Shown here piece by piece: positions 1 through 64,000 of a DNA stretch of 64,000 nucleotides. The notes under the pieces are model-generated. The model searched no databases. It was not told the origin of the DNA and saw only the letters and a program-made list of their open reading frames with translations. This stretch comes from Chiloscyllium plagiosum (Eukaryota). The translations under genes were made by a program, and so were the position numbers. The number at the start of each line of letters is the position of its first letter. Positions within the stretch are counted from its first letter, which is position 1. The stretch covers positions 536,399-600,398 of the forward strand of contig NC_057755.1 of assembly GCF_004010195.1 (NCBI RefSeq). Reading direction: 5' to 3'.

Positions 1-215
1 ACAACAACTCACCAGAACGAAGGACCCGATACCCAGGATGAGCAAAACCAATGTAGTGTGCAAAATCCTGCAAGGACTGCACAAAACACTACATAAGACA
101 AACAGGAAGACAGCGAACGATACGCATCCATGAACACCAACTAGCTGCGAAACGACACGACCAGCTATTCTTAGTAGCCACTGCAACAGACAGCTGGAAC
201 TGACAACTGGAAGTG

Positions 216-522
216 TGTTTTAAAAAAATTCTCAAGGTCAGGTTCGTAGGAGAGTAGTCTGACACAGAACAAACGACCAAGAGGCGAGTCTGCTAGAATA
301 TGCTTCAGCTTTTTATTCCCCGCAGCGTCGCCACAACCAGGTACAGCGGGTCTGGCTTATACTCACTCTACATGTTACCGGAACTGGGAGCCGTCAGTTC
401 TCGTAGAGCACCACATTCCATTGCTTGGCCCAATACATGTGTTACATTATTATTCACACATGTATTGGGACATAATTTTTAACCGTTTCACCACATTCCA
501 CTGCTTGGAATTTTACACCACA
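216..522 (-). mobile_element. Solo LTR (307 bp)
   Basis: TGT...ACA termini, 5-bp TSD AAGTG (211-215 and 523-527), AATAAA on the minus strand near 311-316. Confidence 0.7.
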
Positions 523-592
523 AAGTGGTAGAGACAAACCACTATAAATGCCGGTGTAAAACTCACAGAAGCGCTTCACAGGAGGCTTCCAA

Positions 593-632
593 GCACTGAG
601 GATGTCACCTAGACAGGGGACGAAACGTTTGC
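593..632 (+). ncRNA. Minimal type I hammerhead ribozyme motif
   Basis: GCA-CTGAGGA-T-GTCACC/GGGGAC stem II-GAAA-CG-TT-TGC: core boxes, palindromic ACGT stem III, GCA/TGC stem I. Confidence 0.7.
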
Positions 633-1989
633 AACACAAATTCCCAGCTTTACCCACGAGGGTAAAGTAAAGCTAATAGGGGAGGAGTAAGTACAAAAAA
701 ATTAAAATACAAAATACAGGGCAATTGATAGAGTTGACTGATCAATACAGTGGCGGAACCTCAAATTAATAGGGAGTCGATTAAATTCATCGAGATAGGC
801 AGTGAAAGACGGATTAATTCGGAGAGAAGTAAATGGTGAGGAATAGAATGTATTACATACAGGGCAACAGAGATTATTAAAGATACGGGAATAGAGAAAT
901 GATGAAATATCCGGTAACAGAGATGATTTCAAGGTTTAATGTTGACAGGGTGGAAGCAGGCGTAGCCATCTGATGAGCTACCAAGAAAAGGCGACATACC
1001 CTCAAACTTCAGACCCTCAATATTGAGACTTGGATCTCCCTCCGTCCAAGACAAAAAATAGTCGCCTCTGATATTCTTTGCATCCCAAAATCACCTGTCT
1101 CCACCTCACTGAGAACTGCCTCATTCCCTATCTAGTTGACGTTGAACGTCACACATGCCCACCTTTCCATTCCCTCCTGAAGTATTGCCTATCTGCTCTT
1201 TCTGTACTCACATGGGAGAGGATGAATGGCCTTCAGCTGTTCCTCTTTACAATCTCAAACTGAGCTAAATTGTCTCTTCCACTTCCTCCGTATAGGTCTC
1301 AAAAGGGACTTTTTTTAATTCAGTTATCGGCTGAGGATTTCGCTGGCTAGCACAAGTATTTATTACTCATCTCTAATTGCGAAGAGGACATTTAAGTGAC
1401 TACCACAGTGCCGTAGATATGGAATCACATATGGTCTTGACCATTTAAGAATGCAGCTTTCCCTCTCGACACAACATAAATGAACTGCCAATCAACTTGG
1501 TATTTGTGGACATCATTAGCCTCTTTAATTTCAGGCTTTTATTGATTTCAAATTCCACCGTTTGTTGTAGTGGGACTTGAACTTGGGTGCCCAGATATTT
1601 AATTGGGTCTCTCCAAGAACAGTCTAGCGATAATTCCAATTTGGCCGTTGTGTCTCCCTGCTGTATTGCTTCCTCCTGTGCAACAGGCTGCAGAAGGACC
1701 TGACTAAAAACTGAAAGAACTGTGAATGTTGTAAATCAGAAACACAAACAGAAATTGTTGGGAAAACTCAGCACGTTTGGCAGCAGCTGTCGAGAGAAAC
1801 TGGCGCTGAATAGCCTCCTGTTCCTTTGGATCAGACTGAAGAAGGTGCTGAATGATCTCCTAGTCTCGTCTTTCTGGGTGTGTCGACGCCAACAGCACAC
1901 TCATTGTATCATTGAAAATGAAGCAATGCTTTATCACAATGTACACAATGCTCTAAGTGCGGCTGCACTGGATTTTTGTACAGCTGCAA

Positions 1990-2425
1990 CATGACCTCAT
2001 GGCTCAGAAACTCAATCCCTCCAGCAATAAAAACCAACACACCTTACACCTTCTTAATATCCCTATCAACTTGGGTGGCAACTTTCAGGGATCTATGCAC
2101 ATGAACACCGAGATCTCTGTGCTCATCCACATGCTAAGAATCTTACCGTTAGCTTGGTACCCTGTATTCCTGTTACTCCTTCCAAAAGAGAATCACCTCA
2201 CACTTTTCCGCATTATATGACAAACAGCAGTGGCCCCAAAACAGATCCTTACAGTACACCACTAGTAACTGAACTCGAGGTGAACATTTCCCATCAACCA
2301 CTAACCTCTGTATTCTTTCAGCTAGCCAATTTCTGATCCCATGTCTCCTTATTTTCTGTAATTGCAAACCGTGGGGAAACTTATCAAATGGTTTTCTGAA
2401 ATCCAAAGAGAACACATCAACCACA
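1990..2425 (-). mobile_element. CR1/HER1 LINE RT fragment with internal deletions
   Basis: ORF 2173-2424 VFSLDFRKPFDKFPH...IRNWL matches the RT of the other CR1 copies in the window. Confidence 0.75.
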
Positions 2426-3403
2426 AGACATGTTTTGAACTCTTGTCTGGTAATGTGTTAAAACTGAGATTATCCCATTTCTGAGCACTACAGTTTAGGA
2501 AGAATGTCAATGCCCTGGATCGGTTCTGGAAGAAGATTAATAGTCATAGCATCATAGCTACAGACCTTTAACCCCTCAGCCTGTTCTGTTATTCAAATTA
2601 ACTTCATTCATTCGTGTTTGTGACTTATCACTTAATAAATACGCAGAACCAAAGAAGAAAATCTTTCTCAGATTTAACATTAACAACTGGTCCAACATCC
2701 AGTGCCGTTTGTGGAAGAAACTTTCAAACGACTACTCTCTTTTCTGTGTAAAAGTGCTTCTTATCATCGCTCCTGAACACATTGACTCTAATTTGCAGAC
2801 TATATACCTTTCTTTGAGAATTCCCAACCAGGGGATATAGTTTATCTTAATCTACACTGTCTTCTAATTTATAGGAAGAGCAGACCTAATTTGTACACTC
2901 TCCGCTCTTACCTTGTGCACAAAGTAGAGGTATTATTTTTTCAAATCTGCTCTGTATGTATTCTTCCAAAGCCATGGTACTTAGATCTGCTAGTAGTCCC
3001 AGCGTGATCGAACCAGGCTTTTCATAGCTGCAGTGTAACTTCTGTGGCCACATATGGGATGAGTGTGTCACGAGTTAGGAGAGCATGTGTTGCCCTCCCA
3101 AAGGGCCGTTAAGACTCAACCACATTGTGGATCTTGTGTCAGATATGGGCCAGACCAGGTAAGGATGGCTGTTTCCTTCCCGAACGGGCATGCATTAAAC
3201 GTAACCTGTTGACTTTTTAACTGAAAAACACTGAGGCAAAAGATTAATCAGGTCGTTGACCTTTTGCCTGGAGACATTAACAATATCCTCTGGAAGATTT
3301 GCTTTCGTATGGTTTGATCTATTTGCTTCCTTCGTCGGCCTCGTTTTACAGTAATAATGGGACGTGGTTAAATAATTTTATAAATATTAATAAGTTTTAA
3401 ATA

Positions 3404-6400
3404 GATAGAGTCATAGAGTCATAGAGATTTACAGCATGGAAACAGACACTTCGGTCCAACCCGTCCATATCGACCAGATATCCCAACCCAATCTAGTCCC
3501 AACTGCCAGCACCCGGCAAATATCCCTCCAAACACTTCCTATTCATATACGCATTCAAATGCCTCTTAAATGTTGCAATTGTATCATCGACACCACATCC
3601 TCTGGCAGCTCATTCCTTATACGTACCACTCTTCGCGTGAAAAGGTTGCCCCTTAGATCTCTTTTATATCTTTCTCCTCTCACCCTAAACGTATGCCCTC
3701 TAGTTCTGGACTCCCTGACCCCAGGGAAAAGACTTTGCCTATTTATCCTATCCATGCCCCTCATAATTTTGTAACCCTCTATAAGGTCACTCCTCAGCCT
3801 GCTACGCTCCGGGAAATCAGTCCCAGCCTTTTCAGCCTCTCCCTGTAGCTCAGTTCCACCAACCTTGGCAACATCCTTGTAAATCTTTTCTGAACCCTTT
3901 CAAGTTTCAAAACATCTTTCCGATAAGAAGGAGACCAGAATTGCACGCAATATTCCAACAGTGGCCTAGCCAATATCCTGTACAGCCGCAACATGACTTC
4001 CCAACTCCTGTACTCAATACTCTGACCAATAAAGGAAAGCATACCAAACGTCTTCTTCACTATCCTATCTACCTGCGACTCCACTTTCAAGGAGCTATGA
4101 ACCTGCACTCCAAGGTCTCTTTATTCAGCAACACTCCCTAGGACCTTACCATTAAGTGCATAAGTCCTGCTAAGATTTGCTTTCCCAAAATGCAGCACCT
4201 CGCATTTATCTGAATTAAACTCCATCTGCCACTTCTCAGCCCATTGGTCAAGATCCTGTTGTTATCTGAGGTAAACCTCTTCGCCGTCCAGTACACCTCC
4301 AATTTTGGTGTCATCTGCAAACTTACTTACTGTACCTCTTATGTTCGCATCCAAATCATTTGTGCAAATGACAAAACGTAGAGGGCCCAGCACCGATCCT
4401 TGTGGCACTCCTCTGGTCACAGGCTTCCAGTCTGAAAAACAACCCTCCACCACCACCCTCTGTCTTCGACCTTTGAGCCAGTTCTGTATCCAAATGACTA
4501 GTTCTCCCTGTATTCCATGAGATCTTACCTTGCTAATCAGTCTCCCATGGGGAACTTTGTCGAACACCTTACTGAAGTCCATATAGATGACATCTGCCGC
4601 TCTGCCCTCATCAATTTTCTTTGTCACTTCATCAAAAAACTCAATCAAGTTTGTGAGACATGATTTCCCATGCACGAAGCCATGTTGACAATCCCGAATC
4701 AGCCCTTGCCTTTTCAAATAGATGTACATCCTGTCCCTCAGGATTCCCTCCAACAACTTGCCCACCACCGAGGTCAGGCTCACCAGTCTATAGTTCCCTG
4801 GCTTGTCCTTACCACCCTTCTTAAACTGTGGCACCACGTTTGACAACCTCCAGTCTTCTGGTACCTCACCTGTGACAGAGTTCTCGGGTACACCTGATCA
4901 GGTCCTCGGGGTTTATCCACCTTTAACCGTTTGAAGACATCCAGCACTTTCTACTCTGTAATTTGGACATTTTGCAAGATGTCACCATCTATTTCCCCAC
5001 AGTCTGTATCTTCCATATCCTTTTCCGCAGTAAATACTGATGAAAAATATTCATTTAGTATCGCCCCCATTTTCAGTGGCTCCACACAAAGGCCGCCTTG
5101 CTGGTCTTTGAACGTCCTTATTCTCTTCCTAGCTACCCTTTTGTCCTTAATTTATTTGTAAAAACCCTTTGGATTCTCCTTAATTCTATTTGCCAAAGCT
5201 ATCTCATGTCCCAGTTCTGCCCTCCTGATTTCGCTCTTAAGTATACTCCTACTTTCTTTACACTCTTCTAAGGATTCACTCGATCTATCCTGTCGATACC
5301 TGACATATGCTTCCTTCTTTTTCTTAACCAAAGACTCAATTTATATAGTCATCCAGCATTCCCTATAGTTAACAGCCTTCCCTTTCACCCTGACAGGAAT
5401 ATACTTTCTCTGGATTCTTGTTATCTCATTTCTGAAGACATCCAATTTTCCAGCCGTCCCTTTACCTTCGAACATCTGCATCCAATCAGTTTTTGAAACT
5501 TCTTGCCTAATACCGTCAAAATTGGTCTTTCTCCAATTTAGAACTTCAACTTTTAGATCTGGTCTATCCTTTTCCGACACTATTTTAAAACGAATAGAAT
5601 TATGGTCACTGTCCCCAAAGTGCTCCCTCACTGACACCTCAGTCACCTGCCCTGCCTTATTTCCCAAGAGTAGGTCAGGTTTTGCACCTTCTCTAGTAGG
5701 TAAATCCACATACTGAATCAGAAAATTTTCTTGTACACACGAAAGATACTCCTCCCCATCTAAATCTTTAACACTATGGCAGCCCCAGTTGATGTTTAGA
5801 AATTTAAAATCCCCTACCATAACCACCCTATTATTCTTACAGTTGGCTGAGATATCCTTACAAGTGTTTCTCTCAATTTCCATCTGACAATTGGTGGTTG
5901 GGGGTGGGGGGGGGGGGGGGGGGGTGTCTACAATACAATCCCAATAAGGTGATCATCCCTTTCTTAATTCTCAGTTCCACCCAAATAACTTCCCTGGATG
6001 TATTTCCAGAAATATTCTCCCTCAGCACAGCTGTAATGATATCCCTTATCGAAAATGCCACTCCCCCTCCTGTTTTGCCTCCCTTTCTATCCTTCCTGTT
6101 GTGTTTGTATCCTGGAACATTCAGCTGCCAGTCCTGCCCATCCCTGAGCCATGTTTCTGTAATTGCTATGATATCCCAGTCCCGTGTTCCTAACCATGCC
6201 CTGAGTTAATCTGCCTTCCCTATTAGGCTGCTTGCATTGAAATAAATGCAGTTTAATTTATAAGTCCTACATTGTCCCTGCCTTCCCGAACTGTTTGACT
6301 CACTTCTGTTCTCAGCTGTATCCGTCCCAGATCGATCCTCACTATCTCCCTGGGTGCCCCCGCCCCACCTTACTAGCTTAAATTCTCACAAGCAGTTCTC

Positions 6401-7178
6401 GCAAATTTCCCTGCCAGTACATTAGTCCCCTTCCAATTTAGGTGCAATTCATCCTTCTTGTACAGCTCACTTCTACCCCAAAAGAGATTTCAATGATCCA
6501 AAAATGTGAATCCTTCTCCCATACACCAGCTTCTCAGCCATCCATTCATTTGCTCTATCCTCCTATTCTAGCCCTCACTAGCTCGTAGCACTGGGAGTAA
6601 TCCAGATATTACTACCCTTGAGGATCTCCTTTTTAAAATTCTACCTAACTATCTGTAATCTCCCTTCAGAGCCTCAACCTTTCCCCTTCGAATGTGGACA
6701 ATGACCTCCTGCTGGCCCCTCTCCCCCGTGAGAACATTCTGCACGCTCCCTGAGACATCCTTGATCCTGGCACCAGGGAAACAACACACCATTCTGCTTT
6801 TTCTCTGCTGGTCACAGAATCGTCTGTCTGTACCTCGGACTACAGAACTCCCTAACATAATTGATCTCTTGGAAGCCGACGTACCCCTCGTTGCATTACA
6901 GCCAGTCTTAATACCAGAAAATTGGCTGTTTGTGCTACGTTCCCCTGAGAATCCATCACCCCCTACATTTTCCGAAGCAGCATACCTGTTTGAAATGGGT
7001 ATATTCACAAAAGACTCCTGCTCTAGCTGCCTACCTCTCTCACCCTTCCTGGAGTTATCCCATCTATGTGACTGTATCTGAGACTTTCCCCCCTTTCTAT
7101 AACTGTCATCCATCACATACTGTAGCTGTTGCAAATTCCTCATCGCTTCTATTTGTCTCTCCAACTGTTCCACTCGAT
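3404..7178 (-). mobile_element. CR1/HER1 LINE, long decayed copy (ORF1 esterase, ORF2 endonuclease-RT, 3' tail)
   Basis: ORF1 GSSVVRGTDRRFC..VCCFPGARIKDV; endonuclease VMVGDF...GDSDH; RT YMDFSKVFDKVPH, GVPQGSVLGP, FADD; (CTCTATGA)n-type tail at 3404-3430; multiple frameshifts. Confidence 0.95.
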
Positions 7179-9109
7179 TAAAAAAACTAGTCTTTCTCTC
7201 GAATATCCCAAGTAACGTTCAGGTTCTGAAATGTCTATGCCCACAGGTTAGCTTAAAATGCGCGATTACAGCTCATTGAACTAGAGTTGACTCTCTTCTT
7301 CCTCGTACCAAGCTTCCGGGTTTTACATCTCAGTTCCACTGTTTCACTTACACCGGTTCAAAAAAAAATTCAAGATATTGGGTTGTATATGTGGGCCTAC
7401 CACACCGACGCCACTCCCGACATCAGGATTCTTATTCCAAGTTCACAAATTCGTCGGTGTGGACGTCACTGCTGACAACTTCCTCCACCATGACTTCCAC
7501 AAGGAATATAAGATAAAGATGAAGTCTAATCAGCAAAGAAGAATGAACGATGCAACCGGCTTGGTGATTGGAATCAAACGGATTCAGGAGCCTGGATGCC
7601 GCAGACCTGTCAATGCCAGTCACCTTGAAACAAAAATTCATGAGGAAGGGAATGAGAGAGTTTCACCAGGGCTCAAGTGTTTCACCAGTAAAGTGAGATT
7701 ACACAGGTTAGGATTTGTATTGTTTAAATCCACCAACGTCAAGCTTACATTACTGTTTTCTCTGACCACTGCCTCCTGCTGGTCAACAAGGCAACGTGGA
7801 ATCTGAATGTGAAACTGGTATTACCAACAACAGTGGAGGAGCTCAAAAGCGATTCCACAATTTGGAGAAATGGGAAGCCCCTCTCTTAGTCTCCATCAAA
7901 CTGATGGTAACTTTTAAAGGGGAGCATCAAGAGGATCTTTATTCTGAAAAGTACTTTTAATGTGAGAGAGAAATGGGGAGAACTGTTCAGATTCCGGTGA
8001 ATCATGCAGAACCTTCCCGAGATGCAGACGATGGGTGTCGATGCCGTGGTCAATTTCCAGGAGTCGAAGAACCTCAGATGCTTCCAAGATAATCTTCGAG
8101 TCCATGGTCCACACTATGTAGCAGGACGGCACATGCTCATGTTTGCTCTTCGAGAAGTTTCACACGGACTGCTCTGTGCTCAGAGACTGAAGGGAAAACA
8201 TGAATCTGTAACGTTATCACAGCCCGAAATCCTGAATATCAAACCTTTTATGCCAGACAGTATAACATGAACACCACAGACAGCGCATTCACCTGGTCTT
8301 TCCTCCTTACCGATACCAAAATATCGCAGAATAGGCACTTCGAACCTCGATGTTGCACCGACCTATGAACTAATCTAAGCCCATCCCCCTCCACTATCCC
8401 ATCAGCATCCATATGAATATCCAAGGATGTTTAAAAATCCCTCATGTGGCTGCGTTAACTATATGAGCATGTAGAGTATTACCCTCTCTGAGTTAAAAAA
8501 AGGCTCTGACATCTGTCTTAAGTCTATCACCACTCAATTTGCAGCTATGTCCCCTCGTACGTGCCGGCCTCATCATTCAAGGCAAAATGACTCTCGCAGT
8601 CTTCCCTCCCTAATCCTCTGATCAACTTCTAAGTCTCTATTCAATGCTTATTAGCCTTCTTATCTCCAATGATGACAGATCCAAGTCAATCAGCCTTTAC
8701 TCATAAAATCTTTGCTCCAGACCAGATAAATCTCATCTGCACCTTTTCCAATGCTTCTATATTCTTCCTGCAATGGGACGGCGAGAACTGTACACAACAT
8801 TCCAAGTGCACATTTTGCACAGTTGCAGAGGAAAGTAATGAGGTCTCAGATTAAAGATACCCCGTGGAATCCCATCATCGCAGATTCCACAGCTGGGAAA
8901 TTATTCATCTCTTCCAGGAATCTTTAATTCCAGACCTCTATTGAATTAAAATTCAAAATCCAGTGTCTTTGTACTGACAATCCAGTTATAATTCCACTAG
9001 GCCACTGCCGCCACTCGCTGAATGGCCTCCTCTGGTGTAACAGGCGAGAGAGGTGGCTGTTTGCTTCTGAAGCTGTCAATCAGAAACAAAAAAAAAAACA
9101 GAAATTACT

Positions 9110-9345
9110 GTTTACTCAATCAATTTATTATCTGCATCAATTATTGTACCACCCATACCATTGGATTTTAGATGATGATTCAAACTTCTGTGAGGTACTT
9201 TGTGCAATGTCATCTGCAAGTCCAAATGCAACACCAAGACCACCTCCCCTCTATCCACTCTGGTTAAAACTTTCTCAGAAAACTCTAATAAAGTAGTCAA
9301 ACATAACTTCCTTTTCACGATGTCCTGCTTACTCTGCTTGACCCT
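9110..9345 (-). mobile_element. CR1 RT fragment
   Basis: KLCLTTLLEFSEKV...LDLQMTLHKVPH. Confidence 0.7.
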
Positions 9346-9484
9346 TTTCTCTGAATTCCCCTCATCTTCCTGTTTCGAATTGCAAACCCAATATCCCTCT
9401 CCTAAACTACAAGATTTTCCAACTTCAACAATAATATATTCTTGTCGGTCTCCAGACTGCAAACACAACAGTGGCCAAAACCTG

Positions 9485-12400
9485 GGATATGACGGAGTGA
9501 TGAAGGTGTAAGTGGTACGGTACCTTGAAGAGAGTTGAAAGCTTGCATAACTATCTCATATAGCACAAAGTGTTCTGAACAAATTATAATGTGACATTTA
9601 GTCGAACAAAGCCATTCACTGCGTTGCCTGGAGACAAAAACAATTTCAAAATTGTCCAATCAGTCGAAATTGTGACTCAAAATCCCAAAATTGAATCAAG
9701 TCTGAATTTGGTATTTTCACAGTATTAACACCAATGAAACGATACAATGCTGTGTTGTATAAAACTGAAATAAAAATGGACAATTGGAGGAGAACTGCCA
9801 AAAGACCAATAGATGTAGGCTGCTAGTCAGAATTCTCTGAGAGATACCTGACAAGAGAAGACTTTTGCACAGAGAAAAACATTGACACTGATTTGTAGAG
9901 TAAATCTACAGAGGCAAAGAGAAGATTCGACAGCTGGCTGGTTTTGAAATTTGATTTTTTCTGTCACTGTTAATCGGGTATTTTAGCGAACTAGTATTGT
10001 AGAAGAGCAGGTAAATGACAGTTTAGGGAAAGGAGTTGTAAATAGTTGTCAGTTAATTATTCTCTGTTAGGCTGTAACGAATTAAATTCTTATATTATAC
10101 TTCCAATAATGACCTTTTGGGATACTTCTTGACCTGTCAAATTTTATCAGATTACAGCCGGTGGTGGAAATTTTGTGTATTGTTGCATTAAATTATTGGG
10201 GGAGGGGAGGATTTATGCTGCGTCATAACAGATTGGGGGCTTTCATATGAGATTATGAACTGGTTTAGACACATTTGAATAGATTCGTGGGTATGAAGAA
10301 TCCCAATAGATTCAAACGCTCGGAGGTTAAGGTCCAAGAAAATTAAATAAAAAAGTAGATGAGGCAATATGTTTACTTTCGCGGATTTGTAGTTGATTGA
10401 CTTCGAAGTGAGAGAAATGCCTCTTAAAATTGCTAAAGAGGTTCTGGGATTTAACGGTGGTTTTCATAGTTACCAAGAAAGTTGAGAAGGAAAGAAAAAG
10501 GTCATAATTATAGAATTAGCAAAGAAGTTGTATTTCGATTTAACCAAGGACAAAAGTAAAGCTAAAATTTACTAATCTAAAAAGTAAACCTAAAAAGGGA
10601 ATTGCTCAAATACTTTGGTGTGTCAGAGAAACAGACAAGTGCTGTAGAGATAGAAAAACTTAAATTACATTTGAGGAGAAGGGAGTTAGAAGATAAACAG
10701 AGATAAAGAGATGAAACAGAGAAAGAGACAGAAAAGTAAAGAGAGAGAAATGAACGGGAGAGAGAAAGGGAGAGAAGGAAGACAGAGTCACAAAACGAGA
10801 GAGAATTTGAACTTGTGAAATTGCGACTTCCTCAGCAAAGTCAAGTTAACAGAATGTAGATTAAAAGAGAAGGTAGTGAAATACACAAAGATGGGAAAGT
10901 CTGCCACGTTTTGATGAGAAAAATGTTGAAGCCTACTTTGTTTAGTTTGCTAAAATGTTTGGGCAGATGGACTGGCCCAAGGATTTATGGGTAATCCTTG
11001 TTCAGGCTAAACTGGCACGGAGAGCAAGTGAAGTATTCGCTGTGCTGTCAGATGAGGTTTGCAGAGATGATGAAGAGGTGAAATTGGCTATTTTAAGTGC
11101 TTGTGAATTGGTACTGGAAACATATAGACAGCGGTTCAGGAATATAAAGAAGGAAACAGGTCAGACTTATGTAGAGTTTGAAAGAAGTAACCACAGACAT
11201 TTAGCGAGATGGGTGCGTGCTTTAAATACAGATAGGACCGATGAGAGTTGATAATAACTCATGTGGAGGAACAAAATGTTCAGAAATTGAGACTGGCTGT
11301 AAATTAGCAGTTGGTGCATCAGACAAGCATTCGGTCAGAGTTTCGTCTTGTGAGGGATGAAAGTTGGGAAGAGGGGCGATCCTACACTAACAAAGAGTAG
11401 AGAACACTGGTAAGAGTTTACCGCAAGTTGCAAGAAGAAGCCGAAGAGGGTGGAAAGGAGGCGAAATGCCTCAGGTGTTTTCACTGTAATGGAGTGGGAC
11501 ACTGAAAATTAAAGTGCTGGTCGTATCAGAGGGGCAAGTGGTTAAAGTGGTTTTCCCCGCCAGGAGGAAGACCATGTAAAGTCACAATGCTGCTCATAAA
11601 GAAAAGCATTGTGCGAAAAGATGTTGGAAAAACTGCTAAGCCAGTGGCATTAGTGAAGGTAGTAAATGAGACACCACAAACAGTCAAGGAGCAGGAGGAG
11701 AGTGCATTGCCTAGGCAGGGACTGGAGTTGGAGTTAGCACCTGATCTCTGTAAAGAAGTCACTTCTGTGAGTAAAATGTACTCAGAAAGACAGAGGGAGA
11801 AGGGCAAGAAGTTATAATTTTGAGAGCTAAAGAATTAAACAGTCATTGATAGTAAGAGATCAACGAATTTGCAATCTTTCTGACCTGTTCGCCGAGAGTG
11901 TGGTCATTTGTTGGATCGATGGACAGAATTTACCGTTCCCCTATGACAGATTAGGTTGGAGTGCCAACTCACGAAGTAACAGTTCGGGTAATGGACAGAT
12001 TGTCAGTTACAGGGATACAGTTTGCTCTTGGGAACAATTTAGCAGGGTCCAAGGTGGGAGTGAAGCCCCTTCATGTGGAGAAGACTAAGGAAGACAAAGA
12101 AACCAAGGAGGTAAAACAGAAACAGCCTGATATTTTCCCAGACTGTGTTGTAACAAGATCCCACTATCATAAGTCACAGCACGAAGCTAAATCTAAACAG
12201 AAAGATGAATAAGTTGAGGTTCAATTAGCGAACACCCTGTTTGACGTAATGTCGTAGGAAAAGCCTGAACAGTCAAAAGTTAGACAGACGTGTTTAGTCT
12301 TGAAAGGCGAAGGGACTTGCAATAGAAAGACAACATATGTATGTGAAGGCGTGCTCTGAAACAGAGGCACAGATTATTCTTGAAGGTTATTATCTGAAAG

Positions 12401-15400
12401 ATGGAACCCTGAGACAAAAATGGAGAACACGTCCCCCGCAGGTTAGTGCAGAGGAAAAATGGGCCGAAGTGAATCAGGTGGTGTTGATGATAGCATATAG
12501 ACAGGCGGTGTTATGGGTAACACATTAACTACCTGTGAGAGGTCACCTAGACATATGAAAGTCTCAGGCTAAGGTAAAATAACATTTTGATTGACCTGGA
12601 ACGTACAAGAATGTAGTAAGCTTTTGCTGTATGTGTCATACATGGCAAATGTTTGCTAAGCCACGGGCGGTACCAAAACTAGTACCTTTGTGGCCAAGTC
12701 TCGCATTTGAAGAACATGTCTCACAGGTTATGAACGATTGTGTAAGTCACCTCCTGAAAAGAAAAAGTGGGAACCAGATCTTGTTACCATAATGGATGTG
12801 TCTACCAGATGTCTGGATTCAATTCAATTATGGAGTATCAAGGCATAAAGTGTGGTGGATGAGTTAGGATCTTTTTTCACTCGTTATGGGCTACCCGGAG
12901 AGATTCAGTTGAAGCAAGGTCAAATTTTGCTGCTTGGATGTTTAAGGAGGTTATGGATAGCTTAAGTATACAGCACTTTAAATCAAGTGCATATCGCCCT
13001 GAATCTCAGGGAGCTTTCGAAAGATGGCTTCAGATCCTGAAAACCATGTTGAGAGCAGACTCAGGAATATCCGAATGACTGGGATAATGGTATCCCGTTC
13101 GTATTATTTACCATTAGAGATGCCCCAAACGAATCTACTCAGTTCGTTCCCTTCGATTAAATATTCGGGCCTAAATTAAGAGACCCTTTGAAACTGATTA
13201 AAGAAAAATTGACAGGACGAAAGGGGGAGATCTTACACTTATATTATGTATCAGAGGTAAGGGAGATATTAAATCCAGTTGGTGAGTTAACTAAACAGGA
13301 CCCAAACTGCGCACAGAATGAAATGAAGCAGGTGGCAGACATAAGCTCTAAGAATCGGGCGTTTGCCCAAGTGGGTGACGTTTTCGTACTGTATCCAATG
13401 TTAGAAGATTCCTTCAAAGCCAATTGTAGTGGTCGCTATCAAATTGAGAAAAAAGTTGACACAGGTGAAATATCTAGTAAAGATATCAGATAGAAATAAA
13501 GGTGTCAGGTGTGTCATGTGAATATAATGAAACCGTATTTTACTAGAGAGAAAGAACGAAAGAAATATGTGTTACTTACTGCCCCGCAGAACAAGGAATC
13601 AAATCCAGATGGTGTGGATTTGGATGTGTCTCAAAATAGATGAAAAAATAAAAATATCCCTGAGGAGTTGGCAAGGCTCGTAAACTATCTGCCTCATGAG
13701 CATAGAACGCAGCTGAAAGGTTTGTTACAGCAGTACAAGGATATTTGTAAGAATCGGATGGGAGGACTAATGCTGTTGAACATGGTGTAGATGTAGGGAA
13801 TACTGCTCTAGTAAAGCAACACCCTATTGGCTTAATCCTTTCAAAGCCACGCGGGGCCAGATACACGGGGAGGCCATGCTTGCCAAGGATATCATCGAAC
13901 TGAGCCAAGCGAGTGGAATTCGCCAATTGTCTTAGTTCCCAAACTGGGTGCTGTAAAATGGTACTGTGTGGAGTATCGGCAGGTCTACGCCACTTGAAAA
14001 TCGGACTTGTATCCAATACTGACTTTGGAAGACAATGTCGAGAATGTCGGAAAAGCCAGTTACATCGCCATTTTGGACTTATTTTTGGTAACTGGACGGT
14101 ACCTTTATCAGAGAGAGCGAAATAAATTTCTACATTTTTATCCCCAAATGGGCTGCATCAGTTTAAAGTGACGCGCTTTATAATGAAGAACGCACCAGTC
14201 ACATTCCAACGACTCATACAGAGTTGAGGCTGGGTTAACAAACTGTGCAGCCTATTTGGACAATGTTGTGATCTTTTGTACGTCCTGGAAAGAACATATG
14301 GTACAGTTAGCAGAGCTCTTTGAAAGACTACGAGAAACAGAAGTAGTAAGAAACTTATACCAAACTGAATTTGCAAAAGCAGATTTGACGTTCTTGGGCC
14401 ATAACATCGGGCATGGAAGGTCAACTCATTGGAATGCAAAGATGCAGGCCATCGAGGAATTTCGATTACGAACCTTAAAAGATGGTGCTTTGATTCCTAG
14501 GACTCAACGAATTCGACTGGAACTTGGTTCCAAACTTGAGCAGTGTAATGTCACTGTTAACCAATGTGCTGAAAAACAGCAGTTTCCTTTTCAATTTTAT
14601 GTCGGTGTAAGGGGACTGTACCTTTAAGAGATTTGAAAAGTGAGCAAAGGCTTAGAGAACCACACTGATAGTACTGGAAAATTTAAAATGTATCATTTGT
14701 TTGAATAGCTAGAGCACCTGTGTTACTACGAGACAAAAACAAATTCAAATTTGATTAATCAGTTTAAATTATGCCACAAAATGTCATACTCCAATCAAGT
14801 TTGCATTTAGTATTTTAACAATATTAAAACCAATTATTAATTGTCAATTATCAATTTTCAGTTACCAGTGGTGCACACTAGGATCTTTTTTTGTTCCACT
14901 GATTTTTAAAATTTTTATAAACAACCTGGATGAGGGCGGGCATGGATAGGTTCGTATATTTGTGGATGACACGAAGTTCAGTACAGTTGTCGACCGTACC
15001 AAAGGATATTCTAAGTTTCACAGGGCTGCAGAGCTGGGTTGAGAGGTGGTAAATGGAGATTAATGCAGGAAGGTGTGAGGTGACTAACTTTGGAGGAGTA
15101 ACAGGAATGCAGATTCCTGGGCAAATGGTAAGATTCTTGGGAGTGTGGATAAGCAGAGACATGTCGGTGTCCATGTATATAAACCCTCAATGTTGCCACC
15201 CAATGTGTTAGGGCTGTTAAGAAGGCATATGGTGGGTTAGCTTTCAGTAACAGAGGGATCGAGTTTCGGAACCATGAGGTCATGTTGCAGCTTTACAGAA
15301 CTTTGGTGCGGCTGTACTGAGAGTATTGCATGCAGCTCTGATCACCACATTATTGGAAGGATGCAGAAGCTTTGGGAAGAGTTCAGAGGAGATTTACTCG

Positions 15401-16340
15401 GATGTTGCCTGGTATGGAGGCGAAGGTACTACGAGGAAAGTTTGAGGGACTTGAGGCTAAATCATCAGAGAGAAGAATATTGTGAGGTGACTAAATTCTG
15501 ACATATAAGATTATCAGAGGTTTAGATCGGATGGAAACGGAGAGCTGCTTGCCTCGCATGGTAATGGCTAGCACGAGAGGACAGAGCTTTTAATTGAATC
15601 GTGATAGATATAATACATATGTCAGAGGTAGCTTCGTTACTCAGAGAGTAGGAGGGGCGTGGAACGCACGGCCTGCCACAGTCGTGGACTCGACAAAGTT
15701 ATGGGCATTTAAATGGTCATTGGTTAGGAATATGAACGAGAATTAAAGAGTGTTGATTAAATGAGCTTCAGATTGGTTTCCCCGGTTTGGCGCAACATCG
15801 AGGGCCGAAGGGCCTGTAGTGTACTATAATGTTCTATGTTCGATGTTCAATGAACCTATCGACTGTTTTTGGGGTATAATGTCAGACTTTTAGAGCAATC
15901 AGCCAGAGAGGCAAAGAGAACTGCGAAGCCAACAATTCATACAGCCTGCTCAGCAGAGCAGCTCTATTCAAGGTGCCTTTATCTAGCAACCAGCTGTGAA
16001 GCAGAATCCCTCAGAATAAGAAAAGAAAACAGAGGACATTCGGCAGAGCAAAGTGGTTGCGAACTATGACTTTCTTTTCTTAATCGTGACCTGGATTTGT
16101 TTTATCACACCAGCATAGTAGAGGCGAAGATAAAAGATAGATTTAGAAAAAGGAGTTGTAAACAGTTGACAGTTTCTTTACTCTGTTAGACTTAATTTAT
16201 AAAGTTGTTAATTTTAACTTTAATTAGTGACTTTTTGGATAATTTATTGCATCCCTAATTTTACCAAATCATAGCACTGGGAGAATATTTTCTGTGTTGC
16301 TTGTTGAAATTATCAGAGTGATTTAACCTGTTTCTTAACA
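9485..16340 (+). mobile_element. Decayed Gmr1-type gypsy LTR retrotransposon (LTR-PBS-gag-IN-RT, RNase H deleted, LTR-like 3' end split by CR1)
   Basis: 5' LTR ends CATAACA at 10229, followed by a tRNA-Pro-like PBS TGGGGGCT. Gag: WPKDLWVILVQ..YRQRFR and zinc knuckle CFHCNGVGH (~11475). Integrase remnants at 12540-13200 (RYGLPGEIQ, SAYRPESQG) precede RT (SPIVLVPK, KNAPVTFQRL, YLDNVVIF). LTR-like sequence at 14600-14850 and 15850-16340. Confidence 0.85.
14862..15850 (+). mobile_element. CR1 3' fragment nested in the LTR
   Basis: RT C-terminal similarity to the other CR1 copies; tail GTTCTATGTTCGATGTTC. Confidence 0.85.
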
Positions 16341-16379
16341 ATGCACACACAGACATACAGTTATACTAAGGTATATGAA

Positions 16380-17210
16380 ACTACTGATCAAACAATCTAT
16401 GTGTCTGCCCGGAGAGTAATGGAAGATCTTAACATCTAACTGGGTCAGTAGGGAAGGTTCAGATGTCACGTTTAAACATGGCAGCTCCAAGCCTGATTCA
16501 TTTTAAAGCTGCTTAATACTGACTTTAAATAATTGGGCAGAGGCAATTGACAGACGAGAAGGGAGCATAATTTTTAAGGTGAAAGATAAGCGATTTTGAG
16601 GGGTTTGGAGGGAAAGGTTTTCAACCAGAGAGAGGAGGATCTCATAATTCAGTGCTTCGGACTTTACCTGGATGATGAACACTTGAAGTGTCATAACGTT
16701 CACTATTTTGAGTGTGGCGCTGAAGTCTGGAACAAGTGTTGGTTTAGTGCAGTCTTGAAACACAATTTCAATATACTGAAGGGACTTTTGGTAGGGTTCT
16801 ATGGTTCCAAGAATTACTGCTGGGGTCAGGTTGGAAACTGAAACATTGTGATCAGATTAATCAAAGAGCTGTCGTTGCTGGAAACATGAAACAGAAATAG
16901 AATTAATTGGCGAAACTCAACAGGTGCGGCACCATCTCTGGAAAGAGAAACAGTGTTACCAGAATCACTCTTAACCTGGACTTCTTCATCTGAACATGAA
17001 TTACTGGACTCAAAACGTCATCACAGCTTTCCTGCTGCACAAGACGCTATCCTTGCAAACAAAGGAGAGGTGTTCATTCCGAAAAGGAAATTGAGGTTCA
17101 AAGTGTTGATATTCATCGACTATGGAACATTTGTTCGACTGCACTCAGTATACAGGAGGTTGTTCTCGGCGTTATGTTCCAAAACGATGAATTGTTGCAC
17201 TTGAGAAGAT
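16380..17210 (-). pseudogene. Orphan intron of a probable fourth GPR139-like paralog
   Basis: Colinear similarity to 50770-51640 (intron of paralog 2); shared motif AAAGTGTTGATATTCATC also present in the intron of the intact gene near 30358. Confidence 0.6.
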
Positions 17211-18839
17211 GCAATTATTCAATTGAAAATGCGAACAGAGTTGACAACGTTCTGTTTCATCATTTTAGGCACCAAATACCATCTAAGTCCTCACTGTGAT
17301 GATAAAGTGAGGACCTGTGAAATAAGTGTATCCTCATGACTTGTTTTTGGAAAGACAACAATTCCTTTTAATGTTTAGCAAATATTCTAACTTTTTATGT
17401 CCATTGATTCAGCAAGGAATGCAAATTTCAAATCTTGAAATGTGAACTTTCTTTTGCATTTTCTGCGTTGTCTGACTTAAATAGTTTTCGAATGTGCTTG
17501 TTGATATTTTATGAATAAAGTACATAATACAGAACAAACAAACAGTCCACGTTTGCAATAACTGAGTGTGGTTGCTCCAATCTGTGTATAATAAAATATA
17601 ATATCACAAAAACCCGAACTCCGTGATTCCCTCTTACGTTCTGATCATGTCAGGCATACATTCAATTTAAGCTGATAATCCGAATACCCAGCAGTTCATG
17701 GACAGAACGTGAGTTCACAAAATTGACTTACAAGCACTTTATTGAAGAATGACAATAACTAAACAAGGCACGCATTGTTAACCTAATGACCAAATTGACA
17801 AATTCGTCTGTTGTAACCTCAGTTAAAATTATTCCTTCCTACGAAGAATGACTTCATGCATTGTAAAAATTACAAAGCTGCAGTCATTTCTTCAAGGAGC
17901 AACCACAGACTCTGAAATTCGCATATACATTCCACAGTGTTCCAACCATTCTTTCGGACTGGTGGAAATGTACAGCAGAGAAACAGGCCATTCAGCCCAA
18001 TGAAGGAATTTACGTTAACATCCCGCAATTCTTCTATGATCCCAAACAACTGCAGGATTGTTCTGCCATTCAAAGAGGTCATTCATGTCTGCATCGACTG
18101 AATGAGTTATCTACCTGTTGTAATCCCACTTTCCAGCAGATTGTCCCTTGAAGACAACACCATTTGAGGTGCAGATCCAGGTTTCCTTTAAATCAGTTGA
18201 ACTATTCCAGCTGAAACATCCCCTCCCCCGAAGCTGAGAAGTGAATTCCAGACATATGATCACCCTACAGATGAAAGGGCTCGTCATCATGTCCCCTATA
18301 ACCTTTCCCTCTTGTCCCATGGGAAAGGATCCTCCATTCGGAATGATATGGCTCCATTCAAATCCCAGAGTGTTCGGACACCTCGATCAATTACCTCTCT
18401 TTCTCCTCTGTTCCGGTGAAAATGACCTTAACCTATCCAACCTTCCACGATGATGCTGTAATGTCCACATATTAGCAACATTCTTGTAAATCTCTCTTAT
18501 TCTCTCCTCACTACAATTCTGTCCTCAAAGTTAGGTGGTGATCAAAACTGAGCATCAAATCGGAACTGTGAGAATCTAATGTCGCATGTACTTCCCGTGT
18601 TCTCGGTCTGCCAGGGGGAGAGGGAATTTGTTTTGGGTTGGATCTTTTGCAGGCTGACGGGGTAGTAAATTGGGGTGGGGTAATATGGTATTATACCTCA
18701 GTATGGTTGTCCGGTCAGGGTCTATGATATATAATGGAACTGGAGGGAAGCAGTTGGGGCATAGTCTGATCGAAGTATGGGGTTAGTTAATCAGTTCCTC
18801 ACAAGTTAGACAATGTATTTAACACCCTCACCTCACCTC

Positions 18840-20950
18840 TGTTGTGCTACCAGCTGACGCAATCACGGATCAAGCGAAACCCCTGGTGGAAATCGAGCTT
18901 GATAGATTAAAACCTTATTTCCTTTGATTTCACGAAGTGACCTCTTCCTGAATTGTCCAAACCCCAAACTGCAAATAATGTTTAGGCAAAATAACAGGAG
19001 TTCATTATAAAAAAAAAGTTGATTAAACAGAGTAAATCAAGCTACTCACTTAACAGAGTAAATCAAGCTACTCAGTTAACATGGCCTGTTTAACCTCTTC
19101 ATAAATCAAGTACTAATCTCAAAGAAATGCATACATGAAAAGAAAACAAAAAGTTTTTTTTTAATTTATTGGACAAAACAGTGCTCCCGGTGTCCATATG
19201 ATACTCATACCAGAATCTCCGCATCTAATGTTTGATAAAGTGGCTTGTGACTTCCATGATTAACCTGGAACTCCATTAAACTTCTTCTTGGAGCTAAGAG
19301 ACAGCTCAGTGCCAATATACTCAGTTTTAAATCAAGTCTTCAGACCCTTGTTTAAAACTCAACAATACTGGTCTGCAGTGAACACAAACTTTCCATTCCA
19401 CGATAAGGTGATTGATTAAATCTCTCATTCCCTTCTCAAGAGCACAGATTTACACACCCAAAAAGTTCCAGGATCTTAGCAGGACTGAAGGAAATAACAA
19501 ATTTGATTAAAATGAAACTGAATTACTTTGTCTTTTGGGCGTACGACAAAGTACATAATCTACAAAACCCCGAAAATTCCTTAATTCTCGCTTAGTTCGA
19601 TGAAGTGGTATTCCCACTGTTCCTTCAATCCTTTCAGGACTAATTATCCTTTTTCCCTCACTGACCAATTGTCCTAACTGTTTCATTTACATTTCTACAT
19701 AGTGTAACTTATTCCTTGAGACCCTCTTCATTATTTTCTGGAGCAAACGTCGTCACGATGAGACGTAAACCACTTTCTAACTTCAATCCCAAACATTCCC
19801 GGGGACTCGAACCCCTGTTAAACGATGGGGACTCTAACCCCAAATATACCCAGGGGACTCTAACACCTATTAAACCATGGGGACTTGAACCTCAAATATA
19901 CCAGGGGACTCTAACCCCAATTCCTCGTCGGAAAGAAATTGACCAAGTCTCTTCCTAATAAGTTGCTCCCTATGCTCGGAATATCTAACAATTGTCCTTC
20001 AACTTTTCCTTCATTTTTTTTCGATCGTCACTCCGCCTTTCCATCGTCTGGGGCTTCTTTATTTACCTGTGGTAAACTCTTATCAGTGCTCTCTACTCTT
20101 GGTTTCGTAGTGTAGGATTTCCAATTCGCCCAACTTCTATCCCTCAAAGGACGAAGTTCTGGCCAGGAGCTTGTCTTCTGCACCAACAGGTATCATCTGC
20201 TAATTCCGCTGCATTCTCACTTCCTGAACTTTCTGTTCCTTTACGTGAATTCTTACCATCTCTGCAAGTGAGTTTTTATAACTCCCTCATCAGAATAATC
20301 TTTCAGGCATGCACCAATCGTTCAAATGACTCTTTAATTCCTTCGAACTCAACATAAATCTGCCCTGGCTCCTCCTTTATGTTTCTGAACTACTGTCTAT
20401 ATGCTTCCGGTACCAATTTATAAACAGTTAACATGGCCTGTTTAACCTCTTCATAATCTCTTGACCCCTCATCTGACAGTGCAGCAAATACCTCGCTAGC
20501 TGTGCCGATCAGTTTAGTCTGAATTAGTATTACCCATAAATCCTCGAACTACTCTATCTCCCGAGCTAAGTTTTCAAATGAAACAAAGAAGGCTTCAACA
20601 TCTTTCTCATTAAAACGTGGCAGAGTTTTGACATATTTATATATATATATTGCTACCTTCTCTTTTAACATCCATTCTGTTGACTTTACTGATTAAGTCG
20701 CAACTTGTCAAGTTCAAATTCACTTTATTTTTGCACAGCTAAGAACCTTATCTCTTTTTCCCCTCTCACTCTTTTCTACATGCTGTCACGGTCTACTCCT
20801 GTTGTTAGTCACGGGTTCTATCCTTTTCTTGACTACTTCGTCATCCGTGGCTACCGTCATTTTTGCCTTCTATTTCTGCTTCTAATCCGTCTCCTTACAA
20901 TCACATTCTGTGCCCCACTTATCAATCCATTCGGTGAGTTCTCACCTCAC
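18840..20950 (-). mobile_element. Gmr1-type LTR element remnant (gag plus LTR-like end)
   Basis: Minus-strand LPRFNEKDVEAFFVSFENL...YRQ is homologous to the gag at 10900-11250; LTR-like end at ~18840. Confidence 0.7.
19800..19920 (-). repeat. Five ~26-bp tandem units each carrying GGTT(C/A)GAGTCCCC
   Basis: Repeated GGGGACTC(G/T)AACCC on the plus strand with alternating spacers. Confidence 0.85.
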
Positions 20951-20989
20951 CCATCTATTTTCTGAATTACCACTCCCCCCCCCCCCCAA

Positions 20990-22000
20990 TTTGGAAACTT
21001 TTGTCCCCAGTACATGTACTCTCTTTCCAGTTTCTCAAAATCCGTCCCAACCGACTTTTTGGAGGGATGGTGTCAGGGATTATTCATTTTCCATTTTCTT
21101 TGCCCGGTGCCCTTTTTTTTCTATTCATACGACCCAGGGTGATCAAATGTAGCCCGTCAATTTGAATCTCGTATCTCACCCCCAAGTCACCAAGGCAATA
21201 CTTAATAGTCTCTTCACTGCACTCGGTCCGTGCACAGAGTTGCCTGACTGCAGCTCTGCCCACCATCAACGATGGGGAATCAAAACATTGGAACCCCTTT
21301 CCTGGTTCAGAATGACTCCATTTGAATTTTGTTCAGTGACCGGGAGGGGCACCCACCTCCAAGAAGCACAGGACCATTCTAAAGGTGAATGGGATGCATC
21401 TTCTCACATGTTGATGGTGCCTACTCCACCACTGATGGCAATATCCCAGACGAGCTCCCAGTTGTGAGATACGAAGCTCACCGATAAATAAATTTAGTTA
21501 GTCAAACTCTGAAGCAGCAATTTTATTCAAGCGTTCTTGTAAGAGTGGGTGTACCGAAATCGGCAAACCGCTGAACAATATCAGCATATTATTATACAGT
21601 CTCTGTGAGTGTCTCGATACTCCCCCTTTTACCCCATTGGTAACTTTTGCTGTTGTGCATAGCCTATCACAAGCTTTAGCTTCCCTCCACCTCTGTTTAC
21701 TTCTCCCACTACTCTAAGCCTATCGCACATTACTCTTGTTTGTTCTATTCCTTATTTGGTGTCTGCCTCCGTACAAACGATTTGTGGTCGTGCTAAACTG
21801 TCTTATGGTCTGGTTTTGCTTTTTGCCCACTTCTGTTCTGCGGTTGGTTCTTAGTATGCACATACCCTCATGATTCAGCCTTGTGCTTTCTGCAGAAGCA
21901 ATATCTCTGTGCATTTTCCACAGATTTTTATAACTTGGCTCTTAAGCCGCACTCAGATCTCCTTTCGCAGTTCATGTGTTAAGTATAGGACATTCATACA
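20990..22000 (-). mobile_element. 5' remnant of an older class I ERV (5' LTR 22000-21463, PBS-Pro, leader, gag start)
   Basis: TGT..ACA LTR with CCAAT/TATA/AATAAA on the minus strand; PBS TGGGAGCTCGTCTGGGAT (21460-21443); gag IPPKSRLGRILRNW from 21068, homologous to the gag start of the large provirus. Confidence 0.75.
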
Positions 22001-23362
22001 ATATATCACCACTGTGTTAATCCAATAAACCATTCAAACTGACGCTGTAATTGTGAAGATTAAATACATTTCTCACCATCACCAAAGGACAAAACATGGC
22101 AATGCCCCTTCTCTGGTGACCGCACATGCTCGGTACTGGGTTAACCGCATGGGCCCTCGGTCCCGGGACCGGATGTTGTCTTTCCCGTGTGACGAAGGAG
22201 CAATGGTGGACATGCGCACTTTACAGATTTTTAACTTTGTTCACCTCAGTCCAACACCAGCACCTCTAAATCTTCACAGATCCCTGTTATTTCCCTGCCA
22301 GCGGTGCGGCTCTCGCGGTGACAGTTGAACAGCGAGCCTGCGCGATGCTTAGGATGGGATTTCAGTTTGCGTCTGTCCCGATTCGTTTCGCCAAGCACCA
22401 GTTAGTCCCGTTCAGCCAATTGACAATTTGACCACTTTAAGCGTCACATGTATCTGGGCATTTAAACCTGGGCATGTTGTCATGGCTGTGCTGAGTGGCT
22501 AATCCTTTCTGGAGAGAGTTGAGTTTTTAAACTTGGATTGCAAACAATGTTGGAGTGGCGTGAAGGAAGACCAGAGGAGGGGCCAGGAATAGTCCATAGT
22601 CCAGGCAGGGCAGTTCAGTAGAGTAATTCAGCTTGTAATTAGAAATTGGAGTCAAAGAAATGTCCAGCACAGAAAACGGCCATTCAGCCCATTGTGTTGC
22701 AAACAACCACTTGCCTATTCTCGTGCCATTTTGCAACTCTTAGCCCATGGGGATTAGTTTCTCTTGGCATCACAAGTGCATATCTCAATACTTAATAACT
22801 GATAAAAGTATTTATGTCTCTACCACCCTTACAGGTAGCCAGTTACAGATTCCTACCACTCTTTGTCTGAAAAATACTTTTCTCACATCTCTAAACGTTC
22901 TGTCCCTTAACTTTAATCGAATTCTCTTAGTTAGTCATTCAGTTCTAAGAAGAAAAAGTTTTATTTCTATCTGTACTATCTCTATCCCTCAAAATTTTGT
23001 ACAGCTCAGTCAGGTTCCCCCTGAGCTTCTCTGATATAAAACAATCCAAGCCTCTCTCGTCTCACTTCAGAGGTGAAAACTCGAGACTTGGTCAATCTTC
23101 CTTGTCTGTTTCCTTGTGATGTCTTTTATGATGGCGACAGTAGCAGGTTGGGCAGCGTTTGGGCCCCTGAACCCATTAACTTTCAATCACGAGGCAATTG
23201 CATCCTTATTTCTACTTTGCTCTTTTGTCTTCTCTTCCTTTGGATGGTGACACTGGAGGAAGACGGCATCAATGGCAGGTATGGTGGCAGTATTGGAATC
23301 CTGGCAACGGCAGCGAGTATGCTCAAGTACGCAAACCAATTATTTTTATTGACTACACTCAA

Positions 23363-23679
23363 TTTTTTTAGATTAGATTACTTACAGTGTGGAAACAGGC
23401 CCTTCGGCCCAACAAGTCCACACCGACCCGCCGAAGCACAACCCACCCATACCCCTACATTTACCCCTTACCTAACACTACGGGCAATTTAGCATGGCCA
23501 ATTCACCTGACCTGCACATCTTTGGACTGTGGGAGGAAACCGGAGCACCCGGAGGAAACCCACGCAGACACGGGGAGAATGTGCAAACTCCACACAGTCA
23601 GTCGCCTGAGGCGGGAATTGAACCCGAGTCTCGGGCGCTGTGAGGCAGCAGTGCTAACCACTGTGCCACCGTGCCGTCC
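23363..23679 (-). mobile_element. HE1-like tRNA-derived V-SINE
   Basis: A box TGGCACAGTGG, B box GGTTCAATTCC, V-domain GGGTTTCCTCCGGGTGCTCCGGTTTCCTCCCAC, CR1-like 3' end and (TCTAA)n tail. Confidence 0.93.
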
Positions 23680-23804
23680 AGGTTGTTACAATTGGTGTTA
23701 ATGAGACAGTGGAACAGAGATACTAAGCCAGGAAGCTTGCGGTGTTCACTGGCGAAATGAATGATGCCAGAGAGATATACAAACCTTCATTGAATATTGA
23801 ATGG

Positions 23805-23928
23805 GAGAAAGTGAAGACTGCAGATGCTCGAGATCAGAGCTGATAAATGTGTTGCTGGAAAAGCGCAGCAGGTCATGCAGCATCCAAGAAGCAGGAGAAT
23901 CGACGTTCCTGGCCTATGCCCTTCTTCA
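23805..23928 (-). mobile_element. Short hammerhead-bearing non-autonomous element with 13-bp TSD
   Basis: TSD GAATATTGAATGG at 23792-23804 and 23929-23941; minus strand CTGAAGA-AGGGCATAGGCCA-GGAACGTC; related copies at 31760-31846 and 35996-36068. Confidence 0.75.
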
Positions 23929-24489
23929 GAATATTGAATGGTTTGTTGATGTGACACTGCCACAAGGTTTTGGGTGCAAGAATAGAACTGAGGTTCAGAA
24001 CAATTGTTCTAGAGAGGACTAGACTCCGAGGGTTGGCTCAGTTAAGAGGAATAAATTAAAACTTCCAAATACTGTCTTTTGTAACACCCTTCCCGAAACA
24101 CAAACTCCAAGTAACTATGCTAATTTCGTTGTTACATCAAACTACTGCTAAGCCAGTGTACACAGAAATGACCCCGATAGCGAGCTCAAACATGACACCC
24201 AAATCAAATGAATTCCACACACACTCCAGAGGACATTGGTGTCAAGAATCAGGAATCTTAGGAGTAGGAAGAACAGCCTTATCTCCAGTTCCATGAGCTG
24301 TAATCTGTGTAGTATACACTTTCTAATATCATCTTTTCCCAAAGCAGATTTTAAACGTGCATAGACATTTAAGAACTATTATTCAGGATATTAGAGGAAA
24401 AGGCAAGGAAACTTTGTAAAGTTGTACATTTATCTGTCTTCAGATTCAGAAATATTAAATGATATCTTCGAGTCAACCGCGTCTCATTA

Positions 24490-25320
24490 ATGTAAAACAA
24501 GGCCCACTAAATAAACAAATATATCAGTCCATACAAAAACGAAGCTTCGAGGGGATATTGCCAATGGCTATGTGGAAATGGCCAACATGTTGATCAATTA
24601 TTTTACGTCAGCATTAACAGGAGAAAGAAAAGGAATATTTTCATTGATGCCCTTTGGTAAGTAAACTGCCATCCTCACATGGTCTAACTGATGTGTGACT
24701 CCAGACTTACAGTAAGGTGGTTGACTGTTAGTTGCTGTCTGAGATGATATATAAATGCTGGCCTTTCAGCGACTCTCTCGTCACATGTAAAGTAACAGAA
24801 GTTATGCTGCAGCTGTACAAAACACTGGTTAGATCCTACTTGGAGTACTGGCAGCAGATTCAGGTACCACACTTTTGGATGGATGCATTGCCTTGGAAGA
24901 CGTACAATGTAAATTAGCAAAAATGTTACCTGGACTTTAAACCTGGACTGGAAAGATTGCACATATTACGCCTGGTTTCTTTAGAAACGAGAAGACAGGG
25001 TAGATAAAGATGAGATGTTTCTAATGGTTGGGGATTGCAGAACAAAAGGGACACAGTCTGAAAATTAGAACCAGAGCATTCAGGGGCATGCTCGGAAGCA
25101 TGTCCACACAGCAAGGGTGATGAATGTTTAGAAGTCTCTTCAACAAAAAGCAGTGGATGCTGCACCAGTCGTTAACTTCAAATCCGAGATTGATTTTCTT
25201 TTGGTAAGCCTGGGTATTAAGGGATATGGTCTATAGTTAGGAATATGGGGCTAGGCTACAGATTAGCCATTGAATGATGGAATAGGCTTGAGGGTCACTC
25301 CTTTCTATTGCTATATTCCT
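24490..25320 (+). mobile_element. Old CR1 ORF2 fragments
   Basis: VMLQLYKTLVRSYLEY (ORF 24732-24917). Confidence 0.65.
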
Positions 25321-25423
25321 CTGACTATTAAACTCCTCCAGAGCACTTCCAAGGCATTGACATCCTTTAAACTGCATCCGTGAAAAACTTCTACTAATCC
25401 CTAATGATCCCGCCCCCCCAAAC

Positions 25424-26148
25424 TTTTACGATATTGGGTAAACCCCTCTGTTAACTTAAACCAGCAGCACAGGAAAGATTCACCCCGTCTCTAATCTGTT
25501 AAAATTCGAGAGACAAAGAACTATCCCAAAAGTCACTAATTAAAGTAAATCAACAACTTTATCTTTTAGTCTAACAGTGAATATTAGCTAATAACTATAT
25601 ACACCTCCTTTCGCTTCAAACTATATTTTAATAGCTCCTTTATAATACAAATCCGACAAAAAAATCCCGATTACGATTTACAAAAAAAAACACGCTTCAA
25701 AGCCAATCAGCTTTGTCGAGTTTCCTCTGTAGATCTCTCTGTCTTCTTTTCTACTTCGCACTGATTCTGCTTCCCAGGTCTTTTATCGATAAAGGTGCCT
25801 TTCAGAGAGCTGTTCTGCTGGAAGCCTGTAATAGTTGATTGACTGCTGCTTTTTGCTACTCTGGCTAATTTAAAAATAGCTGATATTTATATCCGAAAAC
25901 ATTGGGTTGTTTCAGTGCTTTTAATATTATCAAAATACTAAATTGAAACTTGCTGCAATTTGGTATGTTAGGGCATGATTTAAGCTGATTAGCGGAATTT
26001 GAATTTGTTTTTGTTTCATAGCAACCCATCTCCTGCTAGTTGTTCAACTAATTCTTACATTTAAAGTTTCCAGTACTCTGTGTGGTTGTGAAGTCCTGGC
26101 CAGCGTTTCAGCTCCCTTGAAAGTACAGTACACCCAAAACTTCACACA
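25424..26148 (-). mobile_element. Solo LTR of the Gmr1-type family
   Basis: Reverse-complement similarity to the LTR at 9485-10229 at both ends and internally. Confidence 0.7.
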
Positions 26149-26617
26149 CGCAGACAGAAATCCAATCATAATGGAAGTTATAGAATACACTTATGCATAC
26201 AATGAGAAGGCATGTACATCCGCACACAGGGTAATACAGTCATCTTTCGACAGAGGAACACATCTATTCATAGACACCGAAACATGCAAACATCCTAACG
26301 TATGGAAATGAAGTTATACTTCGAGACATTATGCAACAATGTACAAGGACTTATCGAAATATTGCAATACATTCACATGACCACACTCAAATACAGTTAC
26401 ACTCAATTAAATAAAGTCATAGAGCAACAATTATAACCAAATCCAGAGGCAAAGAGATATCCTTCTGGGGGCACGGAAGGATCTGAACACAAGTACAGAC
26501 AAGCACAGTCTGAGCAATAGACACATCTACTTGAACAGAAACACAGCCAGGCACGCTGACTCCCAGAAAGACTCAGAGACAGTTAAACATAGAGTCAAAG
26601 AACCATCATGAGATGCT

Positions 26618-26628
26618 GCACACACACA

Positions 26629-26667
<39 letters not shown>
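26618..26667. repeat. (CA)n microsatellite within CA-rich low-complexity DNA
   Basis: Read directly from the sequence. Confidence 0.95.
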
Positions 26668-26670
<3 letters not shown>

Positions 26671-27089
26671 TTAGGAAGGTTACCACACACAGTGACGCAC
26701 ACACAAGTGCACAAAGAACATTTACACAGTCAGAAACCCATCAGATGTACATGTGCAAAACATAGACGATATATTGCACTCGCAGTCACAGTATAACACA
26801 GACTCAATAACATACTCAAACTGCACAAACTCAAACTCAATAACACACACATAGAGATCAAAACACACACAGATGCAGAAACACACTCAAAAAGAATGGC
26901 ACAGGGAAACATCCAAAGGGGAAAAAAGGAGGGACACTTACATAGAGTGACATTACCACAAAGACAAGGAAACTACTCACGCCGAGACCCTCACACAACA
27001 AAAGGGGGAAAAAAGCACAGATAATCTCCCACACTGACAACAGAGGAGAGAGCGGGGGAATGGGATGGGTGAGACAGAGAGAAAGAGGT

Positions 27090-27090
27090 G

Positions 27091-27122
<32 letters not shown>

Positions 27123-27178
27123 TAGAGAGAAAGAGGGATAGAATCAGAGTGCCGCAGATGAATGCACACAAATTTTAG

Positions 27179-27236
<58 letters not shown>

Positions 27237-27293
27237 TAGAGAGAAAGAGGGATAGAATCAGAGTGCCGCAGATGAATGCACACAGAATTTTAG
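27090..27293. repeat. (GATA)n microsatellite in two tandem copies with a shared ~55-bp flank
   Basis: GATATAGAGAGAAAGAGGGATAGAATCAGAGTGCCGCAGATGAATGCACACA occurs twice. Confidence 0.95.
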
Positions 27294-27459
27294 AGAACTC
27301 TAATTAATATTTTATCAACGTATTGCTGGTTGTGTCCGTGCGTGTTGTGTTTTCCAAAATCGCTTCCTGCGGTAAAATCAGTGACTGAAGGGATAAGTAG
27401 GGGTTTTGAGCCACTGTATGTGAACATGTGGTAAATTGAGTCAAGTGTCTGAGTCAGTC

Positions 27460-27805
27460 AATGAGAGAAAGAGACAAAGGGAGAGACAGAGAAAGACAAT
27501 GGGAGAGAGGATACAGAGAGAAAGGGAGAAAGAATTAGACAGAGAGACAAAGAGTGAGAGAGACAGAGAGAGTGAGAGCGATAGAGAGAAACTGAGAGAA
27601 ACTGAGACAGAAATACAGAGAGAGCGAAAAGAGAGAAAGGTGAAGCGAGATAGAAAGACGGTCAGAGTGACAGAAGAAGAGACTGATTGCGAGAAACTGA
27701 TCGATAGTGAGAGAGACAGTTAGAGAGAGTGAAAGAGAGGGTGAGACAGAGATAGAGAGAAGGAGAAGAGTGAGACAATGGTAGACAGAAAGAGACAGAG
27801 TGAAG
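27460..27805. repeat. GA-rich low-complexity tract
   Basis: Read directly; paralogous tract at 41120-41360. Confidence 0.9.
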
Positions 27806-28629
27806 GGGAAATAATATCCCAGTGTTGAGAGTGGATTGGAGCTGGGCTGAAGAAACTCTTTCAAAAATGAACAGAACAGCAGAAAATAATTTCAAATTTA
27901 GTTGGAGGAATGACCAGCACAAGGAGCCTGTCTCTTGTTGTAATAAAGTGTTTATTCTGAGTTAAACAGAGAGAGTCTGATTATCATCATGGTGTAGTTG
28001 GGACATCCTCCCCTGCAGGGGAATGCAGAGACCCATCCTGCTGGTCTTTAACACTCAACCACAGAGAAGTCCGTGAAAACCCAATGTTCCAGCTGAACCC
28101 ATCACTCACAGCCAGTCCGGTCATTTCCAATCACTTTTGCAGCCTCTTTCCACCCTACCCTGCGCCTGACAGTCACCTCTTGCCTCTTTATTTGATGTCC
28201 CTTCGTCATGTCCTTCAATAATATCAATGCAGAAATTGATAGATTATTGTTAATCTTCGGAGCGGGAGGAGTGGGATCGTCCTCGGGGCAGATGTGAAAG
28301 CGGATTTGACGTTAGAATTAGATGAGATGCGATGTTCTGGAATGGCAGGAGGATCAGAATCGAAGGCGGAATGGCCTAATGCTTGCTGATCATTGTCTGT
28401 GTGTCACAGTATGTGACAGTGTGTAAGGCAGCAGCTTGTTCCTGAGCATAGTGAAAGGTGACCCGTCCTGTTACGCACCCCTTCCCCATTCACTGCTGGG
28501 TGTTATTGTCAGATCCATGTAGCTGTGCTGATGGAGTCCTGGCTGTACATATACAATTCCTGCACAGGGAACACTGTGGCTGCCTCTGGACCTCTCTCAG
28601 TTGTTTTTCTGAATCATTAAGTGAAGAAT

Positions 28630-29486
28630 TTATATGACCAGTTGGTGCACTGCGTTCCTGAACTTCGCTCTGAACTTGGACAGAGTCACTGCATAAAATA
28701 ATGTGTTTGTGCTGCAGCTGAAATCCTTGATGAGGTATCCGATTGGCGCAAAAACAGTTAAAGTTGTTCCATTAATGAAGTTATATAAGAAACTTGTTAC
28801 GTACACTACCCACAGAAGTATGAAGCTGGTGGATATGGTGAAGAGGGTAATCATTGACTTCCTCCGGCTCTCCATCTCTGCATCTTTGTGACATTCTCCC
28901 GTACTTGGACCCTTGAGTGCCTTCCGGACTCGACTAACCACGACGATTTGCCTGACCGTCAAAGTGTTCATCAACAGAATTAACACCAGTGGAATGAAAG
29001 GTGTTAAAACGTTGTCAAACCAGTTAAATCCCAGCCACCTGGGATCAGTAAAAAAACTTGACTTTACTCGGCAGCCCCACGGAACATTGTCAACTATCCA
29101 CCCAGGTTGAAACAAAAAATAGAAGGGAATGTTTTTTGAACAGAGCAGAATGCCAATTGTAGCAAAAGACACAGACAAGGTTTTGTCTGTCCAATATTTT
29201 CTCTTCAGTTTCTGACAGCAAATGACAACAAAACGATCAAAGGAGAAAAGGACAGTGAACCAGACAGAACAGTCTGTGGTTATATGAATCAGAACAAAGA
29301 TAGAACTACACACAGGGGTGAGGTCCAGGAAACTCCTTGGGAAATAAAACTTATTGAGTTGCCACAGTATGACGTTCACGAGAATGAACAGTAAATCTGC
29401 CGTTGCCATGGCCACTAGGCATCGCTTTGTGCAGTTTGAGAGGCCACACTTTCCACGTGCGAGAACCAAAATCACCAGGAAGTTAA
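28630..29486 (-). CDS. GPR139/GPR142-like class A GPCR, coding exon 2 (end of TM1 to C-terminus)
   Basis: Open frame after the acceptor TCTTTCAG; motifs LVAMATADLL, PVC, DCSVWFTVLFSFDRF, ECL2 Cys, TPFIP, EMESRRKS, STNTLFY..SKFR; TAA at 28632-28630. Confidence 0.92.
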
Positions 29487-30981
29487 CTGAAAGAGACGGG
29501 GGTAAAATGCAAATCGGGGATTATTGATAAAACTTTCTCCACGTCTATCCAGAAAGCAATGGATGGTATTAGCACCTAAATGCATTAGGTGGGAATTGTC
29601 TGTGGTCAAATATAAAAATATCAGCTCTGAGCCTGACTCATTTCAAAAATGTTTACTTCTAAGTTTACTTGGGGAATTCAGGGGCGGTGTAGTGAATTGG
29701 CGAATGACACGGGCGCATACATTTGCGGTGACTAGCTTAAGTTTTGGAGGGTATTTGAGGTTAAGGCTTACACTGGAGAACAGTGAAATGCACTGCTTTG
29801 GAGGGCAGTTAAAGGAGAACGCGTAAAAATATGATTAAGTCCTTAGGTGAGCATTCAGGATAACTGGTCAGGACATCTTTTCCTGAAAAAGGATCGCTGG
29901 GTTCAAAATGTTAAGAATGCTTTCTTCTCGCACATGCAAACAGACTAGCCAACTTTCATCAGCAGTTTTAGTTTTTCTTTGAATTGAATCATTAAGGCCG
30001 TAAGTCTTTATCTTACTCTGCTTTTTCAGTTCAGCTCTGACTTTCCAGGGTTTAAGAATTTGGAGAACGTGAGGTCCATTCAGCCTTTCGAACCTGCACT
30101 GCTATTTGACATTTTGGTTGCAGATTCCCATTTAAATGAAAATAATGTCTAGAGTGTCAAACACGCATTGCTGCACTTAGGTAGGAAGGGTGATTTTCAA
30201 AAAATTCCTTTGAAAACAAGCGTCCAAATGCGATCAATGTGTTTGGAAGCTCAGAGGGAAAGATTCACAAAAATGCAAAATAGCCTTTAGAGGGCTATAA
30301 AACAATGCCAGAGCCAATTTAGGGTGGGCGTTCGTTTCCAGAAGGGAATTCGAATGCAAAGTGTTAATATTCATCTACAATGGAACCTTTGATGGAGCAT
30401 GCTTCATTTACCAGGTCGGGTTCTGGCAAACATATCACAACAACATGAGTTGATGCATTGGACATACGATGGAGAATGATAACTGAACTGGTAAAAATCT
30501 GTTTCATCATTGAGGGCAAATGCCACTATCTAAACTCTCTCTGTTAACATAATGATTATCTTCAGAGACACAGAGAAGCACACCGGTTAATTACTCAAAA
30601 ACAAAAACGAAATTCACCCTAAATGCTTTAGCACTTACTGCATACGATTTCCACAGTTTACATCACACAATCCAAAGTGACTATTCTACTTAATTATATT
30701 GTAATTCTACTTAATTCTACTTAATATGAAGCATCTGATTAAAATGAAGATTTACTGTAGGTTCCAGGAAGAGATTAATTATCCAGCGGGAAATTCATTT
30801 GTCAAGCAATTCCTGCTGAGTCTGCAATGCTGGGAGCCTGCGGTCTGAATCGAAATCAACTATTGTCTGCCCCTGTGTGACGGTGTTCACAACATGTCCA
30901 TGTATCATTGTGAACGGGAGAGTGAAACCGCAGAGTATCCTCATGCAGATTTACACGAAGTCAACGATGCACAGCACTCAC

Positions 30982-31048
30982 CAGGAACTGCTACAATTGG
31001 AAGGATCACGTAACATATTTTCCGTGCCTGATAAACTGTTTGATACAT
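30982..31048 (-). CDS. GPR139-like GPCR coding exon 1 (MYQTVYQARKICYVILPIVAVP)
   Basis: ATG at 31048; 67 nt ending CCT G|GTGAGT; the phase-1 join gives VAVP-V-NFLVIL, completing TM1; total 307 aa. Confidence 0.85.
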
Positions 31049-31759
31049 TGTTTGCGCGAATCCCTGTGTGCAGGCAATCTGTCTGTACTAAAAGCTGTGG
31101 AAAAATATTCCCAAAGCCTTTCATTTATGCCTGATGGTATCACCTGGGGAACAGACACGTTACTACACCCATCAATTGTATTATTTAAGAATTTGAGTAA
31201 ACAAGTGATGACAGTGAATTAACCCTAAGTTGTGACAGAAGATAACTGAGGGTTAATGAATGATGCAAATCTCAATCGGTCAATCTCAAATATTGGAAAT
31301 TGCAAATATGATACACAAAACCGAGCCGTTCCACTCTGAAATATCCTTTGATTTCAATGTCGTCCTTCCCTTCAATTGGACAATTTCGTAATGATATTCC
31401 GGTTGTTAAGTGTCTCTCTGAGAACTGTTCTCCTCAGCCCTGGGATGTGGCTGCCCTGTTAAACAGCGGCTGTTCCATAAAGAGATGACAGTTGTGAATG
31501 GAGATGATGTGTTCGAGGTGTCAACAAGTCCAACATCGCAATGCACAGCAGTGTATCAATCCAGTATAACTTCATAAATTAAAACAAAATTTTAAACAAG
31601 TCAAATAATTCTTGGGATTTGTTCCTCTAAGGTCACATAAGCTTCAAACGATAAAGATTCTCCTGCAAGTTTAAACTGTTCTGGAGATTTTTCAGATGTG
31701 ACCCTGAGAAACACACAAGCTGCACTGCAGTCGAGGGATATTAATATTTCTCAGTCCAG

Positions 31760-31846
31760 AATGTGATGCTGGAAAAGCACAGCAGGTCAGGCAACATCCG
31801 AGGAGCAGGAAAGTCGACGTTTCGGCAAAAACCCTTTATCAGGAAT
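31760..31846 (-). mobile_element. Second copy of the short hammerhead-bearing element
   Basis: Minus strand CTGATAA-AGGGTTTTTGCC-GAAACGTC followed by the same body as 23805-23928. Confidence 0.7.
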
Positions 31847-33289
31847 ATATTTCAGTTCCCCGGTGTATTGGCAATATTCAGTGAAGAAACATAAAACAGC
31901 TGAACAATGAAGTGATGGAGTTGTTCGAAGAGAAATGGAGAGGTGGGGGCAGGGAGGGATTTGCAGTGACAAAGATGTAGAAAGTGTAAAAAATCAGCAA
32001 TGTTTAAGCTGGTGTCAAATTTGTCGGTGAGCTCCAGTAGTGTTGGGAACACGGGATTTTGCGTCAGGGCTGATAAAGGACAGAAAACAGACAATGCGAA
32101 TACACATGTCTTTTTCAAGATTGTCAGGCCCAAGTTATTGGATGCCACAAGGAACATTAATCAAGACAAAGCTATTTATAATCTGAATCAATGACTTAAA
32201 TGATTTTTTTGGAACACACTGTTAGGTGCGACAGGAAAATACAAGGAGGACACAGTAAACCTGAAAAGAGAAAGTGCAGGTTCAGTGAGTGAGTGAGAGA
32301 GATATAGTCTGCGCAACGTAAGCTAGAGAAATGTCAAATAATGTTCTTTCATTTCAATCTTGAAAGCATTTCAGACCACTCTTAGATTTATAAATGATGA
32401 TCCTAGTCCTCGATCAAAGAGCAACAATATGCCTTTCTGTGCAGTCAGACCATCAATTTCAAATTTTTTCTTGAAAACTGTACTCCTCTCAGATCTTTCT
32501 GAGATTTCGGAATACAACCCTGAGTTTGTGTGATTTCATCATTGAAGCGCTGTTATCCAGCTTTCATTCTCGTGAATCTTTGATGCACTTAAATGGACAT
32601 GCACTCCCCAGCCTCCATCATTCTTGCCTTTCCCAGTTTAATGAAATCAATGTCGATGCTTTGTTCACACCAAGTTTCTTCAGTGGACAAACCTAAAACA
32701 GCTGACTGAAGGTCTCCTCCAGGATCATCACTCCTGATTTGACACATTCCAGAATCATACGTTGACTCAGTAGTGCACCTGTTCAAAATGTTCAAAGGGC
32801 AGTTACAGGACATTTTGCGGGACGGTTGGGGTGGAATGGGAATGGGAGTAAGGGCAGGAGCGGGAGTTGTGCAAAGTGAAGATCCAGAGATCCGACCCCA
32901 CATTGGCATCAACAATGTTTGTTCAGGAAGTAACTCTGCAGAGGCCAGAAATTCATGAGCAATCATCCTTTATTTACAACTGCAAAGCCTTTAACAATAG
33001 CCTCTCAATGAGTCAGGCATTCAGCATCACAATTTCCCTTACATTCACCCTGCTGAGTTAACCAGGTCTCCCTGATTGGATCAGATTAGCAGCCCCAATC
33101 AGGGAACTCATATCCTGAGGTCCAGCTGATTGACCTGATGACAATCACTGCAGGTGGAAACAGTGATGAGTTCTTGAAAGTAGAATAGACGTAGTTGGCT
33201 TAAGAATTTGAGAAGCTCTTTAGGCCGATGAACGTGCAAATGGAAACACTTGGTAGCAGGAGGAAGGGCCTGGGAAGTCTCAAAGAACA

Positions 33290-33660
33290 AAAAACAAATA
33301 CAATGTACAGCCCAGGAACAGAACCTTCGGTCCTCCAAGCCTGAAGCGATCCAAACTCACTGTCTTAACCTATTGCCCAATTCCTAAGTTTCTGCATCCC
33401 TCTGCTCCCCACCTATTCATGCATCTGCCCAGACGTACCTGAAATGAATCTACTATGCCTGACTCTACTCCCTCCGCTCGCTATGCGTTCCAGGACCTAC
33501 CACCCTTTGCATAAAGTACTTGCCGCGTGTATCCCCCTTAAAGTTTTCACCTCTCACCTTGAACGTATGACCTCTCGTTATTGAATCCCTCACCATGGGA
33601 AAAGTTTATCTCTACCTACTCCGTCTATACCAGTCATGATTTTGTAAACCTCAATCAGTC
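33290..33660 (-). mobile_element. CR1 3' end fragment
   Basis: Similar to 3430-3780. Confidence 0.75.
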
Positions 33661-34711
33661 TCGACTTATTCCGTAGTGTCTGGTGCTGGTGCGATTTGAA
33701 AACATTAAAAAGGTGGGTTTCATTATAACGGGTTGGAAATTACTCGCCATGTCCGGAAACAAGGTACTGCTGTTGCGGAATATTTAATCCAATCTTTCAA
33801 CGGTCTGGGAATCTGTGACCAAACTCAGTTTGGAGGAAAATGAAGCTGGCCACGTGAAATTGAAAGTCATTCAGTGAAAGTGAAAAGTAGCAGAAACAGG
33901 TTCTGGATCCACATTGATGCTATGGTTCAGAATCAGAGTCTTCAGGAGCAAACACCTCCCTCACATACTTCACAGATTCAGGGGCAAGGTTCATTCTGGA
34001 CCGTTCCTTTGTGATGTTCGGGTGATGCTCAATAACATGTCCATTAAGTGACACCGTTACTGTAAAAACTTCAACCATTTTTTGTGCTGATGCGTGAGAC
34101 ATTTCAGTGGAATTAGATTGGAAGGACCCATCAATATTTTGAACTGTCTCCAAACACCAAAATTCTTAAAGCCACATTCACAAGTAGAAGGATAATGTAT
34201 TACATCTCGCCATATTGACTTGACGCAAGAGCACAAAACGTTTGTGTGCAGCATTTTCTGACACTTTCTTCAAAACCATGAACACACTTCTACCATAGAA
34301 AGCCATCGCACTGATCATGCTTTCACCAGAAACGTGGTGCATGAATCTGCAATAAAGACACACAAAAGTGGAAACTTTAATCCGGGCAGTTGCACACTTG
34401 TTGCCACATCTCAGGCCTCGATCTCAAATTGAAACTTAACAATTGTTTCCTTACTGATCAGAATGACATGCATTCTCCTGCCAAAATTCATGCTGATCCG
34501 ATGGGAGAAATACAACCTTACAAACAGAATAATTCATGGAGTTAATTTCCTCACTGATTTCCAATGGTTCTGCTTCCTGGTTTCCATCACATTCTTCTCT
34601 CCCCTTCTCGATCCCTTGCTTCCTCCTTCAATCTTCCTTCATTCACAATCTCTCCTTCCAATCCTTGCAGCCTCCCTCTCTTCTCTCTCTATTATCCCTT
34701 TTCTGCCTCTT

Positions 34712-35211
34712 NNNNNNNNNNNNNNNNNNNNNNNNNNNNNNNNNNNNNNNNNNNNNNNNNNNNNNNNNNNNNNNNNNNNNNNNNNNNNNNNNNNNNNNNN
34801 NNNNNNNNNNNNNNNNNNNNNNNNNNNNNNNNNNNNNNNNNNNNNNNNNNNNNNNNNNNNNNNNNNNNNNNNNNNNNNNNNNNNNNNNNNNNNNNNNNNN
34901 NNNNNNNNNNNNNNNNNNNNNNNNNNNNNNNNNNNNNNNNNNNNNNNNNNNNNNNNNNNNNNNNNNNNNNNNNNNNNNNNNNNNNNNNNNNNNNNNNNNN
35001 NNNNNNNNNNNNNNNNNNNNNNNNNNNNNNNNNNNNNNNNNNNNNNNNNNNNNNNNNNNNNNNNNNNNNNNNNNNNNNNNNNNNNNNNNNNNNNNNNNNN
35101 NNNNNNNNNNNNNNNNNNNNNNNNNNNNNNNNNNNNNNNNNNNNNNNNNNNNNNNNNNNNNNNNNNNNNNNNNNNNNNNNNNNNNNNNNNNNNNNNNNNN
35201 NNNNNNNNNNN
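34712..35211. other. Assembly gap (500 N)
   Basis: Run of N. Confidence 1.
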
Positions 35212-35995
35212 TGCTAGTTTTATGTTTGAATGAATAATTAAAGCCTCCGCACTCACACACCGTTGTTTCTTTCACTTGTTTTCCCAATTGCATTCCATCT
35301 TGTAGTGTTCACTTTTCTGCCAAAATATTTCGGCAGCCATTCCTTAATAATTCCTCCTCGTTATTTGTTGCCTTCATATCTCCTGAGACAAGAACAGATT
35401 TTAATGGTGATTCCTCTTATTCTGTTTTAATCATTGTTTTGCTCTAGCATTCCTGAATCACATTTATCTGTCTTTATCTATGTCCCTAGCTTGTTCTTTT
35501 CTATTTTATCTTTTCACGTTTCCTTTATATTTAGACTGATTTAATTTCCTGTTCTGCCTGTATTTACTCGTTTTACACTTTTTCTGCCTCCCTTTTTCCT
35601 CTTTCCAAAAGCACAGATGCCTTATCATGTTTCGGCTGGAGTCTGTCCCCTCAGTGTAGCTCCTTTCTGTCCCACGACTGATGCCAGCGTGTTTTGAAAT
35701 GACATTATTTTATCCCACATTAGCGCTTTAGCCACGTGTTAATTATTCTATCGAACTGCCTCAAAGCTAATTTGCTGTCAGGGAGTTCCTGAGAGATTAT
35801 CAATTGCGAGGTCTCTCTTTAATTTAGCTTTTGACTGATATTTCTGCAGATGTCACCCCCCCCCCCCCCCCCCCCCGCCACCACCTTCACCCTGACATGA
35901 TCTGCCATCATTGGATTATCCCACTTCCTTTCAATTTCCTCCCCAGCTGCCATGGGACCTTCCTTAGCCTGACACCTTGTAAGCAGCATACCCTG

Positions 35996-36068
35996 AAAAT
36001 GTGTTCCTGGAAAAGCGCAGCAGGTCAGGCAGCATCCAAGGAGCAGGAGAATCGACGTTTCTGGCATG
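35996..36068 (-). mobile_element. Third (truncated) copy of the short hammerhead-bearing element
   Basis: GGAAAAGCGCAGCAGGTCAGGCAGCATCCAAGGAGCAGGAGAATCGACGTTTC. Confidence 0.7.
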
Positions 36069-36074
36069 AATTCA

Positions 36075-38290
36075 GAGACCACATGTTTGGACTGTGCCAG
36101 ATTATCGGAACGATTAAATAGAATGGGGGAGTTGTCTGGACAGCAGTTCAAAGTATCACAGCGTGCAATGAATCAGGAAGCATAACAGCAATCAAAAAAT
36201 AACAATTTTGCTGTTGAGATAAGGTGTTAGTGTTACTTACAGCGATAGGTGATCATTTAAAGCAAGGTTTAGTGGACCTGATCAAGTCAAGGATGTTAAG
36301 TGTGTTGAACTATTTGACAAAGACTTCAGAGTCTTTCACAGAGTGTAACATGTGAATATGATCAAAAGGTATTATTACAGGGCAGCAAAGCCAATCGAGA
36401 CTGTTATTGATTACAACATGGAGTGAAGAACCAAGTTCAGATGATTCTGAATTGTAAGTACCTCAAATTAAACTGAACAATGAGGAAGTTGTCAAAAAGT
36501 TTTGACAAAGTATTGAGTTACCTTCCAGAGAAAAATGAAAATGACCTAGAGGGATTATTTCTATCACATTGGGAGACATATGGAAATAAGACGGAAAGTA
36601 CTAACCAAATATGCACAACGGAGATAGAGTAAATGCTCTTCCGATTAAACAGCATCCTTATAAGCATAACTCTCAAAATTTGGCACAGGTTTAAAAAGAG
36701 ATTGAAGACGTGCTCCAAGACGGCATAATTAAAGTGAGTAAAAGTGACTGGAGCTCACTCATAGTAATGCTGCCAAAGCCAAATAGTACCCAGGATATGT
36801 GCAGATCATCACAAAGGCGGTGCAGTTTTCAAAGACTGATGCGTACCTGATTGCACATTTGGATGACTGTGTTGAAAAGGATAAACAAGCAAATTATATT
36901 TCGAAGTGGTAGTTGCTCAGAGGATACTGGCAGGAACCTTTGTCCAAAAGAGTGAAGACAATTTTGGCTTTTGTAATGTCCAATAGACTTTATCAATTTA
37001 AATTCATATCGTTTGGTATGGAAAATGTGCCAGCTACATTTCAGAGACGAAACAGTCAGGTCATTTATGTTATTAGCCATTGTATCGTATATGTAGGAGA
37101 CCTGTTTATTTTTGGTCACACATGGAAACAACATTTGCAACATTTATCAGAATTATTTGATCGACTTTGAGAGGCATGCTTGATGACTAAAAGCAATTTG
37201 CCAAAGCCGAAGTCACCGTCCTGTGTCATGTTATTGGACATGGACCAATGGTCCAACGGAATGCAAATACAAAGGTAATTGGGGAGTTTGCCAACCCATC
37301 GACAAAACGAGTAGAACTACTAGAGGCATTTGACAGCCTTAGAGTTGTGTTAACCACTGCCCCAGTATTAGCCACACCTATTTACACCTAATTAGGTGGC
37401 TATCAATGCGAGAGATCTGAATGTTCACGCTGTTTTCTTCCAGGAAGATGACGAGAAGATAGAAAGATCTATCAGGTATTTCAACAGGAAATTGAACATA
37501 CATCAGCAGAAATATTTGACAGTTGAGAAGGAGACTTTGAGCTTGGTGGTGGCTTTAAAACATTTCAAGTTTTATATTATCAGTAAGGTGTCCGAGTCAA
37601 TCATTTCCACTGATCATAACCCACTGAAGTTTGTAGAGACATTTGAGGACAAAACTTCCAGACTGTTTGGATGGAGCTAGTTATTACAGGCATTCAATGT
37701 GAAAATTGTACATGTGGCAGGACGGGAAAACGTGATTACCAATGCACTTGCGAGGCTTGAATGAGATACAGAGAGGTTCGATAACAGGAGTGAAACAGAA
37801 TGAAACAATCTTGTGGTGCATGTTTGCATAGTTACTGTAAATGTAATGCGTATAGGAGTTTTCATGTTCTAACAGTTTAAGATTGGATCTTTGGGAATTA
37901 ATGTATTTTTAAGGGGGTAGGTGTAATGATATTACTCCTTTAACAAGGTTGTGTTATTCTTAGTTTTCTTTTTTGAGTGATTATAAATGTACGGGCCCAG
38001 GTATCTAGTTTGAGTAGGTTGTCGGACCAATTTGATTATAGCTAACCTATGCTGCCTCAGCGAAAGGGCTTTCAAGTGTGTTGAAGAACGTGTATAAAAT
38101 GGAAGTGGATTGGCCAGTTCTCCGAGCTCAGCTTTTCTTTGGTTTGTTTTAGTTTGGTTTGGTGTTAGCAAGCAGTCAATTTTTTCGACTGTTGGTAAAA
38201 GGAGCAGTTACATGGAAGAAGTTGTCCCATGCTGAATTTCTCTCTGACATCTTTGCTGTGTTTGATTTTATCTGTTTTGCAGAGGGGTGT
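36075..38290 (+). mobile_element. Gmr1-type gypsy 3' half (IN C-terminus, RT, RNase H, PPT, partial 3' LTR)
   Basis: LRGYWQEPL, FGMENVPATFQR, RNase H LTVEKETLSLV..TDHNPL; pol ends after RNase H; PPT AAGGGGGTAGG then TGT at 37922. Confidence 0.85.
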
Positions 38291-38309
38291 TTCAAGAAGA
38301 AGAAGGCTT

Positions 38310-39910
38310 ATGTTAAGATTTTAACATGAAGGCTCAGTTAGGGCGCTTAAGATATTTAATTTAGTTTGGAAGGAACTAAGGAGGTAACTCAGAAGAGCCA
38401 GGAAGGGATATGAGAAGTTGTTTGCAGATAGGATCAAAGAAAACCCTAAAGCTTTCTGTCGGTATATCAGGTATACAAGAATGTCGAGAGTAAGATTAAG
38501 ATCAATCAAGAACATGAGTAGACAGTTGTGAGTGGAGTCCGAGGAGATAGGAGAAGTGCTAAATGATTTTTTTTGTCAGTATTCACAATGGAAAAAGACA
38601 ATGTTATTGAGGAGAATACTGAGATAGAGGCTACTAGACTATATGGATAGAGATTCACAAGCAGGAGGTGTTCATAATTCTGGGAACTGTGAAAATAGAT
38701 AGGTCCCCTGGGCCGGATGGTATTTTCGGGGAAGCCGGGGAGGAGATTGCAGAGCCTTTAGCTTTGATCGTTTTGTCGTCATTGTCTACAGAAATAGTTC
38801 CAGAAAACTGGAGGACAGCAAATGTTGTTCCCTTGTTCAAGAAGAGGAGTAGAAGTAACCCTTGTAGAGATAGACCAGTGAGCCATACCATATAAAAATA
38901 ACAAACAGGAAGTTGACCCAAAGCAGTTACTGTTGGCGTGCCACAAGGATCTGTTTTGGGTCAACCTCCTGTTTCTTTTTTTTTATAAATGACCTGGATG
39001 TGGGCGGAGAAGGATGGGTTCGTAAATTTGCAGATGACACCGAAGTCAGTGGAGTTGTAGGTAGTACCGAAAATTGTTGCAGGTTCCAGATGGACATAGG
39101 TAAGCTGCAGAGCTGGGCTGACAAATGACAAATGGAGTTTAATGTGGAAAAGTGTGAGGTGATTCACTTTGCAAGGAGCAACAGGAATGAAGAGTACTGG
39201 CTAATGGTAAGATTCTTCGCATTGTAGATGAGCAGAGAGATCTCAGTATCCATGTATATAGATCCCTGAAATTTACAACAAGGTTGATAGGGTTGTTAAG
39301 CAGGCTTATGGTGTGTTATCTTTTCTTGGCCCAGGTAATGATTTTTGGAGCCTCGAGGTCATGTTTCAGCTGTACAAAGCTCTGGTGCGTAAACACGTGG
39401 AGTATTGCATACAGTTCTAGTCACCACATTACAGGAAAGACGTGGAAGCTTTGGAAAGGGTTCAGAGGCAGTTTACTGGGATGTTACCTGATATGGAGAG
39501 AAGCTGTTATGAGGAAAGGCTGAGGGACGTGAGGCAGTTTTCATTCGAACGAAGAAGGTGGAGAGATGACTTGATTGAGACATATAAGATAATCAGAGGG
39601 TTAGATAGTGTGGACAGTGGGATCCTCGGAGGGTGATGGCTAGTGCGAGGGGACATAGCTTTAAATTGAGCAGTGATAGATATAGGACAGATGTCAGGCG
39701 TATTTATCTTTACTCAGTGAGTAGTAGGGTCGTGGAATGCCCTGCTTACAACAGCAGTAGACTCACCAACTTCAAGGGAATTCGAATGGACATTGTATAA
39801 ACTTATGTATGAAAATAAGATAGTGTAGGATAGATAGGTTTCAGATTCGTTCCACAGGTCAGCGCACATCGAGGGCGGAAGAGCCTGCACTCCGCTGTAA
39901 TGTTCTACGT
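38310..39910 (+). mobile_element. CR1 ORF2 3' portion
   Basis: SPGPDGI, WRTANVVPLFKK, KFADDT, LERVQRQFT; tail near 39900. Confidence 0.9.
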
Positions 39911-42185
39911 TTGTGGGGATTGTTGCAGGAATTTGGAACAGTCATTAAGTTGGGATAGTCTGTTGGGTTTTCGGGTATATTAAGTTATTCTGTATTCTGT
40001 TCTCTTTTGTATGTGTTTCATTTGGTACTCTAAATAAATTCTGTTTTATGTAAAACCGAGGGGTATTGAACAGTTGTGTCACATACAAAACAATCATGCT
40101 GCTATACACAGGAACACATCTCCAAATAGAAAAAGAATCGCAGCACATATAGAAAAAAAACTCAGAATAAGAGACATTACACACCAACCTGCGAGACTTG
40201 ACAGAAAAATCTTTGATCCACACACATGCATATTCAAACACAATTGCTGAACCACAAACCCAATTGGATACAGACTGAAAGCGACACTCAAAAAGAAACA
40301 GAGACACATCCACAAAGAGACACCGAGAGACCCTACTGGAGGCACAGGAAGATCTTGACACATGCGCCAAACACAGTCTGAACAACATACTAACCTGCAT
40401 AAACAAGAGCACAAGGCAGATACACACCCCAGACTCTGATAATACACTCACACTCAGAGACACATTCACACAGATGGAGTCACAGAACCATGATGATATG
40501 CTGACAGCAACCACACAAACAGCATAAACGCAGATAGAACACAGCAGATGCACATTTGCAAAGCACAAACAGATGCATAATCACATAGGTACAGTAACAT
40601 ACACCCACATAAACACATTCAACTTCACGGAAACACTCTCACACAGAGCGTATAACATTCCCAAATGCATAAATACATGAATATGCAGTCACCAAAATAC
40701 TTGGCGATACACACAAAGGGAAACCTACATCCGATGCATAGACACCATCATAATGTGACCCATTCAGGGAAATATCCTACGACTAAACCGAGGGACACAC
40801 ACACAGTGGCATTGCCACAAAAGCAATAAGCCCCCCACGCACACAGACACACATACCGCCTCACATAACGAAAGGGAAACTCATGAACACACCTCCTGCA
40901 CAGCCACAGGGAGAGGAAAGGAAGATGATCAAGTTTCGGGAGTCGCACTTGTCGTAACATGTCAAGGTCTTGCTGGCTTTGTCTGTGCAGTTGGTATTTT
41001 GCAATGGTCACGGCCTGGGGAAAGATCACTAAATAACGGGTTTAGGAAGGAATTTGATTCAAGTGGTAGTACAACTGACCATGTTCTAAACAGAGACAAC
41101 ATGTTTCTGTCATGGTAAATGTGAGAAAAAGATGGAGAGTGTGAGGGAGAGACAGATTGAGCTACACAGAGAAACAAAGTAGGATAGACATAGAGGGAGA
41201 CTGAGAGACAGGTAGAGATAGAGAATGACAGACAGGGAGAGACACAGAGTGTGACAGTCAGAGAGAGAGAGAGAGACTGAGCAAGTAGCTTCGAGATGAG
41301 AGAGAGGGCGAGAGGATGAGCAGAACAGAGACAAAGACAGACTGTAAGAAGCAGAGAGAGATAGTGCAATAGCCTTGTGATGTGAGAAGACAGGAGGTAT
41401 ACTCAATAAACTCTTTCAAAACAAATGTGCATTTAACAATAACCAATTCAGATCAGGGAATTATCAGCACCCAGGGCATTTCTCTTGTTGTAAGAAAGTG
41501 TTTATTGTGAGATGAACAGAGAGAGTCTGACAATTATCATGGTGCAGGAGGAACAGTTTATGCTCTTCCCCTCCTCTGCGGAAAGGGAAATGCAGAGACA
41601 CTCCTGCCTCTCGTTAACACTCACCCACAGAGCAGTCCACGAAAACCCAATGTTTCAGCTGAACCCATTTCTCACATCCGGTCTGCTATTTCGAATCACT
41701 ACTCCAGCCTTTTTCCAACCTACCCAGCCCCTGGCAGTTACCTCTTGCCTCTTTGCCTGCTCTCCCGTTTTCAAGTCGATCAATATGGTTGAAGGTGGAG
41801 ATGGATAGCATCCTGTTAAAATTTGAAATGTCGTGGGTATGGCAATCAGGTTTACAAGGGACTATTACAATTGGATGAGCTGTAATTTTATGGGCTGGCA
41901 GGAGGACCAGACTTGAAGGGCTGACTGGCCTACTGCTGTTCACTGTCAGACACGGGGAGACACAGACAATCTGTCAGGCAATCAGGGATATCAGCGTGTT
42001 CCTGAGCTTCGTGAACGGTGACCCATTCTGTTACACCGCTCCCCATCCATCACTGGGTGTTATACTCAGATCCATGTGATTGTGCTGATGGAATCCGGCC
42101 GAACATATGGAAATTCTGCACTGGGAACTCAACGACTGCCTCTGGAGCTCTCTCAGTTGTTTTTCTGAGCCACTAAGTGGAAAAT

Positions 42186-42384
42186 TTACATGACCAGTTC
42201 CTGCACTGCATTCCTGAACTTCGCTCTGAACTTGGGCAGAGATGCTGCACAGAATAACGTGTACGTGCTGAACTTGAAATTCTTCAGCATTACACTGAAG
42301 TACGTAAAATGAAAGAATTGTTCTTCCAAAGATGTGTTCTTTTGATGCTATAGTATAAGGTGTTCGTACCTTGCAGTAAACACA
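42186..42384 (-). pseudogene. GPR139-like paralog 2, 3' part of exon 2
   Basis: TYTLFCAASLPKFRAKFRNAVQELVM* aligns with the C-terminus of the intact gene; frameshifted in ECL3. Confidence 0.88.
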
Positions 42385-42886
42385 TGTGCGAGATAAGCGG
42401 CTGTCCGACCTCATCTCCGGCACTTTTATTTCCCTTCCCAGGAACAAAGACACGGAGGAGTCTGTCCAAAACTTTTCATTCAACTTTGCAAAGTCGGGTG
42501 TTGTTCCCGTGGTTACACACACAAGCATAGTAATCTCCACGCATTATATACACGTATATGTGGGCTGGGTCTCCTACTGCTGTCTTGACCAATGAGTGCT
42601 AGGGTTCCCCACTGTTTTCCTTATTTGGGTTCTGGAGCCTGCGATTATTTTGTTATTCACTTGTCCAATCAGTGTTCGAGCTCCCCGTTCTTTCCTTATA
42701 TGGATGATGTTGTACAACTGTGGTAAAGGGCGGTCTCTCAACTATCGAGGAAAGCTGTTACAATTGTTTCATTCATAAAAACATGGGGGAGGTCCGGCAA
42801 CAGTTTCGAGTGTCTGCTTGTGTTTCCTATAAGGTAGAAAAGACTAAAATGCAGCTAACCGTTTAAAAATTACACTACCCCCTACA
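42385..42886 (-). repeat. ERV 3' LTR (502 bp)
   Basis: TGT...ACA; minus-strand CCAAT-like, TATA and AATAAA motifs; matches 49729-50082. Confidence 0.95.
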
Positions 42887-42920
42887 AATCCCCCGTGTCT
42901 TTTCTTACGGCCTGTAATTT

Positions 42921-44805
42921 TTAAACCGTAAGTTTCTTCTCCAGGGCATTTAATAACTCCCGAGCTTGTTCATCAAACTGTCCGTCTCTAATACTACCCC
43001 CGCCCAAGAGGGATTCACGTTGTTCCATCTCGAGATTCATTCGTTCAACCTGCCTATAGGGAACATCCCTCTTAGTCAGGGCGGTTTCGATCAGTCGTTG
43101 AGTTAATCCCCGGACGCAGGGAATAACGCAACAACCAAGGGCAGTGAGTACCCCTGCCACCACTATACATGAGACAAGAAAGGAAACGACCACCCCCGTC
43201 CATTTACCGAACCAAGCTTCCAACCAGTCCGTGAGGCCAGAGTCGATGCCCGAGTTTTCGGCCAGTTCGTCCGCCAATGTGGTCAGTCCATCCAGGGCGC
43301 GGGTGATGGACCCATCAGGGGCTGTGTTGTTGGGGATGAAAGTGCATCACTGAGTGCCTATCATGACACAAACACCCCCCTTCTCTGCCAACATCATGTC
43401 TAAGGCCAACCTATTTTCCCACGCCATCCTACTAGTGGCGTCCAGTTGTTCTACTATTCCTTTCACTGCATCTTGGGTATAATTAATGAACCTCTGCTGA
43501 TTGTAGTAAATATAATTAATCCAATCCACGTTCTTATTGATGGTCACCCACCAGAACAGTGACGACTCAAAACCCGCCGCTATCGGGTTCCTAGCCTTGT
43601 ATTCGTCAGGAACACCCCTGGGGACCCCTATGGCATCTAAATATATGTTATCATCGACAGAGGTCTCCAAAGCTCTCTCAGTCCACTGGAACGGGGTTGC
43701 TCTTGTTTTTCGAATGCCAGGGTGAATGGGATGGCCAATTGAACGATTGCAAAAGTGCCCGTCCATTTTCGGGGCAGGGTCGGTCGCAGAACCCTCCCAC
43801 CACAGTACCACCAGAGGTCTGCCCTAGGCACATGAATGTGGGAGTAATTCCCGCCCCCGGTAGTTTCATTGACCAGCCGAATTGATCCGCTGCACTTGTC
43901 AAATGTCCCCACATCGTTGTCCCACTGTAGTCCCGTCCGAGAGACGCAGGCCTGGTGCGTACCCGTTACCCCTGAGAATGATGGCGGGCAGGTCGCCACC
44001 TCAGACCTGACGGGGGGAAACTTCAAACTCAAGGGTCGACAAGTGGAGTCGTTCCAGGCCTCTCGGTCCTGGTACAGCCTTATCATGCAGTCCAAGGCTC
44101 GTGGGTGTTTCTCCCATCCCAGCGGGAATGGGACCACCTGAGGGTTAGGGCGGGCACCCGTGCATGCGTAGCAATCACGCTTTTTCATGCTCCTCACAGT
44201 ATATTTGACCCATTCCATCCAGGCATTCGGCTCCCCGTGTCCCGTTTCTATTTCAAAGGTCTTTTCCAAATCCGTCACCTCAATTATTCTAATCTTTTCC
44301 TGCTCATCGGTGGCGGATGAGCCCCCAGACTCAACTTCAATGATCGTGATACGCGTGCAGCACAGCTGCAACCCCTCCTGTTCTGCCTGGCCCCCAACCC
44401 TAATACCCAGGATTGTTCCATTAAGGCTCGTCCCGTTGTTTCCCAAGTTCTTTATGGTCAGATAGAGCGGATTGCCCACAATCCCGTCCAGGGGTGATGG
44501 GATCACGGACAACTGACATCATAGCCTGGACCCCGGGGGCTGGAGGCCTATGTATGCCTTCCCTACCATGCAATTGTAATACTAACGTCTGACCCTGGAA
44601 TCCCCTTTCTCTCTCTAGGTTCCGCTTAGTTTGATTCAGTTCTCTTTTAGTCCCACAGGGCACCAACCCACATAAGTCTAAGCTAAAAGTCAGAACCACT
44701 GATGTCCTCTGCTTGTTTTTTTCAGAGGCCAAATTGGGTAACATGCGCACTATGACCCAGCCCAAGGATAATGGCATAGCAAGTTAACAATACGATTGAC
44801 CGCAT
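42921..44805 (-). pseudogene. env: ERV env (frameshifted, one nonsense codon)
   Basis: Signal-like MRSIVLLTCYAIILGLGHS, CYAC, DAIGVPRGVPDEYKARNPIAAGFES, ISD WENRLALDMMLAEKGGVC, CX6CC broken by TGA, transmembrane anchor. Confidence 0.92.
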
Positions 44806-44873
44806 TTTGTTGCGACACCTGTAGCCAGAGGGCACAGTTCCTTTAGACTCGCCAAAGTCCGATTAGTTTGTTC

Positions 44874-47800
44874 TCAGGGTCTCTGTTCCTTCGATGCCTT
44901 TGTCAGAGAGGTTCGTTCGTCCTCCGTCGGTTGTGGCACTGGTCCCTTGACTCGAGTGTAATGTGTCCAGCCCTTTTCGGCCGTACGGACAGCCGTTTCG
45001 GAAGTCAAAAGTACCAGGAAGGGACCGTCCCAAGTTGGTTCGAGGGTCCGTTGCTTCCAGCTTTTCATCAGGACCCACTGGCCCGGCTTGACGGTGTGCA
45101 CCGCAAACTCGAGGGGCGGCGTCTCTGCCAAAAGTCCCTGTTGGCGTAAACGAGATAGATCAGACCCCAGAGCCACCACATATTTTTGCACAAACATGCC
45201 CCGAGACTCGAATCAGGAGGTTCCCCCTTCGGCCCATGGAACGGGAGGCCAAACAGCATTTCGAAAGGGGAGACGCCCAAATCCCGCCTTGGCTGGGTGC
45301 GAATTTGCAATAGGGCAAGGGGTAGGCATTTGGTCCAAGGCAGGCCGATTTCACTAGTGAGTTTGTTTAGCTGCTTTTTGATGGTCTGGTTCATTCTTTC
45401 GACCTTGCCCGAGGAGGGGGGATGCCAGGGGGTGTGCAAATCCCAGTCAATCCCCATTGCTTGCACTACATTCTGGAGGACGGTCGAGGTGAAGTGGCTC
45501 CCCTGGTCAGAGTCAATAGCGCGGGGTAGCCCAAATCGTGGGATGATTTGTTCGAGTAGAATTTTGCTAACCTGAGTTGCCGTTGCCGTGGCAGTGGGGA
45601 AAGCTTCCACCCAGCCTGTCAGGTGATCTACTATTACTAATAGATACTTCAGGCGACCTATGGGGGGGAGCTCAGTGTAATCTACCTGGACATACTCAAA
45701 CGGCCTATAGGCTGGACTCCTACCCCCTTGTCTTGAATGCTGCCGCAGCCCCCTTTTGTTAATCTTTCGACATGTTATGCAATCTCCTGTGACCTGCTTG
45801 GCTACCGTGTACAGACCAGGGTGAGCATATCGGCGCAGGAAGGTATCACACAGTGCCTGGGCGCCCCAGTGACCCCCTTGGTGTAGACGGGCAATAACGT
45901 CCCGCGTCAACGGTCGATTTAATAGCTGGCGGCCATCGGGTAAGGTCCACTTCCCTTCCTTATCCTTTGTACCCCCCAGAGACGCAAGAAGAGTTTCTTC
46001 TTTGTCAGTAAACGTGGACACTTCGGTAATTTCGGATATCTGGGGAATCCTTACCAGGCCGTTTATTACTTCCTTCCCCATCCCGGCCAATTTTGCCTGT
46101 TCATCTGCCAATTGATTCCCCAGGGTCTCTATTTTATCGTCTTTCTGGTGCCCTTTCACATGTACTACAGCAATCTCTTGTGGCAGCAACAAATCCTCCA
46201 AGATCATGGCTACTAGTTCCTCGTGGACCAATTCCTTTCCTCTACTATTTATCATTCCCCTTTCCTTCCAGATCATCCCAAAGGTGTGTACTACCCCAAA
46301 GGCATACTTAGAGTCAGTGTAGATTGTCCCGGCTATTCCCTTTAAATTCCTCAGAGCCCGGTGCAAGGCGTACAATTCGCACGTTTGTGCGGACCAGGCA
46401 TTCGGTAGCCGTCCACTTTCCACTAATTCCCAACCAGTCTCACTAATGACTGCATAAAGGTTGTGTCTTTTCCCATCTATCACTCGAGAGGACCCGTCAA
46501 TGCACCACCGCCTTCCTGCATGTAAGGGGGTATCCCTCAGATCTTCCCTCACTTTACTCTGGTACTCTATTATGTCTGAACAGCAGTGTTCCAGTTCCTC
46601 CTCCCCTTCCCCTTGCCAAAGAAAGTCCGCAGGGTTCTGGCAGCCCCCGACTTCTATTCGGAGGTCTTCTCGGTCTAACAATATGGCTTCATATTTCAGA
46701 ATTCTCGAGTCAGTCAGCCACCTCCCGGCCTTCTGATTCAGGATAGTTCTAACCTGGTGGGGAGTAGTGACTGTTAAGGAGGCCCCGAAAGTCAACTTGC
46801 TGCTTTCCTCTACCAGCTTTGCCGTGGCTGCCACCGCTTGGACACACTTCGGCCACCCTCGGGAGACTGGATCCAGAATCTTTGACAGGAAAGCCACGGG
46901 CTTCCTTTTCCCCCCCCCAATCCTGGGTCAATACTCCAAGAGCGGTTCCCTTCCTGGAGTTCAGAAAGAGAGGAAATGTCTTACTAAAATCCGGCAAGCT
47001 TAAAACAGGTGCGGTCATCAATTTTTCTTTTAGGATTCCAATTAACTTTTTCTCCTCCTCCAACCCATTTTATTCTGTTGGGTGCCTCCTCAATGCGTTT
47101 TAGGTACAAGTCTTTAGTAAGGGGGGCATAGTCGTCTATCCATAACCGACAATAGCCTAAGAGTCCCAAGAACTTCCGCAACTCCCTCTTGGTCGTTGGG
47201 AGGCCTAGTTCGATTATTGCCCGCACTCTTTCCGGACTTATTCGTTTCTGTCCCTGGCTTATCAAGTGTCCCAGGTACTTAACCTCTTTCTCGACATATT
47301 GGAGCTTCTTCTGACTCACTCTTAACCCCTTCTCAGCTAGGTAATTTAACAGGGCATTAGTCCCAAGTAGGACGTCCTCCTCCGCGGGTCCGGTTAAAAG
47401 GAGATCGTCCACGTATTGTATAAGCTTAAGGGCCGGAGACAAGGTTAGTCCCTCCAATAATTGTTCCAGAATCTGCCCGAGCAGAGTCGGGGACTCAGTG
47501 AATCCTTGGGGGAGCACGGTCCACCTGTACTGCTGTTTTCTGCCAGTATCAGGATCCTCCTATTCAAAAGCAAAAAGATCCCTACTGTCCTTGTCCAGGG
47601 GGCACGCCCAGAAGGCATCCTTTAAGTCTATAACACTAAACCAACCGTGGTTCGGGGGTATTCGCCCCAGAATAGTGTATGGGTTCGGTACCACAGGGTG
47701 CCGTACTTGGACAATTTTATTTATTTCCCTTAGGTCTTGGACCATTCGGTAGCTCCCGTCCGACTTCCGGACCGGCAGGATGGGGGAATTGTATCGTGAC

Positions 47801-48377
47801 ATACAGGGCTCTACCAAACCATCTTTTATTAGGTCTTCCATAACTGTCTTCAGGCCCTGCCTCCCTTCCCAAGAGATGGGGTATTGGCGCACTCTGACGT
47901 CGGGGCTCTGGGGCCTTAATTTTACCTCCACAGGTCGTTTTGCGAGTCCCTCCCGGTTCCCTTTGGCGACCCAAACCCTAGGGTCTATCTCTGTCAATCG
48001 GGACTCACTAAGGTATGACATGGTAACAGCTAATTCTTCCTCTCCTCCCACTTCTATTCGTAATCCGAAACGGACTATCAAATCCCGTCCCAACAACCCA
48101 TAGGGAAGATGGGGGAGGTGAAGGAGTTCCACCTGGAGCTCCTCCTCCTCCAGCCGCAAGGGTTGTGGTTCGAATATTTTCGCACTAAAACCCCACCCTT
48201 AACTCCTGAAATGTTTAATGTTTTAGCTTGGAAGCAAACCCCCCTAGGATGGAGGGGAATTGAGGACCTGCCGGCGCCTGTGTCAACTAAGAAGATAACA
48301 TCTTGTCTAAATGGGCCCACCCGTAAATTTACCAGGGGTTCTTGGTAGGCCCGTGTTCTGATCCTCCCCTGACTTCC
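44874..48377 (-). pseudogene. pol: ERV pro-pol (protease, RT, RNase H, integrase), disrupted
   Basis: FLVDTGA; LPQGF, YVDD; IDGSS, YTDSKY; HHCC, QVDY, DSDQGSHF, SGKVERMN, GPF; at least 4 frameshifts and a TAG at 47560. Confidence 0.96.
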
Positions 48378-49303
48378 CTAATCCATTTGTTCACGCTCCA
48401 TTTCATTCATCCCTTCTTTTTCCCTTTTAAACTCGGGACAATCCCTTTTGAAGTGTCCCAGTTTCCCGCAATGGTAACATCCGACCACCTGAGGCCGCTC
48501 AATTCCATAAGATCCTCCTCTCTCACTTCTGCCCCGTCTCGCTCCTCTCCCTCTCCAACTGGGGTCGTCCAGTAGACGGGGTAGTTCGTTACGGAGTTGC
48601 CGGATATCCCCAGAATTTAAAGGTTGTACTACGAACCCGGTCCGTTCATTCCCAAACGGCACCTCTTGTAAGGGGTTCAGCTGTTCAATATTGTCACTCC
48701 TCCCAGCTCTCAATCCCTCTTCTCGACCTTTCCGCATAGAACATAGAACATAGAAGAATACAGCGCAGTACAGGCCCTTCTCACTGGTCGTAGCCTGCTG
48801 GGAATCGGATTTATCCGTCGCAGGAGGGAGGTCCGCGCTGGACGCCTGGTCGTGCGCGGGTGGTATATACGGGGGCGGGGCGGACGGTGGCAAACCGTCG
48901 GTGAGAATGTCCCAAGTCTTCTGGGGCTTCCTCGGGTCTGTTTGGGGAATCAGAGGATAGAGACGCGTGGGACTCTCGCCGTCGCCCGCCAACCAGGCGG
49001 CGGCGTATTTGCTCTCTTCTGGGTCAAACGGTTGTTTTCTGTTAACATATACATTTAGGATTTGACACACCCAGTCTTCATCAGACCCATACTCGGGCCA
49101 AACTACCGAGGGGGCGCGGATAGGTTCTTTGGTCCATATAAAACAACAATATTTTATCATGATCTCTTTCTTTAAGTCATTTGTTCTACTACTGTCCGTC
49201 CATAGACTTAACTTCGACCTAATGGACTATCGGGGGGTATTTCTTTCCCATTTGCACTCTTCCCTGACTTCTCCTTAGTAAATCTAGAAGTCTGATTTCC
49301 CAT
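48378..49303 (-). pseudogene. gag: ERV gag (frameshift near start, capsid largely deleted)
   Basis: MGNQTS start at 49303, IPPDSPLGR, PSAPPPY late domains, single CYHCGKLGHFKRDC knuckle, TAG at 48380-78. Confidence 0.92.
48735..48780 (-). mobile_element. 46-bp CR1/SINE 3' tail inside gag
   Basis: GAAGGGCCTGTACTGCGCTGTATTCTTCTATGTTCTATGTTCTATG on the minus strand, like the CR1 ends at ~15810 and ~39880. Confidence 0.85.
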
Positions 49304-49307
49304 GGTC

Positions 49308-49597
49308 TATCTTCGGTCCTGGTCTTAAACGCCTAAAACGTTTTCACAGATGACCGTCAAAACCACAATTTCCCGTGGTTTATCTTCGGTCCTGGTCTTA
49401 AACGCCTAAAACGTTTTCACAGATGACCGTCAAAACCACAATTTCCCGTGGTTTATCTTCGGTCCTGGTCTTAAACGCCTAAAACGTTTTCACAGATGAC
49501 CGTCAAAACCACAATTTCCCGTGGTTTATCTTCGGTCCTGGTCTTAAACGCCTAAAACGTTTTCACAGATGACCGTCAAAACCACAATTTCCCGTGG
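49308..49597. repeat. Four identical 73-bp tandem units in the ERV leader, running into a gap
   Basis: Units start at 49308, 49381, 49454 and 49527. Confidence 0.95.
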
Positions 49598-49728
49598 NNN
49601 NNNNNNNNNNNNNNNNNNNNNNNNNNNNNNNNNNNNNNNNNNNNNNNNNNNNNNNNNNNNNNNNNNNNNNNNNNNNNNNNNNNNNNNNNNNNNNNNNNNN
49701 NNNNNNNNNNNNNNNNNNNNNNNNNNNN
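49598..49728. other. Assembly gap hiding the ERV PBS and the 3' end of the 5' LTR
   Basis: Run of N. Confidence 1.
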
Positions 49729-50082
49729 TAATCTCCACGCATTATATACACGTATATGTGGGCTGGGTCTCCTACTGCTGTCTTGACCAATGAGCTAGGG
49801 TTCCCCACTGTTTTCCTTATTTGGGTTCTGGTGCCTGCGATTATTTTGTTATTCACTTGGCCAATCAGTGTTCGAGCTCCCCGTTCTTTCCTTATATGGA
49901 TGATGTTGTACAACTGTGGTTAAGGGCGGTCTCTCAACTATCGAGGAAAGCTGTTACAATTGTTTCATTCATAAAAACATGGGGGAGGTCCGGCAACAGT
50001 TTCGAGTGTCTGCTTGTGTTTACTATAAGGTAGAAAAGACTAAAATGCAGCTAACCGTTTAAAAATTACACTACCCCCTACA
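49729..50082 (-). repeat. ERV 5' LTR (visible part)
   Basis: Differs from 42531-42886 by 4 substitutions and one 2-bp indel. Confidence 0.95.
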
Positions 50083-50748
50083 CACAGATATATGAAACTA
50101 ATGGATATGGTGAAGACGGAAATCACTGACTTCCTCCGGCTTTCCATCTCTGAATCTTTATGAATCTCTCCATCCCTCTGACGTCTTATGCTCTTGTGGA
50201 CTTTACTGGCCAATAAAATATACGTGACCGTCAGAGTGTTCATCAACAGAATGAATACGGATGGAATGAAAGGGGTTAAAATGATATCAAGCAACTTAAC
50301 CTCCAGTCACCTGGGATCAGTAAAATAACTTGACTTTGTTTGACGGTGCCATTTAACATTACCAATTATCCTCCCAAAACTAGAAGGGAATGCTTTTTGA
50401 ACAGAGCAGATTGCCAGTTGCGGCCAGAGCCATACCCAAGGATTTGTCTGTCCATGTTTTTTAAAATTATTTTCAGGCAGCAAATATCCACAAAACGATC
50501 AAAGGATAAAAGGGCAGTGAACCTGACGGAATAGTCTGTACCTGCACGAGCCAGGACAAAGTCAGCACTGTACACACTGGTGAGATCCAGGAAACACCTA
50601 GGGAAGTAAACGTATATGAGTTGCCACAGTATGATTTTCGTCAGAATGAACAGGTGATGCGACGTTGCCATAGCCAACAGGCAGCGTGTTGTGTGTTTAA
50701 AGAGGCCACACTTTTCATGTGTGAGAACAAAAATGACTAGGAAATTAA
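50083..50748 (-). pseudogene. GPR139-like paralog 2, 5' part of exon 2
   Basis: Acceptor CCACCAG|TT AAT; VNFLVIFVLTHEKCGL, SFDRF, LTPFIP, DSEMESRRKS; frameshifts in the TM4 region. Confidence 0.9.
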
Positions 50749-51644
50749 CTGGTGGAGACAAGAGGTAAAATGCAAATCAAAATCAATAATCAAATGTACT
50801 CCACGTCTGCCCCGACAGCAGTGGAAAATCTTAGCGCCTAACTGGGTCAGCTGGGAGGGTTCAGATATCGGGTTTGAGCAAGACAGCGCCAATGGTCTGA
50901 TCCATTTCGAAGGTGCTCGATCCTGGCTGTGACTAAGTGTGGGCAGGCAATCAACAGATGGCGGGGGGCATAATTTTTAAGGTGAAAGGGAAGAGGTGTA
51001 GAGGGGATCTGAGGAAGTGGTTTAGAGGGGATCTGACGAAGAGGTTATCAGCCAGAGAGTGGTGAGGGTCTGGTAATTCAGTGCCTGGGTGCGTAATGGA
51101 AGCAGGAAATATTACAAACTTTAAAAAAAAAACTACTTGAATGAACACTTGAAGCATCCTGGCATTTACGACTATGAGTACAGTGCTCGAAGCTGGGACG
51201 AGTTGTAGATTTCGTGTGGCTTTGACAACACAAACTGAATGGAACTAAGGACCTCTTCTCTATCGTTGGATTCTATGATTCTAAGAATTACTTTTGGAAG
51301 GCAGGTTGGTAAGCGAAGCATTTTAATGAAATAAATCGAAAGGTTTTGAATGCTGAAAACATGACACAGAATCATTAATAGCTGGCAAAACCCAACAGTT
51401 ATGGCAGCATCTGTGAAGAGAGAAACAGAGTTGATGGAATCACTTTTCATCAGTGCAACTTCATTTGAACATGGATCAATAAACTCAAAACATCATCTCA
51501 GGTTTCTCCTCGCACAAGATCCTATCATTGCAACCAAAAGACAGTCATTCATTTCTAATAGGGAACTGAGATTTACAGTGATGATATTCATCTACCATGA
51601 AACATTTGTTAGCCTGCTCTTCGCATACTGGGCATTGTTAGAGT

Positions 51645-54120
51645 CATATAGATATAGAGCATAGAAACAGACCCTTTAGATCAAATTGTCCAGGCGGACC
51701 ATATATCCTTAATTAATCTCAGCTCATATGCCCCCATTTCCCTCTCAACCCTTTTCATTCAGTTAGCCATTCAGCTAAATTTTAAATATTGTAATTGCAC
51801 CAGCCTCCATCACTCCCTCTGACAGTTCATTCCATACACACACCACACTCTGCATGAAATATTTGTCCCTTAAGTCCCGTTTTAAAATTTTCCCTCTCAT
51901 CCTAAATATATCCCCTCTCATCATGGACTATCTCACCCCAGGGAAAATACCTTGTTTATTTACACTGTGCATGCCTCTCATGATTTTATAAACCTCCATA
52001 ACGTCACCCATCGGCCTCTGACGCTCCAGGGAAAACTGCCCCAGCCTATTCAGCCTGACCNNNNNNNNNNNNNNNNNNNNNNNNNNNNNNNNNNNNNNNN
52101 NNNNNNNNNNNNNNNNNNNNNNNNNNNNNNNNNNNNNNNNNNNNNNNNNNNNNNNNNNNNNNNNNNNNNNNNNNNNNNNNNNNNNNNNNNNNNNNNNNNN
52201 NNNNNNNNNNNNNNNNNNNNNNNNNNNNNNNNNNNNNNNNNNNNNNNNNNNNNNNNNNNNNNNNNNNNNNNNNNNNNNNNNNNNNNNNNNNNNNNNNNNN
52301 NNNNNNNNNNNNNNNNNNNNNNNNNNNNNNNNNNNNNNNNNNNNNNNNNNNNNNNNNNNNNNNNNNNNNNNNNNNNNNNNNNNAAACTCCTGACAGGGTG
52401 ACCTCACCTTTCCTATTCCTAACCTCAGCCCAAACTACCTCAGTGGCAAGTCCTCATCCATCGTCCTTTCCACCTCTGTAATACTATCTTTGACAAGCAA
52501 TGCCATACCTCCCCCTCTTTTACCCCCACCTCTGTCCCTACTAAAACATTTAAATCCTGGAACCCGCAACTGCCAATCCTGTCCCTGTTCTAGCCATGTC
52601 TCCGTAATAGCCACAACATCGAAGTCCCAGGTACCAACCCACGCTGCAGGTTCACCTACCTTATTTCGTATACTTCTTGCATTGAAGTATACACACTTCA
52701 AGCCACTTTCCTGTTTACAGACACCCTCCTTGGAAATTTATGCCATGTTCCTAACCTCCCTACACTCCTGGCCCTGCACCCTGAAGCTACAATCTTGGTT
52801 CCCATGCCCCTGCAGAGTTAGTTTAAACTCCCCCCAAGAGCACTAGCAAACCTCCCACCAAGGGTACTGGTGCCCCTCAGGTTCAGGTGCAGACCATCCT
52901 GTTTATAGAGGTCCCACCTTCCCCAGAAAGAACCCCAGTTATCCAAAAACCGGAATCCCTCCCTCCTGCACCATCCCTGTAGCCACGCATTTAAGTGTTC
53001 TCTTTCCCTATTCCTCGAATCTCTATCATGTGGCACGGGTAACAAACCAGAGACAACAACTCTGTTCGTTCTAACTCTGAGCTTCCAACCTAGCTCCCTG
53101 AAAGCTTGTCTAACATCCTCAGCACTCCTCCTACCTATGTCGTTGGTCGCAATATGGACCACGACTTCGGGCTGCTCCCCCTCCCCTTCCAGGACCCGGA
53201 AAACACTATCAGAGACATCACGTACCCTTGCACCTGGGAGGCAACATACCAAACGTGAGTCTCTCTCGTTCCCACAAAACCGCCTATCTGTGTCACGAAC
53301 TATCGGGTCCCCAATTACTACTGCTCTGCTGTTCTTCACCCTTCCCTTCTGAGTAACGGGGACAGGCTCCGTGCCAGAGACCTGAGCCCCGTTACTTACC
53401 CCTGGTAAGTCATCCCCCCCACAAGTATCCAAAACGGTATACTTGTTCTTGAGTGGAATGGCCGCAGGGGGTCCCTGCACTGGCTGCTTCCTCCCAGTCC
53501 CCCTCACTGTCACCCATCTCTCTGCCATCTTTGGAGTTACTACTTCCCTATAACTCTGATCTATGACCCCCTCTGCCTCCTGAATGATCCGAAGTTCATC
53601 CAACTCCAGCTCCAGTTCCCTAACACGGTCTTGGAGGAGCTGGAGGTGGGTGCACTTCCTGCAAGTGTAATCGGCAGGGACGTCGATGGCATCCCTCACC
53701 TCATACATGTTGCAGGAGGAACATTGCACTGCCTTCACTGCCATCCCTCTAAAGCTAACCTTTATTTAAAAAAAAAAATCTGGGTCTAAAGAATACAACA
53801 AGCAAAATTCAGCACTTACCTCCTTTCCACAACAGATGTTATTATTAGGTTAGAGGACAAGGGCGGGTGGGAGGCACTACCCGTGTAGTGCCTCGGGTTC
53901 CTCTCCTTCGCGCTTTTAAAGGGGGAAAAAACCTACCCAGGTAAGCTTACACTAACTGCTTCCTGGTCTCGGCTGTCCCTCTGGGTCGTCGTCACTTCCC
54001 CCTGGTGCTCCCGCTCTTTCTGTGAAGAGAGAGTGAAAGAGAAAAAAAAACCCACCCCTGCCTGCTACCGGTAAGTACTTTTAAAACCAAACGGTCTTAC
54101 CTTCGCTGCTGCTCGCACAT
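51645..54120 (-). mobile_element. CR1 LINE sequence spanning a gap (5' UTR, ORF1 and start of ORF2 right of the gap; a 3' end left of it, possibly a different copy)
   Basis: ORF2 start CVYFNARSIRNK..ITETW; tail at 51645-51665; N gap 52041-52383. Confidence 0.88.
52818..53744 (-). CDS. CR1 ORF1p, open 308 aa (zinc finger, leucine zipper, SGNH esterase-like)
   Basis: CSSC..CRKC, LQDRVRELELELDEL, GDPIVR, HIATND, DGLH. Confidence 0.9.
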   Translation of the reverse strand: MAVKAVQCSSCNMYEVRDAIDVPADYTCRKCTHLQLLQDRVRELELELDELRIIQEAEGVIDQSYREVVTPKMAERWVTVRGTGRKQPVQGPPAAIPLKNKYTVLDTCGGDDLPGVSNGAQVSGTEPVPVTQKGRVKNSRAVVIGDPIVRDTDRRFCGNERDSRLVCCLPGARVRDVSDSVFRVLEGEGEQPEVVVHIATNDIGRRSAEDVRQAFRELGWKLRVRTNRVVVSGLLPVPHDRDSRNREREHLNAWLQGWCRREGFRFLDNWGSFWGRWDLYKQDGLHLNLRGTSTLGGRFASALGGSLN

Positions 54121-54472
54121 CATGTAAAGCCTATCCCTCAGGAAACAACTTGCCCACTACTGATGTCATGCTCACCTGACCATTGTTCTCTAACCTTTTC
54201 TTACCCTCTTTCTTAAGCAGTAGCATTACATTAGCCAACCTTAAGTCTTTCGGCACATCACCTGTGTCTATTTATGATACAGGTTTCTCAGCAAGGAGCC
54301 CAGCAATTACTTCCCTAGCTTACCACAGAGTTCGAGTGTACACTTGACCAGGTCCGGGAGACTTATCCACGTTTATGTACGTTAAGATATCGAGCATCTC
54401 TTCTTCTTTAATACGGACATTTGATCAACATGCCACAATGTATTTCCCCACGCTCTTTATCTTTTATGAAGT

Positions 54473-55625
54473 TAAAAATCACACAACACCAAGTTATAGT
54501 CCAACAGGTTTAATTGGAAGCACACTAGCTTTCGAAGCGACGCTCCTTCTTCAGGTGATTGTGGAGGGCTCGATCGTAACACAGAATTTATAGAAAAAAT
54601 TTGCAGTGTGATGTAACTGAAATTATACATTGAAGAATTGATTGTCTGTTAGCCTTTCATCTGTTAGAATACAGTGATAGTTTCACTCCTTTCATGTGTA
54701 AATCACAAAACCCTTTTTTTAATAAGTTGCATTCTCGGGTTAGCTGTTAACAATGGTGATAGCTTGACAATGTGATGAAGGTGTTAGCCCCCTGTGTTCT
54801 CTGTCTATGACCTGATGTTTAGATTGATTCCAATCTAAAAAGTGAAATAACAGAGTATCTGTGTCCGTGTGCATGTGAGAGTGTGTGTGTGTATAGGAAT
54901 ATCTGTGTGTGTCTGTGTGTAGTGCAATGGTGATCACCTGTAATGTGACATGAACCCAAGGTCCCGGTTGAGGCCCTCCCTATGGGTCCCTATGGCTATC
55001 AGCCTCTGCTCAGCCACTTTCCTCTGCTGCCTATCCCGAAGTTCACCTTGGAGGATGGTCACCGAAGGTCCGAGGCTGAATGTCCTGGACCACTGAAGTG
55101 TTCCCCAACTGGGAGGGAACCCTCCTGTCTGTTGATTGTTGTGCGGTGCCCGTTCATCCGTTGTCGGAGCCTTTACTCACTTTCCCCAATGTACCATGCC
55201 TCTGGGCATCCCTGCCTGCAACGTATAAGATAGACAATGTTGGCTGAGTCACATGAGTACCTGCCATGTACACGGTGGGAGGTGTTCCCACGCGTAATAG
55301 TGGTATCTATGTCCACAATCTGACACGTTTTGCAGCGTCCACCGTGACAGGGTTGTATGGAGTTGTCCTGAGAGCCGGGCAGTTTGCTATGAACAATGAT
55401 CTGTTTGAGGTTTGGCGGTTGTTTAAAGGCAAGTAGTGCAGGTGTGGGGAAGGTCTTGGTGAGGTGCTCATCTCCATTGATAATGTGTTCCAGGTCACGA
55501 AGAACATGGCGTAATTTTTCAGCCCCTGGGAAGGACTGAAAAACGAAGGGCACCCTATCAATTTCAGCCCGTGTCTGTCTCCTGAGGAGGTCATTACGGT
55601 TCCTTGCTGTGGCACATCGGAACTC
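54473..55625 (-). mobile_element. Penelope-like element 3' part with GIY-YIG endonuclease
   Basis: CKTC...YSCDSANIVYLIRCRQGCPEAWYIGE; terminal repeat with a hammerhead motif. Confidence 0.9.
54523..54557 (-). ncRNA. Minimal type I hammerhead ribozyme motif
   Basis: CAC-CTGAAGA-A-GGAGC gtc GCTTC-GAAA-GC-TA-GTG. Confidence 0.75.
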
Positions 55626-55689
55626 TGTGGAATTCCCATCATTGCAGTTTCCACAAGAATTGCCCGGGAAACTGAACTTTCCTCTGGAT

Positions 55690-56440
55690 AGTTCATCTCC
55701 TCCTGGAACCTTGATGAGAAATATTGATGAACAGAGAGATCTGGGAGTTCAGGTCCATTGTAACCTGAAAATTGCTGCACAACCGTATAGAGTGGTCAAG
55801 ATCGCATATGGCATGCTTGCCTTCATCGGAAGGGATATTTAATACAAGAGATGGCAGCTCATGTTAAAATTTTGCATGATGTTGGTTCGGCCGTATTTAG
55901 AATACTGTGTGCAGATATGGTCGCCACATTACCAAAAGGGTATGGATGTCTTGGAGAGGATGCAGAGAAGGTTTTTGAGGATGTTACTTGCTCTGGAATG
56001 TATGAAGAGAGGTTGAGTAGGTTAGGTTTGTTTTCATTAGTAAAAAAAGAGATTGAGTGGGGACCTTATTGAGATCTACAAAATCGTGTCGGGCATAGAC
56101 AGGTTAGATATAGATACGCTTTTTCCCAGGGTGAAGGATTCTGTAATGAGAGGTCACGATTTCAAGGCGAAAGGTGAAAAGTTAAAGGGGTTACACGCGG
56201 CAAGTTCTTTACACAGATGGTGGTGGGTGCCTGAACGCATTGCCAGCAGAGGTAGTAGAGGCAGGCACGGTAGATTCATTTAAGGTACGCCTGGACAGAT
56301 GCATGAGAAGGTGGAGAGCAGAGGGAAACAGATGCTTAGGAGTTGGGCGACAGGTTTACACAGTAGATTTGGATTGGCTCAGGCTTGGAGTGCCGAAGGA
56401 CCTGTTCTTAGGCTGTAAATTCTCCTCTCTCTTTGTTCTT
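55690..56440 (+). mobile_element. CR1 3' fragment
   Basis: EQRDLGVQVH..AYGMLAFI, GDLIEIYKI. Confidence 0.88.
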
Positions 56441-58995
56441 CTGGAATTTTCCATTTCAATCAGAGACTACAAAGAGTTTGAATGGGATTAATTACAGTAG
56501 TCACTTTCGATAAATGGTGATTTCTTGATGTAAAAATTGCGTTAACATTTGTTTCTGGTTTCCCTGCCTGATTAACTGGAAGGTTTCTCTATGTATTTGC
56601 AGCTAATAGGTAACATGCAGGCATTTCTGCAAGCACAGCAATTTCTTTTAAATATCTCTCTTGCAGAATGGCCATGGGTTGAATGTCTGTGTGCTCAAAC
56701 GAACCTGTGTTTCTTTTCGATTGCTTGGAGCTCAGCACGGTATTTATAGAACCTCAAAGGTTTGTTCGTGAATTCTGGGATCTGATCTTAATGATAACAC
56801 CCTTTCTTAAGAAAACTTTCATTTAATTTTTAACTTTGAGTCATTTATTTTAGTCCGTGGAACACCCTGGAGCTGGATGGATGTATATATCAGTACTCAT
56901 GAGAAGGGACTCAGAGAAGCATTCAATTATATTACCTTCGAGTGAAAAGTGTGTGTTCATTCATGACCAGAGTGTTGTGATAAAAGGAAAAAAAATCAGA
57001 AGAGATTACTTAAAGCTACATGCATTGAAGCTCAGCTGTGTTCACTCCCGCAAGAAGCTATCATAGTTATGATTTAAATTGCAAGTTGCAAATCGTTTGA
57101 TCAAGTATTAGACACAGTTATTCTGGTGTGAATATTATACGAGAAGTGATTTTTGGAACTCTACTACAAGTGGGGCTTTGTATGCTTTGTAAAAGTTGTT
57201 TTCTTTCTGTTGAATTTGAAGAATGTTTGGCATTAATTGGGATATATGTTTGCTGTGTGCTTATTCCATTTTATCATAATTTCTTTAGCACCAAACTGCT
57301 GTTTTGTTATTAAAGTAAAATTTGTTGCATTATGTATTTATGATTCACCAAGAGATCACGTTGTTCAAAACTGAAACAAAGAAGATTGTAATCTATTAAG
57401 CTGTATCAATTTTCAGCATTTGGTTTGTTCTGTAATTACATCACCATTTCTCGGATCAGAAGAGAGGCTATTAAACACGGAGTCTGACTTCTGAGCTCCT
57501 GACCTACTGACCCCACAAAGGGTTAGACGTTCCCAACTACAGCCGTTAGGATCCATTATTTGTACCAGAATCTGGCCGGACATCCACAATGGGAATCACT
57601 TCCATATTAACTCTTTCCAAAATTACTGCCCCCTCACTGTTGATGTAATTAAATCTAAAACAAATTCTCTTATTCCCTGTAAAATCTGTGACACTGCGAT
57701 GACATAAAACACTGAGTACCTCTCCGTTGCAGTGTTGTGAACATTGCTCGTCACCGGTTAATACCAGAGACATAATTTTACTGGAAAGAGTACAGAGAAG
57801 ATTTAGAAGAATGTTGTCAGAGCCTGGCAATGACTGAAATATTGGAGGAAGATTGGATAGGATTATGTTGTTTTCCTGAGATCAGAGGAGATTGAAGGTT
57901 GATGTGATCACAGTGCACAAAATAATGAGGGTTTTACGAGAGACCGGTTACCCCGAATGGAGTGGACCACTCACCAAGGGAAATAGAATAAGGCTGATTG
58001 CTGGAAGCATTGTGGAGGACGATGAGGCGAACTCTTTCATCGAGAAGGCGATGGTCTCTCTCGAGTTCACTACCAGTTTAAGGGGGTTTGAGGGGACAAC
58101 CCTCAACACATTGAAAGGGGGATAATATCTGCAACTGAAGTGAAGTCACCTTCAAGACAGTGGACTGGGTGCTGAAAATTGGAATTAGAACAGGTGACTG
58201 GTTTACTCAATTGACTTACAAATGATGGGCTGAATGAGATGTTTCGATGCCTTAAATATCCTATGGTTCTTCACAACAGTGGAAAGTCGGAGGACTGTTA
58301 AATTGAATTCACAAAGTGGACTGAACGCCTGTTCCTGTGCCATAACATTCATATAGTTCCATGAGATAGGAGGACAGCGGACGAGTGCTGAACTGAAATC
58401 CAGAAGGCTGTGGCTTCCTTCCACTTACTCAATGTAGAAGAGATTAAAGCTTCCTAATAATTACAGGAAGGAACGAAAAACATAGAGGATTATAGCTTCC
58501 TTATTCTTTACTGGAAGGAAAAAAATGAACTAACTTTAGAGCATAATACCTTATGAATCATACCATTTGGTTAATACAGTTCACTTTGTTTAATTATTCC
58601 CGTTAGAGAGTCAGAGAGTCCGTAATTTTATTATATTGTAGTTTATTGTACACATTCTAGAGCAGTGGCAATCTATGATTCCACAAGTGCACTGTATGTT
58701 TGATTTTCATTTTTCAATTTATTCATAAAATGTTGACGGGATCATTCCAAAAGTATGTGAGTTAGGCAATGAAGAGAAAACATTTCAAAATCACATTATA
58801 CTCTTTGAGTTTTGCACTCTTTGCTGAGTCAAAATTAGAACACTTGCTAAATATGACTGGGGATTGTTGACATTGCAAGACATGATATCGGCGTCTGAAT
58901 GTGTTACCATGCCCTGCTTATCATGACACAGAGGTCTTAGATAGTGCCTTGTGCCATTGATGATGAAACTAAATTTTCGCAGCTCTATTATCATT

Positions 58996-59068
58996 CTGCA
59001 TCAAACAATGACAACGTCTCCAGCGTACGAACGCATGATTCGTATTATAATGAACAGAAGTACACCCG
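58996..59068 (+). pseudogene. Candidate degenerate exon 1 of GPR139-like paralog 3
   Basis: CTG CAT CAA ACA resembles ATG TAT CAA ACA of the intact gene; ends CCC G|GTATGT in phase 1. Confidence 0.35.
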
Positions 59069-59863
59069 GTATGTTAAGTGAGGTTTTCCGAAGGTTCCAT
59101 AGTAGATTCATATCAACACTTTGTATTTCAATTCCCTTTTAGGTAGTAACACCTGTCCTTTGCAGTAATAGTGTTGTTCGCGAGAAAAATAGACTCAATG
59201 ATGTGAATCTCATGGCTCTTCTTCAGAAGCATTTGTTCTGATGAAGAGGGACTCTAAGCACGAAAGGTTAACTCAGTTTCTCTCTTCCCAGATGCTGGCA
59301 TATTTTTTTAGTTTCACCAGCTATTTCTTTTTGTGTTCCACATTTCCAGCATCCACAGCTCTTTGATGAATTATTACGATGATTAATCTCTAAACGTGAC
59401 CCCCAGACGAAATGTTTAAAATTAAAGAATCCAAAAGCACAGAATAGATACTTCAGTCCCTCAATACTAAAATTAATCAACTCTCGTCCCTACTGGCAGC
59501 ACGAGGTACATAGCTTCGATTGTTATGCGACTTCGAGTGCTCATTCAGGTAGAGGTTAAAGGTTGTGAGGTTGCCCGCTCAACTACCCTCCCAAGCACTG
59601 CATTCCAGATCCCCACTATTACCTGAGTGAAAGCCCTTTCCTTAAATCCATGCAAAATCTCTTGCCCACTCATCATCTGTCAATTCCCTGCCGACAATTA
59701 TTGAAACACAATTAGTGATTTGAGACAGGCATGGGGCTGTCATTTTTAGATTGGACCTCTGACCGGTCCCAACTGATGCATTTAGGTGAGAAGATTTCTG
59801 TTGCTGTCTGGGGCAACGTTTGATTTGTAATTTCTGATTTTTGTCTACCTCTGTCTCTTCCAT

Positions 59864-60693
59864 TTAATGTACTGGTGATTTTCGGTTTTTGTACAGAGAA
59901 TGTGTGCCGTTTCAAACTGCACCATGCGCTGCCTGATGATTATGGCAACGGCAGATCTGCTGTTTATTATTACCAACATTGTACGCAGGAGACTGAATAT
60001 TTATTACTTTCCAATGTGTTTCCTGGACCTCACCCCTGTGTGCAGTCCCTCTTTTTGCCGTGGTTCATATAGTCACAGACTGTTCCACCTGGTTCATTGT
60101 CCTTTTCTCCAATGATCATTTTGTCGCCATTTGTTGCCTGAAACAGTAGAGAAGTTATTGGACACAGAAAGCCTTGGCTGTGGCTCTTCCTATATCTCGA
60201 ATTCTGATCTGTATAAAAAGCATTCGCTTCCATTTTAGGTTTGAGCCAAAGAGGATACTAGACAACGTTCCATGGTATTCCCGATTATTTTACTGATCCC
60301 AGATGGCTGGGATTTAATTGGCTTGATACCATTTTAACCCCTTTCATCCCATTCATGTTAATTCCGTTGATGTACACTCTGATGATCGGGTACATTTTAG
60401 TGGCCAGTCGAATCTGCAAGAGCCTGAGGGGTCAGAGGAAGGGAGAAAATCACAAAGACGCAGAGATGGAGAGCCGGAGGCAGTCATTGATTTCACTCTT
60501 CACGATATCCATCAGCTTCATACTTCTGTTGGTAGTGTACGGTGCAAACATCTTACACTGTATCATTAAAAAGCACATTATTGAAGGAACTGGTGTTTAA
60601 TCCAGGTTAAGGGGGCCAGAGAAATGCTGAAGGACTTCAGCTGCAGCACGAACACTTGATTACATGCAGTGATTCTGCCCAAGTTCAAAGCAT
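59864..60693 (+). pseudogene. GPR139-like paralog 3 exon 2 (inverted orientation)
   Basis: SNCTMRCLMIMATADLL, FLDLTPVC, DAEMESRRQS, DFSCSTNT; acceptor AG mutated to AT; several stops and frameshifts; 3' end cut by a LINE fragment. Confidence 0.9.
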
Positions 60694-61480
60694 TTCTTCT
60701 TCCAGAAGTTGCACAGGGAGAGCTTTGTGGTCATCAGCCCGAAAGAAGACGTTGGCTTAATAACGTCATCTTAGTCTGACATCCTTCAGATCGGCAAATT
60801 ATTTTATATCAGATAGCATGACACAGACACAGCAGTCTCCTGTTCCATCCTGACCTCGATTGCATAGGTCTGAGAAGGCATGGAAAAGGAGAGACTGGAC
60901 CAACCTAGAGTCCTCCGAAAAGAAAACAAAACTCGAGAAGCGAAGTTCTGTGGGACTTTATTGGGCAGGACCTGCTGGATGTACATGACAGTCTCTTTCT
61001 AGCAGGTAAACTGCACGAATCCATGCTGAAAGGTATCATCACCGTTACCTAAAAGTGGTAAGACGAAAGAGAGGAAATGAGAATTTGGTCACGAATTTCA
61101 ATGCTGAATGCAGACCACAAAATCTTGTCTATGGTCATCGCCAACTGGGGCAGGTCTGCTCTGGGATCGGTGATTCACCCCGCTGTGCAGGGCAGAATAA
61201 TCTCTGACAGACACGTATTCCTCAAAGATGTAATTGCCTTTGTGTCGGACAGACGGGTGGATAGCTATCGTATCAACCTGGAACAGGACGAAGCCTTATT
61301 ACATGCCTACATATGGAATGTGCTGTCCACACTGGGCTTGAGGAAGGAACTTGCAATTGCACTAGACTGCTCTGCGCAAACATCGTTAGTGTAGTCTCCA
61401 TTAATGGGTGGAAATAGACAAGCTTCCCAGTCAGCTCTGCAATCAGTTAGGGCTGCCCAGTGTTCGCTTGCTTATTTTAT
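60694..61480 (+). mobile_element. Tx1/L1-type LINE RT fragment
   Basis: GIITV..RIWSRISMLNADHKILS..INLEQDEA. Confidence 0.7.
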
Positions 61481-62029
61481 TGTTGCACCAGAGAAAAGGA
61501 ATAATTGTTACAACTCATGCATACGTTTCTGACATATTGCCGATTGCTTATCTACTGCCAAATTTTTACTGAAGTTCTTCAATCCATCATTGCTAATTTA
61601 TGCATCAATCCCGTCTTTTTCAGTTTATTTAGATTCGGGATTCTCATTCAGATTTGATATCGTCATTCTGTATCTGAGAAAGCAATTCCAAATTTTATCA
61701 TTGTACCCAATGCAGTAAGATTGTTAATTAGTACTGATTGCACATCTACCAATCTGAATAGCCTGTTTCCTTCTTCCTCAATGTGTTTTTCTAAATCAAT
61801 ATTGCACATGCACTTCAGGAAATTGTTGTCCACAGCATTATTGCTTGTTTTGTTTGTCCAATTAAATGTAGATTAATGTCAGCTATGATGTCATCCGTAC
61901 ACTGTAGTTCTGCTTTGTAATGCCTTCCGGTGTGTCTTCAGTACTGTTTTTCGTCTGTCGAAGAATCCCTCCAGTATTAAATATTTCTTATAACTCTTAT
62001 CACCACCCGTATAGGTTCCAGTTTGGCAA

Positions 62030-63435
62030 TAGGGAAGAGGACACAAGATGTCTGTAGGTGTGAGATAGTGGAAGGGTAACAGGACGAGGCTGCACGAGTC
62101 AAGTTTGGTGGAGATGGAGGCATTCATGTTCTAAATTGAAGGAAACTTTCAGAATTCTGAAGAGTAAAGGGATTTGGGTATCATAGCTCAGAATGCTCTT
62201 AAGGTTACCATACAGGTTTTGTTGTCAGTTAGAAAGGCAAATGCAATGTTAGCACTCATTTCAAGAGAGCAAGAATATAAATGCAGGAGTGAATTGCAGA
62301 AACTGTACTCGTCTCTGGTCAGATTGCAATCGGAATGTTGTGAGCAGTTGTGGGCTCCATATCTTAAACCTTTTGTGCTAACATTGTAACAGATCCAGAG
62401 GACATTTATAGGAAACATCCCGGGGATCAGGGGTTTGTGATAAGAGGAGCAGCTGAGGGGTTTGCGTCTGTAGTTGATAAATTTCAAAAGATGAGAGGTG
62501 CATCTGATCAAAATGCACGGAATGCTGTGAGGCCTGTAGACAGTGGGTATGGCAAATCTGTTTACATTTCAATGCAGGATTGGGATGCAAGGGTACTGTC
62601 TCAGAATGAATCATGACTCTTTAGAACAGAGGTGAGAACGATTAACAAAGAACAAAAATGTTACACCACAAGAACAGGAAATTCAGCCCACCAAGCCAGC
62701 GCTGATCTAGATCCCTATCTAAACCAGTCACCTATTATCCAATGATCTGTGTGCCTCTGCACCCTAGCCCATTCATTTGTCTGTCTCGATACATCTTAAA
62801 TAGCGCTGTTTTGCCCGCCTCTACACCTCCACTGGCAATGCGTTCCAGGCACCTACCACCCTCTGCGGAAAGAAATTTCCATTCATATGTTCCTGAAACA
62901 TTTCCACTCTCACCTTGAACTCATGACTCTTGTAATTGAGTTCCCCACTATAGGAAAATCTTCTTGTTGTCCACCCTGTCTACACCTCTCATGATTTTAA
63001 AGACGTGAATCAGACTCCCCCCCCCACCAACAGCCGTCTTTCTAAAGAAAAAGAGTGTTAATCCACTCAACCTCTCTTTATAGCTAGCGTCCTCCATACC
63101 AGGCCATATCCTCTCCAAAGTATCCACATCCTACTGCTAATGTGGTGACCAGAAATGTACACAGCATTCCAAATGATGGATAGCCTTCTTGACTACTTTA
63201 TCGAGCTGTGTTGCCACCTCTGTACATTAATTCTCAGGGACTTTTCCATTTACGTATAGTTCACTCCAGAATTGGATCTTCCAAAATGCATCACCTCGCA
63301 TTTGCTAGATTAAACTTCATCTGCACGTTCTCCACACAACTCTCCAAGCTATATATATATATATTCTGCTACATTCTCTGACAGTCGCATTTACGAACGG
63401 ACTCCACCAATCTTAGTGTCATCTGCAAACTTGCT
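62030..63435. mobile_element. Two old CR1 3' fragments tail to tail (plus 62030-62640, minus 62645-63435)
   Basis: VRKANAMLALISR..LVRLQSEC; minus-strand KFADDTKIGG at ~63405-63432. Confidence 0.75.
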
Positions 63436-64000
63436 AAACAGTCCCTGATGAGGCCTTCAGTCCTCGAGGTCAGTTATTTATATTAGTGAGGAGGAGTTAC
63501 GTCAACCAGAGAGTGTGAAATTATGGATCACATTGCCAGAGATGGCAGTGAGTAGCTAGTGATTCCGTTTATTTAAGTCAGAGATAGGAAATGTTCTGGA
63601 TTAATAAGGGAGTAATCGGTTACAGGGAAAGGACTTGAGAATAGGGTGATGGTCGAATGGTGGTTAAGACTTGAAGGGCCGAATGATCTAATTCTGCTTC
63701 CACATTCTCTGGTTTTCAGGCTGCAAATTTCCAACAGGCAGAAAAAGAATTACAGATAGAGAAAAGAGGGAGGCTGCAAGGATTGGAAGGAGAGATTGTG
63801 AATGAAGGAAGATTGAAGGAGGCAGCAAGGGATGGAGAAAAGGAGAGAAGAATGTGATGGAAACCAGGAAACAGAACCATTGGAAAACAGTGAGGCAATT
63901 AACTCCATGATTTTTTCCGTTTGTAAGGTTGTATTTCTCCCATAGGATCAGCATGGATTTTGGTTGGAGAACGCAAGTCATTCTGATCAGTAATGGAACA

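Follow-up and report, generated by a model that had tools for sequence, protein, structure and literature searches.

The known olfactory receptor genes of cartilaginous fishes number 20-62 per species and, with a mean of 43.8 genes, are reported to form a smaller olfactory repertoire than in any other group of vertebrates (PMC10869828). Cartilaginous fishes are likewise described, in the accessible text of another study, as having few GPCRs in general (PMC8455134). Among better characterized receptors, the agonist pocket of GPR139 is formed by R244(6.51), N271(7.38/39), F109(3.33) and H187(5.43) (PMC8807744), and low-copy orphans of the GPR210A/B type have been treated by Rinne et al. (2019) (PMC6504862). 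The window analysed here, 64,000 nt of the bamboo shark Chiloscyllium plagiosum, carries one intact and three dead copies from a large, tandemly duplicating class A GPCR family of sharks, rays and chimaeras. Judged from its sequences, this family is probably a chemical-sensor repertoire, whose members would recognize different ligands and report through one shared pathway.

The intact gene lies on the minus strand and encodes a class A GPCR of 307 amino acids in two exons (924 nt). Exon 1 (30982..31048, minus strand; 22 codons and one base) supplies the N-terminus and the first half of TM1, starts with ATG, ends at a GT donor in continuous frame with exon 2, and is the best match (15.6 bits) of the family exon-1 profile. 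A phase-1 GT-AG intron of 1,495 nt (29487..30981, minus strand) separates it from exon 2 (28630..29486, minus strand), which encodes the remaining 7TM bundle, helix 8 and the stop, and matches Pfam 7tm_1 at E 1.6e-16. The protein has the hallmarks of a rhodopsin-like receptor, namely 7tm_1, seven helices plus helix 8, N1.50 (residue 24), D2.50, D/ERx, P5.50, W6.48 and Y7.53, and its TM7 reads NTLFY, as the sequence-only reading of this DNA had noticed. The structure model (pLDDT 86.6) predicts that seven helices form a bundle, that the N-terminus is nearly absent and that ECL2 folds into a two-stranded hairpin; C3.25 and an ECL2 cysteine could form the usual disulfide, and ligands would accordingly bind inside the helix bundle. 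The gene sits in a fast-evolved bamboo-shark branch, and its ECL3 and C-terminus are shortened.

The other three copies are broken, and the earlier description of two pseudogenes and an orphan intron beside one intact two-exon gene, lying in both orientations, proved right: three copies are on the minus strand and one is on the plus strand. Exon 2 of the intact gene is 75-76% identical to pseudogenes C and D. In pseudogene C, exon 2 is recognizable by tblastn from the acceptor to TM6 (about 50083..50755, minus strand), with stops at codons 145 and 173 and frameshifts near codons 120 and 147, and then again from TM6 to the end (about 42189..42380, minus strand; tblastn E 2e-7, and by blastn to copy D). 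Between the two pieces lies an endogenous retrovirus (42385..50082, minus strand), inserted in TM6, with LTRs alike at 350 of 356 positions, TG..CA ends, a 4-bp target duplication and the Pfam domains zf-CCHC, RVT_1, RNase_H and rve. This provirus, which the earlier reading did not include, is young, dates the decay of C and is not receptor sequence. Upstream of exon 2, an intron remnant of C (50756..51639, minus strand) is 67% identical to 16403-17164 and 65% identical to 59091-59434. Pseudogene D, on the plus strand, retains an exon 2 remnant (about 59870..60692; tblastn E 4e-41) with frameshifts near codons 29, 84 and 163, stops at codons 117 and 285 and a lost acceptor AG. Its intron and upstream remnant (56940..59869, plus strand) matches 19398-16856 at 59-69%, in common with copy A. 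Copy A itself is an intron and upstream remnant (about 16380..19400, minus strand) that stops about 35 nt short of the acceptor and aligns at 59-69% with intronic or upstream sequence from C, D and the intact gene; its exon 2 was not found by tblastn. A profile of 61 family N-termini recognized no exon 1 in A, C or D, which is likewise an addition to the earlier account. Duplication together with the flanks, also claimed before, is seen in the match of 28728-27703 to 42284-41253 (71% over 1,066 nt), which includes the intact gene's 3' flank (27703..28629, minus strand), shared by duplication with copy C. The cited intron and flank matches range in E from 8e-8 to below 1e-140. The receptor copies of the window lie among LINEs and the provirus.

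With three of four window copies dead amid LINEs and a provirus, and with dN/dS of the intact gene at 0.67 against C and 0.59 against D, the locus could be read as copy-number drift, neutral for the most part, in shark DNA rich in repeats, most copies being redundant or dying. That reading is very improbable, as sharks, rays and a chimaera all have intact members, and as both the frame and the stop position of the intact gene are kept in Hemiscyllium P0002, to which its product is 93% identical over 259 residues; the pattern of variation described below argues against it as well.

The proposal that copies arise and die within a large chondrichthyan family is supported by the broken copies of the window and by 1,339 homologs matched among 2,340 candidates. 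The best 120 of these, which are the best matches to one query and served as the family set, all come from sharks or rays of 10 genera; a chimaera member was also found. Neither a mere handful of copies nor one-to-one orthology to a known receptor was observed. Of the best 120 matches, 76 belong to one horn shark (Heterodontus francisci), each a separate 90% cluster, with a single 74-Mb contig carrying 41 of the 76; the known olfactory receptor genes of a cartilaginous fish number 20-62 by comparison. In DNA contigs of four runs, summed depth was 1,972-9,537 in the TM3 bin versus 0-137 in the intron bins, values that are swamped by paralogs and are not a copy number. Shark and ray models of this family in RefSeq and UniRef are called 'probable G-protein coupled receptor 139', or also opsin, capa or vasopressin receptor-like, and these labels are machine naming only. 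Searches of the literature outside subscription journals turned up no description of the family; a word search gave no mention of GPR139 in PMC11979771, PMC8455134, PMC7677710 or PMC10620051, and there was no match in 12 of the 24 supplement files of PMC8455134, nor in PMC13188829.

Among class A receptors the family is nearest to the GPR139 type, which places it in the GPR139/142-MIP-FMRFamide receptor group. The direct comparison was made with human GPR139. As a single query, the 307-aa protein has no PDB match at E 0.001, while the family profile ranks human GPR139 first of 87 solved structures (57 bits, E 1.4e-14; next PDB receptor, 40 bits). GPR139 (PDB 7vug, 9m42) resembles the family in its short N-terminus, W6.48 and a TM7 without NPxxY. 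By Foldseek, the fold of the window protein most resembles those of peptide receptors at large, and 7vug ranks 13, with 18% identity in the structural alignment. Unlike GPR139, the family has P6.50 in 0 of 120 members, and C3.25 is present in 118 of 120, where human GPR139 aligns an Asp. At the positions of R244, N271, F109 and H187 the window protein has Y, Y, H and D, and the GPR139 residues recur in 2, 1, 11 and 5 of 120 family members, respectively. Orthology to GPR139 is contradicted by the 18% identity to 7vug, the agonist-pocket residues mostly lost and a separate GPR139 in catshark that is 81.3% identical to the mouse protein. The earlier view that this is not GPR139 itself is also borne out by the profile, which gives GPR139 57 bits versus 167 bits for an amphibian gene; a coelacanth gene reaches 164 bits. 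Since R6.51 and N7.39 are lost, the suggestion of an amino-acid receptor, which was drawn from GPR139, is unsupported. Free Trp/Phe aside, small molecules or short peptides are the likely ligands.

Outside cartilaginous fishes, the closest relatives are low-copy 'GPR139-like' orphans of the GPR210A/B type, P0229/P0432 of amphibians and sturgeon and P0231 of coelacanth, shark and teleost. They are like the family in N-terminal length and C3.25, and the amphibian/sturgeon gene is its sister group. In a tree of 40 rows, with true GPR139 and GPR142 not among them, the family and the amphibian/sturgeon gene are grouped at 100/99, and support is weak (88/70) for a monophyletic family that excludes the amphibian gene. 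In the profile search, amphioxus 'GPR139' and srw-scoring invertebrate proteins rank after the family. The low-copy orphans differ from the family in having about one cluster per species, a conserved pocket and an invariant K or R at 6.51. Position 1.50 is at residue 25-26 in the amphibian and coelacanth relatives, so the N-terminus of about 10 residues, once taken as a sensory sign, is not one and is rather ancestral.

For the comparison of pocket and G-protein face, pocket positions were assigned by generic numbering and not by model geometry. In the family (120 proteins), mean entropy is 1.76 bits in the pocket, 0.95 at other helix positions and 0.26 at the G-protein face, and in the 76 horn shark paralogs it is 1.57, 0.79 and 0.16 bits (p=1e-5). 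The corresponding values are 0.06, 0.51 and 0.24 bits in the amphibian sister gene (20 sequences) and 0.55, 1.04 and 0.56 bits in a second low-copy lineage (53 sequences). The variable-pocket pattern persists at 20 sequences per set, and the ratio of outer to inner divergence is 2.22 in the family versus 0.64 and 1.03 in the low-copy controls. With variable predicted pockets beside a constant signalling side, the family probably represents a chemical-sensor set not described before, and the resemblance to a receptor repertoire that had been suspected is supported in that the pocket is the most variable part of the helices and the G-protein face nearly fixed. Drift would not be expected to hold the G-protein face nearly invariant across paralogs and to raise pocket variation above that of other helix positions. 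For the window copy itself no recent diversification is shown, since its differences from its closest relative P0002 (17 of 259 sites, 10 outer and 7 inner, with one in the pocket; p=0.30) and from P0001 (p=0.09) lack an outer bias. An acidic pocket, considered as a sign of cationic ligands, was rejected as an argument because one low-copy control is equally acidic (-1.55 against -1.82).

Receptors for diversified peptides of the animal's own, whether reproductive, neuroendocrine or pheromone-like, could also co-evolve with a multiplied ligand family. The wider group does contain MIP/sex-peptide, proctolin and FMRFamide receptors, as stated in the available parts of PMC12208981 and PMC8514136, and the fold nearest to peptide receptors agrees with this. 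However, the 14-site pockets of the 76 horn shark paralogs include 73 distinct ones, which in one species would demand an unusually large ligand family and makes this alternative improbable. We know of no such expanded peptide ligand family.

Under the preferred reading, a sensor repertoire, an ancestral low-copy orphan of the GPR139/142-MIP-FMRFamide receptor group would have lost its fixed pocket (P6.50, K/R6.51, N7.39) and then multiplied. Each copy would bind different outside molecules, signalling via one shared pathway, and sparse expression in sensory cells would be expected. As the site, the nose with its microvillous Go/TRPC2 neurons is tentatively the foremost candidate; otherwise expression may be in skin, gill, gut or sensory ganglia. 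Within the 602 bp upstream of the intact gene (31049..31650, minus strand) there are two TAATGA sites and, by a relaxed pattern, two O/E-like sites, a weak signal; both counts are reached in 0 of 101 window tiles, with the O/E pattern relaxed post hoc. No strict O/E site is present upstream of the intact gene, and strict sites occur at chance level (3 found versus 3.19 expected). A perfect O/E palindrome at 18315 was discarded, as it lies inside an apparent decayed LINE common to copies A and D, and a search for a promoter common to the four copies gave no alignment above shuffles. Against 27960-31500, one RNA or RNA-like run of unstated tissue gave 1 partial read in 12,955,460 records (about 2% of the run), a second run of unstated tissue 0 in 8,328,510 records, a third, which may be DNA, four short pieces of contigs (three, 30-42 nt long, fall on exon 2), and a fourth RNA or RNA-like run, again of unstated tissue, 0. 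The available text of a catshark atlas places no GPCR in the top 50 genes of its brain-plus-olfactory library (PMC11979771), which would also be expected of a thinly spread repertoire.

MRGPRs occur as tandem families with a short N-terminus. Immune or barrier cells could use an MRGPR-like or FPR-like repertoire to detect microbial, parasite or damage peptides, with the same mechanics in a different cell, and the variable-pocket pattern is equally expected of it. MAS1 and its relatives are absent in sharks as far as the accessible text of PMC8455134 goes, which would leave the MRGPR-like role to be filled. The weak TAATGA and O/E-like signal leans more towards olfactory control, and this alternative seems rather unlikely.

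If the family members are sensors, textbook shark smell, or shark barrier immunity, has been described without its largest receptor family. The horn shark has at least 76 distinct annotated members among the best 120 matches. It is possible, with the balance somewhat against it, that this is an independently evolved olfactory family, derived from a GPR139-related peptide-type orphan that remained low-copy in amphibians and sturgeon, and larger than the known OR, TAAR, V1R and V2R genes of cartilaginous fishes combined; an olfactory role would explain how huge shark noses get by on the few dozen receptors known so far. Through the conserved amphibian sister gene, the ancestral ligand could be sought in Xenopus or axolotl.

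The family shares its tandem arrays, pseudogenes and variable pocket beside a constant signalling face with the OR, TAAR, V1R, V2R, T2R, MRGPR and FPR families. At E up to 0.1 the window protein matched Pfam 7tm_1 alone and none of these families, which are defined functionally by sensory-neuron expression. The closest precedent for a peptide-type class A receptor giving rise to a sensory repertoire is found in invertebrates, where nematode srw chemoreceptors and 29 of 90 Aplysia chemoreceptor-like genes derive from peptide-type rhodopsin receptors, according to the available part of PMC3963977. The srw profile matched neither the window protein nor any of 8 other family members scanned, and does match relatives of the family; on these profile comparisons, the shark family is to be regarded as an expansion independent of nematode srw.

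The window consists of vertebrate DNA rich in repeats and interrupted by three assembly gaps; tblastn with a single long receptor frame as query located four coding places in it. The intact gene, on the minus strand, comprises a 67-nt exon 1 (31048-30982), a GT-AG intron of phase 1 and exon 2 (29486-28630), which are spliced to encode a protein of 307 aa whose exon 2 part matches Pfam 7tm_1. Its closest protein is found in Hemiscyllium (93-94%). Copy D retains an exon 2 remnant at about 59870-60692 (plus strand, located by tblastn), in which two stops and three clear frameshifts are read from the sequence and the acceptor AG is missing. Copy C (minus strand) has two clear frameshifts and two stops, and its terminal part stands apart at 42380-42189 because a 7.7-kb provirus splits TM6. 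More indels of C and D around ECL3 are ambiguous, since this loop is shorter in the intact gene. Copy A is nothing but intron and upstream DNA. The sequence-only reading, which had described one intact gene, two pseudogenes and an orphan intron duplicated with their flanks, is confirmed, with about 1 kb of 3' flank shared by the intact gene and copy C through duplication. Intact exon 2 is 75-76% identical to C and D (dS about 0.41). What may be the decayed exon 1 of copy C, with its promoter, lies at 56520-56800 (minus strand), where 18/20 bases agree with intact exon 1 (E 0.06; the whole region does not rise above shuffles) and a TATA-like and a TCATTA site stand upstream. Positions 34444-34711 and 63733-64000 form an inverted match (268 bp, 91%), one copy stopping at an assembly gap and the other at the window end, which may be a younger duplication or a repeat.

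The endogenous retrovirus inside copy C (42385-50082, minus strand) has a 3' LTR of 502 bp, TG..CA ends and a 4-bp target duplication. Its LTRs agree at 350/356 columns, with 4 base differences and 2 gap columns, and the provirus is young. The lesions of copy C are too many for such a brief period, so this copy was likely already dead at insertion. Pfam domains for gag zinc knuckle, RT, RNase H and integrase are scattered across several broken frames, and the two env-like frames scanned had no Pfam match. In the proviral leader (49295-49597), a 73-bp unit occurs in about four copies (98-99% identity) beside a 131-base gap, and this array may be either real or an assembly artefact. LINE copies, presumably of CR1/L2 type judging from their ORF text, lie at 52821-53765 and 4265-7218 (both minus strand); the former carries a GDSL-esterase domain (Pfam Lipase_GDSL_2, E 4e-10). 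This anatomy of the window, including the provirus that dates copy C, is new here.

The intact gene belongs to a family that is apparently large and undescribed; no description of its expansion was found in the accessible parts of the literature searched, shark genome papers included, and its members carry machine-given names in RefSeq and UniRef. The exon-2 protein matches 1,339 of 2,340 candidates, and the best 120 of these 1,339 are all from sharks or rays (76 from Heterodontus francisci). A profile built from 42 members recovers 129 representatives at E up to 1e-30. Among its best 150 matches, ten sampled from the strong range were all chondrichthyan, including one chimaera, and ten from the tail included salamander, coelacanth, two teleosts and two amphioxus. 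The profile scores the salamander protein at 167 bits, the coelacanth protein at 164, invertebrate-type receptors at 94-98 and human GPR139 at 57. Several cysteines of ICL1 and ICL2 (GKCGLSxC, ICCQKLKTKYC) are nearly invariant across the family alignment, the last being W in the bamboo-shark branch.

A maximum-likelihood tree was built from 40 chosen proteins (24 family rows; true GPR139 and GPR142 left out). In it, the family groups with the amphibian/sturgeon gene (support 100/99) and by itself (88/70), and the window gene falls within a long-stemmed bamboo-shark branch (100/100). This sister relation is also new. A search with the salamander gene gave 25 matches, 4 of them family members; the gene is present in sturgeon and, as a single cluster per species, in 20 amphibian species. 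The coelacanth-type second lineage (P0231, P0295, P0298, P0302 and relatives), a conserved orphan machine-named 'GPR139-like' and sometimes annotated as a TMEM183A isoform, spans sharks to reptiles at roughly a single cluster in each species, with no mammal or bird among the best 120 of 145 matches, and shows invariant R6.51, D7.36 and Q5.42. Coelacanth and fish relatives were named GPR210A/B by Rinne et al., without mention of sharks in the accessible text (PMC6504862). The family is a class A repertoire with an origin and expansion of its own. The sequence-only reading had suggested that it may not be GPR139 itself, which catshark has as another gene, 81.3% to mouse in an ortholog table (PMC13200729).

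The GPR139 agonist contacts R244, N271, F109 and W241, and H187 is needed (PMC8807744). Across 120 family members these equivalents are mostly lost (R6.51 in 2, N7.39 in 1, F3.33 in 11, the H187 equivalent in 5), whereas W6.48 is kept in all 120; C3.25 is present in 118 and P6.50 in none. Both low-copy lineages, in contrast, have a basic 6.51 in every sequence. This pocket loss is likewise newly described. Exon 2 (284 residues, lacking the first half of TM1) was modelled with confidence as a class A bundle that includes helix 8 and a two-stranded ECL2 (pLDDT 86.6); for this model Foldseek ranked peptide receptors about equally, GPR139 being 13th at 18% identity; that the family receives many of the animal's own peptides nevertheless seems improbable. 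Among 31 short family models whose TM1 motif is clean, 27 have N1.50 at residue 22-24, and the short N-terminus, earlier taken as a hint of a sensory or immune repertoire, loses that meaning as low-copy relatives are equally short.

Variation was compared between three classes of positions, assigned by generic numbering: the pocket (28), the rest of the helices (168) and the G-protein face (21). On these classes, mean entropy is 1.76/0.95/0.26 bits in the family, 0.06/0.51/0.24 in the 20 amphibian orthologs and 0.55/1.04/0.56 in the second lineage (first 53 matches), while mean identity of the family (72%) lies between those of the controls (80% and 59%). Restricted to the 76 horn shark paralogs, the values are 1.57/0.79/0.16 bits (p=1e-5); these paralogs carry 73 different 14-site pockets, and samples of 20 sequences keep the same order. 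Differences of the window gene show a significant outer bias against three Chiloscyllium paralogs (p up to 0.002), but not against its close relatives P0002 and P0001 (p=0.30, 0.09). Drift is very improbable, since the inner face, nearly constant in the family, would not be spared by overall decay. A repertoire of immune or barrier receptors, for which varied pockets could also be expected, is rather unlikely.

Judged from sequence, the family is probably a sensory repertoire, which is the best reading, and smell is its likeliest single site, though less probable than not. The region upstream of the intact gene holds two TAATGA sites and two O/E-like ones, the latter by a pattern relaxed after looking; both counts together occur in 0/101 window tiles, and no strict O/E site is found in this upstream region. 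The ancestor would have been a low-copy orphan within the GPR139/142-MIP-FMRFamide group (PMC12208981; PMC8514136), which gave up its fixed pocket and then multiplied in tandem. Each member would recognise ligands of its own within the helical bundle, and all would couple to one shared G protein. Gq/11 is the main route of GPR139 signalling (PMC8807744), and Go and TRPC2 occur in nearly all catshark olfactory neurons (PMC10116579), therefore either route is possible. The step proposed here, from peptide-type receptor to chemoreceptor, would be the same as that of the nematode srw and Aplysia receptors (PMC3963977).
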